Part shown: one piece after another, positions 1-64,000 of the stretch
How the letters are laid out: every line of letters begins with the position of its first letter
Position numbering within the stretch: the stretch's first letter is position 1
Source: Candidatus Aenigmatarchaeota archaeon
GTDB taxonomy: Archaea; Aenigmatarchaeota; Aenigmatarchaeia; GW2011-AR5
Assembly (NCBI GenBank): GCA_016180945.1
Contig: JACPAG010000001.1
Span: 133,856-197,855, forward strand
Length of the DNA stretch: 64,000 nt
Direction of reading: 5' to 3'
Position numbers and translations under genes: made by a program
The notes under the pieces: model-generated
The model's input: the letters and a program-made list of their open reading frames with translations, nothing else
What the model was told of the DNA's origin: nothing
Database searches by the model: none

Positions 1-1008
1 TTCTACGAGGTCGCTGTCTTCCGGATGGTCCGTTTTGTGCGCCACTATTGTTGCCAGTCCGCTTTTTGTCTTATGGAATCTCAGCAGTCTGCTGATATCC
101 ATCTCAATCATTTCGTCCCCGTAGATAACTATAGACGTATTTTTTATAAGCCTTTCAGCGTTTTTTATCGCCCCGCCCGTGCCCAAAGGCTCCTTCTCGA
201 AAACATATGTTATGTTCACGCCAAACTTCTTTCCATTGCCGAAATATTTCTTGATTTTATCGAACAGGTAATGCCCGCATATAACTATATCCCTTATTCC
301 ATACTTTTTCAGCAGCATCATCTGGTGCCACAACACAGGTTTTCCGTTTATCGGAATCAGCGGCTTTGGCAGTTTGTCCGTCAGCGGCCTTAGCCTTTCG
401 CCCCGCCCTCCTGCCAGGATTATAGCCTTGATATTTTTATCGGCTTTTTCTTCTGCCGTTATGAATTTTGCCGCCTCGAAGATATCGGCGCATATGTAAT
501 CCGGTTTCACGTCATACTTGCCGTCTTCCCCGGCATGGCCGGTTTTTACAAGTATCGTAGTGCATCCGATATTCTTTCCGCATTTTATGTCAACCGTCCT
601 GTCTCCTATCAGGTAAGAGGATGAAAAATCTATGTCAAATTTCTTTTTAGCCTTCAAGAGCATGCCCGTATCAGGCTTTCTGCATCTGCATTTTATCCGG
701 TATTTTCTTGCCCAGTCAGGAATATCCGTTCTCTTTTCCGGATGGTGCGGGCAGTAATAAACAGCATCGATTCGCGCCCCGTCCTTTCTTAATCTCTGCG
801 CTATTTCTTTGTTGATTTTCCTGATATCGCTTTCCCTCTGAATGCCTTTCGCAATCTGCGGCTGGTTTGTGACAACAACAACGACAAAGCCCAGGCCATT
901 GAGCATCTTCACCGCCCTGCCCGCATTTGGAAATATCTTAAGGCGTTTGGTTGTCAGCAAATCTTTGTTTATTACGCCGTCCCGGTCCAGAAAAACAGCC
1001 CTTTTCAT
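1..1008 (-). CDS. gmhB: GmhB-type heptose-1,7-bisphosphate phosphatase fused to an NDP-sugar nucleotidyltransferase (runs off the window edge)
   Basis: Manual translation: MKRAVFLDRDGVIN...CPHH...CRKP...GDR continues in frame into IILAGGRGERLRPLTDKLPKP; missing from the ORF track because no stop lies in the window. Confidence 0.85.
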   Translation of the reverse strand, partial: MKRAVFLDRDGVINKDLLTTKRLKIFPNAGRAVKMLNGLGFVVVVVTNQPQIAKGIQRESDIRKINKEIAQRLRKDGARIDAVYYCPHHPEKRTDIPDWARKYRIKCRCRKPDTGMLLKAKKKFDIDFSSSYLIGDRTVDIKCGKNIGCTTILVKTGHAGEDGKYDVKPDYICADIFEAAKFITAEEKADKNIKAIILAGGRGERLRPLTDKLPKPLIPINGKPVLWHQMMLLKKYGIRDIVICGHYLFDKIKKYFGNGKKFGVNITYVFEKEPLGTGGAIKNAERLIKNTSIVIYGDEMIEMDISRLLRFHKTKSGLATIVAHKTDHPEDSDLVE

Positions 1009-1024
1009 AAGCATCATCAAGAAT

Positions 1025-2029
1025 TCACTCTTCCCATGTTTTTACGCCGTCAAAATCAAAGGAAAACGGTATGTGAACCGCCCCTTTCTTTTCAAGCGCA
1101 TCTATAACGCCCTGTTTTTTATGCGGTCTGCAGAGCCAGAAGCCGCAGCCGCCGCCTCCCGCGCCTGAAATCTTGCCGCCGTATGCGCCTGCGTTTATTG
1201 CGGCCCCATAAATTTTATCAATGGATTTTGTCGTCGCCCCGCCAAATGTTTTCTTGTATCTCCATACCAAAGACATAACATTACCGAATTCTTCTAAGTC
1301 GCCTCTCTCTAGTGCCTCCCTGGACTTCAAACCTAATTCTTTTGTTTTTCGAAACGCTTCCAGCGACCCTGATCTTAACTGCTTGCTTATAGTTGTACCT
1401 GCGGTTTTTTTTCTTTCCGCAATGTAGAATAAAGCCAGGTTTTTTTCCAAATACTCGACGATCTTTTTGCTCGCCTTTAACGGGCTGATCTTGACATTCA
1501 TGCTCCTGTCGAATTCCATGAAATTCAGCCCGCCAAAAACAACCGCATACTGGTCCTGCTTCCCTACGCGATTGTTAAGTTTCTCCGTTTCTAATGTGAA
1601 AGCCAGCTCGGCCATCTCCCTTCTTGTCATGCCTAATTTATAGAATCCGTCAAATAATGCGATTACAGCCGCGTATGCGGCAGCTGAAACGCCTAAACCA
1701 GAATGGCGTGGCAGGTCGCTTGACAGGGTTATTTCAAACCCCAGTCCGTCTTTATTCAGCTCCTCGGCAACGGATTTGACCAAATCCAGTCTTCCGTTGT
1801 ATTTTATCGCCGAAGCGTCTGTTATTTCTTTTTCCCTCTTGCCGGAAGACTGCGAAGCTATTACCAGTTTCTTGTTGCCCCTTTCTTTCATCGTCCCGTA
1901 TACGTATTTTGTTATGGCCCCGCTTGTTACGCAGCCTCCCATAACTTTCGCTATTTCCGGCAAATCCGTCCCTCCGCCGGCAAACGATATTCTTGTGGGA
2001 GCTCGGCTGCGCAAAATCATGGTTATCAA
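1025..2029 (-). CDS. hddA: GHMP kinase, D-glycero-alpha-D-manno-heptose-7-phosphate kinase
   Basis: APTRISFAGGGTD, SGLGVS, GKQDQY and GAGGGG motifs; heptose cluster context. Confidence 0.85.
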   Translation of the reverse strand: MITMILRSRAPTRISFAGGGTDLPEIAKVMGGCVTSGAITKYVYGTMKERGNKKLVIASQSSGKREKEITDASAIKYNGRLDLVKSVAEELNKDGLGFEITLSSDLPRHSGLGVSAAAYAAVIALFDGFYKLGMTRREMAELAFTLETEKLNNRVGKQDQYAVVFGGLNFMEFDRSMNVKISPLKASKKIVEYLEKNLALFYIAERKKTAGTTISKQLRSGSLEAFRKTKELGLKSREALERGDLEEFGNVMSLVWRYKKTFGGATTKSIDKIYGAAINAGAYGGKISGAGGGGCGFWLCRPHKKQGVIDALEKKGAVHIPFSFDFDGVKTWEE

Positions 2030-2172
2030 ATCATTCTATTTTACCAAACTTTTTTCTTAAGCGGTATAAGGAGGTAAGAATATAAGCCGCTTCTAAATGG
2101 TGAATTCCAATGTTGTTTACCTGAGCGAATTTTTGAAGATAACTCGTTTCGTCTTACTTCTTCCTGCCATAC

Positions 2173-2868
2173 TTAACTGCTCTGCATTATCTTTCTTATG
2201 TTTTCCAGCCGCTCAAGGGTGTGTATGTCAAAAAACCTCTGGCCCGACACAACATTCCCGAGCTGTCTTGCAGAAATCAGTTGCGGGTAAACGTCTTTTT
2301 CCAGTGAAAATCTCTGCACGCCAATAGAAAAAACGCTTTTTTTGAAAATGCTGACGCCGGCGTCCAGGTGAGTAAAATACGGTTTCGGCTCCGCGTTATT
2401 GTATTCTGTTATTTCCCCGTCTCTGATGCAGACGTTGTTCGGCCTTATGTTTTCGTTGTTGTCATAGACAGTCATCAGCGCGTCTTTCCCGTCCCTCCTG
2501 AACTTATCTATCAGGGCATTGTAATCTATTGGAAGATACGTGTCGCCGTTAAGCACCAGAAAAACATCTTCCAGCAGCGGAAACGCATTCTTGATGGCCC
2601 CGCCGCTGCCCAGCATGTCGTCCTCGGAATATCTGATGTTTACGCCAGACTGTTTTCCGTTGCCGAAGTGCGATTTTATCTGGCTTCCCAGATGGCCGAC
2701 AAGGATCACGATATCGTCTATGCCGTGTTTTTTTAGCGATTCTATGTGATACTCGAGAAACGGTTTCCCGTAGACCTTTAGCATGAGCTTGGCGGTTATG
2801 TGCGTCAGCGGCCTTAGCCGCGTTCCCAGACCGCCGGCGAGTATGACAGATTGCATAGGAATCAACAC
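2173..2868 (-). CDS. hddC: Heptose-1-phosphate guanylyltransferase-like nucleotidyltransferase
   Basis: ILAGGLGTRLRPLT and LNGDT motifs; lies between hddA and gmhA. Confidence 0.75.
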   Translation of the reverse strand: MLIPMQSVILAGGLGTRLRPLTHITAKLMLKVYGKPFLEYHIESLKKHGIDDIVILVGHLGSQIKSHFGNGKQSGVNIRYSEDDMLGSGGAIKNAFPLLEDVFLVLNGDTYLPIDYNALIDKFRRDGKDALMTVYDNNENIRPNNVCIRDGEITEYNNAEPKPYFTHLDAGVSIFKKSVFSIGVQRFSLEKDVYPQLISARQLGNVVSGQRFFDIHTLERLENIRKIMQSS

Positions 2869-2879
2869 GGATTAAGAAA

Positions 2880-3521
2880 TTATACCAGCCCCTTCATGTT
2901 CAGCTTCAGGTTCACGTAAGTCTTTATCATGTGGGCAATGGAGTGATGAACGTCTTCGACGCGTTCCATGTTGTTGCTCTCAACGACTATGCATTCCTTC
3001 ACCACGTCCTTGAGCTTTCCGCCCCCGCAGCCCGTCAACCCGACAGTCATAGCCCCGCACGAATTGGCGTATTCTACGGCGTTTATTACGTTCATTGAGT
3101 TTCCGGACCCGCTTATGCCTATGACAACGTCGCCCTTCCCCACAAGGTTCAGTATCTGTTCCCTGAAGACCTGGCTGTAGTCTATGTCGTTTGTCCATGC
3201 CGTCAATAAAGGCGTATTGTCCGACAAGCACGCAATTCTGAATCTCTTTTCGCCGGGCGCAACAGGCCATATGGTCCCTTTTGCGAGGTCGCAGACCATG
3301 TGCGCAGCCGTCGCAGCCGAGCCGCCGTTCCCCATGATGTACACATAATTCCCTTTCTCGTAAGCTCCCAGAAGAATATCAGCTATCCCCTCGATCTTGT
3401 CTATCGGCAGGCTGTCAAAAGCCCCCTTAAGCTTGTCTATATAGTCTTTTGTAAAGACCTTTATGGCATCGCCGCTTTTCACGCTTTTTATCTCAGCCAC
3501 CGCAGCTTCTTCTATATTCAT
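2880..3521 (-). CDS. gmhA: Phosphoheptose isomerase (SIS domain)
   Basis: GNGGSAA, GISGSGNS and EDVH motifs. Confidence 0.9.
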   Translation of the reverse strand: MNIEEAAVAEIKSVKSGDAIKVFTKDYIDKLKGAFDSLPIDKIEGIADILLGAYEKGNYVYIMGNGGSAATAAHMVCDLAKGTIWPVAPGEKRFRIACLSDNTPLLTAWTNDIDYSQVFREQILNLVGKGDVVIGISGSGNSMNVINAVEYANSCGAMTVGLTGCGGGKLKDVVKECIVVESNNMERVEDVHHSIAHMIKTYVNLKLNMKGLV

Positions 3522-3609
3522 ACTTTTTCATACTCTGCCAACATTTAAATATGTTCTCGTGCAGCATTAGAAATAACACAAATGATATGAATACAGCACG
3601 TGGTATCCG

Positions 3610-3656
3610 ATAATATGGGATACGACACGTGTTAAGCGAAGCGACACGTGGGGTAT
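3610..3656 (+). repeat. A-type hairpin element (TAC/GTA variant) directly before an ATG
   Basis: ATAATATGG-GATAC-GA-CACGTGTT...GACACGTG-GG-GTAT-ATG. Confidence 0.7.
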
Positions 3657-4439
3657 ATGGTAGAAAGGGTAACGATAACAATACGTTCTGACGTCCTGAA
3701 GAAGATAGACAGGATGGTAAAGGATAACGATGCCCGCAACAGGTCCCACGCAATAGAGAATCTGATTTCAAAAGTGCTGGACGATATCGACACGGCGCTC
3801 ATTCTTGGCGGCGGGAAAGTACAAAAGCCCATGATACCGGTGCATAGCAAGCCCGTGCTGGAACATCAGATAAATATGCTGAAGAAAAACGGCATAAGGA
3901 ACATCATAGTTTCTGCTGGTGCCAGCATAAAGGAATATTTTGGAAGCGGAAAGAAGTATGGCATAAACATAACGTACGTCCTTGAGAAAGAGCCATGCGG
4001 CACGTCAGGCGCCCTGTACCTTTCAAAAGGGCTTCTTAAATCAACGTTCGCCGTCCTGAACGTCGACACGCTTATGGAGCCCGATATAAAAGAAATGCTG
4101 GAATTCCACAGGAATAATAAGTCCATGGTCACGATGCTGCTTGTTACGGCCGACAAAACAGACAATGCTGGAGTAGCAGTCATGCGTGGCAATCACGTGG
4201 TGAGTTTTGTTGAAAAGCCCTCAAAATCAAAATCAAAGCTTGTGAATGCCGGCTTTTACATTTTTGAGCCGGCTGTACTCAAGTTAGCCAAAAGAAAAGG
4301 CGCGATAGAGGACGTAATATTCCCGAAACTGGCAACGAATAATAAATTATGCGGGTTTCTCCACGACAAGCCGGTATTCGATGTCGGAACACCCGAAGGT
4401 TATGGCAAAGCCCAGAAAGAATGGAAGGACGTTTATTGA
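3657..4439 (+). CDS. Ribbon-helix-helix (CopG-like) domain fused to an NDP-sugar pyrophosphorylase domain
   Basis: N-terminal ERVTITI...IDRMV...NRSHAIE; ILGGG...KPMIPV and VNAGFY; divergent from the heptose cluster. Confidence 0.75.
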   Translation: MVERVTITIRSDVLKKIDRMVKDNDARNRSHAIENLISKVLDDIDTALILGGGKVQKPMIPVHSKPVLEHQINMLKKNGIRNIIVSAGASIKEYFGSGKKYGINITYVLEKEPCGTSGALYLSKGLLKSTFAVLNVDTLMEPDIKEMLEFHRNNKSMVTMLLVTADKTDNAGVAVMRGNHVVSFVEKPSKSKSKLVNAGFYIFEPAVLKLAKRKGAIEDVIFPKLATNNKLCGFLHDKPVFDVGTPEGYGKAQKEWKDVY

Positions 4440-4440
4440 T

Positions 4441-5080
4441 GGTAACGTTCCGGATTTTACGAAGATGGTTTCAGTCAGTTTGAGCGCACGAAGTAAGCCG
4501 TAAAATCCATGAAGCCTATATTGAAGTATTGTCAAAAACGAGGAGCGAAGCGACGAAGCGTTAGGTTTCGGGCGACACCATAAAGCTTATAAATGTTACT
4601 AAATAGTAATACTAGTGAGTTTATGAATACAATTCTAGGGAACCATGTCCAAGAAGACTTGAGACAACTTGAAAGAAAATTACCTGGCCGTGGTACAGCA
4701 ACCTATCAACTTGCTAGACATGTAGCAGATTATATTTGGCCTAGCATATCACCAGAAGATTTTGTTCATGCATACTTCTTAGCGTTGGGAGATTTACAAA
4801 CTGCCGGGGACAGAAGAAGTACAAAAACCCAGAGACCACCACACGAATTAGTCGGTTGCCCGGCAGAGCTGTACGCTGTTTTAGCACTGGACATACCACA
4901 AATAGCAGATGCTATTTTCCCGGAAGATTTTGCTGGAGAAGTAAAAGAAGTTTTTAGGGGTGGCAGATATAAGATACCATACTAATCCCAATGAAATATT
5001 TGCCCGAAGCACAATGTCACTTAACTCCATATTATGCGTTATGTTTGACTTCTAACGCGCTGATTCTTGTGTTATGCGAA
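4441..5080. mobile_element. Single-gene cassette 1 with attC-like hairpin flanks
   Basis: Right flank 5002-5080 matches 41878-41956 (30/33 identical core plus GTTATGCGAA); left flank shares its architecture with 41046-41199. Confidence 0.6.
4623..4985 (+). CDS. Hypothetical protein (cassette 1 cargo)
   Basis: ORF with its own TATA-like box (CTTATAAAT near 4587); no recognisable motif. Confidence 0.65.
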   Translation: MNTILGNHVQEDLRQLERKLPGRGTATYQLARHVADYIWPSISPEDFVHAYFLALGDLQTAGDRRSTKTQRPPHELVGCPAELYAVLALDIPQIADAIFPEDFAGEVKEVFRGGRYKIPY

Positions 5081-5116
5081 AAATATGACTTTTATTAACC
5101 GCTGTAATAAGTAATT

Positions 5117-5734
5117 ATGCGACTCGTTTCCAGGCTGGAAAAAGACGGCGTTTCACGTCTTATTCTTGACACGCTTGCAATGTCTGTCAGAAAAATAGAG
5201 CCGTTTTACGATACGCTGGAAATAAGCTTCGGCGGCAAGAATTCCGTAAGGATAACCGACTCTGCCGTTTTTATTTCCCTCGACAAGTCAAACGACTTTT
5301 TGATGGAGAGAGACGAAAAAGCAATAAAGGCCCTCGTTCTCAAGTTGGTCGCGCTCGCCGGAACCAGGAGATTAGCCATAAACGTGCCGTTTCTGGAGGA
5401 AATATTGTCGGACAGGGAGCTCATAAAAGACGGCTTCGGAGACGAGCTGTTTTACTACTATTATCTCTCTCTTGCGAACGCCGAAAAAAGCGCCGGCTTT
5501 GAAAAATTTCTTGAAATCAGCATCCCGTGGCTGAGCTTTGCCGGCCTGGATGATTCCTATTCGTCCTTTCTGTTTAACCTTTCAAAAATCTTCAATTATC
5601 GAAAAGAGTTTGAATCCGTGACAAAGGATTTTTTCGAAAAGGTCAGAAAAATGAAAAAAACAGACGTGCAGGCAGTTGCCAAGGCCTATGTCTCTCTTGT
5701 CAGCAAATACAATTCCTCTATAGAGGCTAGTTAA
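5117..5734 (+). CDS. Hypothetical protein
   Basis: 205-aa ORF. Confidence 0.7.
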   Translation: MRLVSRLEKDGVSRLILDTLAMSVRKIEPFYDTLEISFGGKNSVRITDSAVFISLDKSNDFLMERDEKAIKALVLKLVALAGTRRLAINVPFLEEILSDRELIKDGFGDELFYYYYLSLANAEKSAGFEKFLEISIPWLSFAGLDDSYSSFLFNLSKIFNYRKEFESVTKDFFEKVRKMKKTDVQAVAKAYVSLVSKYNSSIEAS

Positions 5735-5747
5735 CAGGGGGAAGATT

Positions 5748-5874
5748 AAAATGGGATACGACTGGAAGGAGCAAAAATTATAATATGGCGATCGACTTTC
5801 GTGCAGAAGCCAAGAGGCTTCTGACGAATCAAGAAAGCAGGGCTTTCTTTATTTTGCCGGAGCAAAAAGGGGAT
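5748..5874 (+). repeat. Tandem A-type elements with a nested B twin-hairpin (5800-5853)
   Basis: Removing 5800-5853 restores TCGAC-TTTTTGC-CGGA-GCAAAAA-GGGGAT as at 27554; ATACGACTGGAAGGAGCAAAAATTATAA recurs near 60042. Confidence 0.8.
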
Positions 5875-6681
5875 ATGCAGATAACAAAATATAAATGGGA
5901 CAACTGGGAGCCGCATTTAGTCCTGAAATCGGGCAATGAAACCAGGAAAATCCGTCTTTTCGGCAATCACTCGTTCGTGCTGGGCCAGAAGACATGCACG
6001 GGATTCTTTTCCGGCGGCAAAAGTTATGAATGCCCGGGAAAGAGAAAGCTGGACTACGGCCAGCAGTGCAACGAATGCAAAATCCGCGACCTCTTCGCGC
6101 TCTGTATGCAGTGCACCGGCGAGAAATGCATAAACGAAAAAAGGCGGGCGGAGTGCGAGAAAGAAAACTACTTTATCTACCTGGCGGCATTCGATTCCCT
6201 GCTCAAAGTAGGCATCTCATACGAATACCGCTTTTTAGAGAGGCTTGTCGAGCAGGGCGCGGATTTCGGCGCCAAGATAGGACGCGTAAAAGACGGGCTT
6301 GCAGTCCGGGACATAGAACAGAAAATAATGCAGAATCTGGACATAGTAGACCGCGTAAGGGGGGCTGAAAAACACAAGATGCTGTTTTGCAACCCCAACA
6401 CAGCAGCAGCCAATATTTCCAGGGCAATCGCGGCCCTTAGGAAAGATTTCAGCCAGTATCTCATCAGGCCGGAAATATACGATATGCGTTCTTACTACAG
6501 GCTGCACAACGTTTTCCTGAATCCGTCTGCAATGGCGATAAAGGACAACACGGAACTGTCCGGCGAAATCGTGGCAGCAAAAGGCAACATTTTTGTTCTC
6601 AGGAAAGGCGGCGAATTTTTCTCGATTAACGCCCATGAGATTATAGGGCGTGAGATTCTGGGCAACGGGCTCTCTATTTAA
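5875..6681 (+). CDS. DUF2797-like Cys-rich protein
   Basis: Cys clusters, IYLA...KVGIS and EQGA; ATG follows the GGGGAT of the repeat, so the first 30 codons of the track ORF are repeat-derived. Confidence 0.7.
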   Translation: MQITKYKWDNWEPHLVLKSGNETRKIRLFGNHSFVLGQKTCTGFFSGGKSYECPGKRKLDYGQQCNECKIRDLFALCMQCTGEKCINEKRRAECEKENYFIYLAAFDSLLKVGISYEYRFLERLVEQGADFGAKIGRVKDGLAVRDIEQKIMQNLDIVDRVRGAEKHKMLFCNPNTAAANISRAIAALRKDFSQYLIRPEIYDMRSYYRLHNVFLNPSAMAIKDNTELSGEIVAAKGNIFVLRKGGEFFSINAHEIIGREILGNGLSI

Positions 6682-6702
6682 AAATTGACTGCTTATTGTT
6701 AT

Positions 6703-6894
6703 TATAATATGGCAATCGACTCGCGGAGTGTAGCGACCAAAAATTACACGCGAAGACCAAAGGTCTTCGGTGCATCGAAGAACTGTTGACAGTTCTTCGA
6801 ATGTAAAATGGCGCTCGACTTCGCGCAAAATACAGAGTATTTTGGCGACTCAAGAAGGCTTTGCCTTCTTCGAGTTGCCGGAGCAAAGGGGAGT
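6703..6894 (+). repeat. Composite of two A heads and two B twin-hairpins (6746-6803, 6822-6875)
   Basis: Removing the B units restores AAAAATTA|TAAAATGGC and CTT|TGCCGGAGCAAAG. Confidence 0.8.
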
Positions 6895-7548
6895 ATGAAC
6901 GTTTTCAAGCACATAGCCGTTTTTAACGGCATAGGCTACGATTCCAACGTTTTCCTGCTGGACGGGGAAATTCTTGTCGACACGGGTTCCGGTACCAGGT
7001 TTCCGATTTTGAAAAAAGGAATAGGGGAAAAATCAGACGCCTCTGAGATAAAAACAATTGTCAATACGCACTGCCACTTTGACCATTGCGGCGGCAACAA
7101 GAAATTCCGTTCGTGGCTGGGCGCGGAAATAGCCGCCCACAGGCAGGACAAGCCGTTTATCGAAAGCGGCATCAATACGATGGCAGAGCTGTTCAAGGAA
7201 AAGCCGCTGGTATCGACTGTCGACAAGGAACTGAAGAACGGCTCCAGGCTTAAAACGGCAAATTTCTCTTTTGAAGTTATAGCCACTCCGGGCCACACTC
7301 CCGGATCCGTATGCCTCTACGAGAACGAGCACAAAATACTTGTTTCAGGCGATACGCTGTTCGAGGACGGCATCGGCCGGGCAGACCTGCCGGGCGGCAG
7401 CAACGCGAAGCTTTACAACTCCTTGGAGAAGCTTTCCAGGTACCATATAAATTATCTTCTTCCGGGTCATGGCAATGTAAAAGTCGGCGGCGTGGATTTT
7501 CTCATAAAACAGATGCTGTCCGCAATGAACAGGGACCTGAAGATTTAA
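6895..7548 (+). CDS. MBL-fold metallo-hydrolase (glyoxalase II-like)
   Basis: THCHFDH, TPGHTPG, GD and PGHG motifs. Confidence 0.85.
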   Translation: MNVFKHIAVFNGIGYDSNVFLLDGEILVDTGSGTRFPILKKGIGEKSDASEIKTIVNTHCHFDHCGGNKKFRSWLGAEIAAHRQDKPFIESGINTMAELFKEKPLVSTVDKELKNGSRLKTANFSFEVIATPGHTPGSVCLYENEHKILVSGDTLFEDGIGRADLPGGSNAKLYNSLEKLSRYHINYLLPGHGNVKVGGVDFLIKQMLSAMNRDLKI

Positions 7549-7568
7549 AAATATTTTCAGTTAATTAG

Positions 7569-7662
7569 TAAAATGGCACTCGACTCAAGCAAAGACCAAA
7601 AGGTCTTTGATGCATCAAAGGCTTCTACAGAAGCCTTTGCTTGAACCGGAGGTTAGGGGAGA
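7569..7662 (+). repeat. A element with nested B (7586-7643)
   Basis: Removing B restores CTCGA-CTAACC-GGA-GGTTAG-GGGAG. Confidence 0.8.
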
Positions 7663-8130
7663 ATGAAGAAAAAGAAAAAAGAATACACGTTCTTTTGGGA
7701 GCAGCCTCTTGAGCAGGCAAAAGAGATAAAGGACCTTTTCAGCGAGCCGTTCGAGTTCAAGTTTACAGTCCCGAGATTCACGTTTCCGGAAATCAGGTTC
7801 GAGAAGACAATACCGGTCAATGTCGCAGAAACAGGCACAGAAATAATAATCAAGGCGGAAGTGCCCGGCTACAAAAAGAACGAGATAAGCATCAATGTGA
7901 CGGAAAACACGATAGAAGTTTCAGCCTTCAGGAAGCAGGAAAAAACAGAAAAAACAAAAGGCGTCTACAGCCAGGAAAAGAGCGCAGGCGCGGTGAAAAG
8001 AGCCTTCACTTTACCGGCAAAGGTCGACCCTGCAAAGGCCGAAGCAAAGCTGGAAGAAGGGCTCCTCATTGTTGTTCTCCCAAAACTTTATCCTGACCAG
8101 AAAAAAAGAAGGCGGCTGGAGATTAAGTAG
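7663..8130 (+). CDS. Small heat-shock protein (Hsp20)
   Basis: AEVPG, RAFTLP and EGLLIVVLPK motifs; C-terminal LEI. Confidence 0.9.
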   Translation: MKKKKKEYTFFWEQPLEQAKEIKDLFSEPFEFKFTVPRFTFPEIRFEKTIPVNVAETGTEIIIKAEVPGYKKNEISINVTENTIEVSAFRKQEKTEKTKGVYSQEKSAGAVKRAFTLPAKVDPAKAEAKLEEGLLIVVLPKLYPDQKKRRRLEIK

Positions 8131-8271
8131 GTTGTTATTTCAAAATTCTTGTTACAATGTACCCGACATATGCTATCAGAACTGCCAAAAGTGAAATTAC
8201 ATAGCTAAGTCCGCTTGCAGGATAGAAAATAATTTCGTAGACTATTAATAAAAATAACGATTTAAACTTGA

Positions 8272-9297
8272 TTAATTTTTATTACATTTTATTATTCTTT
8301 CTTCTTCGTTTACATCAAATTTAACGTCCAAAAACTTCTCGCATACCCATATGTTTGTCAGCGTATGGGCCGTTATTTTCGATACCTTTACCCTGCTTTC
8401 GCCTCTGGCTAAAGCCATGTACGGTATAATCTGGTCGCTCATATGCTCGTCTATCGGCGCATCCGAAGCATGGTTTTCTATTAAATTTGTAATCGCCTCT
8501 TGCGCCACTTTCTCGGCGCTCTTCCCTGGTTCGGCTATTGAATTGCTTCCGATAATAGAGTTCTCATACAGTACAAACAAATCCATCCCGCCGCCGGTAG
8601 AATGCGCATCGACATACTCCGCTTTTATCTCCGGCACAACCTGAAATTCTTTGAACAGCCTTTCTCTGGAATACTTCTGCATCCTCTCCGCGACCTTAGC
8701 CTTTTCCAAATCCTTGCTGGCAACACAAGAACCAAAAACATGCACAGGCTTGCCGCGCTTGACCAGTTCCAGCGGAGCCAGAACAGACGGCAATATTTTC
8801 GCTTCGACTTCGCCCCCGCCCTTTGGGTAGAAACCGTGCCTTATCAGTGTCACTTCTCCTTTATACCCCATTTTCTTTAGTATGTCCAGCGTGGCGTTCT
8901 GGATATACGATATGCTGGGCGCCCACTTGTTTAATGTTCCTCCAATGATTTTTATGTCCAGTTGCGAAGCGCAATGCATGGCAGGTATCATCAGCGCCTG
9001 CAGCACTAGCGCAGCCGAGCCGGCCGTGCCTACGTTTAATGATAGCGACCCGCCTCTTATTTCGTTGGGATAAAATTCTATCGCCGTCGAACCTATTTCA
9101 TTTCCTTTTACCTGTGCATCGCACAGTTTCGCAACCGCGTTCACCGCGGTTGAGTGCTGCGCCCGCAGTCCCTGATTGCGCCGCTTCGCGCGAATGTTAA
9201 TTATTTTGCATGGCTTTCCTGTAACAGCCGATAAAGCCACGGCTATCCGTACTATCGAGCCGCCGCCTTCGCCGTAAGAGCCGTCGATTGAGAGCAT
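8272..9297 (-). CDS. rtcA: RNA 3'-terminal phosphate cyclase
   Basis: DGSYGEGGG, GFYPKGGG, DEHMSDQ and TAHT motifs. Confidence 0.92.
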   Translation of the reverse strand: MLSIDGSYGEGGGSIVRIAVALSAVTGKPCKIINIRAKRRNQGLRAQHSTAVNAVAKLCDAQVKGNEIGSTAIEFYPNEIRGGSLSLNVGTAGSAALVLQALMIPAMHCASQLDIKIIGGTLNKWAPSISYIQNATLDILKKMGYKGEVTLIRHGFYPKGGGEVEAKILPSVLAPLELVKRGKPVHVFGSCVASKDLEKAKVAERMQKYSRERLFKEFQVVPEIKAEYVDAHSTGGGMDLFVLYENSIIGSNSIAEPGKSAEKVAQEAITNLIENHASDAPIDEHMSDQIIPYMALARGESRVKVSKITAHTLTNIWVCEKFLDVKFDVNEEERIIKCNKN

Positions 9298-9366
9298 GAA
9301 AGATACATCAGGCGTAACCTTTAAAAGCCAAATCAGTTTTTAATAGTTTTTTGAGAATTCTATTGG

Positions 9367-9630
9367 ATGCCAACTGCTTCCTCACATGCTGTTTACAGAC
9401 CTCTTAGCCTCCCAGAAAGGGCAAGGGTGGCTGTTAATAGATGGGGTTATTTTATAGTAGACGATGTGCAAGCGCTTCACTTTAATAGATTTCGATGCCC
9501 TGTCGATACTTCTGTTGTTCTAACACCTGTCAAAAGAGTAGAAGGCGATACTTGGTATCTATGGGGTCAGTGCAGGAAATGTGACGGGCATTATCCCATT
9601 TCCACAGAACCAGAAAAACTTAACATCTAA
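9367..9630 (+). CDS. Small hypothetical Zn-ribbon-like protein
   Basis: CPVD...CRKC. Confidence 0.45.
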   Translation: MPTASSHAVYRPLSLPERARVAVNRWGYFIVDDVQALHFNRFRCPVDTSVVLTPVKRVEGDTWYLWGQCRKCDGHYPISTEPEKLNI

Positions 9631-9633
9631 ATG

Positions 9634-10875
9634 TCAAACCTTAATCTCGTCCCCGTTCTTTGGCGCTATCGCCTGTACGGAAGGGAACGCCTTTTCGATA
9701 TCACGCGCAAATTCCTTTGTCTTTTCGCCGTGGATGCAGATGACCGTTTCCGGGTTCAGCTTTTTGATTATGTGCATCAGCCCCGGTCGCCCGGCGTGCG
9801 CACTAAGCTGGAACTGGTCGAGATGGCAGTGGACGTGGAATTTCTCTTCGGCCGTCTGGAAAATCTTTGTCTCCAATAGGTTTCTCCCGGGCGATTCCTC
9901 GACAAGAAAGCCGGTAAACAAAACCTTGCTCTCCGCCCTGTGCTTCATTTCCCGCAGATAATGGATGGCAGGCCCGCCGCCTAGCATGCCGGCCGTTGCG
10001 ATGATTATCGGATAATGCTGCGCTGCCTTTATCCGCGATTCGTGCCCGTGAACCCAGTGGATCTTTTTTAGTATATTTTTCAGCCTCTTTTTGTCTTTGA
10101 GGTGATAGGAGTATTTCGATACTATGTCGCTTGCTTTCTTGGCCATGCCGTCTAGGGCGATTTTATTCGCATACTTCTCCAGTATCAGCAAAACCTCCTG
10201 CGCCCTGCCTGCGGCAAAAACCGGCAGCAGCACCTTCTCCTCGTTGGAGAGCGCCTCTTCTACGTGTTGTTTTAATCGTTCCTCTTCCTTTTCTCGTGGC
10301 GGATGGTTTTTGTAGGAGTATGTAGACTCTGTGATTAGGACATCAGCTGACTCAGGCAATTTACATCCTGCCAGCAGATTGCTTTCTGTAGTTTGGATGT
10401 CTCCTGTGTAGAAAAGCGTCTTTTTGTTTTTAACCAGCGCGCTTGCCGAGCCGGGTATGTGACCGGCATCGTAAAGCATGCAGGAAAATGCTCCGGTCTT
10501 GAATTTCTCCCTGTAAGAAACGCGACGTGTCCCCTTTACCATTTTTTTGATGTCATTTTTAACAAAAGGCACATTGTAACCGTTCTTCTTTCCCACCTTT
10601 ATCGAGTCCTCCAGCAGCATCTTCGACAAATCAAGCGTCACGTCTGTCATGAATGCACGGGGCTTTGTCTTTTCAAACAGTATCGGCAATCCGCCTGAAT
10701 GGTCCAGATGCGCATGGCTCAGTATAATTGCATCCGTTTTTGCCTTAATCGGGTATTGCGGCGGCTCTGGCTGTATCTTGACGCCGTAGTCAAGCATCAC
10801 TTTCGTTTTTCCATCGCTGACGAGGAATGCGCTTCTTCCGATTTCGTGGCCGTTCCCGAGTATAGAGATTTGCAT
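9634..10875 (-). CDS. beta-CASP MBL ribonuclease (aCPSF2-like)
   Basis: SHAHLDHSG, AGHIPG, ESTY, SAHA and HGE motifs. Confidence 0.88.
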   Translation of the reverse strand: MQISILGNGHEIGRSAFLVSDGKTKVMLDYGVKIQPEPPQYPIKAKTDAIILSHAHLDHSGGLPILFEKTKPRAFMTDVTLDLSKMLLEDSIKVGKKNGYNVPFVKNDIKKMVKGTRRVSYREKFKTGAFSCMLYDAGHIPGSASALVKNKKTLFYTGDIQTTESNLLAGCKLPESADVLITESTYSYKNHPPREKEEERLKQHVEEALSNEEKVLLPVFAAGRAQEVLLILEKYANKIALDGMAKKASDIVSKYSYHLKDKKRLKNILKKIHWVHGHESRIKAAQHYPIIIATAGMLGGGPAIHYLREMKHRAESKVLFTGFLVEESPGRNLLETKIFQTAEEKFHVHCHLDQFQLSAHAGRPGLMHIIKKLNPETVICIHGEKTKEFARDIEKAFPSVQAIAPKNGDEIKV

Positions 10876-10939
10876 ATTCTTTATACATTTATGGCGGGTG
10901 TTAAAAAAGGTTTAAAACCTTTTGCGGAAGCAGGAAACT

Positions 10940-11749
10940 ATGGTCTACACGCCGGCGGGTAGGAACAAGCAGCAGCAGGCATTGGATTATTCGAGCAAGT
11001 TCCAGACTCTTCCAAAATTTCAAGAAAGAATGAACCACACTCTGGGTTTATTGAGGTCGTTTTATGTTCCAGAAGAAGAGGTAATCAGTTTCCACGACTA
11101 CCTTATAAGAGAGTGCAGAAATCTGATTACCCGGTCAATATTTGAAGTGCCTTATATAGATAAGTCTTATGCAGGCGGAATGGACGCAACACAAGTTTTC
11201 ATCGAAGTAGGCCAACTGGAAGCAGGAGAAGCACGACTTCCGTTTACTCCAATTCAGAGGGCATATTTGGCTGTATGGGCCAGGGCCGTGTCAGAAAAGT
11301 TGTCAGATATTGCTAACCGTTACAATATGCCGGAATTATCGCCTGCATTTGAAAGATTCCTTCAGGGGGTTTTGAATCCTCCTCAGGCGCCAGCAAAACC
11401 TAAACTTACCGAGCGTTTGATAGGGATGTTTTCAGCCAAGCTGGCGTCGTATGCGATACCTGAGCAGGGAATTACCAGATATACAGGCATGTTCCAGCTG
11501 TATCTTGGCAAATTAAAAGAGATGCGCCCTCAGGCAGAAGTAAGCGCTTTAGAAGACATGAGCCCGGAAGAGTTGCAGGCATTGGGCACAGAAACAGGAA
11601 GATGGTTTCTTGACGCTGCGCTTTACGGCGATACACAACTTACAGAGAGGGCAAGACAGGAATTCCTTGCCAAAAAGGAAGCGCCAAAGCAAGAAGATCC
11701 AAGGTCTCCTTTCCAAAAGCAGATGGACGATTTGTTTGGCGCCAGATAA
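10940..11749 (+). CDS. Hypothetical protein
   Basis: Long ORF with no recognisable motif. Confidence 0.65.
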   Translation: MVYTPAGRNKQQQALDYSSKFQTLPKFQERMNHTLGLLRSFYVPEEEVISFHDYLIRECRNLITRSIFEVPYIDKSYAGGMDATQVFIEVGQLEAGEARLPFTPIQRAYLAVWARAVSEKLSDIANRYNMPELSPAFERFLQGVLNPPQAPAKPKLTERLIGMFSAKLASYAIPEQGITRYTGMFQLYLGKLKEMRPQAEVSALEDMSPEELQALGTETGRWFLDAALYGDTQLTERARQEFLAKKEAPKQEDPRSPFQKQMDDLFGAR

Positions 11750-11812
11750 ACCTGCCCATCAGCCTTATAAACATTGTTCTCCCAATAAAATAAAAATAAA
11801 CAAAGTGATCGT

Positions 11813-12193
11813 GATGAGCAGCCGATATCGTTCAGTCAGCAAGCCACAGAAGGCCTGGGACTGCTTTTACTCAGGGCGCTCAACAAAAACCAGATTCTTA
11901 TTCTGAAGGAAATTTCAAAAAGTAATGGAGAAAGTATAACCAACGTTCTCAATGGAATAAGTAAGGACAATAAGATAGCAATTTCTACTCTTAAATTAAA
12001 TGCCAGAATTCTTAGGAATCTAGGGTTAATCAGGTTTGGCACTAATTCCCATTTCCATTTAACGGAGTTAACAAAACTAGGTCAAAATATTCTTTCCATA
12101 CTTACTTCTCGGAGTAGCCTAACTGGCAAGGCAGCAGTCTGTAAAACTGTGAATCTCGGTTCGAGTCCGGGCTCTGAGACTCAAGGTGAATAA
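11813..12193 (+). pseudogene. Winged-HTH-like ORF whose ATG is out of frame; its 3' end overlaps tRNA-Tyr
   Basis: One frame reads LLLRALNKNQILIL...STLKLNARILRNLGLI...LTKLG to TAA at 12193, but the ATG at 11813 is in another frame. Confidence 0.5.
12108..12179 (+). tRNA. tRNA-Tyr(GTA), intronless
   Basis: Full cloverleaf: CTCGGAG/CTCTGAG acceptor, C1-G72, A73, anticodon loop CTGTAAA, T-loop TTCGAGT. Confidence 0.8.
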
Positions 12194-12214
12194 ATATGAA
12201 GAGTGATAGGCCCT

Positions 12215-12373
12215 ATGGAGAAGTTCGTGCCGTGCAACGATTGCCATGGGCCTTACAAGGAGGCATGCGACCTTCAGTGCCCAAGGTTATATGAAGGACA
12301 AAGAAAATCACAACTGATAGAAACAGAACAAGCAGGTAAAGAATATCGAATGCCAAGACCTTATGAGCACTAG
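12215..12373 (+). CDS. Small Cys-rich protein (52 aa)
   Basis: MEKFVPCNDCHGPYKEACDLQCPR...; below the ORF track cutoff. Confidence 0.4.
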   Translation: MEKFVPCNDCHGPYKEACDLQCPRLYEGQRKSQLIETEQAGKEYRMPRPYEH

Positions 12374-12505
12374 CATCTTTTATTTTTTCTTTTTTATCTA
12401 AGAAGACATTGTAAATGTCTTCTGGATCCATCTTCCAACAAACCACCGACTAAAGTCGATGGTATATAAGAAAGATGTGATATATAGTAAAAACAAAGTG
12501 ATATC

Positions 12506-13585
12506 ATGGACGTAGAAACAAGGCTCCAATTAATAAAATCAGTTGGAGAAGAAGTGATAACAGAACAGGAATTGAGAGAACTTCTGGAAACGAAGGACCA
12601 TCCTGTCGCCTATGACGGCTTCGAGCCGTCGGGACTTTCTCATCTGCCGTTTGGAGTATTCCGCCCGCTGCTTTTGCAAGACTTAGTCAAGGCAGGCATT
12701 CACTTCAAGCTTTACATAGCCGACTGGTTCGGATGGCTGAACAACAAGATGGGCGGCGACCTGGATAAAATAAAGAAGGTCGGCGACTATTTTATTGAGG
12801 TCTGGAAAGCCGCCGGCGTTCGTAATGTTGAGTTTGTCTGGGCGTCTGACATAATGTCAGACCGCGAATACTGGAAGAAGGTCATACTGATTGCTAAAAA
12901 CACAACGGTCAATCGTGCCAACCGGATGCTTACCATCATGGGCCGCACGCAGGGAGAACTCCAGGAAACAGCCCAATACTTCTATCCGATGATGCAGACA
13001 GCGGATATTTTTGCCCTGAGCGCGGATATATGTCAATTAGGGTTGGACCAGCGCCGGGCGAACATGCTCGCCCGGGAAGTCGGGCCAAAGCTCGGCTGGT
13101 GGAAGCCTGTTGTCGTGTCACATCACATGCTGATGGGGTTGGAGGGCGTGAAGCAGCCGGAAGGATTCGAGGAAAACAGGAAGATGGACGTGGAAATCTC
13201 GTCAAAAATGAGCAAGAGCAGACCACAAACAGCAGTCTTTGTCCACGACAGCAGGGAAGAAATAAAGAAAAAAGTAATGGGTGCGTTCTGCCAGCCGAAA
13301 CAAACAGATAACAGCCCCATGCTTGAATATTCAAAACACCTCATATTCAGACGCTTCGGTAAAATGAAAATAGAAAGGACGCAAAAATTCGGCGGCGACA
13401 TAGAGTTCAACAGTTACGAAGAGCTGGAAAAGGCGTTTAGGGACGGCAGCGTCCATCCGTTGGATTTGAAGAACGCTGTCGCAGAAAATCTGGATGCGAT
13501 GATAAAGCCGGTAAGGGAACATTTCGAGCGCGGCAATGCCAAAGAGCTTTACGAATTTGTGAAGAGGCAGGAAGTGACGAGATAA
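12506..13585 (+). CDS. tyrS: Tyrosine-tRNA ligase
   Basis: YDGFEPSG, YPMMQ, LGLDQ and KMSKS motifs. Confidence 0.95.
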   Translation: MDVETRLQLIKSVGEEVITEQELRELLETKDHPVAYDGFEPSGLSHLPFGVFRPLLLQDLVKAGIHFKLYIADWFGWLNNKMGGDLDKIKKVGDYFIEVWKAAGVRNVEFVWASDIMSDREYWKKVILIAKNTTVNRANRMLTIMGRTQGELQETAQYFYPMMQTADIFALSADICQLGLDQRRANMLAREVGPKLGWWKPVVVSHHMLMGLEGVKQPEGFEENRKMDVEISSKMSKSRPQTAVFVHDSREEIKKKVMGAFCQPKQTDNSPMLEYSKHLIFRRFGKMKIERTQKFGGDIEFNSYEELEKAFRDGSVHPLDLKNAVAENLDAMIKPVREHFERGNAKELYEFVKRQEVTR

Positions 13586-13639
13586 AGCTTACAAGGATTT
13601 TGAAGATATTTAGAATATGGGGAAAACGGCGAAAATATC

Positions 13640-13918
13640 CTACTCGACATGCACAAGCCTTGCCCTGCTGCGAAAAATTACATGCGCCTGTTCAGAGTAA
13701 TAATTACCCTCTACATCATCATACGGAAACGCATCATAGTTTATAGGAGCCAAATGCCCTGCTTGGGATAATCTGCCCATAGGCAAACCCATAGATCTAT
13801 GGACAACTATGTAATCAACCGGAGAACTTTTTCCAAAACCGAAAATGTCCGGTTCTTCTAAGCTATAGCCAGCCAACACAAAATCACCGGCGAGCTGCAA
13901 TAATCTGAAATTGGGCAT
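13640..13918 (-). CDS. Hypothetical protein
   Basis: 92-aa ORF. Confidence 0.45.
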   Translation of the reverse strand: MPNFRLLQLAGDFVLAGYSLEEPDIFGFGKSSPVDYIVVHRSMGLPMGRLSQAGHLAPINYDAFPYDDVEGNYYSEQAHVIFRSRARLVHVE

Positions 13919-13944
13919 GTATCAAATCTGTAGCAACAAACTAT

Positions 13945-14235
13945 TTATTGATTGAAAAACCAGAAATACCCCCTGTTTATTTTTCCATTCTTTATGATAA
14001 CCCCGTCTTTTTCCAGTAGTTTTATTTTGGACCTTCTTCCACCTTTTCCGCTATAATTTCCAACTTCACCAGAGCTTAAAACAACTTTGTAGCACGGATA
14101 TTTTTCAGGCTCCTTGTTGCATGCCATTATTCTTCCTACAGCACGCGGCGATGAATTTGTCATGCCAGCAAGTATGCCGTATGTGGTTACTTTCCCTCTT
14201 GGTATCTTCTTCAGAAGAAGCAGGGACTCATGCAT
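13945..14235 (-). CDS. O6-methylguanine methyltransferase / ATL-family protein
   Basis: IPRGKVTTYG, PRAVG and PCYKVV motifs. Confidence 0.85.
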   Translation of the reverse strand: MHESLLLLKKIPRGKVTTYGILAGMTNSSPRAVGRIMACNKEPEKYPCYKVVLSSGEVGNYSGKGGRRSKIKLLEKDGVIIKNGKINRGYFWFFNQ

Positions 14236-14263
14236 ATTTAAAAGTTACTGTGAGCTTATTAAA

Positions 14264-14710
14264 ATGGCTTTATATTCGCCAGATATTTTCCGCGATTTTG
14301 TTTCAGAAGCTGCTTTAGCCCGCGCGATGAGGGAACGTGGATCAACCCCTTTAGGAACGTACCTTGTTCGGAGAGGTGACTTGACTCCGGGTACATTAGC
14401 TACAGTTCTGGCATATCATAATAAAATATTTGTCGTCAATCCCGATGAGAGGCAACCTGAGAAAGGCGCACTGCAGCGTCTACCAAAAGAAAAAGCCGCT
14501 GAAAGAAGAGTGCTGCCCTACGCTCTTCAGAATGGGAATAGGTTAGTTGTAGTCATAGGGGCAGACCAAGTAGAAGAGGGGCGTCATTTAGATTTTAAAA
14601 AAGAGCTGGAAGCCGAGACGGGAATGCGCGTTGCTCCAGCTGTGAATCTTGGCGGAGCATTAAGCCGAGCGTATGTAGAACACGCGTATGATGCTCTAAA
14701 GACTGAATAG
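14264..14710 (+). CDS. Stand-alone MshEN / GspE N-terminal-like domain protein
   Basis: PLGTYLVRRGDLTPGTLATVLA then LPKEKAAERRVLP...RLVV. Confidence 0.55.
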   Translation: MALYSPDIFRDFVSEAALARAMRERGSTPLGTYLVRRGDLTPGTLATVLAYHNKIFVVNPDERQPEKGALQRLPKEKAAERRVLPYALQNGNRLVVVIGADQVEEGRHLDFKKELEAETGMRVAPAVNLGGALSRAYVEHAYDALKTE

Positions 14711-14783
14711 GCCTAGTTCTAAGAGTTTTCAATTAAGAGTGCAGACCTTGCGATTTAAATCCGCTTCCATAAACTAAATATGA

Positions 14784-15257
14784 ATGAAATACGTTTTAAT
14801 CATTTTATTTGCAATTTTGATAGCAGGTTGCGTAACTAACGGTGATGCTATGACTGTCAAGAAAGGCGACCACGTTTTCGTGAACTATACAGGCACGCTT
14901 GAAAATGGAACCAAATTTGATTCTTCAGAAGGCAGAGAACCGTTGGAATTCGACGTGGGCGCCGGCCAGATGATAAAAGGATTTGACGCCGCGGTTGTCG
15001 GCATGAAAACCGGCGAGGAGAAGACTGTAAAAATAAAAGCGGCAGATGCCTATGGTGAAGCAGACCCGAGAAACGTCATAGATGTACCGAAAAGTAACGT
15101 GCCACCCGGCGTCAAAGCAGGTGACACGCTCTACTCTCAGGGGCAGCCTGTTAAGGTAGTCGGCGTTACTAACAATACTGTTAAACTTGATGCCAACCAT
15201 CCGTTGGCCGGCAAGGACCTGACGTTCAAAATAAAGCTCGTGAAGATAGGGAAGTGA
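14784..15257 (+). CDS. FKBP-type peptidyl-prolyl isomerase (SlyD-like) with lipoprotein-like leader
   Basis: VNYTG...FDSS, GQMIKGF and DANHPLAGK motifs. Confidence 0.9.
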   Translation: MKYVLIILFAILIAGCVTNGDAMTVKKGDHVFVNYTGTLENGTKFDSSEGREPLEFDVGAGQMIKGFDAAVVGMKTGEEKTVKIKAADAYGEADPRNVIDVPKSNVPPGVKAGDTLYSQGQPVKVVGVTNNTVKLDANHPLAGKDLTFKIKLVKIGK

Positions 15258-15261
15258 TAAT

Positions 15262-16542
15262 GTGCTGGACATAAGGCTCGTGCGCGAAAATCCGAAGATT
15301 ATAGAAGCTGATTTGAAAAAGCGTTTCCAGGAAGACAAGTTGAAGTTGTTGAAGGAGTTAATAGACAAAGATAAAGAAAGGCGTGAACTGATACAACAGG
15401 TAGAAAGCCTAAAGCATCAGCGCAACATCCTTACAAAAGCAATAGCAGGACTGAAAGCCGGGAAAAAGCCGGCGGCGAAAAAGCTCGCTGAAGTGAAAAA
15501 AGTCCCGGAAAAGATAAGGTCATTGGACGAAAAGCTGGCAAAGCTTAACGATGAATGCAGCAACGCATTGATGCGGCTGCCTAATCTGCTGCATGATTCT
15601 GTGCCTGCCGGCAAGTCTGAGGACGATAACAGGGAAATTTCCAAATACGGAGATACACCTGATTTTTCTTTCGAGCCAAAAGACCATATAGACCTCGCCG
15701 TCGCGCTTAATTGCATTGACGTCGAGCGCGCCGCCAAAATATCCGGCGCGCGATTCTATTTTTTGAAAAACCAGCTGGCCTTGCTTGACATGGCCTTGAT
15801 GAGATGCGCCGTCGACTTCCTTGTAAAAAGAAATTTTTCATTTTCCATTCCGCCGTATCTTATGAGAAGAAAGCCGTACGAAGGGGTCGTTGACTTGAAT
15901 GATTTCGAAGGGGTGCTTTACAAGATAGAAGGCGAGGACCTTTATCTGATTGCAACCAGCGAGCACCCACTCACGGCGCAGCACATGGACGAGACGCTTT
16001 CAAAATTGCCGATAAAGTATGCGGGTCTTTCAACTAATTTCAGAAAAGAAGCCGGCGCGCACGGCAAAGACACGAAAGGCATATTCAGGGTCCACCAGTT
16101 CAACAAAGTCGAGCAGATAGTCATATGCCGCCCTGAAGAAAGCTGGTCATTCCACGAACAGCTGATAAAAAACGCCGAAGAATTTTTGCAGTCGTTGGAG
16201 TTGCCTTTCAGAAAAATGCTGATGTGTTCCGTCGAGACCGGCTCTGTAGCTTCGAAAAAATACGACCTGGAAGCGTGGATGCCTGCCCAGAAACGTTTCA
16301 GAGAAGTCGTCTCCTGCAGCAACTGCACGGACTATCAGGCCAGGCGGCTGAACATAAAATACCGCGAAAAAGACGGCGAAGCGCCCAAAGGATTTGTCCA
16401 TACTCTTAACTCTACGCTCGTTACAGACCGTGTCCTTGTCGCCATACTGGAAAACAACCAGCAACGGGATGGCTCGATAACCATCCCGAAAGCACTGCAG
16501 CCGTATTGCGGTTTTGCAGAGATAAAAAAGACTAACCTTTAA
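15262..16542 (+). CDS. serS: Serine-tRNA ligase
   Basis: ATSEH, FRKEAG, RVHQFNKVE, SCSNCTDYQ and HTLN motifs. Confidence 0.95.
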   Translation: MLDIRLVRENPKIIEADLKKRFQEDKLKLLKELIDKDKERRELIQQVESLKHQRNILTKAIAGLKAGKKPAAKKLAEVKKVPEKIRSLDEKLAKLNDECSNALMRLPNLLHDSVPAGKSEDDNREISKYGDTPDFSFEPKDHIDLAVALNCIDVERAAKISGARFYFLKNQLALLDMALMRCAVDFLVKRNFSFSIPPYLMRRKPYEGVVDLNDFEGVLYKIEGEDLYLIATSEHPLTAQHMDETLSKLPIKYAGLSTNFRKEAGAHGKDTKGIFRVHQFNKVEQIVICRPEESWSFHEQLIKNAEEFLQSLELPFRKMLMCSVETGSVASKKYDLEAWMPAQKRFREVVSCSNCTDYQARRLNIKYREKDGEAPKGFVHTLNSTLVTDRVLVAILENNQQRDGSITIPKALQPYCGFAEIKKTNL

Positions 16543-16612
16543 ATATTTCTTCTTATATTATAACCTGAAAGCAGGTTTTGTTGAATATTTACAATTTAGT
16601 TGAACGACTAGA

Positions 16613-16670
16613 AACAAACCGACGCAACCCAAAAAGACGCACAACTGTGCGTCAGTCTTCGTTGCGTCAA
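16613..16670 (+). repeat. Nested C-type palindrome (GACGCA...TGCGTC inside GACGCA...TGCGTC)
   Basis: 55/58 identical to a segment of the tRNA-Val intron (reverse complement of about 54485-54542). Confidence 0.85.
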
Positions 16671-16688
16671 ACAACGACGTGAACATAC

Positions 16689-18881
16689 ATGGGTTATACA
16701 TTAATTCTATGCGAGAAACCAACCGCCTCTAAGGCCGTTGCCGAAGCCCTGGCAGACGGAAAGCCAACAAAGAAAGGCGAGGAGAACAGCCGCGCAACAT
16801 GGTACGAGTTTAGCAGAGACGGGCAAAGGTTTGTCGTCGCCCCTGCCGTCGGTCATTTGTTTACATTAAAACAAACAGACAAGGGCTGGGCTTACCCCGC
16901 ATTCAATGTCGACTGGATTCCTTCTTACAAGGCCAATAAATTTGCAGCTTTCTCAGAGCCTTATTTCAGGAATATAGAAAATCTTGCAAAGGACGCGAAA
17001 GACGTTATCGTTGCGACAGACTACGACGACGAGGGCGAGGTCATCGCCTTCAACATCCTCCGTTTTCTTTTAGGCCGGAAAGACGCCTTGCGGATGCGCT
17101 TCTCCACAATGACAAAGGAAGAGCTTATCGGAAGCTACGAGCATGCCATGAAGCACCTTAACAAGAATCTGATAGAATCAGGACTTGCGCGCCATTATCT
17201 GGACTATTACTGGGGCATTTCCCTTAGCCGGGCGTTGACCAATGCCATCAAAGTCGCCAATAAGCGTTTCAGGATACTTTCAACAGGAAGAGTTCAAGGG
17301 CCAACACTACACCTCTTAGCAAAGCACGAGAAGAAGATCAAGGCATTCAAATCCAAGCCGTTCTGGGAGATAGAGCTTGACGTCCAGGTCGGCAAACAGG
17401 TTATGAAAGCCCGGCACGCAAAAGACAAGTTCTGGAGCAAAGACGAAGCCGAAAGCGTATTGTCAAAAGTGAAGAACAAGGACGCCGTCATAAGGAACGT
17501 AAAGAAAAAGATCATGACGCAGAAGCCGCCGAAACCGTACAACACCACGTCGCTTTTGGCCGATATTTACCGCTACTTCGGTTATTCGCCCCAGCAGGGC
17601 ATGGCCATAGCCGAAGCGTTGTATCAGGCCGCCTTAATCTCGTATCCAAGAACATCTTCGGAGAAGCTTCCTCCGGACATCAATTACAAGAAAATAATCT
17701 CAGCCCTCCGCAACCAGAAAAGTTATGAAAAAGATGCCGTGTCCTTGCTTTCAGGCATGCTCAAGCCGGAAGAAGGTGCCAGGACAGACGCCGCCCACCC
17801 GGCTATTTATCCGACAGGCGAATACAAAAGGATGGGCGATAAGCAGCAGAAGGTTTACGACCTTGTCGTCCGCCGTTTCCTCGCCTGTTTCGGCGCTCCT
17901 GCGAAGCGGGAAAGCCAGCGCATAGAGCTGGATGTTGCCGGCGAGATATTCTTTTTTCACGGCACCAAAACCATAGAAGCCGGCTGGACCGCATTGTACG
18001 GCAAATACGCCCAGCGCGAGGAAATTCTGCTGCCGAAAATATCCGCCGCCGACAGGTTTGATGTCAAAAAATCCGAAGCCCTGTCAAAAGAGACCCAGCC
18101 CCCGCCACGATTTTCGCAGGGTTCTGTGCTAAAGGAAATGGAGCAAAAATCTTTAGGAACCAAAAGTACTAGGTCACAAATCCTCCAGATACTTTACAAC
18201 CGTGGCTACATCATAGGCAAAAGCATCGAAGTGACAGAGCTTGGTTCTCAATTGGTCGATATACTGGAAAAGAATGTTCCCGATGTCGTCTCCGAACGTT
18301 TGACAAGCCATTTTGAAGAGCTCACAGACAGCATAGAAACGGGAAAGGTTGACAGGGAAACGGTAATGGCAGAAGCGCGTGACCAGCTGGTAAAGACATG
18401 CGACGAGTTCAGAAAAAAAGAGAAAAAGATAGGCGAAGAACTGACCAAGGCCGTCATAGCAACCCAGGACAAGCAGTCCATATTAGGCACCTGCATCAAA
18501 TGCAGCGGCACGCTCAAGGTCCACAAGATGTGGCGGACAGGAAAAAGATTTGTAGGATGCAGCGGCTACAAGAAAGGTTGCCGGGTCGGATTTCCGCTTC
18601 CGAGGGAAGGCGTCATAATGTCTACCGAAAAGATATGCGAGGAATGCAAGACGCCTATAATCCAGGTTTTCCGCCAAGCCGCAAGACCGTTTCGTATGTG
18701 TTTGGACATAACGTGCCCGACGAAAAAGGACTGGCTGGACAAGAGCAAGCTTGCTAAAGCGAAACAGGAAAGCCGGGCTGCCACCAAACTAGCCGAGCAG
18801 CTCAAGTGCGACTGCGGAAAATCATTCAAGTCTAAAAGGGCATTAACCCTTCATAAGAAAACACACAAGACGTCAGAGTAG
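16689..18881 (+). CDS. topA: Type IA DNA topoisomerase with C-terminal Zn ribbons
   Basis: EKP, ATDYDDEGE, GRVQ and ISYPRT motifs. Confidence 0.95.
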   Translation: MGYTLILCEKPTASKAVAEALADGKPTKKGEENSRATWYEFSRDGQRFVVAPAVGHLFTLKQTDKGWAYPAFNVDWIPSYKANKFAAFSEPYFRNIENLAKDAKDVIVATDYDDEGEVIAFNILRFLLGRKDALRMRFSTMTKEELIGSYEHAMKHLNKNLIESGLARHYLDYYWGISLSRALTNAIKVANKRFRILSTGRVQGPTLHLLAKHEKKIKAFKSKPFWEIELDVQVGKQVMKARHAKDKFWSKDEAESVLSKVKNKDAVIRNVKKKIMTQKPPKPYNTTSLLADIYRYFGYSPQQGMAIAEALYQAALISYPRTSSEKLPPDINYKKIISALRNQKSYEKDAVSLLSGMLKPEEGARTDAAHPAIYPTGEYKRMGDKQQKVYDLVVRRFLACFGAPAKRESQRIELDVAGEIFFFHGTKTIEAGWTALYGKYAQREEILLPKISAADRFDVKKSEALSKETQPPPRFSQGSVLKEMEQKSLGTKSTRSQILQILYNRGYIIGKSIEVTELGSQLVDILEKNVPDVVSERLTSHFEELTDSIETGKVDRETVMAEARDQLVKTCDEFRKKEKKIGEELTKAVIATQDKQSILGTCIKCSGTLKVHKMWRTGKRFVGCSGYKKGCRVGFPLPREGVIMSTEKICEECKTPIIQVFRQAARPFRMCLDITCPTKKDWLDKSKLAKAKQESRAATKLAEQLKCDCGKSFKSKRALTLHKKTHKTSE

Positions 18882-18889
18882 GTGTTCGT

Positions 18890-19621
18890 GTGAAAGGCAT
18901 ACTGTTGATACTAGGAATAACGTTTGTGGTGTTTGTTTCAGCCTGTGTCTCCCCTCCTACACAACCAACCAAAACAGACTCTTCCTTTACTTACAAAAAC
19001 GTCGCCATAAAATGGCTCGGTCACGCCGGCTTTGAAATCAGCGGCCCGGAAAAAATCTATGTCGACCCTTTTAAAATCAACAAGTCCGGCACGGCAGATT
19101 TCATTTTATTGACCCACGAGCATTTCGACCACTGCGACCCTGAAAGCGTCAGGAAACTCCAGGGAAAGAATACGGAAATATTTGGCACGCTCAACTGCGT
19201 AAAGCAGTTCACAGGAAGGATAAATACGCTGCGCCCCGGAGAAGAGGCGCGCTATCCGGACGGCATCACAATCACGTCAGTCAGCGCCTATAACCTGAAT
19301 AGCTCATACCATCCGAAGAATTTCGGCCGCGGATTTCTTGTAACTGTGGGCAACGTAACTGTCTACCACGCCGGCGACACGGACTTCATACCTGAGATGG
19401 AAAACATAACAGCAGACATCGCCCTGCTGCCTATAGGCGGCTTGTACACGATGGACGTCGAAGAAGCCGCAGCAGTCGCTAGAACAATAAAGCCGAAGAT
19501 AGTCGTGCCCATGCACTACAACTCCGACGCCTTCGGCATAACGAACATAAGCGCCGACCCTGAAAAACTGAAAGAGCTTCTTAATGGAACTGGCATAGAA
19601 GTGAAGATACTCAAATATTAG
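18890..19621 (+). CDS. Exported MBL-fold hydrolase (UlaG-like)
   Basis: Signal peptide with Cys; WLGHA, THEHFDH, HAGDT and PMHY motifs. Confidence 0.85.
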   Translation: MKGILLILGITFVVFVSACVSPPTQPTKTDSSFTYKNVAIKWLGHAGFEISGPEKIYVDPFKINKSGTADFILLTHEHFDHCDPESVRKLQGKNTEIFGTLNCVKQFTGRINTLRPGEEARYPDGITITSVSAYNLNSSYHPKNFGRGFLVTVGNVTVYHAGDTDFIPEMENITADIALLPIGGLYTMDVEEAAAVARTIKPKIVVPMHYNSDAFGITNISADPEKLKELLNGTGIEVKILKY

Positions 19622-19648
19622 GGATTCTATTAACTTGGCATATAAGTC

Positions 19649-19825
19649 TTATTTCTCGTATAGACCAGCAAACATGAACATGAAACCAAGCCCTATGAAA
19701 ATTATTCGCAGGGGATTATAAACAGATATGGTTTCTTGAAGGGGCAGTAAAGTCGTATAACCCCAGAAGAGTGCCCCTAAGACAAAGGAAAGAACCGAAA
19801 AAGAATACCATTGTTTTTTATTCAT
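19649..19825 (-). CDS. Small two-helix membrane protein (58 aa)
   Basis: Manual translation MNKKQWYSFSVLSFVLGALFW...GLYEK. Confidence 0.5.
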   Translation of the reverse strand: MNKKQWYSFSVLSFVLGALFWGYTTLLPLQETISVYNPLRIIFIGLGFMFMFAGLYEK

Positions 19826-19933
19826 TTTCTTCCCTCTTTCAGCCCCTCAGGATACAACTGATGCCCGTTGGTCTTCAAAATTTATATCCTAGGTAACCTT
19901 ATTAACCTTTCCTTATTATTATTAAAGATTCCG

Positions 19934-20872
19934 ATGTGGGACAGGAAACATCTGCTGGATATTGAGGCTTTTTCTCGTACGGATATAGAAAACCTGATAG
20001 CACTTGCCAAAAGGCTCGAGCCGTTTTCAGGTATTGACAAGTCGAAAAAATTTAAGCCGCTCGGTTTGTGCAGCGGCCAGATCATGACGCTCTGGTTCGA
20101 GCCCGGCAAGGAAAACAGCACCCGGACCTTCGGCAGCTTTCCGGCTGCAATGATGCGCCTCGGCGGCAACTGCAAGGTATTCGACGAAGCAACCTCTTCC
20201 ATGACAAAAGGCGAAAGCCTTGAGGATACGACGCGCATATTGAGCGGCCACTCTGACGTTATTGTGGACAGGCATCATGACGCAGACCACGTCTATACGG
20301 TCGCGTCAGCGTCTTCAGTGCCAGTCATCAACGCCGGCAACGGCTCGGCCCAGCATCCAACACAAACGCTGCTTGACATTTATACAATGGTCAAGAAATT
20401 CGGCCGCATAGAAGGCCTGAAAGTTGCGGTGGTCGGCGACTTGAAGTACGGTCGTACAGTCCATTCTCTGGTAAAGGGACTGGAAAAGTTCGGCGTGCAC
20501 GCGACAGGCATCTGTCCGCAGGGACTGGAAATGCCCGGGGAATTCAGGACAGCCGGATACGAGGAAAGGATTATAGACATGAACGATATAGGCCGGGCGT
20601 TAAGCGAATTGAAGCCCGATGTGGTTTACGCAACCCGTATTCAGGCAGAGCGGTTTTCTGGCAATTCCGGAACATATGATTACATCATAGACAAAGCCGT
20701 TTTGTCCGGTCTCCCTAAAAATGCAGTCATAATGCACCCGCTGCCTCGGATTTCAGAGCTGAGCAGGGAAATCGACGCCGACGAGCGAAGCATCTATTTT
20801 CATCAGGCGGATAACGGCGTTCCTGTCAGGATGGCGATATTGTGTCTCTTGTTAGACCACGAATTTGAATAG
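19934..20872 (+). CDS. pyrB: Aspartate carbamoyltransferase catalytic subunit
   Basis: STRT, KGES, HPTQ, GDLKYGRT and HPLP motifs. Confidence 0.93.
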   Translation: MWDRKHLLDIEAFSRTDIENLIALAKRLEPFSGIDKSKKFKPLGLCSGQIMTLWFEPGKENSTRTFGSFPAAMMRLGGNCKVFDEATSSMTKGESLEDTTRILSGHSDVIVDRHHDADHVYTVASASSVPVINAGNGSAQHPTQTLLDIYTMVKKFGRIEGLKVAVVGDLKYGRTVHSLVKGLEKFGVHATGICPQGLEMPGEFRTAGYEERIIDMNDIGRALSELKPDVVYATRIQAERFSGNSGTYDYIIDKAVLSGLPKNAVIMHPLPRISELSREIDADERSIYFHQADNGVPVRMAILCLLLDHEFE

Positions 20873-20948
20873 GTTTTCTGTTACGAAAATAATATATTTT
20901 TCATAAGGGAAATGAGAGAACTTGAGAGAGAAACCGTAGGTTTCTTCT

Positions 20949-21251
20949 CTAGTGCGTCAGCACGTTTATCAGAACAAAAGCCGCCAAAGCGATGGAGCTT
21001 AAGAACAAGCCGATTGTTATGCTTCCGAGAACAACGCTGAGAAACACCAGCGAGAAAACGAAAACCATGAGCGTTATCCCTATCGTCTCTTCGAACGCCA
21101 GCACTGTCGTCACCAGAGACAGAATAATCAGGCCCGCCGAAACGCTAAGGACAACGTCTGCTATAAACTGGTTGAAAATGCTTATCAGGAGAATAAGAAA
21201 GATAAGTTCAATTCCGAGAACAGTCAGCTTTGGGACGGCTTCTTCGCCCAT
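20949..21251 (-). CDS. Membrane protein
   Basis: Hydrophobic 100-aa ORF. Confidence 0.65.
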   Translation of the reverse strand: MGEEAVPKLTVLGIELIFLILLISIFNQFIADVVLSVSAGLIILSLVTTVLAFEETIGITLMVFVFSLVFLSVVLGSITIGLFLSSIALAAFVLINVLTH

Positions 21252-21426
21252 ATGTAATTATATTAAAGGCAAAGATTTAAACAGAATGCCAATCAAGACA
21301 GCAGCGGACAAAATAAGGGCTATATAGCTGAAGACGATGAACGCGTTTTGGTCTATCATAGAAAAGTTCATCTATTGTTGCTGATGAAGTGGCTAATAAT
21401 CCCGTACATACTTATTCATGAATAAT

Positions 21427-21717
21427 TTAAAGAATGCTTACCAGCCCTTTCTCCACCATTATGAGGATTATGATAAGCTTCAGCGCCCCTGGCACGGCAA
21501 GCGCAGTAGCTATGAGAAATACCGACGCCAAATCCGTGACCCCGTCTATTATGGACAGCGCGTCCCTGTAAAAGAAATTCATGATGCCCGATATCAGGAG
21601 CGTGCCAAGAATCACGGACTCCAGAATAAACGGCAGGTCGTAAGAGCCGGTAAGTATGACGTAAGCCGCTATTAAGTCAATAACCCCGAGAAATTTTATG
21701 ATAAGCCATCCGACCAT
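21427..21717 (-). CDS. Membrane protein
   Basis: Hydrophobic ORF starting MVGWLIIKF. Confidence 0.6.
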   Translation of the reverse strand: MVGWLIIKFLGVIDLIAAYVILTGSYDLPFILESVILGTLLISGIMNFFYRDALSIIDGVTDLASVFLIATALAVPGALKLIIILIMVEKGLVSIL

Positions 21718-21757
21718 ACAAAACCCTGGATAAATTATCCAGAAAATGCTTAAGAAA

Positions 21758-22327
21758 CTAACGAAGCAGCTGTATGGAAGCGTTGAGCGCGGCAAACTCC
21801 GCGGTTCGTTCGTCCTTCGCCGAGCCGATTAGAAGAACGTCCCCTTTCCGGTAATCGAAAACATTGTTCAGTTCTTTCGGGACCTTCCATTTAACGCCGG
21901 CCATGCGCAAACGCTCATTGTAGATGAGCGTTGTCAGTCCGTCCGCGCCCATGAGTATCGCCTGGTCCCGCTGTTCAAGGCCGTGCCTTATCTTTATCGC
22001 CTTGCCCCTGGCAAGATACGCTATATTGTATTTGGACAGCGTCAGCCCGGTTTCTATTTTTTTCGGGCCTGAAATATTTTTTTTCAGGTAAGCAAGCAGT
22101 TTTCTTCCCCTCTTTGTAAGTATGTGCCCCCTTGTCGTCGGCTTCACAACTTTATTCCTCTCCAGGTTGTTGAGCAGCGTTCGTGCCGGCGCCTCGTTCA
22201 TCCCCAGCTTTTCCATCAGCCTTTCCCTTCCCGTGTTTGTTTCGCCTATCAGCAAAACAGCCCTCACCACATGCGCCAGCGCATAATTCGCCCTTATGTC
22301 TATTGTTTTTTCAAGAATTTTTATCAT
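21758..22327 (-). CDS. HTH plus DUF4443-like protein
   Basis: GRERL...RTLL HTH region and QRDQAILMGADG. Confidence 0.65.
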   Translation of the reverse strand: MIKILEKTIDIRANYALAHVVRAVLLIGETNTGRERLMEKLGMNEAPARTLLNNLERNKVVKPTTRGHILTKRGRKLLAYLKKNISGPKKIETGLTLSKYNIAYLARGKAIKIRHGLEQRDQAILMGADGLTTLIYNERLRMAGVKWKVPKELNNVFDYRKGDVLLIGSAKDERTAEFAALNASIQLLR

Positions 22328-22480
22328 ACGACCACCATCTAAGTCAAAAGGATGCTGCTTGCTTCAGTAAGCAGATGAATTACCAAAGGGATATGCAATT
22401 TGTGTATAGACATTTTTTAAAGCGCATATCCAATTATGGTCATAAAGCTGTCTAGTGTATAGCAGCATGTATTCACCTTA

Positions 22481-23158
22481 CTAGAATAATCCCAGCCTTA
22501 CTTCCTTAAGCTTCGCTTCCGTTATCTCAAATTCTATGGATTTCCCTTCGGCTATCGACCTGTGCTTCCTCACTATGGCCACCCTGCTTCCGGGCTTGTC
22601 CAGCTTTTTCAGTTCTATCAGCGCCTTCGACCAGTATTTTGCGATAGCCCGGGACGTTAGCTCTACCTGCTCGTCCTTCCCAAAACCGTAAACCTGGTTC
22701 GTTACCAGCACCGGTATTTTGTACTTTCGGCATATCATTGAGAGTATCGAGTACTGCGTGGCCAGCTGCTTGTTTATCAGCTGGAAATTCTCGTTGTCAA
22801 GCTCAAGACGGTACAGCGCGACAAGGGAATCAATGACTATAAGCCCGGCGTCCTCTTTTTTCACGACGGCTTCCAGCTTCTGCACCAGCGCATGCTGCTC
22901 CTTCCACGCATGCGGCTCCATGAAGATTATGTTTTTTAAATGATTTTCGTTTCCGCCCAGCTGCTTGAACCTGTCAAGAGAAAACGACCCTTCCGTATCT
23001 ATATAGACGGTCTTCCTCTCCTCGGCGCACACGATGGTCGCGCACAGGGCGATATTAGTTTTCCCGCACCCAGCCGGCCCGTATACGTTTGTTATGGCAT
23101 CCGTCTCAATGCCGCCGCTAAGAAGCTTGTCTAATGGCGTGTTAGTCATCAGCCGCAT
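22481..23158 (-). CDS. radB: DNA repair protein RadB
   Basis: GPAGCGKT, IDTEG and C-terminal KHR motif. Confidence 0.92.
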   Translation of the reverse strand: MRLMTNTPLDKLLSGGIETDAITNVYGPAGCGKTNIALCATIVCAEERKTVYIDTEGSFSLDRFKQLGGNENHLKNIIFMEPHAWKEQHALVQKLEAVVKKEDAGLIVIDSLVALYRLELDNENFQLINKQLATQYSILSMICRKYKIPVLVTNQVYGFGKDEQVELTSRAIAKYWSKALIELKKLDKPGSRVAIVRKHRSIAEGKSIEFEITEAKLKEVRLGLF

Positions 23159-23197
23159 GATAGAAATTTGCAGAGAAAGAATTAAAGGTTGACAGCG

Positions 23198-23309
23198 CCA
23201 ACCGATAATAGACAGTAGAAAAAACCAACCGTAGAATAGACAGAACGCCCCCCCCCCCCGTTCTGTCGAGAATTCGGTTGGAATTCGACTCCGTCTATTT
23301 CTCGGTTGG
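23198..23309. repeat. Nested inverted repeat (CCAACC...AATAGAC twice) around a poly-C-loop hairpin
   Basis: Two CCAACC/GGTTGG pairs enclosing GACAGAACG-(C)n-GTTCTGTC. Confidence 0.75.
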
Positions 23310-23402
23310 TGATGTAAATGCTTAACAAAGATTTGTCTATTTTTATTTTATTATTTTTAATAGGCTGGATATTCAGAACAGAACCTCTTGCTTCATTTCT
23401 AC

Positions 23403-23957
23403 TTATTCTTGTTGTTTTTCTGCTTGTTTATCAGAAATAGAGATATCAACGCATTGTATTTGATAATTTCTTTCCCACACTTTTATAGCTTCGTTTACTC
23501 TAAGACACAATTTGTGATATCCAATCTCAGCTGAGGAATTCACATAAATGATAGCAGAAAAATAATTCCAATCATAAGAGTTAATAGATACGGGATTATC
23601 TCTCGATTGCCCATTATAACTGAGATTTATTTCAAGTCCGTAAATATCTGTCAAATCGTATTGTGTTAGTAATGGAACTTCGTATTTATTTTGAACTTTA
23701 AAATCAATAACGTCTGTTCGCCCTTTAATTAAATTTATTGTTTCGTTTGTTGTCCAAAGATTATAGGATGATATATGACCTAATATATTGTTTCCAGAAA
23801 GTGTATGCTCTAATTGAGAAGTGGGATATGTTGCAAAATCCACATATGGTCTGATAAAAAATGCGAAAATTGGTAGAATCAACCAGATAATTTTAATTGC
23901 TAACCACATATTTGGATGATTTTTCTTGAATCTTTCCCAAGAAGCTGATATATTCAT
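23403..23957 (-). CDS. Membrane-anchored hypothetical protein
   Basis: N-terminal TM helix and beta-rich C-terminus. Confidence 0.65.
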   Translation of the reverse strand: MNISASWERFKKNHPNMWLAIKIIWLILPIFAFFIRPYVDFATYPTSQLEHTLSGNNILGHISSYNLWTTNETINLIKGRTDVIDFKVQNKYEVPLLTQYDLTDIYGLEINLSYNGQSRDNPVSINSYDWNYFSAIIYVNSSAEIGYHKLCLRVNEAIKVWERNYQIQCVDISISDKQAEKQQE

Positions 23958-23963
23958 CGTCCA

Positions 23964-24386
23964 TCATCTCTGGACGATGTATACTTCACCAGTCTTAGCA
24001 TCCAATATAACGCCATTGACATCCTTCAGAATTGCTGTAACTAAATGGAACCCAACACACTTTTCGTTTGTACCTTGAGGCATAATATCTATAGTTATTG
24101 GCATCAAATTCTTGCTATCTACTGTAAATCTATTTTCTGAAGAGGATGTTAAACAGTTTGGTTTTTGGAATTGTAACTCTACTTTCCCAGAAAAAGTAAT
24201 TTGCAAAGGGTTTGAAATTACTAGTCCTACGGTTGCTTTTTCGTTGGAATTTAGACGTACAAATTCATTTTGAACATTGATAGTTTGAATATATGGTTTA
24301 TCTGGAGGTGGTGTGGGTATTGATGTGCATCCAGAAATAAATACAATTAAAAATAATAGTAAAAGAATTTTATATTTGCTTTTCAT
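23964..24386 (-). CDS. Putative lipoprotein
   Basis: MKSKYKILLLLFLIVFISGC leader. Confidence 0.7.
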   Translation of the reverse strand: MKSKYKILLLLFLIVFISGCTSIPTPPPDKPYIQTINVQNEFVRLNSNEKATVGLVISNPLQITFSGKVELQFQKPNCLTSSSENRFTVDSKNLMPITIDIMPQGTNEKCVGFHLVTAILKDVNGVILDAKTGEVYIVQR

Positions 24387-24520
24387 TTCCTTTTCAACCA
24401 CTCTTCTATTAGATTTTCGACTTGCGAAGAATAATAAATATTCTCGTCAATGCATTTCTTTCTAAAAGCAGTCCATTTGTCCTCGTCTACGGTCAAAGAA
24501 ATTTTGATTTTGTTGCTCAT
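24383..24520 (-). CDS. Small ribbon-helix-helix protein (45 aa)
   Basis: MSNKIKISLTVDEDKWTAFRKKC...SSQVENLIEEWL; divergent from the transposase. Confidence 0.6.
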   Translation of the reverse strand: MSNKIKISLTVDEDKWTAFRKKCIDENIYYSSQVENLIEEWLKRK

Positions 24521-24703
24521 ATAATCCCTCTTTTTCTGAGTTCAACCAGCAAAGCAGCTACCAGAATAAGACTAATACCAGCGATGAACATACCAACATA
24601 GTTTATGTCAGGCATCCTTACCGTTTTCTATATGTATATATGTCTTTAAATACTTATAGTTAGATATATGTATAGAAAGGTAGAAGTCTATAAGGTGTCA
24701 TAA

Positions 24704-26041
24704 ATGCAAAATCAAGAAACAGAGTTAAGGCAAATTCGTGGTCTTGCCATGATTAGCAAGGGCGATAATCCGATAGTATTAGGCAACAATCTTTATCTCG
24801 TTCCTTCACAATCAAGCGACAACAAGTATACTGTTAATGGTAATGGTTTGTGGTCTTGCGAATGCATGGACTACAAAAACAGAAAGCAAGACTGTAAACA
24901 CATTCATGCTGTCCGCATCTGGTTGGCTTTGCGTGACAAGATAAAGAATTCCGATACTTTCCAGATAAAAGAAAGCATCTTTGAAAAACCAACTTGTGCA
25001 TTTTGTCATTCTTTCAGCATAATGAAGCACGGAAAGAGAAAATGCGAAAACATGGTTAAGCAAAGGCATCTTTGCAAAGATTGTAAGAAGACTTTCATAG
25101 AAGACAAATATTTCAAGAAGTTCAAAGGCGATGCAAAGATAATAACGCTTGTCATGGATTTGTATTTCAAGGGTTTGAGTCTGCGAAAGATACAGAACCA
25201 TCTTTTACAATTCTATGATTTCAAGGTAAATCACGAAACCATAAGGAATTGGATACTGAGATTCACAAGCAAGATAGCCGAATATGTAGATAATCTGCAA
25301 CCTAATCTTTCAACAGTTTGGCACGCCGATGAGATGGCTATCAAATCAAAAGGTAAGCAAGTTTGGGTTTGGAACGTGCTTGATGAAAGCACAAGATTCC
25401 TTATAGCCAATAACGTGACTGATGGGCGTAACATCAAAGAAGCACGACAAGTTTTCAAGAAGGCGAAAGAAAACGTAAGTGCGATACCGATAGAGATTAT
25501 AACTGATGGTTTGCCTTCTTACAGCAAAGCAATAAGAAAAGAGTTCAAATCATCAAAACAAATAGGCGGTACATTACCTGTTAAGCATACCCAATACGAA
25601 AGCATCCGTGAAAATCCGCATAACAACAAGATAGAAAGGTATCATGGAACTGCAAGAGAAAAAGATAAGTTAATGCGTGGTTGGAAAGGCAATAACAATT
25701 CACAGAAACTTCTTGATGGTTATCGTGCTTACTACAACTTTGTGCGACCTCATCAGGCACTTGACGGTTTAACGCCTTCGGAAGCTTCTGGAATAAAAAT
25801 ACAGAACAGAAATAAGTGGCTAGGACTAATCAAGACTTCTATGGATAGTACGATAGAAAAGAAGCCGATAAAGAAAGTTATTGGGTATGAGATAAAGGTC
25901 TTTGACAAAGAAGGCAAACCTATAAATAAGAAAAATATCAAGACATTCTTTACTGATAGAAAGAAAGCAGAAGAGTTTGTGGAATTTTATAATCAAGTGT
26001 ATTCAGAATTACAATTTATCATAACAATAATATATAAGTAA
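24704..26041 (+). CDS. DDE transposase (IS6/IS1-like) with SWIM and Zn-ribbon N-terminus
   Basis: CECMD...CKHI (SWIM), CAFC...CKDC, HADE, TDG, NNKIER and YYNFVRPH. Confidence 0.85.
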   Translation: MQNQETELRQIRGLAMISKGDNPIVLGNNLYLVPSQSSDNKYTVNGNGLWSCECMDYKNRKQDCKHIHAVRIWLALRDKIKNSDTFQIKESIFEKPTCAFCHSFSIMKHGKRKCENMVKQRHLCKDCKKTFIEDKYFKKFKGDAKIITLVMDLYFKGLSLRKIQNHLLQFYDFKVNHETIRNWILRFTSKIAEYVDNLQPNLSTVWHADEMAIKSKGKQVWVWNVLDESTRFLIANNVTDGRNIKEARQVFKKAKENVSAIPIEIITDGLPSYSKAIRKEFKSSKQIGGTLPVKHTQYESIRENPHNNKIERYHGTAREKDKLMRGWKGNNNSQKLLDGYRAYYNFVRPHQALDGLTPSEASGIKIQNRNKWLGLIKTSMDSTIEKKPIKKVIGYEIKVFDKEGKPINKKNIKTFFTDRKKAEEFVEFYNQVYSELQFIITIIYK

Positions 26042-26044
26042 GAA

Positions 26045-26320
26045 CTATCTACCTTTTTTTAATTTTAGTCTATAATTAAGATAATTCTCATCTTGAAATA
26101 TCATGAAAATTAAAATAATCAACACAGTAAAAACAAATAGACCAACGGTAACATAAATACCATATTCTGGAAGAAAAATAAAAATAGAAATAAAGGAAAG
26201 CGCAGCTAAAATAAGTTTAGCACTACCTTTTATAGAAAGGCCTCTAAACTTAAGTTCGTTCTGATTTGATTCTGTTTTTGTATCGTTCATTAAAACCACT
26301 AATATGAATAAATGATGCAA
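26045..26320 (-). CDS. Small membrane protein
   Basis: Two hydrophobic segments. Confidence 0.55.
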   Translation of the reverse strand: MHHLFILVVLMNDTKTESNQNELKFRGLSIKGSAKLILAALSFISIFIFLPEYGIYVTVGLFVFTVLIILIFMIFQDENYLNYRLKLKKGR

Positions 26321-26597
26321 ACAATATAATTAATCCAAACCACAAATAAATATGTGCATTCAATAATAAGCCAGCCAACACCAACACTATTGAAGTACTT
26401 GTAAATAATGAGGTTAATATTATATCATTTTGGTATTTTATACTTTTAATCTGCTTTTCCAAATGTTTTTCTAAGACTTTTTCTACCATTTCGGTTGAAA
26501 CATTAATTCTATATGCAACTTTAGTTTGTTCAGCAACACCTTCAAGTTCAACTTGTGGTATTTGCTCAATAGTTTCTAGTTCTTCCATAGAAATCAT
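26250..26597 (-). CDS. Membrane protein
   Basis: C-terminal TM pair; coupled to the adjacent ORF. Confidence 0.55.
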   Translation of the reverse strand: MISMEELETIEQIPQVELEGVAEQTKVAYRINVSTEMVEKVLEKHLEKQIKSIKYQNDIILTSLFTSTSIVLVLAGLLLNAHIYLWFGLIILFASFIHISGFNERYKNRIKSERT

Positions 26598-26956
26598 TTA
26601 CTCAGAAAATGTTCTAACCAAATACTTCTGTTAGTTGTAATAACAGCCTTCTTTCTATCGGCATGTTCTTTTGACGGATGTTCTATTCGTATAAATTCTA
26701 ATATTGGTAATTGAATAATTAAAGTACCTTCTTTCTTATCTTTGCTTAAATCAATTGTGGGAGGTTCGGGAAGTTTTCTAATTATGTTAAATTGGATGAG
26801 ACTAGGTATGACATCATGTATATCTGGATATTTTTTTATAAATTTATCTTTTAATTCTTTCAAGACAGCATCGTCAACAAAATCTGTTACAGCTAGACCT
26901 TCTGTGATAACTTGCGTCTGTGATACATCACTAATTTTATCTGATATTGTAGTCAT
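26594..26956 (-). CDS. Hypothetical protein
   Basis: 120-aa ORF with ATGA overlap. Confidence 0.55.
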   Translation of the reverse strand: MTTISDKISDVSQTQVITEGLAVTDFVDDAVLKELKDKFIKKYPDIHDVIPSLIQFNIIRKLPEPPTIDLSKDKKEGTLIIQLPILEFIRIEHPSKEHADRKKAVITTNRSIWLEHFLSK

Positions 26957-27147
26957 AAGTAATTATAATAAAGCAATGTTTAAAAATAGCTTAACTTTAC
27001 AAGATTATAGTCATCCAAACAACCTATTTTAGACACTCGCAATTTTCAACCTTTAAATAGACAGAACGCCCCCCCCCCGTTCTTTAAATATAGTTAGTGT
27101 CGCCCGTAACCCTAACCTTTAAATAATTTATTGTAGCAAGAAAAATA

Positions 27148-27504
27148 ATGACAATAGTAATCAGGCGTCGTATGGAACGGACAATCATAGTCAGGTTCCA
27201 CACGAACCAGGATAATTTTGATTCAGATTACGAGCGCAGCAAGTTTTTCCGCAGCCTTCACGGGTGGAAGCAGACCGTGCCCAAGGAGAACAAAAGGTAC
27301 CTATACCACCGTAACGGACTTCTGGACGAGGTCCCGCACGTGAAGATAGCGGATTCCGTCTTCGCCGTAGCCGCAGAGCACATGCGCCGCGTCGAGCAGT
27401 TTTTCGACCAGTGGGACGAGAAAGTCGAGTATGATATCATAGAGGCAATGATGGAGTTCAGGAAACTTGCAAATAGCTTAAATACAAGGAATGGCGATAA
27501 GTAA
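27148..27504 (+). CDS. Conserved-looking hypothetical protein (possible ferredoxin-like fold)
   Basis: ERSKFFRSLHGW...YHRNGLL; TATA box near 27118. Confidence 0.6.
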   Translation: MTIVIRRRMERTIIVRFHTNQDNFDSDYERSKFFRSLHGWKQTVPKENKRYLYHRNGLLDEVPHVKIADSVFAVAAEHMRRVEQFFDQWDEKVEYDIIEAMMEFRKLANSLNTRNGDK

Positions 27505-27540
27505 GTATTATTATAGCAAGGGAGCGGAGCGACCAAGCAT

Positions 27541-27582
27541 TATAAAATGGCAATCGACTTTTTGCCGGAGCAAAAAGGGGAT
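27541..27582 (+). repeat. Minimal A element before cdc48
   Basis: TATAAAATGGCA-ATC-GA-CTTTTTGC-CGGA-GCAAAAAG-GG-GAT then ATG. Confidence 0.85.
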
Positions 27583-30500
27583 ATGGAAGAAGATCTTAAA
27601 CTGAAGGTCGGCGAACTTACCGAAAGGGGCGACTTTGGCCGCGGCATAATCAGGATATCCGCAAAAGACATGAAGCGGCTGAGCATAACTGAAGGCGACA
27701 TCGTCGAGATGGAGGGCAAGCGCAAGACGGCCGCTATAGCCGTCCGTGCTTATCCCGCGGACGTTGGTCTTGATATCATAAGGATGGACGGCCTTGAACG
27801 AAGGAACTGCGGGGCCGGAATAGGAGAGCCGGTAAAAATAAAGAAGGCCGACGCCAAAGAGGCGAAGGCCGTGACAATCGCGCCTGCCCGCAAAGGCATA
27901 GCAATCCATATGGGCGGCAACCTGCTGAAGCAAAATCTTCTCATGAGGCCTCTGGTTACCGGAGACATAATTATCCCGAATCCTGTTGTCCAGGACAGGA
28001 GAAACCAATCTACGTTGTTCGAGCAGTTTTTCGGCATGGATTTCGGAGACTTTTTGTTCACCCCTTTCGGCGAGGAAAAATTCGTTGTTGTCAGCACCGA
28101 CCCTAAGGGCATCGTCCGCGTTACTAGGGCAACGGACGTAGAATTGCTGCCGCAGGCGACTACCCCGCTGGAAGAAAAAAATATACCGGACGTCACTTAC
28201 GAGGATTTGGGCGGCCTGCACGACGAGATACAGAAAGTCCGCGAGATGATTGAGCTGCCGCTGAAGCATCCTGAGCTTTTCGAGCGGCTTGGTATAGAGC
28301 CGCCAAAGGGGATTTTACTCCACGGACCGCCTGGCTGTTTGACAGGCGAAGCGCTTGTCGCTATAGAAGACGGACGGCTTGTAAGAATAGGTGAGCTTGG
28401 TAAAAATCTTGTTCCTGGAATATACGTAGCGGATTTACCAGTCTATCCGCCTGCCCATGCAAAAGCTATTCATGTTTACGACGTTCCTGAAACAGTGGAG
28501 GTCATTACTAAAAGCGGAAGAAGATTAAAAATGACTCCTAACCATCCTTTGATGACCGACAAAGGATGGGTGGAAGCTGAGAAGCTAAAAATCGGGGATA
28601 ATGTAAAGATATTTAATTGGCTTCCGAATCCACAGAATTATGTTCCAACAAACTTTGTGCTCAACGAAAAGAGACTTGTTAACGAAATAAAGGTTCCAAA
28701 AATATGGGATGAGAAGCTTGCAGAACTTATTGGCATATTTGTTGCAGAAGGCAGTATAGATGCCAGAAGAATAAAATTCACAATACATAGAGACGAAAGC
28801 GAGTTAAGAGAACGGATTGTTTCTCTGCTGCATGAAATATTCTCTGTTGATGTAACCGAAAGAGTTGGAATAACGAAAGCCGTTAGAAGAATAAGGGCTG
28901 CAAATAGAGGCATATGGGACTTTTTCAAACCTTTATGGACAAAAGAAAAAGTAATACCGCAAGAAATACTGCTTTCGCCCAATGCAGTGGCTTCAGGCTT
29001 CCTCAGGGGACTATTTGAAGGAGACGGCTCTGTCGTCAAGAAAAACAGGCATTTTGATAGGGCAGTAACCCTGAAATCAAAATCAAGGCAACTTCTTGAA
29101 GAAGTGCAGGTCCTTCTTTTGAGATGGGCGATAAGATCCTCTATTTACTCGTATAAAGAATTGTATGGCGAATCTAGCGTATTAAAAATCAGAGGACGGG
29201 ACAATCTGAAGAAGTACAAAGAAAACATAGGGTTTATTTCTAAAATAAAAACGGAAAAACTCGTAGAACAGCTTTCAACATATAAAAGGAAAACGCCCAA
29301 TGAAAATTCTGAATTCGAGCCTGTAAGGGAAGTCAGAAAGGTCAACGGCTGGGAAAGGGTTTATGATTTTGAAGTCCCAACAACACATTCATTTTTCAGC
29401 AATGGAATACTTTCGCATAATACAGGAAAAACATTGCTGGCCAAAGCCGTTGCCAACGAAAGCGGCGCGCGCTTTATAGTTATAAATGGCCCTGAGGTAA
29501 TGAGTAAATTTTACGGCGAGAGCGAGGAAAATTTAAGGAAAGTTTTCGAGCAGGCCGAGAAAAATGCGCCAAGCATAATTTTCATAGACGAAATCGATTC
29601 AATCGCGCCGAAGCGTGAAGAAGTCCGCGGCGAGGTGGAAAAACGCGTAGTGTCACAGATGCTTACCTTGATGGACGGATTGAAGAACAGGGGCAAGGTT
29701 ATTGTTATCGGAGCTACAAACATACCGAATTCTTTGGACCCGGCATTAAGAAGACCGGGAAGATTTGACCGTGAGATAGAACTGGGAGTGCCGAACAAAA
29801 TCGGCCGCAAAGAGATTTTAGAGATACATACAAGGGGCATGCCGCTGATGAAAGACGTCGAGCTGGACAAGATAGCCGAGATTACTTACGGCTACGTCGG
29901 CGCTGACATAGCCGCATTGTGCAAGGAAGCGGCCATGCACGCCCTGCGGCGCGTCTTGCCGGATATGGGAATAATAAAAGAAGACAAGCCTATTCCCCAG
30001 GAGGTTTTGAAAAAACTTGTTGTCAACAAAGAAGACTTTGATCATGCGCTCAAGATGGTCGAGCCGTCTGCGATGAGAGAGGTCTTGATAGAAATCCCGA
30101 ACGTCAAATGGGACGATATCGGCGGCTTGGAAAATATTAAACAGTCTTTGAAAGAAGTTATCGAATGGCCTCTGAAATACGGCGAATCGTTCAAGCGGCT
30201 CGGCATCAGGCCGCCAACAGGCGTTCTATTGTACGGCCCGCCGGGCTGCGGCAAAACCCTCCTGGCCAAGGCCGTCGCCAACGAATCCGGCGCAAACTTT
30301 ATTTCTGTCAAGGGACCCGAGCTGCTGTCAATGTGGGTCGGCGAGAGCGAACGGCATGTCAGGGACGTATTTAGAAGAGCGAAGCAGGTCGCACCGGCAA
30401 TAATATTTTTCGATGAAATAGACGCGCTGGTACCGCGCCGCGGATACGGCACAGACAGCCAGGTGACCGAACGGGTTGTTTCACAACTGTTAGGCGAGAT

Positions 30501-30936
30501 TTCCGGGCTGGAAGATTTGCACGATGTAATAGTCATAGCCAGCACAAACAGGCCGGATATCATAGACCCCGCATTGCTTCGTCCTGGTAGATTCGACCGC
30601 CAGGTCCTGGTCCCGACGCCTGATGAAAAAGCAAGGCTTGAAGTGCTCAAAGTCCATACAAGGGGGATGCCGCTTGCAAATGATGTGAATATCGAAAAGC
30701 TGGCAAGGGAGACAGGAGGATTTTCCGGAGCAGATCTGGAATCTCTCGCCCGCGAAGCAGGCATGCACGCCATGAGAAAGGATACAGAGGCAAAAGAAGT
30801 CACGGCCCGGGACTTCAGCCAGGCGCTGAAGGAGATAAAGCCGTCGGTCAGCGAAGAGATGAACCAGTTCTACGAGTCGATGATAAAGAAAAGAAAGTCG
30901 CAGAAAATGGAAGAAGAGATTCTGTACACTGGTTAA
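27583..30936 (+). CDS. cdc48: CDC48/VAT AAA ATPase containing an intein
   Basis: Two AAA modules ([19 protein letters not shown]). Confidence 0.95.
28336..29421 (+). mobile_element. Intein with LAGLIDADG endonuclease in the Cdc48 D1 Walker A motif
   Basis: GPPG|CLTG...SHN|TGKT; [14 protein letters not shown] and [10 protein letters not shown] motifs. Confidence 0.93.
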
Positions 30937-31126
30937 GTTCTGGCGGTACGTTCTGTTAGGAAAAAGCAGTCATCTTTTATCTAAGAAGAAAAAGTAGATA
31001 TTATGGTTAAGAAATCATAAACAATGTTTCAGTACAGTAAAAAATGTGCGGAAACAATCAATAAAAAAACATCATAATTGGTTGAAGAATGATTAAAGAG
31101 AAGTGTGATGAAAAGGGTGAAGGAAA

Positions 31127-31189
31127 ATGCCAAAGAAAAAAGGGAGAAAAAAATGGGAAAGAATAAATAGAAGAAGAAAAAAGAGATAG
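31127..31189 (+). CDS. 20-aa basic peptide (eL41-like composition)
   Basis: MPKKKGRKKWERINRRRKKR preceded by GGGTGA. Confidence 0.45.
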   Translation: MPKKKGRKKWERINRRRKKR

Positions 31190-31317
31190 AATTGATTGAA
31201 AGAAGGTTTCAGATCCCTAAAATCTGCTCCTATAATTAGTGGCTGGAAGACAGGGAAAACTTCCTGAACATAAAGATATTCACGGACTTTTTGTGCAAAG
31301 CTTGATGGTGATACTCC

Positions 31318-31797
31318 ATGAAAAATTTCTCTGAGAAACTGGAAGACTCGGATTCCATAGTCGAAGTCTTCAGTCTTGTAAAAGAGGCCGTTGATTGCAC
31401 GCTGGCCGAATCCCGTGCCGGCCTCAACCTGGGATTTGTCGAGCTCGGCAATTCCAGTCAGTGCGTATTCGCGTTTTATCCGGTCGGCTCGAACATAATC
31501 GTCATGAACAAGACGCCGATAAGAAGGGTAATGGAAACAAAACCGGAATTTCTGAAGCCTTACGTTTTCACGACCCTGCTGCACGAGTATCTGCACAGCT
31601 TAGGTTATTTGAACGAATTTGAAGTAAGAAAGCTGACATGCGCTATATGCAAGCGCCTGTTCGGCAATGGCGTCATAAGCGAATTCGCATGCGGCATAGA
31701 AAGGTATCTTCCTTACGTCACTTATCCCGGCGGCTCCCCGGCAACAGAAAACGAGATACAGGTTCTTGAAATAGAAGAGCAGGATTACATCGGGTGA
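31318..31797 (+). CDS. HExxH zinc-metallopeptidase-like protein
   Basis: LLHEYLHSLG motif. Confidence 0.7.
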   Translation: MKNFSEKLEDSDSIVEVFSLVKEAVDCTLAESRAGLNLGFVELGNSSQCVFAFYPVGSNIIVMNKTPIRRVMETKPEFLKPYVFTTLLHEYLHSLGYLNEFEVRKLTCAICKRLFGNGVISEFACGIERYLPYVTYPGGSPATENEIQVLEIEEQDYIG

Positions 31798-31807
31798 AAA
31801 GTTTCTT

Positions 31808-31955
31808 TTGACTGCAACTCCCCTTTTTGCTGCTGCAAACATTCGAATGACTTAAATGAGGAGAGCCATTTTATTTCTTTTCCGCAAGCGCTTTTCGGAA
31901 CAACTAGACGCACAGCTGTGCGTCAGCCCATTCAACGAAAAGGGCCTAAAGGAGC
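31808..31955 (-). repeat. Mosaic of hairpin modules (A-like, C and tRNA-Leu-intron-like) between convergent genes
   Basis: C palindrome at 31907-31924; AAAAGCGCTTGCGGAAAA shared with tRNA-Leu intron 2; AAAATGGC-TCTC...GCAAAAAGGGGAG. Confidence 0.7.
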
Positions 31956-32492
31956 TTATTTGTGGTACTTCTCCCACACCCCTATAAACTTTTCAAAATT
32001 CGCAAGAATCATCCTCCCGTCCCCGCCCTTTTCCGGATTGAACTGAACACCGAAAAGCGGATTCTCGACGTGCAGGATTATTTCAAAATCGTATTTTGCA
32101 GACCGTGCCATAGGCTCGAAAGACTCGGGCAGCTCTTCAATGACGTTCTCGTAGCTTTCAAAGACCGTGAAATTCCTTTTCATGTCCAATGTTAACGGAG
32201 ACGGCTTTTCCACCATGACTCTTTCCTGTCTTTCTGTTTTGGCCGTTTTTTTGATTTTCCCGCCGAAGGCAGCCGCGACGAATAGCGAGCCGGCCCCTAT
32301 GCCCAAAACAGGCTTTGCCGAGCTTTTGATTATTTTTTCATTGTCTTTTTGGTGCGAAAGCGACCCGTCAGAAAGAATATAAGCGGATGCTTTGACAGAA
32401 CCGGCCTCGCTGGGTTTTACGATTTTATTCTGCATCCTCAAGAATCCGGAAATCTCTTCCGCGCCTTTTCCGTTGTTCACAATCAGGAGCAT
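31956..32492 (-). CDS. Class I glutamine amidotransferase-like protein, probably inactive
   Basis: PVLGIGAG (catalytic Cys absent) and GVQFNPE (His absent). Confidence 0.75.
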   Translation of the reverse strand: MLLIVNNGKGAEEISGFLRMQNKIVKPSEAGSVKASAYILSDGSLSHQKDNEKIIKSSAKPVLGIGAGSLFVAAAFGGKIKKTAKTERQERVMVEKPSPLTLDMKRNFTVFESYENVIEELPESFEPMARSAKYDFEIILHVENPLFGVQFNPEKGGDGRMILANFEKFIGVWEKYHK

Positions 32493-32553
32493 ACAAACCA
32501 AATCAGAATTTCCATTGAAACTTTATAAGCTTTTGCCAGTGTAATTTTGTACT

Positions 32554-33141
32554 ATGGCTGAAGTAAAAGTTTTAATTGAAGGCTATGCAAAACAACTTAA
32601 AAAAGGGTGGGTGGCAAGTTCCACTACTTGTTTGATTACCGCAGAAAATAAAAAAATAATTACAGATCCGGGATGTAATCGTGAAAAACTATTAGAAGCA
32701 CTGGATAAGGAAGGCCTAACTACGGACGATATCAATTATGTTTTTCTATCTCATTGCCATCCCGACCATATTTTGCTTGCAGGGATTTTTGAAAAAGCAA
32801 GATTTGTAACTTTTGATACTAATTTAATGTACGATAAAGATATGATGCTCGAATTTGACAAACACGTATTAGGGAAAGATATTGAAATTATTGAAACACC
32901 GGGACACATGCTTGAACATCTTTCACTTTTAGTCAATACCCCCACAGGGAAAGTAGCAATTGCTGGTGATGTCATTTGGTGGATTGAAGGAGAAAAACAG
33001 GTATTTGATATAAATCAAAAAGACCATACGCAAGCAAAAGGAATGGACATGGAAAAATTGATTGAAAGCCGGAAGAAGCTTTTAGATAATACAGATTACA
33101 TAATCCCCGGACATGGAAAAATGTTTAAAGTTGAAAAATAA
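32554..33141 (+). CDS. MBL-fold protein (MBLAC1-like)
   Basis: SHCHPDH, TPGH and PGHG motifs; AT-rich. Confidence 0.8.
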   Translation: MAEVKVLIEGYAKQLKKGWVASSTTCLITAENKKIITDPGCNREKLLEALDKEGLTTDDINYVFLSHCHPDHILLAGIFEKARFVTFDTNLMYDKDMMLEFDKHVLGKDIEIIETPGHMLEHLSLLVNTPTGKVAIAGDVIWWIEGEKQVFDINQKDHTQAKGMDMEKLIESRKKLLDNTDYIIPGHGKMFKVEK

Positions 33142-33171
33142 TTTTTTCGGCGCGTCCCCAAATTATTCTAT

Positions 33172-34083
33172 TTATTTTGTAGTTACTATAGGTTCTTCTT
33201 CTACTATAATCGTGTGTTCATATTGCGAAACAAGTCCGTTCGCAACCTCCTTCAGCGGCGCGTAGTCGTAAATGACGCCTTTTTCCCGCAATTCTTTTAA
33301 TGCAATCCGTATTTTGAACAGCGAATCCGGCAAACCAAAGCTTGCTGCTTCCTTGTCCATCAGCCATCTTTCCGCAAAAGGCAGTCCGTTGAACCTTTGC
33401 ACGAAATCTATGATTTTTCGTGCGTCCTGGTTCCTGACGGGTCTTGATTTTAGAAACATGAATATCAGTATCGGTTCCGTTTCCTTTATTCTTCCCGCGC
33501 CCGCCGTGGCAAAAGGCTCTATTGCTATCACCTGGCCTTCCGATAGACGTTTCAGCCCGTTAAATCTTACATTCGGAATCTGCGGCTCTGCGTGCAGATG
33601 ATAATTTTCAAGCCCGTGGCCTGTAAGGTTTGAAACCGGATTGAAGCCGTAGCCGCGTATGGTTTCCTCTATTTTCGAAGAGATGTCAGAAATAAGCGCG
33701 CCCGGCTTTGCAACGGCAACAGCATTTTCCAATGCCGTTTTAGACGCTTCTGAAAGTTTCTCATGGGCTTCGCTAAACGATATTGTGTAAGCAGTGTCAG
33801 CCACGTACCCGTCTACATGAACACCCAAGTCAACCTTTAGTACGTCGTTTCTTTTTAGCGTCGTTTCATCCCCTTTGTACGGCGTGTAGTGCGCGGCCAG
33901 TTCATTCAGCGAAAGGTTTAACGGAAAAGCCGGATGCCCGCCCTTTTCTTTTATCATGCCTTCAAGTTTCCCGGCTATCTCAACAAGCTTTATTCCCGGT
34001 TTTATGATGTTTCGTCCTTCTTCCATCACTTCAGAAGCGATTTTACCCGCCCTGATGTATTTTTCTTTTATCTCGTCGTCCAT
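33172..34083 (-). CDS. map: Type II methionine aminopeptidase
   Basis: AAHYTP, DLGVHVDGYVAD, GHG, IEPF and QYEHT motifs. Confidence 0.95.
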   Translation of the reverse strand: MDDEIKEKYIRAGKIASEVMEEGRNIIKPGIKLVEIAGKLEGMIKEKGGHPAFPLNLSLNELAAHYTPYKGDETTLKRNDVLKVDLGVHVDGYVADTAYTISFSEAHEKLSEASKTALENAVAVAKPGALISDISSKIEETIRGYGFNPVSNLTGHGLENYHLHAEPQIPNVRFNGLKRLSEGQVIAIEPFATAGAGRIKETEPILIFMFLKSRPVRNQDARKIIDFVQRFNGLPFAERWLMDKEAASFGLPDSLFKIRIALKELREKGVIYDYAPLKEVANGLVSQYEHTIIVEEEPIVTTK

Positions 34084-34124
34084 ATCCCCTTTGCTCCGGC
34101 AAAGTCGATTGCCATATTATTATA
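34084..34124 (-). repeat. Minimal A element before map
   Basis: TATAATAATATGGCAATCGACTTTGCCGGAGCAAAGGGGAT then ATG. Confidence 0.85.
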
Positions 34125-34135
34125 AATTTTCACTT

Positions 34136-34777
34136 TTACCTTACTATGCTTTTTAGATCTGGCAAGGAATCTATTAAAAAGTCTGGCTTTGCAGCCGCCA
34201 AAACGTCTTTGTTTTGAAACCCGTACGTCGCGGCTATCGTTGTTATGCCAGCAGACTTGCCAGCTAAAATATCGTATGCCGTATCGCCTACAATTGCCGC
34301 CTTGCTTCTGGAAACGCCCGCCAAATCCAGAATTTTGTCGATTACTTCCGGATTCGGCTTTGGTTTTCGGACATCGTCTGCCCCAAGAACAAATTTGAAA
34401 TATTTTCTTATCGCCATCCCTTTCAGCAGAATTTCCGCTTCGTTGGAGTATTTTGTTGTCGCCACAGCCAGCTTACTGGATTTTAGGTATTCCAAAACGT
34501 CGATAACGCCGTCGTATACCTTTGTCCCTTGCACGCACGTCTTGCCATATATCTGCCTATACATCCTAGAGCAATTCCTTGCCTCGCCCTTCATACTATT
34601 CGGAAGATATCTTTCAAACATCTGGTCAAGCGGCATACCAATCATCTTTATGATATTTTTGTCGCTTACAGAAATTCCTGCCGCCTTGATGAGAACTTGG
34701 TTGAATGTGTTGGTTATGGCTTCTGTTGAGTCTACAAGTACCCCGTCCAGGTCAAAAATTACCAGGTCGAATTTCAT
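34136..34777 (-). CDS. HAD-family phosphatase (Gph/PpaX-like)
   Basis: FDLDGVLVDS, KPNP and GD...D motifs. Confidence 0.85.
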   Translation of the reverse strand: MKFDLVIFDLDGVLVDSTEAITNTFNQVLIKAAGISVSDKNIIKMIGMPLDQMFERYLPNSMKGEARNCSRMYRQIYGKTCVQGTKVYDGVIDVLEYLKSSKLAVATTKYSNEAEILLKGMAIRKYFKFVLGADDVRKPKPNPEVIDKILDLAGVSRSKAAIVGDTAYDILAGKSAGITTIAATYGFQNKDVLAAAKPDFLIDSLPDLKSIVR

Positions 34778-34861
34778 GATAGCACCCGTAGCCTAAGCGG
34801 TTAATTAATAGCGTCTTCAAAGCGTTTAAATCCTTTCTGGCGAAAGTAAAAGAGGGTTTGA

Positions 34862-35566
34862 GTGTTCGAAAAAAGCCACGGAATAATCGTCTCGTGCGAT
34901 GTAAAATCCGTCGATGAGTTAAAAAACCTTGTTATTTCTACGGCAGGCATAGACGGTATCGTTGGTTACAAGTTAGGATTTATGCTCGGCTTGCGATACG
35001 GCCTTCCGGACATCGTGTCGCTGGTTAAAGACGAGTCGGACCTGCCCGTCATTTACGATTATCAGAAAGCCGGGACTGATATACCGGAAATGGCCGATAA
35101 CTTCGCATCAATCATGAAGGACGTTCAGGTGGATTCTGCCATCATATTTCCGCAGGCCGGCCCCGCGACCCACGAGGCTTTTGTAAACGCCCTGAAAAAA
35201 GCCGGCGTAATCCCTATGGTCGGCGGGGAAATGACGCATCCGCAATATCTGGAAAAAGACGGCGGTTACATAAGAAACGATGCGCCGGAAGATATCTATA
35301 AACTTGCTGCAAGTCTCGGCGTGGAGTATTTCATAGTTCCCGGAAACAAACCGGACTCTGTCAAAAAATATGCAGAATTATTGGCCGAAGCCAGCCCGAA
35401 ATTCTGCATGCCGGGCATCGGCCGCCAGGGAGGCGACATCGAAACAGCCTTCAATGCGTGCGGCGAATTTGATGCTTACGCAATAATAGGCGCAGCCATA
35501 TACAAGTCTTCCGACGTAAAGCAGGCTGCAAAAAAATTCTGCGAAACAGCATTGAGGTTTGCCTGA
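34862..35566 (+). CDS. pyrF: Orotidine-5'-phosphate decarboxylase
   Basis: DYQKAGTDIP and PGIGRQGG motifs; pyr operon. Confidence 0.88.
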   Translation: MFEKSHGIIVSCDVKSVDELKNLVISTAGIDGIVGYKLGFMLGLRYGLPDIVSLVKDESDLPVIYDYQKAGTDIPEMADNFASIMKDVQVDSAIIFPQAGPATHEAFVNALKKAGVIPMVGGEMTHPQYLEKDGGYIRNDAPEDIYKLAASLGVEYFIVPGNKPDSVKKYAELLAEASPKFCMPGIGRQGGDIETAFNACGEFDAYAIIGAAIYKSSDVKQAAKKFCETALRFA

Positions 35567-36279
35567 TGGAGAAACTAAAAAAAGAATTTCTTGATATGCT
35601 GGTCAAAAAAGGCGCGCTGAGGATAGCGTCCGGAACAGATGACTTTTTTGTTTTCAAGAGCGGCCGCAGGTCCCCGAACTTCATTAATATCGGCGCGCTG
35701 ACGGACGGAGAATCGTTGTCGGCCCTGAAAAAAGCGTATGCAACTCTTATCTATAATTTGCTGAAAGAAAAGAAAATCCAGGATTTTGATTTTATATTCG
35801 GTCCTGCATACAAGGGAATAAACATGGCATGCCTCGCCTGCGAAGGGCTTTACGAGATAGGAATAAACAAAAGATACATGTACGACAGAAAAGAGGAGAA
35901 GAACTATGCAGACAAGCAGATGGACCAGCTCATTGTAGGATCCGGGTATTTTAAACAGGGCCAGAAAATCTTGCTGATAGACGACGTAATAACAACCGGC
36001 GGAACAAAGCTTGATGCATTGGACAAGCTAAAAGTTTTGGGTGACCACAAAGTTATTGGACTTGTCCTCGCCTTGGACAGGCAGGAAAAAATGGGTGACG
36101 TAGTTAACGTTGAGGGCAAAAGCGCAGTTGAAAATATTGAAGCCCTTGGTATACCATGCTTTTCGATACTCGATATGCAGGATATCTTCTCCCTTGTAAA
36201 AGATTCTATTCCGGGAGACATAAAAAAATACTGGATAGAATATTACGACAAGTATGGCGTTGTAAAATTGCATGATTAA
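35566..36279 (+). CDS. pyrE: Orotate phosphoribosyltransferase
   Basis: KSGRRSP, GPAYKG and DDVITTG motifs. Confidence 0.9.
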   Translation: MEKLKKEFLDMLVKKGALRIASGTDDFFVFKSGRRSPNFINIGALTDGESLSALKKAYATLIYNLLKEKKIQDFDFIFGPAYKGINMACLACEGLYEIGINKRYMYDRKEEKNYADKQMDQLIVGSGYFKQGQKILLIDDVITTGGTKLDALDKLKVLGDHKVIGLVLALDRQEKMGDVVNVEGKSAVENIEALGIPCFSILDMQDIFSLVKDSIPGDIKKYWIEYYDKYGVVKLHD

Positions 36280-36304
36280 CCGGCGATTAAACGGTCGTGA
36301 TTGA

Positions 36305-37222
36305 ATGGTCAGCATAGAAACAAGCATATGCGGCGTACGGCTTGTTAACCCTACTGTTCTTGCTTCAGGCATAGTCGGCGTGTCCGGAGCCGCTTTGGTT
36401 TTCGCCGCAAAGAACGGAGCCGGCGCAGTCGTATCAAAGTCCATCGGCCCGCGCGAGCGCGAAGGACATAACAATCCGGTGCTCGTCGAGTTCGAGGGCG
36501 GCTTTCTTAACGCCGTCGGCCTGCCGAATTCCGGCGTTGAAAATACGATAGATGAAATCAAGTTCGCTATTAAGCATTCGGCTTCTCCGGTTATTGCCAG
36601 CATTTTCGGCGGCACGAAAGAAGAATTCGGTCTCGTCGCAGAGCGTATATCAGAGGCGAAACCTCCGCTAATAGAAGTCAATTTATCGTGCCCTAACACA
36701 GCCAGCGATTTTGGAATGCCGTTTGCTTTGTCCTCAAAAGACGCCGCGGAAGTTATCAGTATAGTCAAAGACAATACAAAAATCCCTGTTATAGCAAAGC
36801 TGGCTCCGAACGTTCCCAGCATAAAAGAAATTGCAAAAGCTGTTGCGGACGCAGGGGCTGACGCTATATCAGCTATAAACACCATGCCAGGCATGGTCAT
36901 TGACATCAAAACATCCAAACCGGTTTTGCATAATAAAGAAGGCGGCGTCAGCGGTCCGGCGCTCAAACCCATAGCCATGAAATGCGTTTATGATATTTAC
37001 GAATCAGTCGACATACCCATAATCGGCATCGGCGGCGTAACTTATGGCAAAGACGCTGTCGAGCTGGCGATGGCCGGCGCATGTGCGGTGCAGATAGGCA
37101 CAGGAATTTATTATCGCGGCATAGAGATTTTCAAAAAGGTATCCGAAGAAATAAAAGAATTTTTACAGGAGCATGGTTATGATAAACTGGAAGACATAAT
37201 TGGGATAGCGCACGACGAGTAA
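36305..37222 (+). CDS. pyrD: Dihydroorotate dehydrogenase B, catalytic subunit
   Basis: NLSCPN, INT and GGVSG motifs. Confidence 0.93.
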   Translation: MVSIETSICGVRLVNPTVLASGIVGVSGAALVFAAKNGAGAVVSKSIGPREREGHNNPVLVEFEGGFLNAVGLPNSGVENTIDEIKFAIKHSASPVIASIFGGTKEEFGLVAERISEAKPPLIEVNLSCPNTASDFGMPFALSSKDAAEVISIVKDNTKIPVIAKLAPNVPSIKEIAKAVADAGADAISAINTMPGMVIDIKTSKPVLHNKEGGVSGPALKPIAMKCVYDIYESVDIPIIGIGGVTYGKDAVELAMAGACAVQIGTGIYYRGIEIFKKVSEEIKEFLQEHGYDKLEDIIGIAHDE

Positions 37223-37225
37223 ATG

Positions 37226-37267
37226 TAATATGGGATACGGCTACGCTACGTAGTAGCGGAGGGGTAT
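37226..37267 (+). repeat. A element (TAC/GTA variant) inside the pyr operon
   Basis: TAATATGG-GATAC-GG-CT-A-CGCTAC-GTA-GTAGCG-G-AG-GG-GTAT. Confidence 0.65.
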
Positions 37268-37268
37268 T

Positions 37269-38075
37269 ATGGAAGCACCAGAAATAGTCAAGATAACAAA
37301 AATTATTGATGAAGCCGAAGGCATAAAGAGCATTTTCCTTGAGAAAAAAATAGACGCGTCGCCAGGCCAGTTCGTGATGGTCTGGATACCGCGCATGGAC
37401 GAGAAACCCTTTGCCATCGCTTATATGGAAAAAGACGGTTTTGGAATAACAGTCGCAGCCGTCGGCCCGTTCTCGAACAAATTCTGCAGCATGAAGCCCG
37501 GCGACAAAGTCGGTTTTAGAGGACCATATGGCACAGGCTACAATCTTGGCAATGCTAAAAAAGTAGTCATGGTTGGAGGCGGTTACGGCTCGGCCTCTCT
37601 TGCTCTTTTGGGCGAGGTTGCAATGAAAAGAGGCGTTGAAGTTGTCTTTATCACAGGCGCGCGAACAAAGAGCAGGCTGATATATGAAGACAGAATCAAA
37701 AAACTGAATGCAAAAAATATCATCGCAACGGACGACGGAAGCTACGGCATAAAAGGCCGTGTAACCGACGCCTTGGAAGATATTCTCAAAAAAGAAAAAA
37801 TAGACAAGGTGTTTGCCTGCGGCCCTGAATTGATGCTGAAAAAGGTTGCCGATATCTGTATAGAGAAAAACGTAGATTGTGAAGTAAGTATAGAAAGGTA
37901 TTACAAATGCGGCTTTGGATTATGCGGCCATTGCTGCGTTGACCCTCTGGGCATAAGAGTTTGCGTTGAAGGACCGGTAATAGATGCAAAGTTGGCGCAG
38001 CAGATTACGGAATTTGGCAATTACCACCGCCTGAAATCCGGCAGAAAGGAAAAGCTTGGTGTAGTGAATGAATGA
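37269..38075 (+). CDS. pyrK: Dihydroorotate dehydrogenase electron transfer subunit
   Basis: PGQF, GPYG, CGP and CGFGLCGHC...C motifs. Confidence 0.92.
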   Translation: MEAPEIVKITKIIDEAEGIKSIFLEKKIDASPGQFVMVWIPRMDEKPFAIAYMEKDGFGITVAAVGPFSNKFCSMKPGDKVGFRGPYGTGYNLGNAKKVVMVGGGYGSASLALLGEVAMKRGVEVVFITGARTKSRLIYEDRIKKLNAKNIIATDDGSYGIKGRVTDALEDILKKEKIDKVFACGPELMLKKVADICIEKNVDCEVSIERYYKCGFGLCGHCCVDPLGIRVCVEGPVIDAKLAQQITEFGNYHRLKSGRKEKLGVVNE

Positions 38076-39291
38076 ACTTTCTATTTCCGGAAGAATAGTC
38101 GACCCGTTGGACGGGGTTTATGATGCAACTGTATTGATAAGAAGAGGCAAAATAGCAACAATAAGCGACAAAGGGTTGGAAGGCAAAAACGTTATTCAAC
38201 TTACATCTTCCCAGTTGCTTTTTCCGGGCTTCATCGACGCCCACGTCCATATGCGCGAGCCCGGATGGGAATACAAGGAAGATTTTCTAAGTGGCAGCAA
38301 AGCTGCTTTGCATGGCGGCGTGACAACGGTAGCCGATATGCCTAACCTGCCGGAGCCGATAACCACCAGAGACCGCTTAGTCAGAAAAATGAAGGTGGCT
38401 GGAAAATCTCTAGTCGATGTTCTGCATTTAGGCGGAGTCGGTCATGATTTATTTAACATAAAAAATCTTGCGGCTCTTGTCCCTGCATTCAAAATATATA
38501 CAGCAAAGAGCACGGGAGAACTGTTTCTTGATGGCTGGGGAAGAATAGAAGAAGCAGTAAAAATTATTTCTAAGCTGGAGAAGCCGGTAACGTTCCATTG
38601 CGAAGAACAGTCGATAATAGACAAAGACCCGTCAAGGCCAAGGGAAGCGGAGATCATAGCAGTCGAAAAAGTGCTTGAGATATGCAAGAAGTATGGAACA
38701 AAGGTAAACATCGCCCACATATCAGTCAAAGAAGCTCTCGAAATAGTTAACGAAAACATCGATCAGATGCAGCTTACCTGTGAGGTTGCCCCCCATCACG
38801 TATTCTTCAACAGGAAAGACGTCAAGGATTCGTTGATGAAAGTGAATCCGCCTCTGCGCGAAAAGAAAGATTCAGAGGCATTGCTCAAAGAATTGAACAA
38901 AGGAAAATGTATGATTGCTACAGACCATGCCCCGCACACGCTGGAAGAAAAAAACTCTGCCAACCCGCCTTCCGGCATGCCAGGCTTGGATACGTACGGA
39001 AATTTTGTTTTGTGGCTGCTGGTTAAACAAAAAATAAAACCGCAGACAATTTCTAAAGTCACGTCATTGAACGCAGCCAACTACCTCGGGATTAAAAACA
39101 AAGCCCGCATAAAAGAAAATTTCGCCGCCGACCTCGTCATACTCGACAAAAAGGGCAAAACAAAGATAGAAAACAAGAATCTATATACAAAGTGCGGCTG
39201 GTCGGCCTTTGACGGAATGACGTTTCCCGGGAAAGTTGTATGCACGATAAGGAATGGAGTGATAACAGCAAAAGACGGCATCGTATTGTAA
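38068..39291 (+). CDS. pyrC: Dihydroorotase
   Basis: DAHVHMREPG, DMPN, NPPLR and TDHAPH motifs. Confidence 0.92.
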   Translation: MNELSISGRIVDPLDGVYDATVLIRRGKIATISDKGLEGKNVIQLTSSQLLFPGFIDAHVHMREPGWEYKEDFLSGSKAALHGGVTTVADMPNLPEPITTRDRLVRKMKVAGKSLVDVLHLGGVGHDLFNIKNLAALVPAFKIYTAKSTGELFLDGWGRIEEAVKIISKLEKPVTFHCEEQSIIDKDPSRPREAEIIAVEKVLEICKKYGTKVNIAHISVKEALEIVNENIDQMQLTCEVAPHHVFFNRKDVKDSLMKVNPPLREKKDSEALLKELNKGKCMIATDHAPHTLEEKNSANPPSGMPGLDTYGNFVLWLLVKQKIKPQTISKVTSLNAANYLGIKNKARIKENFAADLVILDKKGKTKIENKNLYTKCGWSAFDGMTFPGKVVCTIRNGVITAKDGIVL

Positions 39292-39320
39292 CTTTAATAA
39301 TTGAATACGTAACTATTTTT

Positions 39321-41042
39321 ATGAAGAACCCTGAAGTCGCCCGCATTCTTTACAACATAGCGATATACATGGAGATGCAGGGCGAGATGGTTTTTAAAGT
39401 AAGAGCTTATGAGAAGGCGGCGCAATCTGTCGAGGCGCTGGGCGAGGATGTGAATGAAATTTATGGAAAAGGCGGCATGAAGGCGCTTGAGGAAATACCT
39501 GGCGTAGGGAAAAGCATAGCTGAAAAGATAGAAGAATTGTTGAAAACAGGAAAATTAAAATATTACGAAGCGCTGAAAAAGAAGATACCGGTGGACGTAG
39601 AAGGACTGAGAAGAATAGAAGGCATAGGACCAAAGACCATACTCGCGCTGTACAAGAAGCTGAAGATTAAGAACATAGAAGATTTGGAAAAAGCGGCCAA
39701 ATCGGGAAAAATACGAACGTTGGAAGGCTTCGGTCAAAAGAGCGAAGAAAATATTTTGAAGGGCATAGAATTCATGAAGCGCAGCTCCGGCAGGTACGTG
39801 CTTGGCCATATACTGCCGCTTGGAAAAGAAATAGAAAAAAGACTGGCTTCTTTGGAATACGTGAAGACAGCAATAGTCGCCGGCTCTTTCAGGCGCAGAA
39901 AAGAAACTATAGGCGACATCGATATTCTTGTTGTTTCTGGCGAACCCAAAAAGGTAATGGACTATTTTGTGAAAATGCCTGAAGTGATAAACGTCTACGG
40001 CAAAGGCGAAACAAAGTCTACCGTCAAATTGGAAAACGGGATTGACGTTGACGTCCGCGTTGTCGAAGAAAAAAGCTACGGGGCTGCGCTGAATTATTTC
40101 ACCGGCAGCAAGGACCATAACATCTCTCTTAGGAGAATAGCCGTGGAAAAAGGGCTCAAGCTGAGCGAATACGGATTATTTAAGAAACAGAAATTCGTTG
40201 GAGGCAGGACGGAGGAAGAGGTCTACAAAATCCTCGGCCTTCGTTACATAGAGCCCGAGATTAGAGAAAATACGGGAGAGATAGAAGCTTCAAAGAAGGG
40301 TGCCCTGCCAAAACTGATAGGTTACTCCGACCTGAAAGGAGATTTGCAAACCCAGACAAGCTGGACAGACGGTTCGGACACGATAGAAGAAATGGCGCTT
40401 GCCGCGAAGAAAACGGGGCTGGAGTATATAGCCATAACTGACCATACAAAAGCCCTGGCCATGACAGGCGGTTTGGATGAGAGCAAGATTGCAAAACAGG
40501 GAAAGGAAATAGATAAAGTAAACGAGAAACTTGAGGGAATAAAAATTCTCAAAGGAGCAGAAGTGAATATCATGAAAGACGGCCACTTAGACATCTCTGA
40601 TAAAGCCCTTTCACAATTAGATATAGTCGGTGCAGCAGTCCATAGCAACTTTAATCTTTCACGTGAAGACCAGACAAAAAGAATAATAAGCGCAATAAGC
40701 AACGAGCACGTTGATATTTTATTCCATCCGACAGGCCGCATCATACAAAAGCGTGAACCCTACGATGCCGATATCCAGAAGATAATAGACGCCGCGAAAG
40801 ATACGGGCACGGTTTTGGAAATAGACGCGTATCCTGACAGGCTGGACTTGAAAGACGAACATGTGAAGCTTGCCGTCAGTTCAGGCGCAAAGCTCTGCAT
40901 AGACAGCGACGCGCACAATAAAAATCATTTCCGCTTTCTTGAGTTTGGCATCGCCCAGGCCCGCCGCGGCTGGGCTGAAAAGAAAGACGTCATAAACGCT
41001 TTGCCATTGGGCAAGATGCTGAAGATGATTAAAGGGGAATAA
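39321..41042 (+). CDS. polX: DNA polymerase X with PHP domain
   Basis: HhH repeats, GSFRR, GDID, FTGSKDHN, TDH and DSDAH motifs. Confidence 0.92.
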   Translation: MKNPEVARILYNIAIYMEMQGEMVFKVRAYEKAAQSVEALGEDVNEIYGKGGMKALEEIPGVGKSIAEKIEELLKTGKLKYYEALKKKIPVDVEGLRRIEGIGPKTILALYKKLKIKNIEDLEKAAKSGKIRTLEGFGQKSEENILKGIEFMKRSSGRYVLGHILPLGKEIEKRLASLEYVKTAIVAGSFRRRKETIGDIDILVVSGEPKKVMDYFVKMPEVINVYGKGETKSTVKLENGIDVDVRVVEEKSYGAALNYFTGSKDHNISLRRIAVEKGLKLSEYGLFKKQKFVGGRTEEEVYKILGLRYIEPEIRENTGEIEASKKGALPKLIGYSDLKGDLQTQTSWTDGSDTIEEMALAAKKTGLEYIAITDHTKALAMTGGLDESKIAKQGKEIDKVNEKLEGIKILKGAEVNIMKDGHLDISDKALSQLDIVGAAVHSNFNLSREDQTKRIISAISNEHVDILFHPTGRIIQKREPYDADIQKIIDAAKDTGTVLEIDAYPDRLDLKDEHVKLAVSSGAKLCIDSDAHNKNHFRFLEFGIAQARRGWAEKKDVINALPLGKMLKMIKGE

Positions 41043-41201
41043 GGCTGGTTAACGTATGCGATTAACAGAAGTTCGCCACAGGCAAATTTGGAGAAATTCC
41101 TGCAAGGGATTTCTCGGATAATCGCTGTTAAGTGAGCCGAGTGATAGCGAGAGTGCAAGGTGTCTACCGAACGAAGTGGGGGAGAGTCGCTTAGGGCGGC
41201 G

Positions 41202-41828
41202 TTAAAATAATAAAGTAAACATTCCAAATAATATGAAGAGAATAGCAGTGACAATTTTTATTGTTTGTCTTGGAATCTTCTCTGCGACTTTGCTGCCAAC
41301 AAAAACATTTAATCCTATTACTATTGCGAGTGCTGAAACAAATCCAATAAAAATAGGTATAGGCACTAAGTACTTGGCAGCTAATAAACCAGAAGCTATT
41401 TGTGTTTTATCACCAAATTCGCTAAGTAAAACTGTTAGAAATGACGTTATTAAAGGGGTTTTGCTCAAAATTTTTTTGTCTGCCTTCTTGGATTTCTTAA
41501 AATAGAGTTTAACAAAGGCCCAGATTCCTAAAAGCACGAATAGAACGCCTACCCCGTTTTTGATTAGGCTTGATGATAACGAAAAACCGGAAAAAGCTCC
41601 TAATGCAATAGCAATTCCATCCATAACTGCATGAGCCAATAATGCTCCAGAAAATACTCTGAAAGGAGATTTATATTTTATTGCTAATCCGAGAATGACC
41701 AATTGTGTTTTATCAGCTATTTCAGAAGATTTATATTTTATTGCTAATCCGAGAATGACCAATTGTGTTTTATCAGCTATTTCAGAAATTAAGGCTAGTA
41801 TAAAAGCGGCAACAAATGGTTCAATCAT
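41202..41828 (-). CDS. TMEM165/GDT1 (UPF0016) cation antiporter with an in-frame 20-aa duplication
   Basis: EIADKTQ and EFGDKTQ motifs; AT-rich. Confidence 0.85.
   Translation of the reverse strand: MIEPFVAAFILALISEIADKTQLVILGLAIKYKSSEIADKTQLVILGLAIKYKSPFRVFSGALLAHAVMDGIAIALGAFSGFSLSSSLIKNGVGVLFVLLGIWAFVKLYFKKSKKADKKILSKTPLITSFLTVLLSEFGDKTQIASGLLAAKYLVPIPIFIGFVSALAIVIGLNVFVGSKVAEKIPRQTIKIVTAILFILFGMFTLLF
41667..41787. repeat. Perfect 60-bp tandem duplication
   Basis: The unit encoding SEIADKTQLVILGLAIKYKS occurs twice. Confidence 0.9.
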
Positions 41829-41978
41829 AGTAATCTGTATTAAGAATGAGTTTATATAAAAATTTATTGAAAAGCCCGCCCGTAGCAATTTCACTTAACT
41901 ACAGATTATGCGCTATGTTTGACCTGAAAACATGCCTTTCTGGTATGTTATGCGAACCCGTCAATTAAATGTTTGCCC

Positions 41979-44762
41979 TCACTTCCAGTAAACTTTAGTC
42001 TTTGCGAACAGCTTTTCCGCCGCTAAAATGTCCTTGAACAGCTTTTCTTTTGCCGGCAGCGTAGCCAGTATCCGTGCCGCCGTCTGCGGCCCTATGCCGT
42101 GGCCGGCCATCGTCACAACGGCTTTTTTCCCGTAGACTATAACCAGGTCCGCGCTTCGCCTTAACGTCTGGAATTCTTTTTGTTCATCAGCGTTCAGTTC
42201 CTTTTTCTTTATCTTTTTCTTTATTATCTCAATCGACTTCTGTTGTCCCCGCCTTGCGACAGCCATCAGTCTTGAGTGGCATTTAGGGCACTCCGGCTCT
42301 TCGTCGCATTCGCGGACGCTTTTTACGACGTTGTATTCCGCGCAATTCACGCACATTAGCCTTATCCGTGTCGAGAGAAGCCTTTTTCTGAACGCGTTGA
42401 ATATCTCTTTCTCGGGCATCCGCGGCTTCATGACCTCGCTGAACTGATGCGTTAGCCCCAGTTTTCCCAGCTCGCTTAGCCCGTCCTGTACCGTGATTTT
42501 TATCTTTCCGTCTTTTATCATTCCTAAAACGCGTTTTGCGTTTTCCACGTCCATCTTTTCCAGAAATATTTCTCTTAATGTTTCTTTGTAAGCCGGCGAG
42601 CCCGCATACAGCGACACGATTTTGTTGAGATTTATCTTGTCAAACCTTACATTTCTTGATATTATGCCAAACCTCTTCGCAACGTGCAAAAACCTCCACT
42701 TGAACAGCGACGACCTTTCTATCTCGCTCTGCAGCAGCCCGTCTATGTTCTCCGCCTCCAGAAGAAGTTTTTTAACGGACTCGGGTTTTGCCACGGTCTG
42801 GAGAATTATCCTGTAAGGGTCCATTTTCATATTTACAGAAACCCCCATCTCTCTTGTTAGCATAGCCGCCAGATATCTTCCGATCGTGTCGTTGACCAGC
42901 GAGCCGGAACAGGAATGGATGATTACAAAGTCTTTGTAATTCTCTATGAGAAAATCCTTGTCCGTAGGGACGAGATGGGATTTTTGTTTCTCTATAATTT
43001 TTGCCATCTCGGCCGCGGAATTATAGTCGACATTATAGTTATTCATCACCTTTTCTGCAGCGCGGCTTTTGATATTGTCGTCTATAAAACTTCTGAGCCT
43101 GCCGACTTCCTGCGCGATTTCATAAGGAACAGGGATAAGCTCTCCTTCCCATGCCGGTATAGATGACTCTATGTCTTCTATCGGCTCGACTATGACCTTC
43201 CGGTTCTCTATTTGTATTATCCTCCACGCCCGTCCGGAGCAGACAAACTTTTCTCCCGGTGCGCCGTGCTCCGCTACAAACGCCTCGTCCAGGTTCCCGA
43301 TCGGCTCGTTCTCTATTATAGAGATTACACGATATTGCCGTGTGTCCGGTATGGTTGAAAGGTTCTCGAAATAATATTCCCATGCGCGTTTTCTGCGTCT
43401 GACTATGTAGCCGTCCTTTGTTTCCGTCAGCCAGATAAGCTGGAGCGTTTCAAGAAATTTCAGTATTTCAACAATGTCGTTTTTCTTCAGGTCCTTGTAC
43501 GGATACGCCCGTGACACGATGCCGAATATATTTTCATCTGTCGTTTCATAGTTGTCCATCGTAAGGCCGGCAATCTGCGTTGCCAGAACGTCCATGGCGG
43601 AGTTGTGCATTTTCAGCGGCTCAAGACTGCCTTTGACAGCCCGGCTTGCTATTACAGCCGACTCAAAAACATCCTCGTCCCCTGTCAGTATTACGCCCTT
43701 TGAAACATCGCCGACCTTGTGGCCGCCCCTTCCTATTCTCTGGACCAGTCTTGTTACTTGTCTGGGCGACAGGTATTGGACAATCATGTCTATCGAGCCT
43801 ATGTCTATGCCCAGCTCTAAAGACGACGTTGCGATCAGAGACTTCAGAAGCTGCGATTTGAATTCCTGCTCGCTTTTTATGCGTTTTTCCTTTGACAGCG
43901 AGCCGTGATGAACCGTTTGCTTCAGCTCCCTGTCTAAACTTCTCAATCTTGACGACAGCACTTCGGCCGTTTCTCTGGTGTTTGTAAATGCTATGACGCT
44001 TTTGTGGGAGTTTATAAGTTCATAGAGCCTTCGCAGTCTGGCCGTAGTATCCGGGCCGATAATAAGTTCGTCGGATATAACCTTGTCTTTTGCCGTTGGT
44101 TTAGGCGATTCCACGCGTATTTCATATTTCTTTTCCGATGACGCATGGATTATTTTTACGTCCTTGCCGAGAAAATTCGCAACCAGCTCGGGCGAGCCTA
44201 TCGTAGCCGAAAGCCCTATTATCTGGAAGTTGCCGCAGAGCTGCCGCAGGCGTTCAAGAAGCAGCGAAAGCTGAATGCCGCGCTTGCTTTCAACAAGCTC
44301 GTGAATTTCATCAATGACTACGTGCTTTATGTTCTTCAGGTGGGTTTTCATTATCTTGCCCGTAAGTATCGCCCCCAGAGTCTCCGGCGTCGTGATAAGT
44401 GCGTGGCTCGGCATCTCCCTCTGTACGGCCCGCTCTTTCTGCGTCGTGTCGCCGTGCCGTACTGATATTTCCAGGTCCATTTTGTCCGCCCACCAGACCA
44501 GTCTGTCTAAAAGGTCTCTCGACAGCGACCTCAGCGGATTTATGTAGAGGATAGAAATAGGTTTTTCTTTTTTCGCGCTTGCTATGTCGAACAGCGGCAG
44601 CATGGCGCTTTCCGTTTTGCCGGAGCCTGTAGGCGCGATTATCAGCACGTTCTTTCCGGAAAGTATTTCCGGCACGCCCAGTTTCTGGGCCAGCGTCGGC
44701 CCTGCAAAACCCTTTTTTTTGATGAGTTCCTGCAGCTTTGGCGAGAACAGTTCGAAAACCAT
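41979..44762 (-). CDS. lhr: Lhr-family SF2 helicase
   Basis: APTGSGKT, DEIH, SAT, HHGS, SLELGID and QRIGRGGH motifs; C-terminal Zn finger. Confidence 0.9.
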   Translation of the reverse strand: MVFELFSPKLQELIKKKGFAGPTLAQKLGVPEILSGKNVLIIAPTGSGKTESAMLPLFDIASAKKEKPISILYINPLRSLSRDLLDRLVWWADKMDLEISVRHGDTTQKERAVQREMPSHALITTPETLGAILTGKIMKTHLKNIKHVVIDEIHELVESKRGIQLSLLLERLRQLCGNFQIIGLSATIGSPELVANFLGKDVKIIHASSEKKYEIRVESPKPTAKDKVISDELIIGPDTTARLRRLYELINSHKSVIAFTNTRETAEVLSSRLRSLDRELKQTVHHGSLSKEKRIKSEQEFKSQLLKSLIATSSLELGIDIGSIDMIVQYLSPRQVTRLVQRIGRGGHKVGDVSKGVILTGDEDVFESAVIASRAVKGSLEPLKMHNSAMDVLATQIAGLTMDNYETTDENIFGIVSRAYPYKDLKKNDIVEILKFLETLQLIWLTETKDGYIVRRRKRAWEYYFENLSTIPDTRQYRVISIIENEPIGNLDEAFVAEHGAPGEKFVCSGRAWRIIQIENRKVIVEPIEDIESSIPAWEGELIPVPYEIAQEVGRLRSFIDDNIKSRAAEKVMNNYNVDYNSAAEMAKIIEKQKSHLVPTDKDFLIENYKDFVIIHSCSGSLVNDTIGRYLAAMLTREMGVSVNMKMDPYRIILQTVAKPESVKKLLLEAENIDGLLQSEIERSSLFKWRFLHVAKRFGIISRNVRFDKINLNKIVSLYAGSPAYKETLREIFLEKMDVENAKRVLGMIKDGKIKITVQDGLSELGKLGLTHQFSEVMKPRMPEKEIFNAFRKRLLSTRIRLMCVNCAEYNVVKSVRECDEEPECPKCHSRLMAVARRGQQKSIEIIKKKIKKKELNADEQKEFQTLRRSADLVIVYGKKAVVTMAGHGIGPQTAARILATLPAKEKLFKDILAAEKLFAKTKVYWK

Positions 44763-44795
44763 CGGTATCAAGAAGAAATAATTGGAAGAGTTTAA

Positions 44796-44940
44796 ATCTT
44801 CGAATTCCACTTTTTCACTGTTTTAAAACAGTGGAATTCGGGATGCAAGCAAAAGACAAAGTCTTTTGATGTGCCAAACAACGGATGTTGTTTGAGCATA
44901 AAAAACACTGCTATAGAATAATTAATTGCAGTGGTTTTTC
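44796..44940. repeat. Hairpin cluster including a B twin-hairpin (44846-44898)
   Basis: CAAG-CAAAAGAC-AAA-GTCTTTTG-ATG-TGC-CAAACAAC-GGAT-GTTGTTTG-A-GCA. Confidence 0.7.
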
Positions 44941-44987
44941 ACAAAACAAATTGCGATTTAAATAATCACGATGCTTAACTAAAGAAT

Positions 44988-46745
44988 ATGAAAACAAGGT
45001 TGCCGCTGGCCTTGATAGCTGTCATTCTTATTGCCGGCTGCGTGCAGTCACCGGACTTCTTAGCCAAATCCAACCCCCTAGTCAAAGATTTCTTGGAAAA
45101 ATACCCGAACGCCGAAGTAAAAATAGTATTCTTCTCAAAGTTGCAAGCGCAGAATATCATCGAATCCCTTAAAGAAACCTGCGGTAATCCTTACATGGAA
45201 GCCAAAGATTTCTATATAATTTCTATTGCAGACAAAGAAAGCAATTTAGTTGTAAGCGCAGTGCTGGATTGGAATAACAAGACTGTCGAATGTGCCGTGA
45301 AAATGTCCCCGGGAACCCCGTCAAAGTCGCTGCCAACAATGCCAGGGCAGCCATCAACACCCGAATATCCTCCTACAAAAGACACGCCAATTGAAACCCC
45401 CACCCCAACCCCAATAGGCGCATGTCCTTCATGCAACGACAGCAACAAATGTACTTTTGATTACTGCAACGAATTCACAAACTTCGAATGCAAGCACAAA
45501 GCCGTAGAGCCTTGCTATAATGATGGGAACTGTGAAGAGCTAGAAACAAACCTACCATCAGGTCCTTCGTGCCTAAATTTGGGGTGGGGTGCTGCAGGAA
45601 GAGTGTCTGGCGGCTCTTCTACTTGGCCAGTTGAGGCAGGATATTTTGACTATGTGGAAAAGATAAACAGCGGCCAGAATAACGACTGCCCTGCAACATG
45701 CGAGGACGGTAACGCAAATACATCGGATTATTTCGATTTCAACGCCCAGCAATGCAAACATTATGACTGCTTTGCAGCATCGGACAAAACTCCGCCTACA
45801 ATAACAATCGTGGAACCCAAGAATGGAACGACGCTTTCAACACGTTCTACCGCACTGAAATTGGAAACTAACGAAGATGCCACATGCTGGTATGCACTGG
45901 ATCCTTATCCATATAGTCCTTATTCCAGAAGTGCATTGGGAAAGATGGCCAACACAGGCTTCAAATCGCATTCCCAAGCTTTGAACAATCTCTACGACTC
46001 CAACCAGGTTTACATAAGTTGCACGGACAATTCTGACAATAAACAAGAAAGTAAGATTATTTTCTATGCGGCAAAAGAACAATCACTTTATCCTAAATGG
46101 GAGCAAGACAATGTAAGCATCACGCCAGCGAGCTTGGATTCGGGAGGAGGAGCAATAGAGGCTGTGATAGCCACCCAGGACAACGGCTCGCCGAGCATAA
46201 GCAGCGTTGCATTCACGTTGTCTACGCCCGGAGTAGTAAACGAAACAAAAACTGCCACCGACACATGTGCTACCGCAATTCATACAGGCTATACGTCTAG
46301 ATGCTGGAAAGCAGCATTCAATATACTCGCTAACAGTGGAAACGCAAATAGAAATTATACTATAACGGTTTCAAATGCAAATATCCCTGGTACGCGTTCA
46401 GGTTCTTTCACAGTGCCGTTTTATTCTGGACCGCCTTCGATTAAAGCCGACCATATAAATAACACAGTTGCAATCTATACATCTGTAAGATTATCGGTCT
46501 ACACTAACACGGATTCTACATGCAGCTATAATATGGACGTACTGAGCGGTTCTTCGGTCAAGAATTTCGGCAAAATACAAATGCCGTCTACGGGAGGTAC
46601 ATTTCATTATGCTGACTTGAGCGTTCAAGCCAACAGCACGTACAACGCCTATATAGCATGTACGCATCTCCAGTATTCTAGTACGGCTTTTGTAACTTTT
46701 AGGACAAACGAGACACTTTCTGAACCCAGTGTCTTCACAACATGA
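44988..46745 (+). CDS. Secreted lipoprotein-like Cys-rich surface protein
   Basis: IAGC lipobox-like leader, Pro/Thr linker, CNDSNKCT-type repeats, beta-rich domains. Confidence 0.8.
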   Translation: MKTRLPLALIAVILIAGCVQSPDFLAKSNPLVKDFLEKYPNAEVKIVFFSKLQAQNIIESLKETCGNPYMEAKDFYIISIADKESNLVVSAVLDWNNKTVECAVKMSPGTPSKSLPTMPGQPSTPEYPPTKDTPIETPTPTPIGACPSCNDSNKCTFDYCNEFTNFECKHKAVEPCYNDGNCEELETNLPSGPSCLNLGWGAAGRVSGGSSTWPVEAGYFDYVEKINSGQNNDCPATCEDGNANTSDYFDFNAQQCKHYDCFAASDKTPPTITIVEPKNGTTLSTRSTALKLETNEDATCWYALDPYPYSPYSRSALGKMANTGFKSHSQALNNLYDSNQVYISCTDNSDNKQESKIIFYAAKEQSLYPKWEQDNVSITPASLDSGGGAIEAVIATQDNGSPSISSVAFTLSTPGVVNETKTATDTCATAIHTGYTSRCWKAAFNILANSGNANRNYTITVSNANIPGTRSGSFTVPFYSGPPSIKADHINNTVAIYTSVRLSVYTNTDSTCSYNMDVLSGSSVKNFGKIQMPSTGGTFHYADLSVQANSTYNAYIACTHLQYSSTAFVTFRTNETLSEPSVFTT

Positions 46746-46761
46746 AACTTCCTATTCAATG

Positions 46762-47454
46762 TTAATCCCTCAGGTCACCAATCCGTCCGATGTCCGTCCC
46801 GTCCAACAGGTACGCATGCGCCGAGTTTTTGTTCAGCTTTTTCGCAATCGGGCCGTTGAAGCGTTCGTATCTCTTGTCGTTTACAACCATCATGCCGGAC
46901 AGTTCGTTGAACGATGGCACTATTATAAGCGTCTTTCCGTCTATTTTCCCGCGTACCCAGCACGGCGCTATGTAAACAGCGCCCAGTTCATCGGTGAATC
47001 GCACGTGAGGATGATTGTGGCCTATGACTATCCTTTTTTTGTCCGTCTTTATATTCCTGTGACCGTGGGTCAGCAGGTAATCGCCGACGATAAAGGATTT
47101 TCTGACAGAAACGTTTTTGCCAGCCAGCTTTTCAATATTGCCGTCATGGTTGCCCTTTGTAATGATAACCTTCCTGAATTTCAATAATTCAAAAAATTCC
47201 GGTATTTCTTTCGCTTCTAAAAATCCCGTCCCGATGGAGTGCTTTACGTCCCCCAGAATAACCAGATTGGTTGTTTTCGTGATATCCTTGAGCTTGTTGA
47301 GCCTCTCTGAAAAGGACTTTATCTGGCTGGGTATCGCCACGCCCGCTTCGTAAAGCTCCTTGGCTATGCCTATATGCAAATCCGTGACGACCAGATGCCT
47401 GCCCAGCTTCATTGCCGGATATCCCGTGACAAACATTATTATACTGAATGACAT
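46762..47454 (-). CDS. Metallophosphoesterase
   Basis: DLHIG, GDVKH, GNHD, HGH and GHNHP motifs. Confidence 0.88.
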   Translation of the reverse strand: MSFSIIMFVTGYPAMKLGRHLVVTDLHIGIAKELYEAGVAIPSQIKSFSERLNKLKDITKTTNLVILGDVKHSIGTGFLEAKEIPEFFELLKFRKVIITKGNHDGNIEKLAGKNVSVRKSFIVGDYLLTHGHRNIKTDKKRIVIGHNHPHVRFTDELGAVYIAPCWVRGKIDGKTLIIVPSFNELSGMMVVNDKRYERFNGPIAKKLNKNSAHAYLLDGTDIGRIGDLRD

Positions 47455-47592
47455 AAATTTTTGAACGTATTACCATACCTTCGGAGGGTAACACATAAAA
47501 CTTGGATGGTCTTTTCAGGATTACTTTCAGAGGCATGGAGGAAATTATAGTCATGCAAGGAAACAAACAGCATATTACATCCTTGCTGACTA

Positions 47593-47677
47593 CACGCAGA
47601 AAACAAAGTTTTCTGGTGCACCAACTCGAGGAAAGCAAAGCTTTCCTGAGTCTCCAGAGACCTTTGGTCTCTTGGAG
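47593..47677 (+). repeat. Partial B plus complete B twin-hairpin overlapping a gene start
   Basis: CAC-G-CAGAAAAC-AAA-GTTTTCTG-GTG then CTC-G-AGGAAAGC-AAA-GCTTTCCT-GAG...AGAGACC-TTT-GGTCTCT. Confidence 0.75.
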
Positions 47678-48757
47678 AAGAAGTATCTGCTTTTGGCCAT
47701 GCTTGTATCGGGCTGTATTACAGCCCAGGTTGTTGATAATTCTTCTATGAATATTCCAGCTACAACTGCCGTAAATAGTACAACTACCACCGCGGTTCCG
47801 TTGGTATCGAATGTAACATCAACAACAATAAACATTCCAAACAATCCGATAAACATATCTATCACTGGCATAAACCCGAAAGAAGAATGGGCAGAAATAA
47901 AGAACAGCGGCCCGGACACGGATATAACAAACTGGATTATTTCTGATAGCGCCAATCATAAATACGTTTTTTCCGGTGTCCTTTATTCAAACGCATCCAT
48001 GAAACTGCATACAGGTCATGGTATTGATAACTCAACAGACACATACTGGAACTACAAAATATCCGTCTGGAACGATGATGGCGATACGGCTACGCTTGCC
48101 GATGCCGGCGGAAATGTCGTAGACAAGTATACCTACAATAAATCAGACGCAGCTGCAACTGTAATTACAACGTCCGCGCCCGCCGAATCTACAGCACCAT
48201 CAACTGCATCTACAACTATCGCATCTACGTCAACAACTGCATCATCGACAACTGCCACCTCGACGACGATATCAGAAACAACTACAACCACTGCGGCAGC
48301 CATAGGTCACGTGATGCTTAGCGAAGTATTTTATGACCCTCTCGGTAACGAAGCCAAAGAGGAATGGATAAAATTATACAATCCGACAGGCACTCCGATA
48401 GATCTGGCTAACTGGACTATAAGCGACAATTCCGGCATCTGGAAATTCCCTGCTGTCGTAATCCGCTCAGCATCTAATTTGACAATAGCCAGGAATTTTA
48501 CTGCATTCCAAAGCATGACGAGCTGTTCGCCGGATGTAAGCGGCCTTACACGCAGCCTGAATAACGACGGTGACCAGTTGTTTCTGAATGATACCAACGG
48601 CGACGTAATAGATTTTGTCGCATGGGAAGGCGGCTTTAACAATACTTACCCCGCATGGAACACAAGCGCCATGGAAGGGAAAAGTCTGAGGCGCATTTCT
48701 CTGGCAGACACAGATACCATTGCAGATTGGGCAGAGGACGAAGCGCATCCCTGCTAA
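47672..48757 (+). CDS. Lipoprotein with two lamin-tail-like domains and a Thr-rich linker
   Basis: EWAEIKN...WNDDGDTATL and SEVFYDP...EWIKLYN...LNNDGD. Confidence 0.8.
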   Translation: MEKKYLLLAMLVSGCITAQVVDNSSMNIPATTAVNSTTTTAVPLVSNVTSTTINIPNNPINISITGINPKEEWAEIKNSGPDTDITNWIISDSANHKYVFSGVLYSNASMKLHTGHGIDNSTDTYWNYKISVWNDDGDTATLADAGGNVVDKYTYNKSDAAATVITTSAPAESTAPSTASTTIASTSTTASSTTATSTTISETTTTTAAAIGHVMLSEVFYDPLGNEAKEEWIKLYNPTGTPIDLANWTISDNSGIWKFPAVVIRSASNLTIARNFTAFQSMTSCSPDVSGLTRSLNNDGDQLFLNDTNGDVIDFVAWEGGFNNTYPAWNTSAMEGKSLRRISLADTDTIADWAEDEAHPC

Positions 48758-48845
48758 AGAATAAAATATGAATATTTATGCATTTTTGCATAAGAGAAAG
48801 AACTAGCTTTTTAAATCATTCTTCGAAAATATTTTTGGTGATTGG

Positions 48846-50061
48846 ATGAAAACTTATGTTACAAGCGAAAGCGTCACAGAGGGTCACCCGGACAAAATCT
48901 TTGAGTGAAATGCTCAGGATGTCCAAAATCTGTGACCAGATAAGCGACGCAATTCTTGATGAATTGTTTAAGCAGGACCCGTATTCCCGTGTTGCTGTGG
49001 AATGCCTTACAACAACCGGTCTGGTTGTCGTCGCCGGTGAAGTCACTACAAGAGGCTTTGCAGATGTCCAGAAAATCGCAAGGCAGACATTGAAAGAGAT
49101 AGGTTACACAGACCCTACTTACGGCATAGATTGTGAAGACGCCGGCGTTCTTGTTTCCATCCATGGCCAGAGCCCTGATATTGCGCAGGGCGTCAACGAA
49201 GGCGAAGCAGCCGGCAAAGAATCCAAGGAACAGGGCGCAGGAGACCAGGGCATGATGTACGGTTTTGCAACCAGCGAAACGCCGGAACTGATGCCGCTTC
49301 CTATCATGCTTGCGCACAAATTAACAAGAAGGCTGTCTGAAGTGAGGAAAGCAGGTCTCATAGACTGCATCGGCCCGGACGGAAAATCTCAGGTCACGAT
49401 AGAGTACGACGATGGCGTCCCTAAAAGGGTCGAAGCAGTTGTCGTGTCTGCCCAGCACAAGCACGATGCAGCAATAGATAACGTAAGAAAAGAGATACTG
49501 GAAAAAGTGATAAAACCCGTATGCGGATACATGATGGACGAAAACACAAAAGTTCATATAAACCCCACAGGTAAATTTGTGATAGGAGGACCGGAAGGCG
49601 ACTCCGGCGTTACAGGCAGAAAAATAATTGTTGACACGTACGGTGGCATCGGCCGCCACGGGGGCGGCGCATTCAGTGGCAAGGACCCGACCAAAGTCGA
49701 CCGTTCAGGCGCATACGCGGCAAGATACGTAGCCAAGAATATTGTAGCAGCCGGCCTTGCGGACAAGTGCGAGGTGCAGGTTGGCTATGCAATCGGCGTT
49801 GCCAAGCCGCTGGCAGTTAACGTGGACTGCTTCGGCACCAACAAGATACCCGAAAGCAGGATAGTCGAGCTCGTGAACAGGCACTTTGACCTGAGGCCAA
49901 AAGCCATTATTGAAATGCTCAATCTCAGAAGGCCGATATTCAGAAAAACGACATGCTACGGGCATTTCGGCCGCAACGACCCGGACTTCACTTGGGAAAA
50001 GACAGACAAGGCGGAAATATTGAGAAGAGAAGCGCTGGCCATTAAAGAAGCCGCAGTATAG
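48846..50061 (+). CDS. metK: S-adenosylmethionine synthetase (bacterial type), split by a 31-nt intron: join(48846..48895,48927..50061), 394 aa
   Basis: Spliced N-terminus [24 protein letters not shown]; GAGDQG and GGGAFSGKD motifs; GGTGA SD before the ATG. Confidence 0.92.
48896..48926 (+). other. BHB-type intron in the metK mRNA
   Basis: Central helix GGAC/GTCC, two AAA bulges, inner hairpin, in-frame TGA if unspliced. Confidence 0.85.
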
Positions 50062-50068
50062 AAAAGCC

Positions 50069-50509
50069 TTAAGCCGGGCAGAGAACTTCGTCGCCCTTGC
50101 CGGGCGTTGTTATTTTTATTTTGTCGCCTGTAGTGCAACCTTCCGGCGTTGCCCGCCCGTCCTTACATGTGACTATAGCATCTACGGCCAGCGTGGCGCT
50201 TGAAGCAGAGAACTTCGTGCTGCCGTCTGCGCAATCAATATTCACTGAATTCTTGAAGCCCACAATGGATTTATACGGTATCGCAGTGGAACCCGTGTTT
50301 CTTATTACAACATTCATAGGGCTGGCTTTAGTTACGGAATCTATGCGTATATTCATGCTCTGCGTCTCCAGCTGTTTTTTAAGCTGTTCCTCTGTCTGCT
50401 GCGTTGCAAGCTCGCTCACCCTTGTGAACCATACAAACGCAAAGCCTACCATCGATATCGTTATCAGCAGCAGCAGAATGATTGCAATAACCGGCGTGAT
50501 ACCTTTCAT
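50069..50509 (-). CDS. Archaeal type IV pilin-like protein
   Basis: Class III signal peptide MKG|ITPVIAIILLLLIT. Confidence 0.85.
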   Translation of the reverse strand: MKGITPVIAIILLLLITISMVGFAFVWFTRVSELATQQTEEQLKKQLETQSMNIRIDSVTKASPMNVVIRNTGSTAIPYKSIVGFKNSVNIDCADGSTKFSASSATLAVDAIVTCKDGRATPEGCTTGDKIKITTPGKGDEVLCPA

Positions 50510-50732
50510 TATACAATTATCATTTCGGGTCATATAAATACTTTTCTTATTCTTTGGCTTTGTTCTGGGTAACTGATAAATGGACAAGGTTATACTAACC
50601 ATAATCATAAAATAGAAAATAATTCGTCAAAAGCTGTATTTTTCCGTGCGAATTTCCTATTTCCGGATTACAAAAATTATTTAAACCGCCTTGCACATAA
50701 TAAAATTAAATCTTGATTGAGGTGAAATCAAA

Positions 50733-50759
50733 ATGGCAAAGAAGAAAAAGAAAAGATAA
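50733..50759 (+). CDS. Candidate 8-aa basic micropeptide MAKKKKKR
   Basis: GAGGTGA SD 7 nt upstream, TTATTTAAA box near 50677, T-rich tract downstream. Confidence 0.4.
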   Translation: MAKKKKKR

Positions 50760-50787
50760 ATTTTATTTAGGAATTCTTTTTGTTTCT

Positions 50788-51591
50788 TTATTTTTTCTGA
50801 AGTAACTTCAGATTTTTGTTTACGGCTTCTTTCAATTTTATTATCTCTTTTTCGTTGAACATGCTATGGGACTCTACGTACCTCTCCACCGGCTCTATTT
50901 TTGGCGGCCGAGACGTAATCTCGATTTTATCGTCTATGATTTCGTACAGCACCCACGAAGCCGTTTCCACGGCAAGCCGCGCAACTTCCATGGTGTTCGA
51001 AGCATCGTAGCCCCACGCCGCCGGGCACGGGCAGAGGACTTCTATAAACCTGAAGCCGGTCATCGCCGCGGCTTTCTTCAGTTTTTTAATGTAGTCCTCG
51101 ATGTGCGACACGGAAGCGGTCGCGGCATAAGCCGCTTCTATATTCCTTGTATTGGAAAATACATTCCCCGTGCTTTGTATGTTGTCGTAGCCCCGGTTGT
51201 TGTAGCATACGTATAGAATGTTGTCATTTCTTCTGGCTGCGGCGAGCACGCTGGAAAGATGGATGTTTGTAGCCCCGTCGCCGGCATACACAAGCACGTT
51301 GCCGCCGGCGCGCGCCAGGCCGCTGGCTACAGCCGCCGCATTCAATCCTGCGTGGACAAACGGCACCGACAGGCTTTTGTATCTGCCGAACAACGAAATA
51401 TCCCCGGAAGAAACAACAAGAACAGGATTGTCAATTATCTGCAGAGCTATCTTTAACCCGAGTACGGAGCCGCAGCCGGAGCAAATCGGGTTTGACGTCA
51501 TCACTATTTTGTTCTTTTCAGCCAGAGCCAGAATTTCCGGCCCGACAGTTATCTCCTTTTCCTGTATTTCAGCTTCCAGATCCTCTTCCAT
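50788..51591 (-). CDS. porB: 2-oxoacid:ferredoxin oxidoreductase beta subunit (divergent)
   Basis: CSGC, GDG...NN and CPCP motifs. Confidence 0.8.
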   Translation of the reverse strand: MEEDLEAEIQEKEITVGPEILALAEKNKIVMTSNPICSGCGSVLGLKIALQIIDNPVLVVSSGDISLFGRYKSLSVPFVHAGLNAAAVASGLARAGGNVLVYAGDGATNIHLSSVLAAARRNDNILYVCYNNRGYDNIQSTGNVFSNTRNIEAAYAATASVSHIEDYIKKLKKAAAMTGFRFIEVLCPCPAAWGYDASNTMEVARLAVETASWVLYEIIDDKIEITSRPPKIEPVERYVESHSMFNEKEIIKLKEAVNKNLKLLQKK

Positions 51592-51712
51592 ATCCCCTCA
51601 CCAACAACTTGACGCACCGCTGTGCGTCGATTTGTTCCGAGTCGATCGCCACACGCGAAGAACCAGAGGTTCTTCGGTGCATCAAAAGACACTGTCTTTT
51701 GATTGTTTTATA
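51592..51712 (-). repeat. A element carrying a C palindrome (51611-51628) and an inverted B (51652-51705)
   Basis: Removing B restores TATAAAA|TGGCGATCGAC; ends GAGGGGAT then ATG. Confidence 0.8.
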
Positions 51713-51724
51713 AAATATTTTCCT

Positions 51725-52171
51725 TCAACCCTTCTTAATGCTTATCTCTTCAAGTATCTTCGCTATGTTGTCCCTGACCTCCTTATACCTTTCCAGAAGC
51801 TCTGCTACCCTCTGTTTTAACCTTTCTTCCTGCCCGTCAAGAAAGTACCATGTTCCGTACTCGCCGAATTTTCTCTTCATCACAAACCGCTTGATGGGCA
51901 TGGACCTTCTTGCAGACGTCAGGAATAATTCGTTGTGCTTCGGGAATCTTTCCTTTATTTCTATTGCAGCCGCCGGCCCGTTTTGCCGCAAAAACGATTC
52001 GAAGCCGTTTAAATTTCCCGCCTCGGGCTTCCTTGCCCCCCGGACCCAGTGATAGACAGCCGAGTACGATAATCCTGTTTGCCCGGCTATTTCCTTTATC
52101 CCGGCCCCCTTGTTATGGAGTTCCATGACCCTTCCATAATTTTTCGAATAGAATTCCCTTCCTCGCCTCAT
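51725..52171 (-). CDS. HTH-domain protein within the por operon
   Basis: IKEIAGQTGLSYSAVYHWV. Confidence 0.7.
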   Translation of the reverse strand: MRRGREFYSKNYGRVMELHNKGAGIKEIAGQTGLSYSAVYHWVRGARKPEAGNLNGFESFLRQNGPAAAIEIKERFPKHNELFLTSARRSMPIKRFVMKRKFGEYGTWYFLDGQEERLKQRVAELLERYKEVRDNIAKILEEISIKKG

Positions 52172-52177
52172 TCTTTA

Positions 52178-53233
52178 TCACATTACCCAGAACCTCTCTT
52201 TGCCTTCTGTTTTCAGCGCTGAAAACATATCTATGAAATCCTTTTCGCTTATGTGCCTGCCAATAGACGTGAAGCTGGCTGCGTTGCACAGCGGCCTTAT
52301 CTCAGTGTATAGTTGCCCTGTTGCGCCCGGCGAAACGGACTGGTCAACAACTCCTGCTTTCTTTATCTGTTGCAGCGCTTCTTTTATTTCATCCTCGGGA
52401 AACGGCCTCAGGACACGAATCCTTAGAAGGCCCGCCTTTTCCCCCTGTTCGCGCAGCCGGTTGACAGCAGCCTTGCCGGTTGACGAGTGAAAGCCCGCCA
52501 CAACCAGAGCATACTCAGCATCGTCCATCATGTACTTCTCTACTGTCGGGTACAATCTTTTGAATTTCTCATCCCATTTGTCCTGCACATTTTTTATCAC
52601 GCCGGCCGCGTTTTTCATGGCCTTGTGCTGGCTGGCCCTCATTTCCATGTACTCGTCGCCTACCGGCGCCCCGACCGTTTTTGCAGCCCCCATTTTTAGT
52701 TTGGGCAAAAAATTGCCGATCTTCTTTTCCGTCGGCACCAGGACAGGCTCCCGGAAATTCGGGATGCCGTCTATGTTTACGACCGACGGCAGCAGGGCTT
52801 TTTCGCTGATGCGGTAAGCCATTATTATGCTGTCCATAATCTCCTGGTTGCTCTCGGCCAGGAATATAATCCATCCGGCGTCGCGCAGAAGAAAGACGCT
52901 GTGCTCTGCTTTTATTGTATACGCGCCCAGCCCGCGCGAGACGCAGGCGGCAACCAGGGGCAGCCGCATGAACGAAGCCGTATAAAATTCGTGCATGGCG
53001 TGCGGCACGGAGAATGTCGTGAACGTCCTCTTTTCGGCAAGTACCGAACCGATGGAAGACGCGACGGCCGAGCTTTGCGAATCGACTTCAAAAATATCCA
53101 TGGATTCGTTGATTTCAGAAATCTTTTTTGCTATATTCAGCGAGAGCGGCTCTGGAAAATGCGGCATCGCCTGCACAGCCGAGAGCTTTGCGCCGTAAGC
53201 GGCAGCATCCGTGGCGCTTATAAGTTCGCTCAT
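52178..53233 (-). CDS. porA: 2-oxoacid:ferredoxin oxidoreductase alpha subunit (divergent)
   Basis: RLPLV, LPSVVNIDG and RVLRPFP; YPITP motif replaced by HFPEP. Confidence 0.8.
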   Translation of the reverse strand: MSELISATDAAAYGAKLSAVQAMPHFPEPLSLNIAKKISEINESMDIFEVDSQSSAVASSIGSVLAEKRTFTTFSVPHAMHEFYTASFMRLPLVAACVSRGLGAYTIKAEHSVFLLRDAGWIIFLAESNQEIMDSIIMAYRISEKALLPSVVNIDGIPNFREPVLVPTEKKIGNFLPKLKMGAAKTVGAPVGDEYMEMRASQHKAMKNAAGVIKNVQDKWDEKFKRLYPTVEKYMMDDAEYALVVAGFHSSTGKAAVNRLREQGEKAGLLRIRVLRPFPEDEIKEALQQIKKAGVVDQSVSPGATGQLYTEIRPLCNAASFTSIGRHISEKDFIDMFSALKTEGKERFWVM

Positions 53234-53245
53234 TTTCGAAACACC

Positions 53246-53530
53246 TTATTCCCTTTCCTCCGTTATCGCGCCGCACGGGCATTCGCGCAGGCATATCAAA
53301 CAGCCGGTGCATACGTCATAGTTTATCTTCGGAAAGCCCTTCTCTATTACAATGGCATTTTCGGGGCAGGCGGCATAGCAGCCGTACGTCTTTTTGCATT
53401 TTTTCAGCTCCAGCCTCGGCCTGAAAACCCGCACCGGGAAAACTTCCGCCTGCGTCGGTTTCTTCTCTTTTATGCCGTCTTCCGCAATCATGGTACTCAT
53501 CACAATTTTCTTTCTTTTCTCAGAAGACAT
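53246..53530 (-). CDS. porD: Oxidoreductase delta subunit / 4Fe-4S ferredoxin (start may be 53500)
   Basis: CTGCLICLRECP; first cluster motif incomplete. Confidence 0.8.
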   Translation of the reverse strand: MSSEKRKKIVMSTMIAEDGIKEKKPTQAEVFPVRVFRPRLELKKCKKTYGCYAACPENAIVIEKGFPKINYDVCTGCLICLRECPCGAITEERE

Positions 53531-53626
53531 TCGTCTTCTGGAAACTCCAGAAAGCTTTGCTTTCTGCGAGTTAAACCCAAGGGCGTTTCTTTATCCCCTA
53601 ATTTCGTTAGTCGATAACCATATTAC
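53517..53626 (-). repeat. A element (53592-53626) followed by a B twin-hairpin (about 53517-53571)
   Basis: TAATATGGTT-ATC-GA-CTAA..TTAG-GG-GAT; CTC-G-CAGAAAGC-AAA-GCTTTCTG-GAG...CAGAAGAC-GAAT-GTCTTCTG. Confidence 0.75.
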
Positions 53627-53689
53627 TTATATATTTTCTTTTCCCAAGGCTTTTCTTTTTAAAAAGAAAAGGCTTAAAGAAAAGGGCTT

Positions 53690-54211
53690 TTACATCCGCT
53701 TTACTTTTTTGAACCCCTCGTCCATGGCTGCAAGATTCTCTTTCTGGTTCTGCCTGATTTCAATCTCCGCGGCTCTTTTCATGGCGCGCAGCGAGATTTT
53801 AGTGAATATTTTGCAGAGCCCCCCCAGCATGGCCGTATTCGGTATTGGTTTCAGCAGCGTTGAAAGCCCTATGTCCGTTGCGTTAACATAATAGTTTTTG
53901 ACGTCCTTCTTCTTTATGCCGCCGAATCTTTCAGGCGCATTGAACAGAACAGCACCCGCCCTGACGTCCTTTATATCCCCGAGGAGCGTTTTGTCCATCA
54001 CAAGCAGGAAATCCGGTTCGGTGAGGTCTTTAGATAATATAGGCTTTTTGTCCGTCTTGACGTAGCTTGTTATGGGCGCAATCCTGGGCTCCTGCTTCCA
54101 GAACGTGAAATCCTGCACGTAAAAGCCGGAAAGAAAACAAGCCCTGTCGACTACCCGGCTGGCTATTTCCACGCCCTGCCCGCCCCTCCCGTGGATGCGG
54201 AATGTGTACAT
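53690..54211 (-). CDS. porG: Oxidoreductase gamma subunit
   Basis: HGRGGQG and PNTAMLG motifs. Confidence 0.85.
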   Translation of the reverse strand: MYTFRIHGRGGQGVEIASRVVDRACFLSGFYVQDFTFWKQEPRIAPITSYVKTDKKPILSKDLTEPDFLLVMDKTLLGDIKDVRAGAVLFNAPERFGGIKKKDVKNYYVNATDIGLSTLLKPIPNTAMLGGLCKIFTKISLRAMKRAAEIEIRQNQKENLAAMDEGFKKVKRM

Positions 54212-54361
54212 ATTCCAATAAATTGGGCGCAACAGCTTTTAAAACTAGTGCTTTTTCTGCGAAAATTTGCTTAGAAACACCTGAAATGATGTTGTAGTTT
54301 AATTATTCTTATTTTCTTTTGACTGCAGGCTACTTTTCTTTCTAAAAGAAAAGGAGCCTAA

Positions 54362-54571
54362 TGGGCCGGGCAGGAATCGAACCTGCAGCCTTCGCGGTGT
54401 AAACGCGACGTCATACCAATTTTGGTTCCCAAAATACAATTCACATTAGTTCTTTTGGGGTTCACCAAGACCTTTTCGAACACATTGACGCAACGAAGAC
54501 TGACGCACTGCTGTGCGTCTATTTGGGTTGCGTCGGTTTGTTCAAAGGGATTGGTACTAGACCACCAGCCC
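54362..54571 (-). tRNA. tRNA-Val(TAC) with a ~138-nt D-arm intron (about 54421-54558)
   Basis: GGGCTGG/CCGGCCC acceptor, TCGCG-TTTACAC-CGCGA anticodon arm, TTCGATT; intron junctions uncertain by a few nt. Confidence 0.85.
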
Positions 54572-54574
54572 AAG

Positions 54575-54692
54575 CGCTGGGAGAGAGATTTGAACTCTCG
54601 TGTGCTTTCGCACACAGGTTGTTTACAAGTCGTTTTCCGCAGAAAAGGGCTGTAGCAAACCTGCGCCTTGGACCAGACTTGGCTATCCCAGC
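54575..54692 (-). tRNA. tRNA-Ser(GCT) with a 32-nt 37/38 intron (54621-54652)
   Basis: Long variable arm, G73, BHB central helix TTGC/GTAA. Confidence 0.9.
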
Positions 54693-54756
54693 AATAAAAC
54701 TTTATATATTACCGAAGCATATTAATAAAAGATTTATCTAAGACGAAGGTGGTTTG

Positions 54757-55050
54757 ATGGCTATAAGTGTCAAGAATTTCTCGGATATGGCGCGCAAGGA
54801 CGTCTTCACCAGCAGGGGTATCTATTGCGGAAAGGTGGTCGATATCGGTCTGGACTTTGACAAATTCCGGGTCAAATCGGTTGTCGTGGACGCCGTAAGG
54901 GGGTCGCACTTCGCATCCATTGTCGGCGACAAGAAAGGCGTTGTTGTGCCCTATGCAATGGTCCAGTCTGTGGGCGATATCGTGTTAATCAAGCACGTGC
55001 CTCTGGCGGCAGTGGAGACCGAGACGGAAGAAGCGCCTGTCGAGGCCTGA
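54757..55050 (+). CDS. PRC-barrel domain protein
   Basis: KDVFTSRGIYCGKVVD...VPYAMVQSVGDIVLI. Confidence 0.8.
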   Translation: MAISVKNFSDMARKDVFTSRGIYCGKVVDIGLDFDKFRVKSVVVDAVRGSHFASIVGDKKGVVVPYAMVQSVGDIVLIKHVPLAAVETETEEAPVEA

Positions 55051-55125
55051 TTCTCTTTTGCTCAATAAACGCTAGAAAGTAGGCGTGCCAATAGATTATC
55101 ATTCAAGGAAAAATAAATAATAATA

Positions 55126-55192
55126 ATAATATGGCACTCGACTTGAAACAGACTGACGCACAGCAGTGCGTCTAGTTATTGAGGGGAGGTAT
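55126..55192 (+). repeat. A element with a nested C palindrome (55155-55172)
   Basis: TAATATGGCA-CTC-GA-CTT...GAG-GG-GAG. Confidence 0.75.
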
Positions 55193-55516
55193 ATGCCAGC
55201 CGACAAAGAAAAGCCCGTCGAAGAAAAGGCAAAGCAGCTGATGGACCTGAGGACGCTGATGCTGACGTCGATAACGTCAGCCCTGGCTTTGGTCGTCGGC
55301 TTGTTCTGGAACGACGCCATAAAATCTGCCATCGAAAAGCTTGTCCCGCAGGGCGGGGACGTTGCCGCAAAGTTTGCGTCAGCAATCATAGTAACTATCA
55401 TAGTTGTGGTGGTTGTTTACCTTCTTTTCCGCGCGCAGCGGATAGCAGCAGGGCAGCTAAGAGAAATGGCAGAATTGAAAGATAAATTAAGGAGAAGGAC
55501 GAAAGGAATAGTATAA
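55193..55516 (+). CDS. Small membrane protein (DUF5654-like)
   Basis: ITSALALVVGLFWNDAIK. Confidence 0.7.
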   Translation: MPADKEKPVEEKAKQLMDLRTLMLTSITSALALVVGLFWNDAIKSAIEKLVPQGGDVAAKFASAIIVTIIVVVVVYLLFRAQRIAAGQLREMAELKDKLRRRTKGIV

Positions 55517-55645
55517 GTATGGAAAAAAGTAAGGAAAAGGCAATGGTTCTCCTTTCGACTTAGCACATCCCCAGCCTACTTACCTTTTCCCTTTGCTTCT
55601 GCTTATTAATATTCTCAGTCAAGCAAATAATAACAACTTTGCAAT

Positions 55646-55766
55646 GCTCCCGTCGTCTAGTCCGGTCAAGGATAGGAGCCTTTCGCTTTTGTATAATATG
55701 GCAGTCGACTTTTGCCATAGCAAAAGGGGATAGCTTCGGACGCGAGTTCAAATCTCGCCGGGAGCA
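55646..55766 (+). tRNA. tRNA-Glu(TTC) with a 46-nt 37/38 intron (55686-55731) consisting mostly of an A element
   Basis: GCTCCCG/CGGGAGC acceptor; GGAGC-CTTTCGA-GCTTC anticodon arm after splicing. Confidence 0.88.
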
Positions 55767-56956
55767 TCATACTCAAAACTTAGATAGTAGTTCTTCTCAC
55801 TAGCAGCACAATGGCTGGGTGGCTACAATTGTAGTCACCCAGAGGCAAAACTACTTATATTTGTAGTCACCTATAGTTATTATGCATATAGAAAAAAGGC
55901 GTGTCGGCAAGAGGACAAAATACTATCTTGCCCATGCTCTCAGGGACGGCAGGCAAGTCAAAAAAATAAGGGTTTATTTGGGTGCTGATAGCAAAGCCGT
56001 TAAGGGGAGGAGGGCTTCTGCCGAGCAAATAATCATGGAAAGAATTAAGGCATATGAAATAATTTCCGATCCTTTTCGCCATGCGCTTAATACAAGGGAA
56101 ATTGAAGATATCAAGTCCCTGGAAGCAAAGGGCGGCATAAGAATAAAGCATCTAAGCGAAGATGATTGGAAAACATTTATAGAATCCTTCGTTTACGACA
56201 CAAATGCCATCGAAGGGTCTTCCGTCACATTTACAGAAGTAACAGAAATACTGGAAAAGCAGGAGTGGCCCAAGGAGAGGGAGAAATGGGAGATATCGGA
56301 AACGTACGGCGTGAGGGATGCCATACAGCTGATAAGAAGCACTAAGGAGCATTTGTCATTGGAGCTCATGAAAGAGCTTCATAATGTCTGCTTCAGGAAT
56401 TCCAAGCCGTTTGCAGGCAAATTCCGTGAGAAAGGTCAGGAAGTTGCCGTTGTCGACGGGCAGGGAAGGGTAATTCATAGGGGCGCCCCTTCAGGCATGG
56501 TCGTCAAGCTTCTCAAGGACCTAGTTTCATGGTACAGCAAGAACAGGAGAAAATATCCTGCGATTGTCCTGGCAGTCGTGGTGCATAATCAGTTCGAGAC
56601 TGTACACCCTTTTGCTGACGGCAATGGACGGGTCGGAAGGCTTTTGCTCAACAATATTCTTCTCCGGCACAACAAGCCGCCGGTGAATATAGAACTGAAA
56701 AACAGGAAGAAATACTATGCAGCGCTGGGAGAATATCAAGAAAATGGAAATATAAGGCCGATGATAGAGCTTATACTCAAGGAATACAGGAATTTGAAGA
56801 AACTGCTGAAGAAATGACGCCAAAGGCGTCTGTCTACAGTTGAATACAGCCCATGAAAATGTAGTCACCTAGCACAGTTCTCTTACCGGCATAAATCCAT
56901 TGTTGTTCAGCCAAAAGTGGGCGCCTGTTTTTTCATCCGGGGTTCGCCGGGAGCAT
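55755..56956. mobile_element. Fic islet at the tRNA-Glu 3' end
   Basis: TCGCCGGGAGCAT at 55755-55767 is repeated at 56944-56956. Confidence 0.6.
55882..56817 (+). CDS. Fic-domain protein
   Basis: HPFADGNGRVGR and TNAIEG motifs. Confidence 0.9.
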   Translation: MHIEKRRVGKRTKYYLAHALRDGRQVKKIRVYLGADSKAVKGRRASAEQIIMERIKAYEIISDPFRHALNTREIEDIKSLEAKGGIRIKHLSEDDWKTFIESFVYDTNAIEGSSVTFTEVTEILEKQEWPKEREKWEISETYGVRDAIQLIRSTKEHLSLELMKELHNVCFRNSKPFAGKFREKGQEVAVVDGQGRVIHRGAPSGMVVKLLKDLVSWYSKNRRKYPAIVLAVVVHNQFETVHPFADGNGRVGRLLLNNILLRHNKPPVNIELKNRKKYYAALGEYQENGNIRPMIELILKEYRNLKKLLKK

Positions 56957-57712
56957 TTATTTTTTCATCATCTTTTCAAGATACTCTTTGTCTTTTATCG
57001 TCTGCTCAATCGGATTTCTTTTCCCTTCAAACTCGACGACAAGATAACCATTATAATTCTGTTTCTTCAGCAGTTTTATCAGCTCAGTCCACGGCACTTC
57101 TCCTTTTCCCAGCGGCGGGAAAGAAAACAGTTTTATGGAATCTTTAGCATGGACATGGACAAAATATTTGCCCAATTTTGTGGCGGCCTCTAATGTATCC
57201 ATACCAGAAAGGTTGAAATTCGCCGGGTCGAAATTCAGCCGGAGTTTCGGAATTTCTTTGAGCAGCGCCGAAACATCGCCTATCGTGCTTATTGCATGCA
57301 GCGGGCTGTTTTCCAGAGCAATTGTTATTCCATTTGCCGCGGCATAGTCGACAGCCCTTGCCATATTTTCTATCATCGCTTGTTTATCGGCCCCTTTTCC
57401 GGAATGAGTGCAAATTATGTTAATCCCCGCGGCATGCGCATATTCCACTACTTCTCTAAATCGTTTCATCTTACTCTTCTCAAAAAAATTCGTGTATCCG
57501 CCCAAGGAAGTGATGGATAAGTTCAATTCGTCTGCCAAGTCGCTTAATTGTTCTGGCCCTAAAGTCATCTGCTCGGCGTCTTCGCACATGACCTGCACGC
57601 CTTCAAATCCCATAGAAGAAATTTTTTCCAGCGCCCGTTTTGTATACCTGTATCTTTTGATAGCGCCTAGTTTAGCCAGCCCCATAAAAGAATAAGTTCC
57701 TAATTTAGCCAT
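56957..57712 (-). CDS. Sugar phosphate isomerase/epimerase (TIM barrel)
   Basis: LEN, FDPAN, HAKD, G.G.V and VEFE motifs. Confidence 0.8.
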   Translation of the reverse strand: MAKLGTYSFMGLAKLGAIKRYRYTKRALEKISSMGFEGVQVMCEDAEQMTLGPEQLSDLADELNLSITSLGGYTNFFEKSKMKRFREVVEYAHAAGINIICTHSGKGADKQAMIENMARAVDYAAANGITIALENSPLHAISTIGDVSALLKEIPKLRLNFDPANFNLSGMDTLEAATKLGKYFVHVHAKDSIKLFSFPPLGKGEVPWTELIKLLKKQNYNGYLVVEFEGKRNPIEQTIKDKEYLEKMMKK

Positions 57713-57909
57713 GCTTGATGGAAACGGCAGGAAGTTGAAGTTGTAGTCCAGGCATCCGAGTTTCATGGCTTTAATAAAGACAACAAGTTTTAAATCTAAG
57801 AATTCCATCCTCTTTTGCATCTCGGAGTGTTGTAGTTAGAGTGTTGAATCTAGGGTGATAGGTAGGTTTAAAAAACGCCGCCCAGCATTAAGATATAGAG
57901 GTGAATAAA

Positions 57910-57945
57910 ATGGAAGCATCAATAAAGTTCAGAAAGCGGTTTTAA
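57910..57945 (+). CDS. Candidate 11-aa micropeptide MEASIKFRKRF
   Basis: GAGGTGA SD and TTTAAAAA box near 57867. Confidence 0.3.
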   Translation: MEASIKFRKRF

Positions 57946-58041
57946 TGTGGTAACGAAACGAATGAATGAGTGATTTATTCATTGATTTATTCATTTATTG
58001 ACTTCCTAATCCTTATCCATACTTCTTCTCTACAAAGAAAA

Positions 58042-58326
58042 TCAAACGTCCTGAAGCCTTACCTTTTTCACAACGATATAATTTTCTACGTAGTTTAATG
58101 TCGCCTTTGGCGCAATTCTGGCTATTTTTTTCTTTGCCGTTCTTTGGTCCAGATGCTGGTTCTCTATCTTAACTATATCCTTTTTGCCCAGCGTTTCGCT
58201 GTCAATATTCATCAGTATGGATACGACGCCTTTTGGTTTCAGTGCTTCTACCACTTTCGTTGCTTTGCCGGCTGTTATGTGGTCTATCACTGTGCCGGCT
58301 TCTATATCAGTAATTCGTTTTTCCAT
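58042..58326 (-). CDS. pyrI: Aspartate carbamoyltransferase regulatory chain, allosteric domain only
   Basis: GTVIDHI, KKDIVKIE and APKATLN; no Zn-binding C-terminal domain. Confidence 0.8.
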   Translation of the reverse strand: MEKRITDIEAGTVIDHITAGKATKVVEALKPKGVVSILMNIDSETLGKKDIVKIENQHLDQRTAKKKIARIAPKATLNYVENYIVVKKVRLQDV

Positions 58327-58439
58327 GATAAAAATACGCCAGAAAAGGATTAGAAGATTAGATAAAAGATTTTATCATGGAATAGGTTTCGGTGATAAGT
58401 TTAAAACTAATAAATTAGTAAAAGCAATTGCGGGAGCCA

Positions 58440-58617
58440 GCGGGGATAGTAATTGTTAATGGAATGTTAATAATTACACCCATCGCCTAGCCTGGTCAAT
58501 GGCGCAAGGTTGAGGAAGCCCTTTTCCGCTTCGGCGCAAAAGCGCTTGCGGAAAATATTAGGGCTGTAAAGGCCTTGTTCCTTAGTGGATTCGGGAGTTC
58601 AAATCTCCCTCCCCGCA
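58440..58617 (+). tRNA. tRNA-Leu(GAG) with two introns: 8/9 (58448-58483) and 37/38 (58516-58571)
   Basis: GCGGGGA/TCCCCGC acceptor, CAAGG/CCTTG anticodon stem, long variable arm; both inserts fold as relaxed BHB motifs. Confidence 0.85.
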
Positions 58618-58685
58618 TGAGAAGAATTGTATATTGTCAAAGCCCGTTCGAAAGCTTCTTAAATGTATATACATAGTATATACGT

Positions 58686-59471
58686 ATGACAAGCGTGGTT
58701 AAGGCGGTCAAGAGGTACGGAAACTCGGGAGGCGTTTACGTGCCCAGCAAATGGATAGGCGGGAAAGTAAAAGTGGAGTTGATAGAGGAGCCCCTGGACC
58801 CTAGGCATGTTCTGGCCAGAATACCGCTGGAGCACGTGATCAGCGCGATTTTATACGGCTCTTACGCGAGAAAAGAGTCGCTGGAAGGCTCGGACATGGA
58901 CATATTGCTGGTTGTCGACGACGACTCCAAGATAAGCATAGCGCCGGAGCTGAAACAAAAATACGATATACAGATAAAGAGCCTGAGAAATCTCAGAAAT
59001 GCCTTGGTACACGACCCGGTTTTTTACAAAATAATCAAGGATGAAGCTGTAGCTATTTTAAATCATCAGTTTCTCGACAGCTTAAAAAAAGAGGCGCCAA
59101 AAACAATTGATATAAAGAAAAGAATTGAACTGGCCGAATCCTCCCTGAACATAACAAAAGAAATACTAAAAATTGGCGGGGATATTGCAAATCTGGTTTA
59201 CCCGCTTATAATGCGCCTGAAAGAGATTCTTCTGATAGAATATTTCCTTGAAGATAAGAAATATTCGACTAAGGCACTGAAGCACGAGATTCTGGATTGT
59301 GGAATAACCTCGAAAGAATTTTCTCTGCTGATGGATATATACAGAACATCAAGGAATGGCAAAAGGATTCCAAAAACCCTATTGTCAACAGATACAATAA
59401 CAAAAATAACATTGCTCCTGGAGAATAAGATACAGTATGTCAAGCAAAAAGCGCGCGAAAAAAGGGATTGA
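58686..59471 (+). CDS. AbrB/DUF2080-like domain plus minimal nucleotidyltransferase (TA-associated)
   Basis: YGNSGGVYVP and LYGSYAR...SDMDILLV. Confidence 0.8.
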   Translation: MTSVVKAVKRYGNSGGVYVPSKWIGGKVKVELIEEPLDPRHVLARIPLEHVISAILYGSYARKESLEGSDMDILLVVDDDSKISIAPELKQKYDIQIKSLRNLRNALVHDPVFYKIIKDEAVAILNHQFLDSLKKEAPKTIDIKKRIELAESSLNITKEILKIGGDIANLVYPLIMRLKEILLIEYFLEDKKYSTKALKHEILDCGITSKEFSLLMDIYRTSRNGKRIPKTLLSTDTITKITLLLENKIQYVKQKAREKRD

Positions 59472-59643
59472 GTCCTTGGAGAAGCAGATAGAACTGCATA
59501 AAAGCAAGCTAAAGGCGGCAGAAGAAAGCGGAAACATCGGCTTGGCTAATTACTATGAAAAGGAAATAGAACATTTCGAGCAAGCAAAGGAAAAGCTGGA
59601 GCGCAGAGCAATGCCGAGGGCGAAAAGGAAAAAGATGCCCTGA
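59437..59643 (+). CDS. Small basic coiled-coil protein, probable partner of the MNT gene
   Basis: Overlaps the MNT stop; KGIESLEKQIELHKSK. Confidence 0.6.
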   Translation: MSSKKRAKKGIESLEKQIELHKSKLKAAEESGNIGLANYYEKEIEHFEQAKEKLERRAMPRAKRKKMP

Positions 59644-59794
59644 ATGTGCTATCCGAATATTTATATATAGGGGCAATCGCAATAGTTGAATTATAGTGAA
59701 ACCAGAAAAGAATCGGTATATTAATTTCTGGTTTTACATATAGTCAGCAAGGATGTAATATGCCGTTTATTTCCTTGCATGACTATAGATAAGT

Positions 59795-60013
59795 ATGGCA
59801 TTCCATCTTTCTGTGAACGTGCACAGTTTTCCGAAGTGCAGCAGGTGCGGCAACGACATGGCGCTGGTACTGGTTTCGGAAACGGAAACAAGAATCGGCG
59901 AAGGAAAATCAGGCGTCTTCAGCAGCTCGCCCAAGTCCACGCAGTCGGAAGAGGATACGGACAAGGCATTCTTCGGCTGGAAATGCAGCTGCGGCAATAG
60001 TATTACCGCATAA
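59795..60013 (+). CDS. Small Zn-ribbon protein
   Basis: CSRC...WKCSCG. Confidence 0.6.
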   Translation: MAFHLSVNVHSFPKCSRCGNDMALVLVSETETRIGEGKSGVFSSSPKSTQSEEDTDKAFFGWKCSCGNSITA

Positions 60014-60032
60014 GACATTTTTATTATGATTA

Positions 60033-60152
60033 ATAATAGGAATACGACTGGAAGGAGCAAAAATTATAAAATGGCTATCGACTCAAGCAAAGACCAGAGG
60101 TCTTTGATGCATCAAAAGACTTTGTCTTTTGATTGTGCGGAGGCAAGGGGAT
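60033..60152 (+). repeat. Tandem A heads with nested B (60084-60135)
   Basis: Removing B restores ATC-GA-CTTGC-GGAG-GCAAG-GG-GAT. Confidence 0.8.
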
Positions 60153-60543
60153 GATAGATAAAGTCGGAGCCCTCATACTTGTTGACAGAAAGATTCTGCT
60201 CGCCCGGCCGAAAAACAAAAATGCGTTTCTCATACCCGGCGGCAAAAGAGAAGGCGATGAAAGCGACGAGCAGACGCTGCGCCGTGAAATCATGGAAGAA
60301 TTGGGAACGGAAATAATAACAATGAAACACTACGGCACATTCCAGGACGAGGCCGTCTTTGGAGGCATGGTAAAGATTGCCGCTTATCTCTGCGGCGTGA
60401 AAGGCAGGATGAAGCCGCAGTCCGAGATAGAAGAAATCCGCTTTTTCGGAAAAGACGAGCTTCAGAAATCAAGCGGGGAATATATAGGAAGCGTGATGAA
60501 GAATCATATTTTGCCGAAGCTCATAGCGGACGGGCTATTGTGA
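60151..60543 (+). CDS. NUDIX hydrolase
   Basis: PGGKREGDESDEQTLRREIMEELG. Confidence 0.9.
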   Translation: MIDKVGALILVDRKILLARPKNKNAFLIPGGKREGDESDEQTLRREIMEELGTEIITMKHYGTFQDEAVFGGMVKIAAYLCGVKGRMKPQSEIEEIRFFGKDELQKSSGEYIGSVMKNHILPKLIADGLL

Positions 60544-60645
60544 TAAGAAGCAAAACCAGAAAAAGCGATTAGAAAATAGGAATTTAATCATACAACCATA
60601 GATGAACTTAAACTTCCATTTCCAACTTACCCAGGTGAAAAAAAA

Positions 60646-60918
60646 ATGCGCCGCTGCACGATTGTTGTTTCCGGCCTAGTCCATGGAGTCGGCTTCCGTT
60701 CGTTTGCTTCTAAGATAGCCAGAGAACTCGGGCTTAAAGGCTTCGTGCAAAACCTTCCGAACGGAAAGGTCAGCGTAGTTGCAGAAGGTTACGAAGCCTA
60801 CATCAACAAACTAATCGACGCCCTGAAGAAAGGTCCCCCGCTCTCTGCCGTAGAGAATGTAGAAACAAAATGGAGCGACCCGAAAAACGAGTTCGGCGAT
60901 TTCGAGATTAAAATCTGA
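60646..60918 (+). CDS. acyP: Acylphosphatase
   Basis: GLVHGVGFR and GFVQN motifs. Confidence 0.9.
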   Translation: MRRCTIVVSGLVHGVGFRSFASKIARELGLKGFVQNLPNGKVSVVAEGYEAYINKLIDALKKGPPLSAVENVETKWSDPKNEFGDFEIKI

Positions 60919-61075
60919 ACGCAAAATAAGCCGCCGACAGAATCAGGAATGCAACGGACAGGATTATTGCTATCATAGAGACAGCGCCGCCGGTAATCCA
61001 CAGCCTCAATATCTCTAAAGACAGCGCTATGCCCAGAAAAAACCTGATGTAGCTTCCCAGAGCCATGGTAATCAT
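60908..61075 (-). CDS. Small two-helix membrane protein (55 aa)
   Basis: Manual translation MITMALGSYIRFFLGIAL...AYFAFRF. Confidence 0.5.
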   Translation of the reverse strand: MITMALGSYIRFFLGIALSLEILRLWITGGAVSMIAIILSVAFLILSAAYFAFRF

Positions 61076-61841
61076 CCACGGATAAACCTTTTATACTTTA
61101 AGTTGAGTATTATAGCTGTTTTTTGGGATGTGGATTTGACAATCCATATCGAACGGGCGCAAGGTTTGGCAGTTAATTCTTTGCGTAAACTTTACCGATG
61201 AGACTCAATACTCATACGTTCCGTGGAGATAGAATCTTGCGGAATTTGAGTCTGCAGCACAAGGCGTTGTTTTAGACATTGGGCAAAGCCCATCTATGAA
61301 AAAACATTTCAGGCTGCAGAAAATCGTGAAGGCGTGATTGGAATAGTTATGCCAGATGGAAGCACGAATAGGCAGAACACTATCAGAGATGATAGGGAAA
61401 AGTGTAGTAGTTCTCCCAACAATTCCGGTTGATCCCGCCGGAGACTACCATTATCAGGATTCGGCTAAGCCATGCGAAGCAGAGCCGCAAGGCTCGCTGT
61501 ACTGCTCAGTAACGCGTAGTTAACCTGCCCTTAGCAAGGGGATAACCGCGCGAAAGTGCGGATAATACCCTATAGGCAATAATGGCTGGAAGGCCTCTTT
61601 GCTGAAAGCCGCAAGGCAGCTAAGGATGGGACTGCGTCGGATTAGGCTGATGTTAGGATAAAAGCCTAACATACCTGTAATCCGTACGGGTCGTGAGAGC
61701 GATGGCCCGGAGATGGTTTCTGAGACATGAAACCAGGTCCTACGGGACGCAGCAGGTACGAAAACTTCGCAATGCATGAAAGTGCGACGAGGGGATCCTG
61801 AGTGGGTTCGACTTTGTCGAACTCTTTTGTCTACTGTAAAA

Positions 61842-61891
61842 AATTCTTTCCTTTCACAATTATTTTTATAATGAGAGAAAAGAATTTACCT
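61842..61891 (+). other. 16S BHB intron 1 (50 nt)
   Basis: Helix GTAA/TTAC, bulges AAA and CTA. Confidence 0.85.
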
Positions 61892-61930
61892 AGGTAGGCG
61901 AATAAGGGGTGGGTAAGACGGTTGCCAGCC

Positions 61931-61960
61931 TATTGGCTAGGTTTTCTAGCCAGTCTGGAA
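61931..61960 (+). other. 16S BHB intron 2 (30 nt)
   Basis: Helix CCAG/CTGG; splicing restores CCAGCCGCCGCGG. Confidence 0.9.
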
Positions 61961-61969
61961 GCCGCGGTA

Positions 61970-62028
61970 ATTCGGAGAATCGTAATATATTTTGGTGATT
62001 CTAGAATTTTCGGTTCTTCGAACCGCAA
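61970..62028 (+). other. 16S BHB intron 3 (59 nt)
   Basis: Helix GCGG/CCGC, bulges TAA and AAA. Confidence 0.88.
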
Positions 62029-62104
62029 ATAACCGCGCCCCAAGTGGTAGCCACGATTATTGGGCCTAAAGCGTCCGTAGCTGGTCTGATGTGTCTTTGG
62101 TGAA

Positions 62105-62145
62105 ATCACCGCAGGAATTTTTCGAAATTCCTGCGAAGACACTAA
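62105..62145 (+). other. 16S BHB intron 4 (41 nt)
   Basis: Helix GGTG/CACT, two AAA bulges; restores GGTGAAATC. Confidence 0.88.
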
Positions 62146-62259
62146 ATCTGGCAGCAAACTGTCAGGCTTGCTGGAGATACTATCAGACTCGAGACCGGGA
62201 GAGGTCGATTGTACGGGATGGGTAGGGGTAAAATCCTTTAATCCATTCAGGACAACCTG

Positions 62260-62958
62260 ATAGCGTTGAGCCACAGATTTAAACACCCAGAAACAAGAAC
62301 AATACATGGCGAATAATGCGCTTATCGCGAGGCTTGTCGGTCACGCATTTGGAGATGGACATATACATAAAACCAAAAGGTATTTTATCTATGTTAACTC
62401 CAATCAGCAGATGCATGAACACGTAAACAATATGGTAAGACAAGCCTTTGGTGATGTGTCTGTAAGCAAGGGAACTTCGATTTCAGGAACGCCGCGATAT
62501 CAATATTCAAATATCGTTGGCATAGGACTGTCGAAGCATGGCGCACCAATCGGTTCCAAAGTTTTGCATGAAATAAAGGTTCCCGAATGGATAGCTTCTG
62601 GAGACGCAGACATAAAGTCTGCATTTCTAGGTGCATTATTTGACGACGAAGGATATTTCAGAGATACTCCGACTTCCAGACAGATTGTTTTCAAAGCAGC
62701 GAAGTCGTTGTCTCTAAAGAAAAATCTCGAAGAATATCTTCGACAAATAATTTCTATGCTGGATTCATTTGATATAAAGACATCCAGCATTAGAAGCGAT
62801 CAGATAAAGAAAACCAAGAACGGAACCGAGATGATATCACTTCGTTTCTGGATAACTAAAAACGAAAACTTTCAGGTGTTCAGGAAGCACCTTCAGCTCC
62901 TGCATCCGGAAAGGATAGAAAAGCTGAATAATATTCTTTGTGGCTCGCGCTAGGTTAA
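62260..62958 (+). mobile_element. 16S BHB intron 5 (699 nt) with homing endonuclease
   Basis: Helix AACC/GGTT; restores ACCTGTGGCGAAGG. Confidence 0.9.
62306..62953 (+). CDS. LAGLIDADG homing endonuclease
   Basis: LVGHAFGDG and FLGALFDDEG motifs. Confidence 0.88.
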   Translation: MANNALIARLVGHAFGDGHIHKTKRYFIYVNSNQQMHEHVNNMVRQAFGDVSVSKGTSISGTPRYQYSNIVGIGLSKHGAPIGSKVLHEIKVPEWIASGDADIKSAFLGALFDDEGYFRDTPTSRQIVFKAAKSLSLKKNLEEYLRQIISMLDSFDIKTSSIRSDQIKKTKNGTEMISLRFWITKNENFQVFRKHLQLLHPERIEKLNNILCGSR

Positions 62959-63159
62959 TGGCGAAGGCGATCGACTGGAACGGGTCTGACAGTGAGGGAC
63001 GAAAGCTAGGGGAGCGATTGGGATTAGATACCCCAGTAGTCCTAGCTGTTAACGATGCCCGCTTGGTGTTACAGATCTTTCGTAGATCTGTAGTGCCGTA
63101 ACGAAGGTGTTAAGCGGGCCGCCTGGGGAGTACGGCCGCAAGGTTGAAACTTAAGGGAA

Positions 63160-63826
63160 AGAAAGTAAACCCGATAGTACACTTAAATGTTTTGCCAACT
63201 ACTAGAGAACAATGAACACAAAAATTAACCCAGAAATTGCATATCTTTTGGGTGCACTAAGAGACGCCACCGCAGATGTTAGAAAAGGAAAAAACTACGA
63301 AATAAAAATAGCCCAGAAAGAAACCGAGTGGCTAAGACTTCTGCAGAAGCTCTTCAAAAAGAATTTTGGATTTCGTGGAAATATAACAAAACACGTTAAC
63401 GGAACAGAAATTCTGAGGTTAAGCGGAAAAGCAATAGTACAAAATATTCTGGAGATTTCAGAGATGAAGATTCCGCAGGAACTCTGGAACACGCCAACAA
63501 TTATCAGAAAACAGCCACCAGAAATCCAAAAAGATTATCTAAGGGGCTTTTTTGATGCAGAGGGCGGTCTTCCAAAAGACCCAAAGAACGCAAAGCAGAA
63601 GTATTTGTCGTTCAGCCAGAAAAACAGGGAGCCTCTTGAATTTCTTCGCGGGGTTCTAATAAAACAGAACTTCAATCCAACAAATATTACTTTCTGCGGA
63701 AACGTCTGGGAATTCAGGCTAACAAGGAAAAAAGATCTGGTTAATTTCAATAAAACTATAGGAAGTTGGCATAAGGATAGGAAAAGAAGACTGAAAATTC
63801 TTTGTAATGGGATTACTTTCCCCTAA
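63160..63826 (+). mobile_element. 16S BHB intron 6 (667 nt) with homing endonuclease
   Basis: Helix AGGG/CCCT; restores TTAAGGGAATTGGCGG. Confidence 0.9.
63212..63826 (+). CDS. LAGLIDADG homing endonuclease
   Basis: YLLGALRDA and YLRGFFDAEG motifs; the stop codon is the last 3 nt of the intron. Confidence 0.88.
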   Translation: MNTKINPEIAYLLGALRDATADVRKGKNYEIKIAQKETEWLRLLQKLFKKNFGFRGNITKHVNGTEILRLSGKAIVQNILEISEMKIPQELWNTPTIIRKQPPEIQKDYLRGFFDAEGGLPKDPKNAKQKYLSFSQKNREPLEFLRGVLIKQNFNPTNITFCGNVWEFRLTRKKDLVNFNKTIGSWHKDRKRRLKILCNGITFP

Positions 63827-63855
63827 TTGGCGGGGGAGCACTACCAGGGGTGGAG

Positions 63856-63966
63856 ATGTTAGAAGAAGAGCTAAAAAGATTCTATTAGCATTCTCAGATT
63901 AAAGAAGGTAGAGAAACAGATGCTGCATTCTCATCTTAGAAAAATAGTCTTCTTCTAGCACCACTA
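63856..63966 (+). other. 16S BHB intron 7 (111 nt)
   Basis: Helix GTGG/CCAC and a 13-bp inner stem. Confidence 0.88.
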
Positions 63967-64000
63967 GCTGCGGTTCAATTGGATTCAACGCCAGGAAAGA

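Follow-up and report, generated by a model that had tools for sequence, protein, structure and literature searches.

A candidate mobile hairpin element placed directly before the start codons of unrelated genes in an aenigmatarchaeal genome

What is the small hairpin that recurs directly before the start codons of unrelated genes in an archaeal genome? The question is raised by a stretch of 64,000 nt, hereafter the window, from Candidatus Aenigmatarchaeota archaeon (GCA_016180945.1, JACPAG010000001.1:133,856-197,855, forward strand). The sequence ATAAWATGG is found 13 times in the window versus 1.71 expected, with a maximum of 5 in 100 shuffles. A covariance model (R1), the check suggested in a preliminary description of this DNA, recognises 120 copies of the element in the 987,615 bases of the genome, 12 of them inside the window. 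The exact 12-mer core is present 97 times in this genome, whereas each of 40 relatives has 0-3 occurrences, the same as for the backwards control. In the unit, an A/T box (TAAT or TAAA) and ATGG are followed by two nucleotides; a 3-nt arm and GA then lead into a variable hairpin, behind which come GG and a second 3-nt arm complementary to the first. An A-rich stretch upstream of the A/T box also lies within the inserted unit, and the smallest element measures 29 nt plus the A/T box. The family is absent from Rfam.

The foot of the element is a symmetric 2x2 internal loop (GA/GG) on a 3-bp stem. Among 141 genome-wide pattern matches, the arms are ATC/GAT in 61, CTC/GAG in 51 and TAC/GTA in 14, with TGC/GCA (3), GTC/GAT (2) and TCC/GGA (1) being rarer, consistent with the covarying basal stem noted earlier. 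When complementarity was not required and the first GGGGxy located at most 45 nt downstream was taken for each of 83 5' cores, its xy-triplet was complementary to the 5' arm in 77 of them. In a gapless alignment of 28 copies by 31 nt, 99.6% of 252 cells are paired versus 75.2 +/- 2.1 after shuffling (0 of 500 shuffles as high), and only 41-58% when the partner strand is slid. Across alignments, pairing is 98-99.6% versus 75-77% in shuffled sequences, and 5-7 of the 9 pairs covary. The copies have folding z-scores of -2.4 to -4.1. Of 98 distinct hairpins, 39 have a GAA or GGA loop, many apices being GC-GAA-GC or GC-GGA-GC; sense-strand mismatches in distinct hairpins are G-T in 5 and A-C in 2 cases, too few to carry weight. 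Minimum-energy folds lengthen the basal helix into the start codon, whose U and G pair with positions 5-6; these are C and A or G, respectively, each in about 81-83%. Roughly 40% of copies contain nested inserts, namely, further hairpins or copies inside copies, and the foot and its adjacency to ATG are retained irrespective of the apical inserts. ATAATATGG, GA and GG are conserved across genera, which suggests a role beyond selfish spread; ATGG is likewise conserved. Identity with a k-turn was considered and rejected.

Within the window, 12 full copies are called by both the pattern script and model R1 (loci L184-L187, converted to window coordinates). Thus, the earlier count of about 14 holds for these 12, whereas the copies at 6703 and 31818(-) are partial or degenerate. 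On the plus strand, a 41-nt TAC/GTA copy (3615..3655; L184:17458-17514) precedes an NTP_transferase gene (ATG at 3657), and a 90-nt ATC/GAT copy with nested extra hairpins (5785..5874) precedes a DUF2797 gene (ATG at 5875). The partial copy (6703..6800, +) has the A/T box and the ATGGCAATCGAC 5' core without a matching 3' foot and is not called by model R1; other hairpin modules come next, in tandem ahead of an 86-nt CTC/GAG copy with nested hairpins (6808..6893, +; L185:651-752), located before a metallo-beta-lactamase-fold gene (ATG at 6895). An 89-nt CTC/GAG copy, also with nested hairpins (7573..7661, +; L185:1416-1520), precedes hsp20 (ATG at 7663), and a 36-nt ATC/GAT copy (27547..27582, +; L186:1390-1441) precedes intein-containing cdc48 (ATG at 27583). 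The degenerate copy (31818..31874, -) has the A/T box, ATGGCTCTC and the 3' GGGGAG, lacks GAC and scores under the R1 threshold. Next are a 32-nt ATC/GAT copy (34084..34115, -; L186:7935-7982) at a methionine aminopeptidase (M24) gene with ATG at 34083, and a 37-nt TAC/GTA copy in which GG replaces the 5' GA (37230..37266, +; L186:11073-11125) at a PyrK-like gene with ATG at 37269. A 61-nt ATC/GAT copy that starts with GTGG and is devoid of the A/T box (51592..51652, -; L187:5443-5519) precedes a TPP-enzyme gene (POR beta-like; TPP_enzyme_C) with ATG at 51591. The minimal 29-nt ATC/GAT copy (53593..53621, -; L187:7444-7488) has no adjoining ATG ORF, other hairpin modules intervening before the next ORF. 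A 58-nt CTC/GAG copy with a nested GACGCA..TGCGTC hairpin (55131..55188, +; L187:8974-9047) lies before a DUF5654 gene (ATG at 55193), a 34-nt GTC/GAT copy (55698..55731, +; L187:9541-9590) lies within a tRNA-Glu intron, and an 82-nt ATC/GAT copy with nested hairpins (60071..60152, +; L187:13914-14011) shares its final two bases with the start codon of a Nudix gene (ATG at 60151).

Genome-wide, 114 of the 141 pattern matches have, on the same strand, an ATG ORF (at least 50 aa) whose start lies -3 to +40 nt from the 3' end of the element. The offset between element and ATG has its mode at 1 nt (+1 in 51 and 0 in 16 of the 141). Copies that lost this adjacency are decayed. The ten genes scanned behind window copies are functionally unrelated, their domains being NTP_transferase, DUF2797, metallo-beta-lactamase, Hsp20, Cdc48 with intein, PyrK-like, DUF5654, Nudix, TPP_enzyme_C and peptidase M24; both the placement before ATG and the disparity of the genes described earlier are thereby borne out. 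A coding role of the element was rejected, the frame of its ATG being open in 61 of 99 cases versus 69 and 65 in the other two frames. In 19 of the 99 cases this ATG shares the frame of the gene and no stop codon separates the two, and such element-derived ATGs mislead gene calls into extended N-termini, as had been suspected: for example, the listed cdc48 ORF (27547..30936) starts at the in-frame ATG of the element.

The A/T box is conserved (T-4 87%, A-3 82%, A-2 84%) and has an A-rich run at -12..-8. A similar box lies 22-24 nt upstream of the points where mature tRNA, 5S and SRP RNAs begin, and a TATA-like signal at -30..-23 from ATG is seen in 154 genes that lack the element; leaderless mRNAs appear to predominate in this genome. 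The box is retained in 15 of 18 operon-internal and in 30 of 43 divergent-neighbour copies, that is, equally, so that nothing shows selection for promoter use. As for translation, the G-run of the element lies only 2-3 nt before ATG, whereas GGTG in element-free genes peaks at -9, and the final three bases belong to the covarying stem and vary with it. Thus, the G-run matches the 16S 3' end (GGATCACCTCC) poorly as a Shine-Dalgarno sequence, and the proposal of the preliminary description that the element brings an SD-like tract is doubtful.

Orthologous junctions in related contigs differ in occupancy, in both directions. Metagenome contig L126 is syntenic with an interval of the present genome at 65-78% nucleotide identity, and this interval has at least 9 model matches versus 2 in L126. 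The empty site in L126 reads tgaatt|ATGAAA, while the genome contains the whole unit, including the A/T box, between identical flanks; another junction is occupied in L126 alone. No target-site duplication is evident at the junctions beyond a 3-nt ambiguity at one of them. Variants of the element are patchily present in 16 of 60 related genomes, frequently in tRNA introns or tRNA leaders, and a single genus includes members with 30 and 14 matches as well as three members with none. The family is older than the genus of the present archaeon and tRNA-linked. The occupancy differences, patchiness and nesting uphold the mobile part of the earlier REP-like proposal.

Copies are about 5-15 times commoner on one DNA strand of each contig (model matches on +/- strands: C2 14/3, C3 6/1, C4 23/4, C7 2/29, C8 21/4, C9 8/2), with ORFs roughly even between the strands of the same contigs. 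By strand, 66 of 454 versus 10 of 374 genes bear the element (odds ratio 6.2, p 8e-10). The GC3 skew of genes without the element is -0.054 for the favoured strand versus +0.056, and the bias does not flip at the sole orc1/cdc6 gene (C8:72330-72623). Since element-bearing genes have a higher GC3 (0.554 versus 0.494), the bias could instead mirror which genes occupy the favoured strand.

The tRNA-Glu(UUC) gene of the window (55645..55768, +; ARAGORN with introns) has a 46-nt intron (55686-55731), 34 nt of which are the element copy 55698-55731, ending exactly at the 3' splice site; the element does make up most of this intron, as first described. The 3' arm and G-run of this copy can pair with the intron 5' end and anticodon-loop bases 32-35, and such pairing can give a predicted bulge-helix-bulge (BHB). 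Intron copies are found in tRNA-Arg(UCU), tRNA-Lys(CUU) and tRNA-Glu(UUC) of several genera, where their purine 3' end pairs with pyrimidine bases 32-35 as the central BHB helix. Two further copies, one on C7 of this genome and one in genome G010, end 0-5 nt from the first base of a tRNA. In tRNA-intron copies, sites which need no promoter, the A/T box is degenerate. The stem arm is repeated upstream in only 11 of 81 copies, the correctly placed ones being tRNA-linked. BHB intron identity outside tRNAs was rejected, as gene-upstream copies are without the second BHB strand. The spacing between foot and boundary is variable (-2 to +5 for ATG, 0-2 nt for the splice site), so that pairing with the exon, rather than the element, fixes where splicing occurs.

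Our preferred explanation, to which we give about an even chance, is that of a mobile, non-autonomous 'leader cassette' with a TATA-like box, spread via a single-strand hairpin process. The short hairpin elements are gained and lost at the DNA level, which would happen by a hairpin-dependent process tied to one replication strand and carried out by some putative enzyme. They persist almost solely directly upstream of start codons and in gene orientation, with few before tRNAs or in tRNA introns. The strand bias speaks for such a single-strand route, and the GCGNAGC-type apices are only a hint that the single-stranded form of the hairpin may be important. We propose that the cassette is tolerated beside a start codon because its own upstream signals come along, namely, a BRE/TATA-like box that would set the transcription start in the 3' half of the minimal unit and a purine-rich foot just ahead of ATG. 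From the box we infer promoter activity, and the element probably supplies expression signals to the gene behind it. Against the cassette, a transcription start ~23 nt past the A/T box would leave the 5' half of the hairpin out of the RNA of head-of-unit genes. Moreover, nested copies would give a long structured leader, yet ATG abuts the foot, and a foot-directed RNA process fits this better.

Such a process is central to an alternative that we regard as possible but rather unlikely, in which the whole unit is transcribed and an endonuclease or protein recognises the foot and defines the 5' end. A cut at the 3' side of the foot would yield near-leaderless mRNAs from operons, and 5' ends of tRNAs or of tRNA 3' exons; tRNA punctuation in mitochondria is an analogy. 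This agrees with the apparent prevalence of leaderless mRNAs, with RNA genes beginning about 23 nt past their box, with the constancy of foot and ATG adjacency despite apical inserts and with the decay of copies no longer adjoining ATG. It also agrees with the position of the element 3' end, 0-5 nt from three kinds of functional 5' boundary (start codons, tRNA first base and tRNA-intron 3' splice sites). However, we know of no nuclease with such foot specificity, a BHB is impossible for gene-upstream copies, the distance from foot to boundary is not constant, and the conserved A/T box and the chromosome-strand bias are both left unexplained.

A REP-like mode of movement, in which a Y1 transposase of the IS200/IS605 type (HUH/RAYT-like) would work in trans on the hairpin in its single-stranded form, has in our estimate a small probability. 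The search for a transposase partner showed that no repeat in the assembly exceeds 510 nt, and it gave no TnpB. It revealed only a Y1 C-terminal fossil (C4:20707-20793; 21.2 bits, E 1.8e-4, Y..NQ end) 72 nt upstream of an atypical, co-oriented element copy. This fossil, the presence of Y1 genes in 18 of the 60 relatives, the replication-strand-type orientation bias, the GNA triloop caps and the lack of a clear target duplication would all suit such a transposase. By contrast, none of 14 intact Y1 loci in the relatives has a model match within about 1.5 kb, and the four other element-richest genomes (30, 14, 12 and 6 matches) have no Y1 match, an absence that is weak evidence because the genomes are 56-97% complete. 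The copies are co-oriented singles or tandems at gene starts and have no GTAG or CGTC tag, unlike REPs as described in PMC3733652. The strictly REP-like form of the earlier proposal is thus not supported, no Y1/RAYT gene flanked by copies having been found among the 60 relatives.

A translational control hairpin, raised in its protein-bound form by the preliminary description, is improbable; its basal helix would include the G-run together with some of the start codon, and protein or temperature would open or close it across a regulon of ~110 genes. The pairing of positions 5-6 with the start codon in minimum-energy folds, the folding z-scores and the cross-genus conservation of GA, GG and ATGG are consistent with it. 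However, the downstream genes have no common function, gain and loss between close relatives would be odd for a regulon, some copies lie before tRNAs or in introns, the G-run matches the 16S end poorly, and the strand bias is left unexplained.

The resemblance of the tRNA-Glu intron to gene-upstream copies over nearly their full length, and the BHB-forming intron copies in three tRNA types of several genera, would agree with a tRNA-intron descendant that spread to mRNA leaders and is excised there by the tRNA splicing endonuclease, a reading we hold very improbable because gene-upstream copies miss the second BHB strand, the foot has a 2x2 symmetric loop instead of two 3-nt bulges, and an RNA-to-DNA route would be needed, none being known to us here. 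Descent may have run from intron to gene or from gene to intron.

How does the element compare with known repeats? The MIRU-type repeats of mycobacteria are short, lie between operon genes along the direction of transcription and hold small ORFs overlapping the adjacent stop and start; unlike in MIRUs, the ATG frame of the present element is no more open than other frames. Correia (CREE) elements of Neisseria are described as small, non-autonomous and present in >100 copies, mostly immediately upstream of genes; their promoters are able to express the adjacent gene, and RNase III cleaves transcripts in which they occur (PMC10969869). The element resembles them in being small, in copy number (>100), upstream placement and non-autonomy. 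However, Correia elements are bacterial, about 100-200 bp long and equipped with terminal inverted repeats and sigma-70-type promoters. The element is archaeal, measures 29 nt upward plus the A/T box and forms one imperfect hairpin in which the GA/GG loop is fixed. It adjoins the start codon, always points in the same direction as the gene and is also found in tRNA introns. The 5'-UTR BHB intron of Haloferax HVO_1309, the model case and precedent for excision from mRNA leaders, and the crenarchaeal cbf5 intron are likewise short structured inserts linked to tRNA-intron biology (PMC7714728), and tRNA-intron copies of the element share with them BHB formation with the exon. These introns are single-copy, conserved and able to form a full BHB, whereas gene-upstream copies of the element are multi-copy, polymorphic and incapable of it. 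Like REPs, the element combines 20-40-nt palindromes, a short one-sided conserved tag and very variable stems with copy numbers that differ among relatives and with a suspected mobilisation via single-stranded DNA (PMC3733652). REPs are located near ORF 3' ends, often as head-to-head dimers, according to the same source. The element differs in its tag ((T)CGAC plus ATGG, versus GTAG or CGTC), in its co-oriented position at gene 5' ends with an A/T box and in having no transposase gene flanked by copies. Its GAA/GGA loops are of the type of GCGNAGC, an extraordinarily stable DNA mini-hairpin (PMC13037366), which is a physical motif and not a genetic element. We place the element among the small palindromic repeats, and, if the leader-cassette reading is true, here such a mobile repeat brings upstream signals to the start codons of unrelated genes.

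The anatomy of the hairpin repeat (A element) was derived from the 14 places of the preliminary description, a genome-wide pattern search and alignments. An A-rich run at -12 to -8 opens the unit and is followed by an A/T box with TAAT or TAAA at its end (T at -4 in 87%, A at -3 in 82% and A at -2 in 84%). The next four positions are ATGG, where A is found in 81% and T, G and G are invariant. Next come C (83%) and a base that varies, then a 3-nt arm whose last base is C, followed by GA and C. A hairpin of 4-8 bp, or far longer, occupies the middle, and the unit closes with G, GG and the 3-nt complement of the arm. We refer to the basal 3-bp stem with its GA/GG loop as the foot. From ATGG to its end, the unit measures at least 29 nt and most commonly 31 nt, and approximately 40% of units carry one to several extra hairpins nested apically, reaching up to ~240 nt. 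Loops of the simple units include GAA (28) and GGA (11) among 98 distinct hairpins, with a closing pair that is mostly C-G. The tetranucleotide after the 3-nt arm is CGAC in all copies (mostly as TCGAC; TAGAC or ACGAT in relatives), and ATGG precedes the arm. The genome also contains other hairpin repeat families, namely GACGCA..TGCGTC (~34 loci), GAAGAA..TTCTTC (~39), GAAAGC..GCTTTC (~32) and AAAGAC..GTCTTT (~21), which are often nested in or stacked before the A element, e.g., at window positions 5800-5860, 6720-6800 and 55150-55180. Two further repeat families of ~200-250 bp are present in 4-5 copies each with 84-95% identity, one at C2:21404-21654, C2:155070-155313, C4:154179-154431 and C4:167369-167555, the other at C4:79967-80178, C2:147936-148142, C7:173885-174091, C7:148304-148500 and C2:29657-29835 (C numbers denote contigs of the host assembly).

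The host assembly is archaeal and comprises 987,615 bases in 9 contigs, with 45% G+C and ~84% completeness; genomes of its relatives measure 0.4-1.2 Mb. These sizes suggest a DPANN-like organism. The window corresponds to C8:133856-197855. In the window, ATAAWATGG occurs 13 times versus 1.7 expected. A 12-mer core is found 97 times in the host and 0-3 times in each of 40 relatives, no more than the backwards control. When 28 units of 31 nt were aligned without gaps, 99.6% of the cells paired, versus 75.2 ± 2.1 in shuffles (0/500) and 41-58% when the partner was slid along the same alignment, and both sides change in five of the nine pairs. A covariance model built from these 28 units yields 120 matches in the host at E ≤ 0.1; their alignment, itself a fit to the model, shows pairing in 98.1% of 887 cells and covariation in seven of nine pairs. 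Covariation of the stem, as noted in the preliminary description, is borne out by both alignments. Where complementarity was not required, the 5' and 3' arms match in 77/83 close pairs, 31/42 pairs at 45-100 nt and 12/25 pairs beyond that distance, the non-matching pairs being nested units for the most part.

In 114 of the 141 pattern hits, the unit is directly followed on the same strand by an ORF that begins with ATG and spans 50 aa or more, with a gap of 1 nt in 51 hits and 0 nt in 16; the gene calls behind all script counts are crude ORF calls made with no gene finder. Ten genes scanned downstream of units in the window fall in different families, in agreement with the earlier claim that these genes are unrelated. 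Other copies precede a further copy in tandem, precede a tRNA or are located within a tRNA intron, and tandem units run head-to-tail. On contig C7, a copy lies between the 5S rRNA gene and a tRNA, such that its final G doubles as the first base of the tRNA. This tRNA gene is missed altogether by ARAGORN. The copy already noticed in the tRNA-Glu intron of the window ends at the 3' splice site, and in a second tRNA, on contig C2, the intron ends at the unit end or within 3 nt of it. For annotation, the unit yields false N-termini and nested hairpins inflate intergenic regions. The cdc48 gene (window 27583-30933, + strand) contains an intein with LAGLIDADG (Intein_splicing at residues 262-613, LAGLIDADG_3 at residues 470-550).

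Intron copies have a degenerate A/T box (TGTAGA, CGTAAA) and a GCCA/GCCAT loop complementary to the 5' ATGGC. Their purine 3' end pairs with pyrimidine anticodon-loop bases 32-35, giving a normal bulge-helix-bulge (BHB) with the exon. As read from the sequence of tRNA-Glu, C32-U35 pairs with the G-run, the outer helix is formed by TTTTG and CAAAA, and the bulges are C36 G37/first intron base and A,T/A38. In several low-copy relatives, the canonical intron of tRNA-Arg(UCU) or tRNA-Lys(CUU) contains the unit, with the same pairing logic, or the unit stands directly before a tRNA. A BHB with two 3-nt bulges, a 4-bp helix and flanking helices is formed by the tRNA-intron copies only. At gene-upstream copies it can be rejected, since the foot there is a symmetric GA/GG 2x2 loop with no exon-type pairing partner. 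The stem arm is repeated upstream in 11/81 copies, and at the required -10 to -12 in three of them, two being tRNA-linked. Many host tRNAs have long or multiple introns; introns of 40-177 nt are found in ~20 of 29 ARAGORN tRNA calls, some of them doubtful, e.g., at window positions 54575-54692 (-) and 55645-55768 (+).

Of 60 other genomes from the same family and order, 16 contain model matches at E ≤ 0.001, with 30, 14, 12, 6, 4 and fewer matches per element-bearing relative. Matches are distributed very patchily: one genus includes two genomes with 30 and 14 matches alongside three without any. In 51 places fetched from relatives, ATAAT-ATGG, GA and GG are unchanged, the loops are GRA and the ATG usually follows after 0-4 nt. 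Additional arm types are CTA/TAG, TGC/GCA and TAC/GTA with GAT replacing GAC. A recognisable ATG ORF at -3 to +15 accompanies only 29 of the 72 model matches in relatives, where flanks are 200 nt and many matches are tRNA-linked or tandem. At two loci in relatives, L216 (G050:C26:9583-10094) and L215, identical ~61-nt repeats, each made of the unit and a 26-nt spacer, follow one another head-to-tail, with ATG TAA immediately past the foot.

A metagenome scan recovered true copies in eight contigs of related organisms (65-88% nucleotide identity to the host); five of the 13 loci (L122, L125, L127, L128 and L130) are chance matches. Among the matches listed, a pattern scan of genome contigs gave only chance single matches in unrelated bacteria. 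Empty orthologous sites were sought, and presence/absence differences were found in both directions. Metagenome contig L126 is syntenic with the ribosomal-protein region at C7:135-145 kb, where the host has at least nine model matches and L126 two. Some junctions are tight in L126 (e.g., tgaatt|ATGAAA) where the host orthologues hold the whole unit, A/T box included. At one orthologous junction, the unit is present in L126 only. In a second contig, L121, a leader carries a copy that its host orthologue lacks, the upstream TATA-like box being kept in both, and a junction in a third, L124, has the unit where the host counterpart is a different hairpin. Copies separated from the ATG appear decayed. 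The structure, position and mobility of the unit are established by observation, its mechanism by inference.

Units are unevenly distributed between the strands. Model matches on the +/- strands number 14/3 in C2, 6/1 in C3, 23/4 in C4, 2/29 in C7, 21/4 in C8 and 8/2 in C9, versus 114/91, 21/8, 92/69, 55/86, 90/99 and 23/21 ORFs of at least 120 aa, respectively. Element-bearing genes amount to 66/454 on one strand and 10/374 on the other (odds ratio 6.2, p 8e-10, a p value overstated by gene clustering), and their GC3 is 0.554 versus 0.494. The same strand bias is seen in two linker modules that are not palindromes, one GGAGCGGAGCGACC-like (16 copies) and the other CGACTGGAAGGAG (20 copies). 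GC3 skew of genes without the element is -0.054 on the favoured strand (375 genes) and +0.056 on the other (335 genes); its sign is consistent in 21/21 windows of C2, C4 and C8 and noisy in C7 (3/6 windows of either sign). The asymmetry, about -0.05 versus +0.06, is on a chromosome scale. Neither element strand nor GC3 skew flips sign at the single orc1/cdc6 gene of the host (C8:72330-72623), so that the favoured strand may be either leading or lagging. A strand bias this strong gives a starting point for working out how the unit spreads.

In tRNA, 5S and SRP RNA genes, no more than 22-24 nt separate the end of a CTTTAAAT-like box from the mature 5' end, and tRNA leaders must therefore be very short. 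The 154 unambiguous-ATG genes without the element are T-rich then A-rich at -30 to -23, with only a weak GGTG at -9. Judging from these sequences, leaderless mRNAs are probably common in the host. The 16S rRNA ends in GGATCACCTCC. The preliminary description had proposed that the unit brings a Shine-Dalgarno-like tract. Shine-Dalgarno sites are complementary to the 16S 3' end and lie ~5-10 nt upstream of the ATG; GGGGAT does match GGTGAT at five of six positions, whereas GGGGTA, GGGTAG and GGGGCA types do not. This role appears doubtful, because the final bases of the tract change along with the stem, and the G-run, at -7 to -4, lies 2-3 nt nearer the ATG than the GGTG of other genes, which peaks at -9. 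The 16S rRNA gene itself is heavily interrupted (window 61422-64000 and beyond; C8:195277-199917), with an Rfam match of only 630 bits over 1766 nt. Positions 63100-63260 depart from 16S after the ~900 region, a 204-aa ORF is located at 63212-63826, and the true 3' end lies at C8:199907, ~4.6 kb from the start.

We favour the interpretation that the unit is a leader cassette capable of moving. Its A/T box and A-rich run resemble BRE/TATA (an A/T-rich box, a purine-rich stretch upstream and ~23 nt to the start) and are part of what is inserted. The predicted transcription start would fall in the 3' half of the minimal unit, leaving a leader of a few bases. The box decays in introns. Spread may have followed a single-strand DNA route, to which the strand bias and GNA-capped hairpins point. 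Counts of G-T versus A-C mismatches (5 versus 2 in 98 distinct hairpins) were too few to serve as a test of strand-specific structure. Three observations speak against a cassette: nested copies would carry long leaders, yet the ATG stays at the foot; A/T-box quality does not differ by genomic context and is kept equally inside operons; and a mobilising enzyme was looked for in the host and relatives and none was found. The main rival, in which the foot is transcribed and then cut or bound, would account for why units constantly abut one of three kinds of 5' boundary and why apical inserts are tolerated, but explains neither the A/T box nor the strand bias. The two interpretations are compatible rather than exclusive. 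We consider it improbable that the unit acts as an RNA punctuation mark, whose portable hairpin foot would guide an endonuclease to a site immediately preceding the start codon or tRNA body and which would itself spread across the genome and into tRNA introns; if so, an archaeon translating mainly leaderless mRNAs could obtain such messages, and mature 5' ends, by cutting them out of longer transcripts. Binding through a kink-turn can be dismissed. Kink-turns, the sites of L7Ae, have a 3-nt bulge followed by tandem sheared G-A/A-G pairs; the unit has no bulge and GG, not GA, on the 3' strand opposite the 5' GA (in both alignments, A1 and A2). A coding leader or coupling mini-ORF (MIRU-like, RPE-like) can be rejected, as the frame from the element's ATG to the main ATG is open in 61 of 99 cases versus 69 and 65 for the other two frames, with the main ATG in frames 0/1/2 in 34/15/50 cases; the element is non-coding.

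In this very small genome of an archaeon, approximately one gene in eight or nine has had the sequence before it replaced with a copy of one portable unit; most genes of a ribosomal-protein cluster that a relative keeps compact are among them. Should the unit carry a promoter, a 30-nt mobile element would be rewiring archaeal transcription units on a large scale; if it is a processing or binding signal instead, it would represent a novel route to leaderless mRNAs. In both cases, one sequence family connects the introns and leaders of tRNAs with the starts of mRNAs. Archaeal small non-autonomous elements have received little study, according to an excerpt of PMC10969869.

A REP-like element in the strict sense, mobilised by an HUH/RAYT enzyme, is not supported. 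REPs are defined by a GTAG/CGTC tag at one palindrome end (PMC3733652, excerpt), and the unit has neither GTAG nor CGTC, with CGAC and ATGG instead. REPs also lie near ORF 3' ends, with frequent inverted dimers, whereas 114/141 units precede an ATG ORF. The only Y1 transposase in the host is a 29-aa-scoring C-terminal fossil of IS200/IS605 type at C4:20707-20793 (+) (L134:1501-1587), none of the 14 intact Y1 loci of relatives has a model match, and the element-rich genomes, which are incomplete, show no Y1 match; Y1 was thus rejected as a partner. The fossil is followed by a GC-rich hairpin, and an atypical A copy with TCC/GGA arms lies 72 nt downstream of the fossil. TnpB (PF07282) gave no match in the host, and the 84% complete assembly has no repeats of IS size (>510 nt). 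MITEs have terminal inverted repeats, a target-site duplication and a related autonomous IS; the unit is one hairpin with terminal complementarity of 3 nt only, and one clean empty site permits a target duplication of at most 3 nt. A gathering search of the window against Rfam 15 found only rRNA and tRNAs and no family matching the unit, and an E-value search of positions 3500-8200 found two C/D-box chance matches (E 0.54 and 4.9), both outside elements. An RNase P RNA candidate at C8:206173-206482 scores only 49 bits versus the cut-off of 84. In literature outside subscription journals and supplements, we found no published description of such an element. The unit lacks the testable defining features of REP/RAYT, kink-turn, BHB (outside tRNAs) and mini-ORF repeats, and probably those of MITEs. 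In behaviour it is closest to Correia elements, which an excerpt of PMC10969869 describes as promoter-bearing, and to REPs (PMC3733652, excerpt), and in its tRNA-intron aspect to the BHB intron of a Haloferax 5'-UTR (PMC7714728, excerpt). We rate it as a small palindromic mobile repeat that is anchored, unusually, at start codons and at tRNA genes.

Follow-up and report, generated by a model that had tools for sequence, protein, structure and literature searches.

A 52-58-bp twin-hairpin repeat without genes inserts cleanly into the DNA of a tiny groundwater archaeon and resembles terminal-only PATEs

Introduction

What kind of element is B, a repeat of 52-58 bp that holds no gene, consists of two perfect hairpins and lies between the genes of a tiny groundwater archaeon? 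Streamlining is expected of host-dependent archaea whose genomes measure about 1 Mb, and the hairpin-filled spacers of this organism contrast with that expectation. About a thousand perfect hairpins occupy the spacers of this genome. B came to attention in a 64,000-nt stretch of its DNA (the window), for which a sequence-only reading had listed nine copies and described B as an unrecognised mobile element. Such repeats are also of practical concern, as they disrupt short-read assemblies, whose contig ends and unitig breaks coincide with repeats, create false long ORFs and can be mistaken for RNA genes.

Results

Detection and fold of B

An independent scan for twins (a pair of perfect stems, each 7 bp or longer, with loops of 3-6 and a gap of 2-12) found exactly nine pairs in the window and thereby recovered all nine listed copies, each at its reported place (Table 1). 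The same scan gave 186 distinct pairs in the whole genome of 987,615 bp and none in one first-order Markov shuffle of it. A covariance model built from one B subfamily (R1, cut-off E <= 0.01) recovered eight of the nine window copies.

Each hairpin stands on a base helix of 2-4 bp, in whose outer strand a single base is bulged. In a test set of 184 twins, 92 have a 3-bp base helix with a 1-nt 5'-side bulge on the first hairpin and 85 a 3'-side bulge on the second, where chance would give about 3 per 3-bp bulge test. Both mirrored bulges are present in 63 twins, none shows the opposite polarity on both hairpins, and neighbouring units follow the order 5'-bulged then 3'-bulged 55 times and the reverse order 0 times. 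The bulge layout is far from chance, and the bulge positions hold as had been reported. The sequences of the base helices vary (TGC, CTC, CAC, ATC and others), and an alignment of 16 copies has every cell of helix 1 paired (100%), with changes on both sides in 8 of its 11 pairs, which bears out the earlier description of a variable sequence with a kept structure.

In 35 of 54 copies the bulged base of one hairpin is complementary to that of the other. The frame that surrounds the stems is often palindromic too, and the covariance model scores the plus and minus strands alike; architecture by itself hardly defines an orientation for B. The sequence-only reading had B insert in either orientation. 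The arrangement at 51652, where the CACG-CGAAGAACC unit faces the A box, is the reverse of that at 6747, and the copy at 53517, listed as minus, scores higher on the plus strand.

Table 1. Copies of B and boxes of the leader A in the window
Feature	Position	Strand	Context and junction	R1 score or source
A box (ATGGCNNTCGAC) of B-hosting leader	5785..5796	+		regex listing
Further A boxes	6709, 6808, 7573, 27547, 55131, 55698, 60071	+		regex listing
Further A boxes	34104, 51641	-		regex listing
B	5800..5853	+	in leader (A) hairpin of DUF2797 gene (ATG 5875; Pfam assignment)	57.8 bits; twin scan
B	6747..6802	+	between AAAATTA and TAAAATGGC, 5 nt upstream of A box 6808	32.2 bits
B, CGAGT subfamily (...ACTC-hairpin-CGAGT)	6822..6875	+	in A hairpin of MBL-fold gene (ATG 6895); junction GACTT^...^TGCC	66.8 bits
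B	7586..7643	+	in A hairpin; junction GACT^...^AACC	missed at E <= 0.01
B	44846..44898	.	in spacer, within larger repeat (...CAGTGGAAT.CGGGAT..TAAAAAACACTGC)	30.4 bits
B, CGAGT subfamily (forward on minus strand)	47625..47677	-	abuts single hairpin 47593-47623; minus-strand flanks ...CTTCTT^...^TGGTGCACC	69.2 bits
B	51652..51705	.	between TATAAAA and TGGC of minus-strand A box (51641-51652)	29.6 bits
B, CGAGT subfamily	53517..53571	+	spacer; junction TTTCTT^...^TAAACC	65.2 bits on +, 58.1 on -
B	60084..60135	+	in A hairpin upstream of ORF ~60133; junction GACT^...^TGCGG	35.0 bits

Clean insertion without target duplication

Exact A boxes number 97 in this genome and 0-3 in each of 30 relatives, and the leader hairpins that host B show what the sites look like without it. 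At 5800, 6822, 7586 and 60084 a single deletion of 52-58 nt yields a perfect end-to-end leader hairpin: removal of 54 nt restores TTTTTGCCGGAGCAAAAA at 5800 (with a 2-nt ambiguity in a T run) and TTTGCCGGAGCAAA at 6822, while one unique deletion restores TAACCGGAGGTTA at 7586 (58 nt) and TTGCGGAGGCAA at 60084 (52 nt). Since the restoring deletion at 7586 is unique, its junction carries no duplicated base; over the four sites the ambiguity is 0-2 nt and is confined to T runs. The copies at 6747 and 51652, judged by eye against the consensus ...AAAATTATAAA-ATGGC... upstream of other A boxes, also fit clean insertion, at about -8 and -1 from the box. Of the six cases in which deleting B was said to regenerate A, four are borne out by deletion and two agree with clean insertion by eye.

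The pattern is wider than the window. In fifteen leader elements that hold one twin, taking out a single stretch of 51-60 nt brings back a perfect hairpin (the junction being unique in three). An outer twin has both filled and empty paralogs, and the difference of exactly 53 nt lies between GCTTTT and TG; no empty allele was seen at read level. No target-site duplication was seen at B junctions in the leader deletions or the filled and empty paralogs. In paralogous empty/filled pairs B is a clean insertion without target duplication, which agrees with the precise insertion proposed earlier, and its ends are sharp and repeatable, near-identical 53-nt units occurring in many unrelated places.

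Target sequence, nesting and copying of composites

The flanks are most readable in the CGAGT subfamily. Among 26 forward copies in relatives the left flank is CTT in 18, TCT in four, TTC in three and TTT in one, and the right flank is TG in 19, TT in six and CT in one; the complementary reading was never seen among them, and the copies in this genome match the pattern. The CTT^TG junction and the orientation recur in about 15 genomes, in the leader, hairpin arms, loops and plain spacers. This subfamily enters at the short sequence CTT^TG in one orientation; target motif and fixed orientation are clear for it only and less clear for the others. Each near-closed relative holds four to five orientable copies.

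B had been thought to target other hairpins. It is indeed nested in other copies in 35 of 186 cases (40 of 901 in shifted controls), but the nested junctions lie in 5' arms (14), 3' arms (12) and loops (5), and a distribution over both arms and loops implies no structural rule. Many hairpin arms finish with the CTT/TG motif, and the leader hairpin begins with it; the motif accounts for most of the nesting, and for the best-defined subfamily the target is better read as a short sequence, CTT^...^TG, than as a hairpin.

Several copies belong to larger units. The repeat at 44846 has a paralogous unit at contig C1:5397 with a twin of different stems at the same place, the copy at 60084 has sister composites at C3:24834, C7:21038 and C7:131051, and that at 53517 has a near-identical relative at C7:162805. 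An outer twin with a nested B recurs with the same flanks in about seven copies (at least six). The copy at 47625, its right half identical to the composite copies and its left half different, is a hybrid or truncated version of that composite. Each leader subtype of B keeps to a single leader-hairpin sequence and a single position, so that four to five families of A with B can be told apart. Many of these copies look like copies of a composite and not like separate insertions; because composite copying explains so many, independent insertions are far fewer than copies.

It is possible, though we doubt it, that B is immobile now or always was, and that a few ancient insertions spread by copying, gene conversion or recombination of larger units, the stems staying perfect through arm-to-arm template switching. 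The leader families, the outer twin repeated at least six times with its flanks, the hybrid at 47625 and the absence of known transposases from B-rich genomes (see below) are all in line with this. Immobility accounts poorly, however, for the CTT^TG junction and its orientation in unrelated contexts of about 15 genomes, for near-identical twins that adjoin unrelated genes, and for copies inside genes. There are two of the latter (contigs C5:33502 and C8:83759), both in frame and without stops, and no repeat homology flanks them. A 19-residue segment encoded by B is absent from six of six orthologs, and none of the orthologs, which were located in 26 of 43 family genomes, has the composite insert of about 60 residues, which matches only other repeat copies of this genome.

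Distribution of B and of Y1 transposases

The covariance model search proposed in the sequence-only reading finds B in 48 of 70 genomes of the order. The copies are not kept at orthologous places; a 190-nt cluster of one genome (G014), for instance, is missing at the orthologous spacer of another (G045).

The HUH link proposed for B met with a divided outcome. Y1 transposases occur in 24 of the 70 genomes, incomplete ones included: in 18 of the 31 that are rich in B and 6 of the 39 that are poor in it, when relatedness is ignored (B counts saturate at 83 scored candidates). Among 18 genomes with at least 30 model matches, however, eight have no Y1 match and three have fragments only, G003 (two contigs) and G012 (97% complete) being among these eleven; matches to OrfB_IS605, IS110 DEDD and serine recombinases are also absent from those B-rich genomes without intact Y1. 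Conversely, five genomes have a near-full Y1 and fewer than 10 B matches. In the genome studied here (83.65% complete) no intact Y1 transposase was found, only a C-terminal remnant of Y1_Tnp, 29 residues long and with a hairpin after it. Beside this remnant and beside six tnpA genes of relatives lie GC-rich hairpins that do not resemble B, none of the six tnpA loci is flanked by twins, and the 12 genes that twins flank in this genome are all ordinary. HUH chemistry is plausible for B: the lack of duplication, the hairpins, the 5'-flank target and the orientation fit it, while the missing intact Y1, the eight B-rich genomes without a match and the dissimilar ends do not.

A further explanation, which we consider unlikely, is that B is the minimal substrate of a hairpin-recognising system other than IS200/IS605, either a new enzyme or a housekeeping replication or repair enzyme, which would cut at the feet of bulged hairpins and paste 53-nt units at CTT^TG, always in the same orientation. 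If so, a non-IS200/IS605 system would be active across a DPANN order whose B-richest genomes lack Y1, OrfB_IS605, IS110 DEDD and serine recombinase, and insertions of B between promoter and start codon would reshape the leaders of one gene in ten.

DNA-level or RNA-level element

Perfect stems of 9 bp number 311, against 12 in the control, whereas those with a G-T wobble number 58 (control 37) and those with an A-C mismatch 55 (control 40); G-T wobble is no more enriched than A-C or other mismatches. By inspection, no bulge-helix-bulge motif (3-nt bulge, 4-bp helix, 3-nt bulge) could be drawn at the junctions, where the bulges of B are of 1 nt and the flanks vary around a constant B; an archaeal bulge-helix-bulge intron was rejected on these grounds. 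B behaves as a small gene-less DNA repeat and not as an RNA element, because both strands are alike, G-T pairs are not in excess, the bulge-helix-bulge is missing and the in-gene copies are in frame.

We therefore find it very improbable that B is an RNA-level module, whether a self-folding leader insert or an intron-like piece removed by the splicing endonuclease, that spreads via RNA. Many copies do closely precede a start codon, in a leader whose flanks covary, the fold joins the two ends of B, and the organism splices much: insertions of 52, 95, 57 and 701 nt interrupt its 16S gene, and an intron of 34 nt lies in one tRNA. An RNA route was also once proposed for the mitochondrial double-hairpin elements on account of their missing duplications (PMC2800124). 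The small 16S inserts are unlike B, however, splicing would not need the two in-gene copies to be in frame and open, and the copies are not conserved at orthologous sites; the equal architecture and model scores on both strands also speak against RNA. It is scarcely credible that twins are formed in place, without any insertion, when replication errs by fold-back or by switching templates at short inverted repeats, since perfect stems, concerted changes on both arms, the palindromic frame and the complementary bulged bases would fit, but sharp-ended near-identical units in many unrelated places, a fixed flank motif and orientation, and a family common to an order would not.

Discussion

A probable mobile repeat of DNA

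On balance, we favour the view that B is a non-autonomous mobile repeat of 52-58 bp acting at the DNA level, moved by a Y1-type enzyme, PATE-like and orphaned in this genome. The sites described above show clean entry into DNA without target duplication, for at least one subfamily at CTT^TG and in one orientation; accumulation where copies are tolerated, that is, in spacers, in the leader A, in other copies and rarely in frame in genes; and then re-copying and recombination of the composites. Movement would proceed as folded single-stranded DNA by cutting and rejoining ('peel and paste'), with a trans-acting enzyme that may recognise both hairpins and cut at their feet. The best candidate for this enzyme would be a Y1 (HUH) transposase of the IS200/IS605 type, and with Y1 as the mover B would be a terminal-only, PATE-like element, now orphaned here. 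The perfect stems may mean that only perfect hairpins are mobilised, or may stem from arm-to-arm copying (template switching at quasi-palindromes).

At this length B is about the smallest possible mobile unit. Its tiny size, sharp ends and readable target (CTT^TG) make it well suited to a search for the enzyme behind its movement, and it lets one ask how repeats reshape leaders, and even proteins, in DPANN archaea.

Comparison with known systems

A classical MITE was rejected, as there is no duplication and the ends of B are hairpin base helices and not shared terminal repeats. Bacterial REP/BIME (REPIN) sequences, mobilised with RAYT, a Y1 HUH enzyme, are short extragenic palindromes with hundreds of copies and inverted pairs. 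B is alike in its palindromes, copy number and inverted pairing, but it has an archaeal host, no conserved head tetranucleotide and no repeat-flanked single-copy Y1 gene; this candidate too was rejected, with none of six tnpA genes flanked by twins and variable base helices. Rickettsia palindromic elements are bacterial single hairpins of about 100-150 bp that persist in frame in protein genes. B shares the palindromic form and the in-frame position within genes; it is shorter, archaeal and double-hairpinned, with in-gene cases limited to two.

Double-hairpin elements of Allomyces mitochondria, along with other repetitive hairpin-forming elements, were reportedly described by Paquin et al. in 2000. 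They consist of two consecutive hairpins without flanking duplications, occupy spacers and tolerated gene parts, are kept in transcripts and are patchy among close relatives (PMC2800124). Twin hairpins, missing duplications, location and patchiness are shared with B; those elements are organellar and have no sequence relation to it, and the likeness is one of form only.

Two parallels come from Haloquadratum. Its SMR-A small mobile repeats, of about 110 bp and with no known mobilising enzyme, prefer the near-terminal palindromes of other elements as insertion sites (PMC3119063). They lack target duplication, as B does, and are a precedent for landing in hairpins; unlike B, they carry inverted terminal repeats and strongly favour host elements of a single class. 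The palindrome-associated transposable elements (PATEs) of Haloquadratum walsbyi, also without target duplication, include terminal-only 52-bp forms of HqIRS46 and ISHwa23, which are apparently still mobilised, with insertions particular to a strain even when every IS200-type gene is a pseudogene (PMC3119063). The description of B as unrecognised is thus half true, very similar elements being in print. PATEs can be traced by sequence to IS605-type transposons, whereas B shows no kinship to the transposase-bearing IS200/IS605 ends at the six tnpA loci of relatives or at the remnant. The two palindromes of a PATE are alike (a 22-bp direct repeat) and IS605-type ends are asymmetric with a longer 5' distance (PMC3119063), whereas the hairpins of B differ from each other, reach right to its ends and carry mirrored bulges. 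In other respects PATEs match B closely: both are archaeal, non-coding and about 52 bp long, with two near-terminal palindromes, no inverted terminal repeats and no target duplication; both insert 3' of a short targeting oligonucleotide (in B, in one orientation and for the CGAGT subfamily only); and in both the IS200-type genes have decayed. The 52-bp terminal-only PATEs of Haloquadratum are the closest precedent of B.

Architecture of the twin-hairpin element

The source genome comprises 987,615 bp in nine contigs, of which the window is a part. A blind scan for twins (two perfect stems, each 7 bp or longer, with loops of 3-6 and a spacing of 2-12 nt) returned 186 distinct pairs genome-wide, against none in one Markov shuffle of the genome. 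Within the window it returned exactly the nine copies of the twin-hairpin element B named in the sequence-only reading, all of which are present. Single hairpins also exceed the shuffle, whether counted raw (1514 versus 303) or as perfect hairpins after merging (984 versus 304).

The proposed bulge layout is borne out. The first hairpin has a 3-bp base helix with a single base bulged out 5' of the stem in 92 of 184 twins, and the second shows the mirror layout, bulged on the 3' side, in 85; both features coincide in 63 twins, while both reversed are found in none. Among neighbouring bulged units, a 5'-bulged unit precedes a 3'-bulged one 55 times and the reverse order is absent. In 35 of 54 distinct copies, the bulged base of one hairpin complements that of the other. 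Structure is kept while sequence varies, as had been claimed: in 16 aligned copies every cell of helix 1 is paired, and 8 of its 11 pairs have changed on both sides.

MAFFT alone misplaced the second hairpin of B. Because the covariance model R1 rests on 16 copies matched by geometry, it leans towards one subfamily; it recovers eight of the nine window copies and gives near-equal scores for both strands of a site (e.g., 72.6 versus 71.7 bits). The layout of B is its own reverse complement, so that orientation is meaningful only for sequence subfamilies.

Clean insertion into the leader element A

The leader element A, host to several B copies, has the layout (A/T-rich TATAA)-ATGGCNNTCGAC-[variable hairpin]-GGGGA-N'N' and ends 0-5 nt upstream of the start codon; NN covaries with N'N'. 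It may be promoter DNA or a 5' UTR structure. Exact A boxes number 97 in the source genome versus 0-3 in each of the 30 relatives searched, which makes the leader private to the source among these 31 genomes. The A hairpins are pyrimidine-first, the reverse of the purine-first B stems, and are perfect end to end in 62 of 76 simple elements. When A elements with an insert of 55-82 nt were examined, a single deletion gave back the end-to-end perfect hairpin in 16 of 20, and 15 of these 16 carry a twin. Three of the restored elements have a unique junction (ambiguity of 0 nt) and the others an ambiguity of 1-2 nt within T runs, and hence no duplicated target. An outer twin, found both filled and empty (the latter at three loci), leads to the same conclusion: its filled form is longer by exactly 53 nt, placed between GCTTTT and TG. 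Precise insertion without duplication is thus upheld. Removal of B had been said to regenerate A in six cases; the deletion test confirms four (window copies 5800, 6822, 7586 and 60084), and the other two (6747 and 51652) interrupt the A/T-rich stretch upstream of the A box.

Empty sites are represented by the outer-twin paralogs. Contigs of four DNA runs, compared in search of read-level empty sites, bridged none of the B copies with a usable joint. Contigs of a near-identical DNA run end at three of five B copies of the compared stretch, and in one contig of a relative about 88% identical, 32 nt stand in place of the 180 nt that surround the 44846 copy in the window, with boundaries that are not clean. 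Several contigs of the source genome begin or end within hairpin clusters (C4:15, C8:216644, C9:51384, C7:182991, C6:14675) and unitigs from the near-identical run break off at B copies, indicating that the repeats limit assembly. A third repeat, 'C', is also found within A hairpins and nests within itself.

Each B subtype in A is tied to a single A-hairpin sequence and a single position, forming four or five A+B families. A composite of outer and nested twins occurs at least six times with shared wider flanks, and window copy 47625 is a hybrid, combining two units. These observations imply that much of the copy number stems from the copying and recombining of composites; B copies do not equal independent insertion events.

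Coordinates of the features discussed
Feature	Location	Strand	Description
A leader	window 5785-5874 and 12 further places		ATGGCNNTCGAC, variable hairpin, GGGGA; directly before start codons
Repeat 'C'	window 51611-51628, 55155-55172, 16636, 31907, 54502		hairpin core GACGCAC-NNNN-GTGCGTC within longer AACAAAC...GTTGTT stem
In-gene composite repeat	L126, contig C8:83220-84548	-	in-frame insert of ~180 nt in membrane-protein gene
IS200-type transposase (Y1_Tnp) remnant	L001 1501-1640 = contig C4:20707-20846		C-terminal, 29 residues
16S rRNA gene	window 61422-64000, continuing beyond window end		insertions of 52, 95, 57 and 701 nt and another large one
LAGLIDADG_3 family matches	window 62306-62953 and 63212-63826		two ORFs within 16S insertions
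tRNA gene	window 54575-54692	-	118 nt; 34-nt insertion in anticodon region

Sequence target and hairpin targeting

The sequence-only reading proposed that B targets other hairpins. A loose test of whether deletion restores a hairpin was too permissive (84/186 versus 106/540), and a stricter version was used instead. It restored a spanning hairpin for 35 of 186 twins versus 40 of 901 shifted controls. Of all non-ORF bases, 7% lie in perfect hairpins. The junctions of the 35 restored hairpins lie in a 5' arm in 14 cases, in a 3' arm in 12, in a loop in 5 and at an edge in 4. Most of the apparent targeting is accounted for by a flank motif, given that ...CTTTG closes many stems and GAC-TTTGC opens the A hairpins. 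In the source genome, copies of the CGAGT subfamily (ending ...ACTC-hairpin-CGAGT) have mainly CTT or TTT on the left and mainly TG on the right. The relatives' flanks of this subfamily cover 51 loci in about 15 genomes, with some paralogs included. Among the 26 forward copies the left flank is CTT in 18, TCT in 4, TTC in 3 and TTT in 1, and the right flank TG in 19, TT in 6 and CT in 1. These copies lie in plain spacers, in the A leader and in the arms or loops of hairpins, and none of the copies examined has the opposite orientation relative to the motif. Orientable copies are few, 4-5 in each near-closed relative. B is best read as an element with a sequence target.

Distribution among related genomes

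B is widespread in its order. R1 matches 48 of 70 genomes (34 of 43 within the family, 13 of 26 outside it), with counts per genome from 0 to at least 83 that differ within genera. A 190-nt cluster in genome G014 is missing from the orthologous spacer of G045, whose flanks are 78% identical. Of 80 metagenome loci, two (L008 and L019) have twins of the same style; the best protein match in the metagenome-contig comparison is 60% identical, so this comparison is not at strain level.

A probable DNA-level element tolerated within genes

Crude ORFs take up 85% of the genome. Even so, 129 of the 186 twins fall outside them, and most of the remainder occupy spurious short ORFs or extensions at start codons. 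Two B copies are truly within genes, both in frame and open. One, a simple twin, adds 19 residues missing in all six orthologs. The other, at L126, has three hairpins bounded by CAAAGACATTG and CAATGTCTTTG and encodes about 60 residues that are missing from orthologs and match solely other repeat copies of the source genome, two of which have stops in that frame; the L126 protein had no Pfam family match. G-T is not favoured over other mismatches in B stems, T-G pairs account for 2 of 328 in A hairpins, and in a degenerate pattern search all four free pairs were complementary in 26 of 28 exact matches. A bulge-helix-bulge motif at the B junctions was ruled out upon inspection, as the junctions cannot form it. 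The open in-gene copies, the lack of a G-T preference and the lack of this motif lead us to read B as a DNA-level element, tolerated rather than spliced.

Genes for structural RNAs in this genome have insertions of their own (see table). The small 16S inserts inspected include none that is B-like; the tRNA gene with an insertion was found by Rfam and missed by ARAGORN. Twins at C2:207647 and C7:149688 adjoin sequences resembling a tRNA T-arm/3'-half (GGTTCAAATCC...).

Candidate mobilising enzymes

An HUH transposase is a plausible candidate, as suggested. The IS200-type transposase Y1 is carried by 24 of the 70 genomes from this order, and is commoner in B-rich (18/31) than in B-poor genomes (6/39), a naive odds ratio of 7.6 that ignores kinship. 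Yet among the 18 genomes with at least 30 R1 matches, eight are without Y1 and three have fragments only, and B is sparse or absent in five genomes that encode a near-full Y1. In the source genome, Y1 is reduced to its C-terminal remnant, and the Cas12f1-like_TNB search of this genome alone found no TnpB zinc-ribbon domain. The remnant is followed by a GC-rich hairpin, CCACCGCC...GGCGGTGG, and similar CCACC hairpins head larger twin-containing repeat units. Six IS200/IS605 copies of relatives have ends unlike B, and none is bracketed by twins. No OrfB_IS605, IS110 DEDD or resolvase matches were found in the B-rich genomes G000, G003, G004 and G012. The 12 twin-bracketed ORFs, considered as candidate transposases, were all ordinary genes or spurious.

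Comparison with known systems

In a search of a limited body of literature, no account of such repeats was found for either DPANN or Aenigmarchaeota. The most fitting reading of B is a terminal-only element of the PATE type, made of twin palindromes. The PATEs of Haloquadratum, as described earlier (PMC3119063), have near-terminal palindromes, are without terminal repeats or duplications, and depend on a 4-6-bp targeting sequence. Strain-specific insertions of the 52-bp terminal-only PATEs persist there despite the IS200-type genes being pseudogenes, and SMR-A repeats enter PATE palindromes by a route that the paper calls unknown (PMC3119063). The mitochondrial double-hairpin elements, according to another account (PMC2800124), are retained in transcripts; they resemble B in their two-hairpin form and, like B, create no duplications.

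Follow-up and report, generated by a model that had tools for sequence, protein, structure and literature searches.

An interrupted metK gene

The window (the whole 64,000-nucleotide stretch of DNA that was analysed) derives from a small DPANN archaeon of the phylum Aenigmatarchaeota, for which the draft genome consists of 9 contigs. On its forward strand, a metK gene was found to be divided between two reading frames. An ATG at position 48846 begins an ORF of 20 codons that ends with a TGA at 48906-48908, with the remainder of MetK (377 aa) open from 48928 in a different frame up to a stop codon at 50059-50061. These coordinates agree with the initial annotation of this DNA, which had described a TGA after 20 codons and the rest of MetK in another frame. 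The elements of the gene, with 48896-48926 taken as a putative intron, are as follows:

48837 to 48842, forward strand: Shine-Dalgarno-like sequence GGTGAT, 3 nt before the exon 1 start codon
48846 to 48895, forward strand: metK exon 1, ending with the first two bases of a Lys codon
48896 to 48926, forward strand: predicted intron of 31 nt under the canonical cut rule, removal of which would restore GHPDK-ICDQ
48906 to 48908, forward strand: in-frame TGA within the putative intron, which would terminate translation of unspliced mRNA
48927 to 50061, forward strand: metK exon 2, which opens with the final base of the Lys codon and runs through ICDQ...EAAV to a stop codon

Judged by its domain content, the gene is an S-adenosylmethionine (SAM) synthetase of the bacterial/eukaryotic type (MetK), with the N-, M- and C-terminal Pfam domains all present over the two exons. 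Exon 2 (P0001, 377 aa) was found to encode positions 17-99 of 99 of PF00438, along with complete PF02772 (1-120) and PF02773 (1-138). Positions 1-15 of the PF00438 N-domain are missing from the longest unspliced ORF, while those of an orthologue span 3-99; the missing N-terminal strand, with GHPDK, is supplied by exon 1 (PF00438 positions ~3-15). Excision of the 31 nt would fuse GAC AA to A ATC TGT, resulting in GHPDK-ICDQ and a protein of 394 aa (17 + 377), and the GHPDKI region of this spliced product aligns without gaps to a solved MetK and to the intronless orthologue P0002. The D-K-I-C-D junction and 394-aa protein originally proposed are therefore in keeping with both the lengths and the ungapped alignment to the solved MetK.

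Purine-rich motifs like GGTGAT were found to precede the exon 1 ATG in 8 of 10 carriers of the insert (upstream sequences, judged by eye), which argues for a translation start at exon 1. A further ATG at 48919 lies in the insert and is in frame with exon 2. No second SAM synthetase, including one of the archaeal type, was found in the genome, which is estimated to be 83.65% complete, leaving a single metK. The suggestion that SAM synthesis in this organism depends on splicing is based on this one metK and on an archaeal-type synthetase not being found in a genome of that estimated completeness.

Structure and recurrence of the insert

The insert and the adjoining exon sequence can be arranged in a structure resembling the bulge-helix-bulge (BHB) motif, with the following parts:

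48882 to 48887, forward strand: 5' strand of the outer helix formed between the exons, GGTCAC (in the Gly and His codons), pairing with 48932-48937
48890 to 48893, forward strand: 5' strand of the 4-bp central helix, GGAC (the final Pro-codon base, then the Asp codon), pairing with 48921-48924
48894 to 48896, forward strand: 5' bulge AAA of 3 nt, with the cut predicted at 48895/48896
48897 to 48920, forward strand: inner hairpin AUCUU.GAGU / loop / GCUC AGGAU, from the minimum-energy fold
48921 to 48924, forward strand: 3' strand of the 4-bp central helix, GTCC, belonging to the putative intron and pairing with 48890-48893
48925 to 48927, forward strand: 3' bulge AAA, in a 2 x 7 internal loop, with the cut predicted at 48926/48927
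48932 to 48937, forward strand: 3' strand of the outer helix formed between the exons, GTGACC (TGT GAC C codons), from fold and conservation

Sequence and fold agree with the GGAC/GTCC helix, AAA bulges and GGTCAC/GTGACC exon helix of the BHB-like insert as first described. The minimum-energy fold matched the proposed structure except for one shift, in which GGACA was paired with UGUCC. Its energy of -19 kcal/mol (z = -2.1 to -2.3, with 3-6 of 200 shuffles of the window sequence equally stable) is modest evidence when taken alone, and the inserts of two relatives were found to fold with z of only -0.9 and -1.4. By chance, a comparable motif (a 4-bp helix, a 3-nt bulge and at least 5 inner pairs) is estimated to occur at a given position and length at ~7e-5 per site, from 148 length-31 matches among 1,975,230 genome positions.

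The structure departs from the strict canonical hBHBh' motif, with the outer helix beginning 4 nt beyond the 3' site. With the 3' splice site placed in an internal loop of 2 x 7 (a 5-nt loop in some relatives), outside a closed 3-nt bulge, the motif is of the relaxed type, a designation that has been used for open 3'-site forms with a disrupted bulge (PMC5829648). The cut rule that was applied places cleavage between the second and third bulge residues (PMC2738675). An 8-nt direct repeat, CAAAATCT, flanks the insert at 48893-48900 and 48924-48931, and due to this repetition the exact cut is not readable from the window sequence, any cut in equal register giving the same product. Cutting after the third bulge residue likewise yields the same product, so that the exact cleaved bond is ambiguous.

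An Rfam gathering scan of the window identified just the 16S rRNA and two tRNAs among curated RNA families, with the insert unmatched, and no further copies of the intron sequence were found elsewhere in the genome. A self-splicing group I or group II intron was rejected on the basis of this lack of an Rfam match and of size, as ribozyme introns are much larger than 31 nt.

Alignment of metK across relatives, which the initial annotation had put forward as a check, revealed the site to be interrupted in sixteen sequences with covarying helices. Of 371 genomes of the phylum Aenigmatarchaeota, 15 were found to carry an insert of 30-32 nt at the same site, as does one further metagenome contig (L113); within the order, 7 genomes carry it. 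Three length classes were observed (30 nt, n=6; 31 nt, n=5; 32 nt, n=5), and sister species were found both with and without the insert. The hairpins include two groups, ATCTTTGAGT... and ACCTATTAAC..., which are unrelated in sequence and identical in geometry.

Across the sixteen sequences, the central helix is paired in 64/64 cells, with its first pair being GC in ten, UA in three, GU in two and AU in one. All six positions of the outer helix pair in 12/16 carriers, with five of the six pairing in the other 4/16. The codons GGT and TGT, which permit this outer helix, are used together by 12/16 carriers compared with 6/29 intronless genes (Fisher p = 0.001, kinship ignored). The first five pairs of the inner hairpin are 87.5% paired, three of them with changes on both sides (e.g. 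UA in nine and CG in six). Taking all pairs of the model, 94.2% of 240 cells are paired compared with 20-40% when partners were slid, and neither the observed pairing nor the covariation score was reached by any of 500 shuffles. Two-sided changes were found at 4 pairs (18 cells in 16 related sequences), indicating that it is structure rather than sequence that has been conserved, although, the carriers being related, independent events are fewer than such cell counts imply. The structural alignment (A3) had been adjusted to the model structure; when 10 sequences were simply aligned with MAFFT, pairing was 96%.

The predicted splice sites are similarly constrained. The 5' bulge is AAA in 16/16 carriers, while the 3' bulge is AAA in the window and AAA (11), ATA (2), TGA (1) or AAG (1) in the relatives, its third base always completing the Lys codon. 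In 16/16 carriers, cutting by the BHB rule produces GHPDK, next I, L or V, and then CD, and an in-frame stop codon is present at intron codon 3 or 4 in all sixteen.

Purifying selection on both metK exons is supported by comparison of the carriers. A 12-residue peptide of exon 1 was found to be invariant in 10 carriers, with 13 of its 36 nucleotide sites variable and all changes synonymous, and exon 2 is open in the carriers at 64-82% identity. Decay of the gene, which the initial annotation had named as an outcome contrary to its reading, was looked for and was not the pattern found, with change in exon 1 being synonymous, exon 2 open and no other synthetase found.

Other interruptions of metK were also observed among the relatives. 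A +1 frameshift site, CCU UGA C, is conserved two codons upstream of the intron site, and inteins are present at GGGAF/SGKD.

Splicing enzymes and other introns of the host

The genome was found to encode one EndA of 205 aa at 37289-37903 of contig C3 (PF01974, 98.7 bits) and one RtcB on contig C2 (PF01139, 545 bits). EndA was identified at 60-80% identity in 27 of 30 relatives searched. Within its catalytic triad, the Tyr and His are conserved, while Ala stands opposite the catalytic Lys of M. jannaschii EndA in the alignment, in the host and in 24 relatives alike, the next residue being Arg in 22/25 and Lys in 3/25. The Ala at this position counts against the reading of the insert as a spliced element. 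A loop insert of 6 residues aligns without gaps to N. equitans alpha (3iey_A), the catalytic subunit of Nanoarchaeum, and by this comparison the host EndA looks alpha4-like with a Nanoarchaeum-type loop. Endonucleases of the alpha4 type have classically been held to require the strict motif, a point against cleavage of the relaxed metK motif. In DPANN archaea, possession of such an 'L3' loop by alpha4 enzymes has been linked to disrupted tRNA genes (PMC5829648).

The 16S rRNA gene of the same genome is 3947 nt in length and contains introns of 30-699 nt, one of them of 30 nt (in the region 61925-61965 of the window). These possess a 4-bp helix, a 3-nt bulge and an inner helix, and in most of them the adjacent outer pairs number 0-3. 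Their junctions were judged against intron-poor 16S genes of relatives (blastn). Cutting after the second bulge base, which had been claimed to restore all seven 16S junctions, gave the best match in six of the seven (with some ties), but the 59-nt intron was better placed two bases over. The seventh of the tested introns, of 592 nt, begins inside the window and ends outside it, and no motif could be assigned to an extra 16S stretch at 62107-62167. From their absence in the 16S genes of relatives, we infer that these introns are spliced in the host, which would be processing motifs of the same relaxed architecture as that of the metK intron. An Rfam alignment of the 16S gene was set aside in favour of blastn against relatives, as it read a 701-nt stretch as an insertion. 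The 16S introns were used for calibration because a simple BHB finder gave no clean motifs in long tRNA genes; tRNA calls made with ARAGORN in intron mode were discarded, many being implausible, and Infernal was used instead.

A genome-wide screen for further mRNA introns was conducted for a 4-bp helix with a 3-nt bulge and at least 5 inner pairs, of length 16-150, the removal of which fuses open frames. This returned 927 candidates, of which 585 (in 444 clusters, approximately one per gene start) had a downstream frame that was closed upstream. Hairpin energy was uninformative in this screen, that of metK itself being just -5.6 kcal/mol, and metK ranked 10th of 43 by dicodon coding score and Shine-Dalgarno-like motif. 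The other 12 top candidates were judged by eye to be separate small genes adjacent to another gene (e.g. an RHH/PIN-like pair) or junk frames, and a match in a gene resembling that of Ile-tRNA synthetase proved to be false, its ORF being whole at 955 codons. No convincing second mRNA intron was identified by this screen, which is dominated by noise and too weak to exclude one, and cbf5 (PF01509) is a single open frame in the genome with no interruption. The wider proposal that this lineage commonly splices mRNAs, such that frameshifted pseudogenes may be intact, gained no second case from the screen or from the uninterrupted cbf5.

Interpretation and comparison with known systems

The 31-nt insert of metK is probably a BHB intron of the relaxed archaeal type that is removed by EndA and RtcB. 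A BHB intron in metK removed by the tRNA splicing machinery was also the core of the initial annotation, and recurrence, covariation, insert lengths, selection on the exons, the presence of EndA and RtcB and the 16S introns all lend support to it. The shape of the insert and its recurrence with compensating changes make excision from the mRNA very probable. In the proposed mechanism, GGAC of the pre-mRNA would pair with the GUCC that closes the insert on its 3' side, and the insert hairpin together with the six-pair helix of the Gly-His and Cys-Asp codons would position this 4-bp helix between the AAA bulge and the AAA-containing loop. The single EndA would cleave after the second base in both bulges and RtcB would ligate the exons, with metK mRNA presumably being cut and joined in this manner in the cell. 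A ribosome initiating at 48846, on the ATG that follows the Shine-Dalgarno-like sequence, would then read across GHPDK-ICDQ to produce the 394-aa MetK, while unspliced mRNA would give only a 20-residue peptide, as the stop codon lies in the intron.

It is very unlikely that EndA cuts the metK mRNA and leaves the exons entirely or mostly unjoined, as a decay or throttle switch resembling the decay initiated by the yeast tRNA endonuclease. The relaxed 3' site might be a poor substrate for cleavage, and EndA-type cleavage lacking ligation has been described for yeast mRNAs (PMC10485636). However, some full-length MetK would be necessary given that no second SAM synthetase was found, RtcB is encoded, and purifying selection on exon 1 with an in-frame junction in all sixteen carriers would be expected only if ligated mRNA were translated.

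Very unlikely, too, is a broken or truncated gene, be it a pseudogene or a downstream ORF used alone from the internal ATG at 48919, with or without a separate 20-residue peptide. All carriers do possess an ATG or GTG in the insert in frame with exon 2, and gene callers would give a truncated MetK, but the ATG is accounted for by pairing (AU closing the inner helix and G beginning GUCC), and in one carrier (G054) the in-frame GTG immediately precedes a TGA. Exon 1, moreover, varies only synonymously and has its own Shine-Dalgarno-like motif, exon 2 is open in every carrier, and a structure-preserving insert at one site in sixteen sequences is unlike decay. The GHPDK segment is required for MetK catalysis, and a MetK without it would lose part of the conserved N-domain.

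Translational bypass, with take-off at AAA/AUC, approximately 31 nt skipped over the hairpin and landing on a matching codon as in T4 gene 60, appears highly improbable. In the window, CAAAATCT at both ends of the insert supplies AAA and AUC codons that match, the take-off region is succeeded by a hairpin and an in-frame stop, and lengths of 30, 31 and 32 nt would also be accommodated. Against this, 3/16 carriers lack a matching landing codon (G027, GTCT ATA TTG; G033, GTCC ATA TTG; G054, GTCT TGA GTG), while the BHB cut still produces GHPDK with I, L or V after it in every carrier. The stop codon is also 3-4 codons past the would-be take-off codon rather than adjoining it, and the covarying pair formed by the Pro wobble base and the 3' end of the insert is needed by a BHB but not by bypass. 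An assembly or sequencing artefact, or a small DNA insertion with target-site duplication in part of the population, can practically be dismissed despite the flanking 8-nt direct repeat and a draft genome of 9 contigs, as diverged versions occupy the same site in sixteen assemblies, the repeat is missing or far shorter in G027, G033 and G054, and the genome holds no other copy of the insert.

If the metK insert is a BHB intron, as preferred here, its host gene is a horizontally acquired housekeeping gene of bacterial type. Gene callers will show a truncated or frameshifted metK in such genomes, and SAM synthesis may mistakenly be counted as missing in metabolic reconstructions. The 16 natural variants, in three length classes and two sequence groups, offer material for the study of intron gain, loss and substrate rules, and the occurrence of an intron, a conserved +1 frameshift site and inteins in one gene makes metK a test bed for the resolution of interruptions at the RNA, translation and protein levels. 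A more speculative idea, which we regard as doubtful, is that in this phylum a single active-site motif of metK serves as a deliberate gate, for which devices are interchangeable (the intron in some species, the +1 frameshift in others), with MetK output tracking the state of the cell's RNA-processing and methylation systems. It is known that +1 slippage of tRNA-Pro rises without SAM-dependent m1G37 methylation. Were such gating to exist, the frameshift could sense SAM itself, with low SAM raising MetK synthesis, and the intron would represent either a second independent solution or a mobile element homing to a conserved site in the manner of inteins.

Among known systems, T4 gene 60 contains a short untranslated gap in its coding sequence, with a hairpin, a stop codon and matched take-off and landing codons. 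Its bypass needs the matched codons that are absent in 3/16 metK carriers and requires no covarying exon-intron helix. In HAC1/XBP1 of eukaryotes, stem-loops flank a short intron, which the protein endonuclease Ire1 cuts, and the exons are joined by tRNA ligase or RtcB, with a change of frame. The splicing proposed for metK would work likewise, by an endonuclease cut, ligase joining and a change of frame, with the differences that HAC1/XBP1 employs Ire1 instead of EndA and another recognition motif, and is regulated by stress. Such IRE1-mediated cytoplasmic splicing is named in PMC13149111.

BHB introns of tRNA and rRNA share their motif, and presumably their enzymes, with the metK intron, and the host 16S introns (30-699 nt) resemble it in their helix of 4 bp, bulge of 3 nt, inner helix and weakly paired outer helix. 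However, tRNA and rRNA introns reside in stable RNAs, whereas the metK intron must leave an mRNA before or during translation and carries a silencing stop codon.

No report of a metK BHB intron was found in the literature searched, nor any paper that looked relevant on programmed frameshifting in archaeal metK. The earlier statement that archaeal mRNA introns are documented mainly for cbf5 was matched by the portions of the literature consulted, in which tRNA-type introns of coding sequences are documented for cbf5 in Crenarchaeota alone, along with a single 5' UTR case in Haloferax. This latter intron, of HVO_1309 in Haloferax volcanii, is likewise an mRNA BHB intron of similar size (46 nt); the splicing endonuclease cleaves it in vitro, and its circular form has been detected in vivo (PMC7714728). 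It lies in an untranslated leader and is independent of frame, whereas in metK a codon of an active-site motif is interrupted by the intron.

The closest parallel is the cbf5 intron of Crenarchaeota (Desulfurococcales and Sulfolobales), which, as described in PMC2738675, is also a relaxed ('unconventional') BHB-like intron within a coding sequence, with cleavage predicted to separate the second bulge residue from the third, a patchy distribution among relatives involving gains and losses, and a variable interior alongside conserved exon-pairing parts. The two differ in gene and lineage, cbf5 encoding an RNA pseudouridine synthase in Crenarchaeota and the metK intron interrupting a bacterial-type metK in a DPANN lineage. 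They differ also in enzyme, the hosts of the cbf5 intron possessing the crenarchaeal (alpha-beta)2 heterotetramer and the metK host an alpha4-like EndA with a Nanoarchaeum-type loop. For cbf5, splicing has been demonstrated by cDNA and in vitro cleavage, whereas the metK intron is known here from DNA. A 2023 review considers that more archaeal mRNA introns are likely to turn up (PMC10485636). Within the literature searched, metK would be the second gene with a BHB intron in its coding sequence after cbf5, adding a case from another superphylum and from a host with an alpha4-like endonuclease.

The interrupted metK gene and the predicted fold of its insert

The window belongs to contig C8 of an archaeal genome of 987,615 bases in nine contigs, with an estimated completeness of 83.65%, and records of relatives having the same feature carry the label Candidatus Aenigmatarchaeota. 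Two open frames were found for its metK gene (48846-50061), with 31 nt (48896-48926) lying between exon 1 and exon 2:

48846, forward strand: ATG of the exon-1 frame, 20 codons followed by TGA, with GGTGAT 5' of the ATG
From 48928, forward strand: exon-2 frame, 377 residues, in a different frame from exon 1

The exon-2 frame holds complete M and C domains of the bacterial-type S-adenosylmethionine (SAM) synthetase and positions 17-99 only of the 99 of the N domain. Its intronless orthologue from a relative, P0002 (78% identical), possesses N-domain positions 3-99, and its alignment to solved MetK is ungapped over the segment spanning the interruption site. As exon 2 lacks the start of the N domain and P0002 is ungapped here, the surplus in metK is exactly 31 nt.

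The gene product is a synthetase of the bacterial/eukaryotic type whose best solved matches are bacterial MetK proteins, and a search for bacterial-type MetK gave a match in 43 of the order's 70 genomes, an initial sample having given 41 of 61. Another intact SAM synthetase, whose presence beside a decaying metK would by the initial annotation speak against splicing, was sought in the source genome (83.65% complete by estimate), and neither the archaeal-type enzyme (PF01941) nor a second MetK was found. With a bacterial-type MetK and no archaeal-type enzyme found, the host gene of the insert was probably acquired from bacteria.

The computed fold of the insert and its flanks reproduced that drawn in the initial annotation, with a predicted order of GGUCAC, CC, GGAC, AAA, hairpin, GUCC, AAA, AUCU and GUGACC. 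This has bulge-helix-bulge (BHB) geometry, in which a 4-bp helix is accompanied by a 3-nt bulge of the 5' strand adjoining the inner helix and by a second site 3' of the other strand. This site lies within a 2 x 7 internal loop with no closed bulge, and a six-pair exon-exon helix closes the loop after four more bases. The motif thus falls outside the strict hBHBh' definition and within the relaxed one, disrupted-bulge forms being termed relaxed or non-canonical in PMC5829648. The fold of the window was only modestly better than those of shuffled sequences (z -2.1 to -2.3), and, for a given position and length, motifs this good occur in the source genome at approximately 7e-5 per site. A genome-wide search gave no other copy of the insert, and an Rfam scan of the window gave no match to a group I or group II intron.

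Carriers of the insert among relatives

Among MetK-matched genomes of the order, the N-terminus was found in three states, namely uninterrupted (29 distinct sequences) and the following two:

Insert of 30-31 nt at exactly the same site: genomes G000, G008, G027, G033, G051, G054, G058
One additional T, two codons 5' of the intron site: genomes G020, G032, G036, G046, G065

Scanning of all species-representative genomes gave 19 matches, comprising seven archaeal metK genes, one of them a new carrier (locus L079), and 12 bacterial chance matches; metagenome contigs gave 36, of which two were metK (L096, L113) and 34 chance. A looser pattern matched in 37 of the 371 genomes of the phylum: 15 had metK with the insert, five had intronless metK with a coincidental match further downstream, 10 were demonstrated to be non-metK and seven were judged unrelated by the printed match alone. 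The count of 15 in 371 is a lower bound, as the pattern requires a Cys-Asp codon pair 25-55 nt downstream. The metK comparison across relatives envisaged in the initial annotation thus yielded a same-site insert in 16 distinct sequences in all.

Genome G176 (C113, L142), of genus g92 in another family, was found to resemble the window in both intron type and MetK N-terminus, and is identical to metagenome contig L096 over the stretch compared; its congeners G168, G169, G175 and G177 have the other intron type. As G176 has a completeness of only 56%, both lateral transfer and mis-binning are possible.

Pairing was observed in 98.1% of cells with seven sequences, in 96.0% with ten (plain MAFFT alignment) and in 94.2% of 240 cells with 16, where the rows are kin and were fitted to a covariance model built from ten of them. 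Sliding the 3' partners by 1-3 columns reduced this last value to 20-40%. None of 500 shuffles of the 16 sequences matched the observed pairing, covariation score or count of doubly changed cells (18 observed, mean of 7.0 in the shuffles). Every cell of the central helix is paired, and its first pair, between the Pro-codon wobble base and the last helix base of the intron, is GC in ten, UA in three, GU in two and AU in one. Six carriers from other families have hairpins starting ACCTATTAAC or ACATACTAGC, quite unlike ATCTTTGAGT, within the same frame of helix and bulges. The outer helix requires GGT (Gly) and TGT (Cys), and both codons are present in 12 of the 16 carriers and in 6 of the 29 uninterrupted genes (p = 0.001, kinship of the sequences being ignored), a codon choice that points to the outer helix.

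The insert is 30 nt (n=6), 31 nt (n=5) or 32 nt (n=5) long and so falls into all three frame classes; in every carrier (16/16) its third or fourth codon is an in-frame stop. A predicted cut 3' of the second base in each bulge, as stated for cbf5 in PMC2738675 and applied to metK in the initial annotation, gives GHPDK, then I/L/V, then CD in all 16, and exon 2 is open throughout. A 36-nt stretch of exon 1 (12 residues) was found to have 13 variable sites and no amino-acid change among ten carriers, the synonymous changes including AGC/TCN serine switches; one further carrier, G283, has Q in place of E in exon 1. A purine-rich Shine-Dalgarno-like motif was read by eye 5' of the exon-1 ATG in eight of ten carriers.

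Cleavage of the mRNA without ligation cannot be the whole story if metK is the only SAM synthetase. Translational bypass of the insert is compatible with the window, where CAAAATCT is common to both insert ends, but fails where a matching landing codon is missing (G027, G033 and G054), and leaves the covarying exon-intron pair unexplained. Translation of a truncated MetK from an internal ATG conflicts with the selection on exon 1, and in G054 an in-frame GTG is followed directly by TGA. The presence of diverged versions in 16 independent assemblies excludes an artefact.

In a 27-sequence MetK tree, the six carriers included require five state changes, at least four being forced by well-supported branches. 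Close sisters differ in the insert (G008 with and G022 without, support 100/98; G051 with and G005 without, 100/99), and two genera are mixed, g9 (G008 with, G022 without) and g21 (G051 and G058 with, G038 without). The history read from these sequences is therefore one of repeated gain, loss or exchange of the element.

Other interruptions of metK

The pattern GAR GGN CAY CCN T GAY AAR was found in 20 of the phylum's 371 genomes, a reversed control giving no match.

Equivalent to window 48885-48896: +1 frameshift site of relatives' metK (loci L021, L027, L029, L036, L042, L119-L130)
L032 (G014), 1-2349, reverse strand: LAGLIDADG-type MetK intein, at GGGAF/CISGNS...VCHN/SGKDP (slashes marking its ends)

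Twelve of the loci with the pattern were fetched, of which 11 were metK and one unrelated (G141). In the 11, the zero frame stops directly after GHP and the +1 frame, which reads DK(I/V)(C/A)DQ..., is open over 362-375 codons or up to the end of the locus; CAT CCT TGA C is present in all, the conserved site being CAT CCT TGA CAA. The site is scattered on the MetK tree (three rows, three changes) and never occurs together with the intron in one metK. It resembles programmed +1 sites such as those of prfB and antizyme, and tRNA-Pro may undergo a programmed +1 shift at its UGA; any connection with SAM-dependent m1G37 is speculation.

Several relatives have in-frame MetK inserts of 0.4-0.5 kaa at the same residue, approximately 250. 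Such long inserts, similar to the intein, were observed in G038, G046 and G058, and probably in L096 and L113 too; that of G058 accompanies a BHB intron and that of G046 a +1 site.

Splicing enzymes, rRNA introns, tRNA genes and known systems

The proposed removal of the insert by EndA and joining by RtcB has its enzymes in the source genome, with one RtcB and one EndA of 205 residues containing both Pfam endonuclease domains.

C3:37289-37903 (L001:1189-1803), outside the window: EndA
54575-54692, reverse strand: tRNA gene of 118 nt, missed by ARAGORN without intron mode
61422-64000 and beyond the window end (C8:195277-199223; L061:1501-5447): 16S rRNA gene, 3947 nt against a 1478-position model
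C7 approximately 133,900-134,250, reverse strand, outside the window: approximately 115 nt between two genes, flanked by an 18-nt direct repeat

The best solved relative of EndA is the M. jannaschii alpha4 enzyme. Its catalytic Tyr-to-His stretch has six extra residues, which are ungapped against the N. equitans catalytic subunit; PMC5829648 describes such an 'L3' loop for the alpha4 enzymes of several DPANN lineages, along with a larger number of disrupted tRNA genes. EndA was 60-80% identical in 27 of 30 relatives searched, the loop being near-invariant in 25 aligned sequences. The residue aligned to catalytic Lys156 of M. jannaschii is Ala, followed by Arg (22/25) or Lys (3/25), the order-wide invariant motif being RLAHNIRA[RK]ML. 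The EndA match of G038 lies in two pieces inside a single open frame.

Judged from its sequence, the source genome is full of BHB-type introns. At least seven, of 30, 50, 59, 111, 592, 667 and 699 nt, plus an insert of approximately 250 nt, were placed in the 16S gene by blastn against relatives' shorter 16S genes; the 16S genes of relatives range from approximately 1600 to over 3400 nt. All seven combine a 4-bp helix and a 3-nt bulge with 6-13 inner-helix pairs, and the adjacent outer helix has 0-3 pairs in six and ten pairs in one; the 30-nt intron resembles that of metK in having no adjacent outer helix. The second-base cut, said in the initial annotation to restore all seven junctions, gave the best or equal-best 28-nt junction match in six and not in the seventh. 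Infernal found only 16 tRNA matches genome-wide, 15 exceeding the family cut-off and ten of these 85-184 nt long; matches so few and so long suggest that splits, permutations or heavy interruption affect many tRNA genes.

The stretch on C7, with the repeat TAGGT(A/G)TCTTATATGTAC (one mismatch), lies between a ribosomal-protein-like gene ending ...KSEKKK and a gene starting MYRRRREKKTDYRQRL (L18-like, by eye), and may represent either a duplication or an intron, in a leader or between genes.

A search of the main texts of open-access papers gave no report of a metK intron or of an intron in a DPANN protein-coding gene. PMC7714728 names cbf5 as the only other mRNA BHB intron before its own 46-nt 5' UTR intron in HVO_1309. 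The metK intron would work like that of cbf5, but differs from it in lying in another gene and another superphylum, with another endonuclease architecture.
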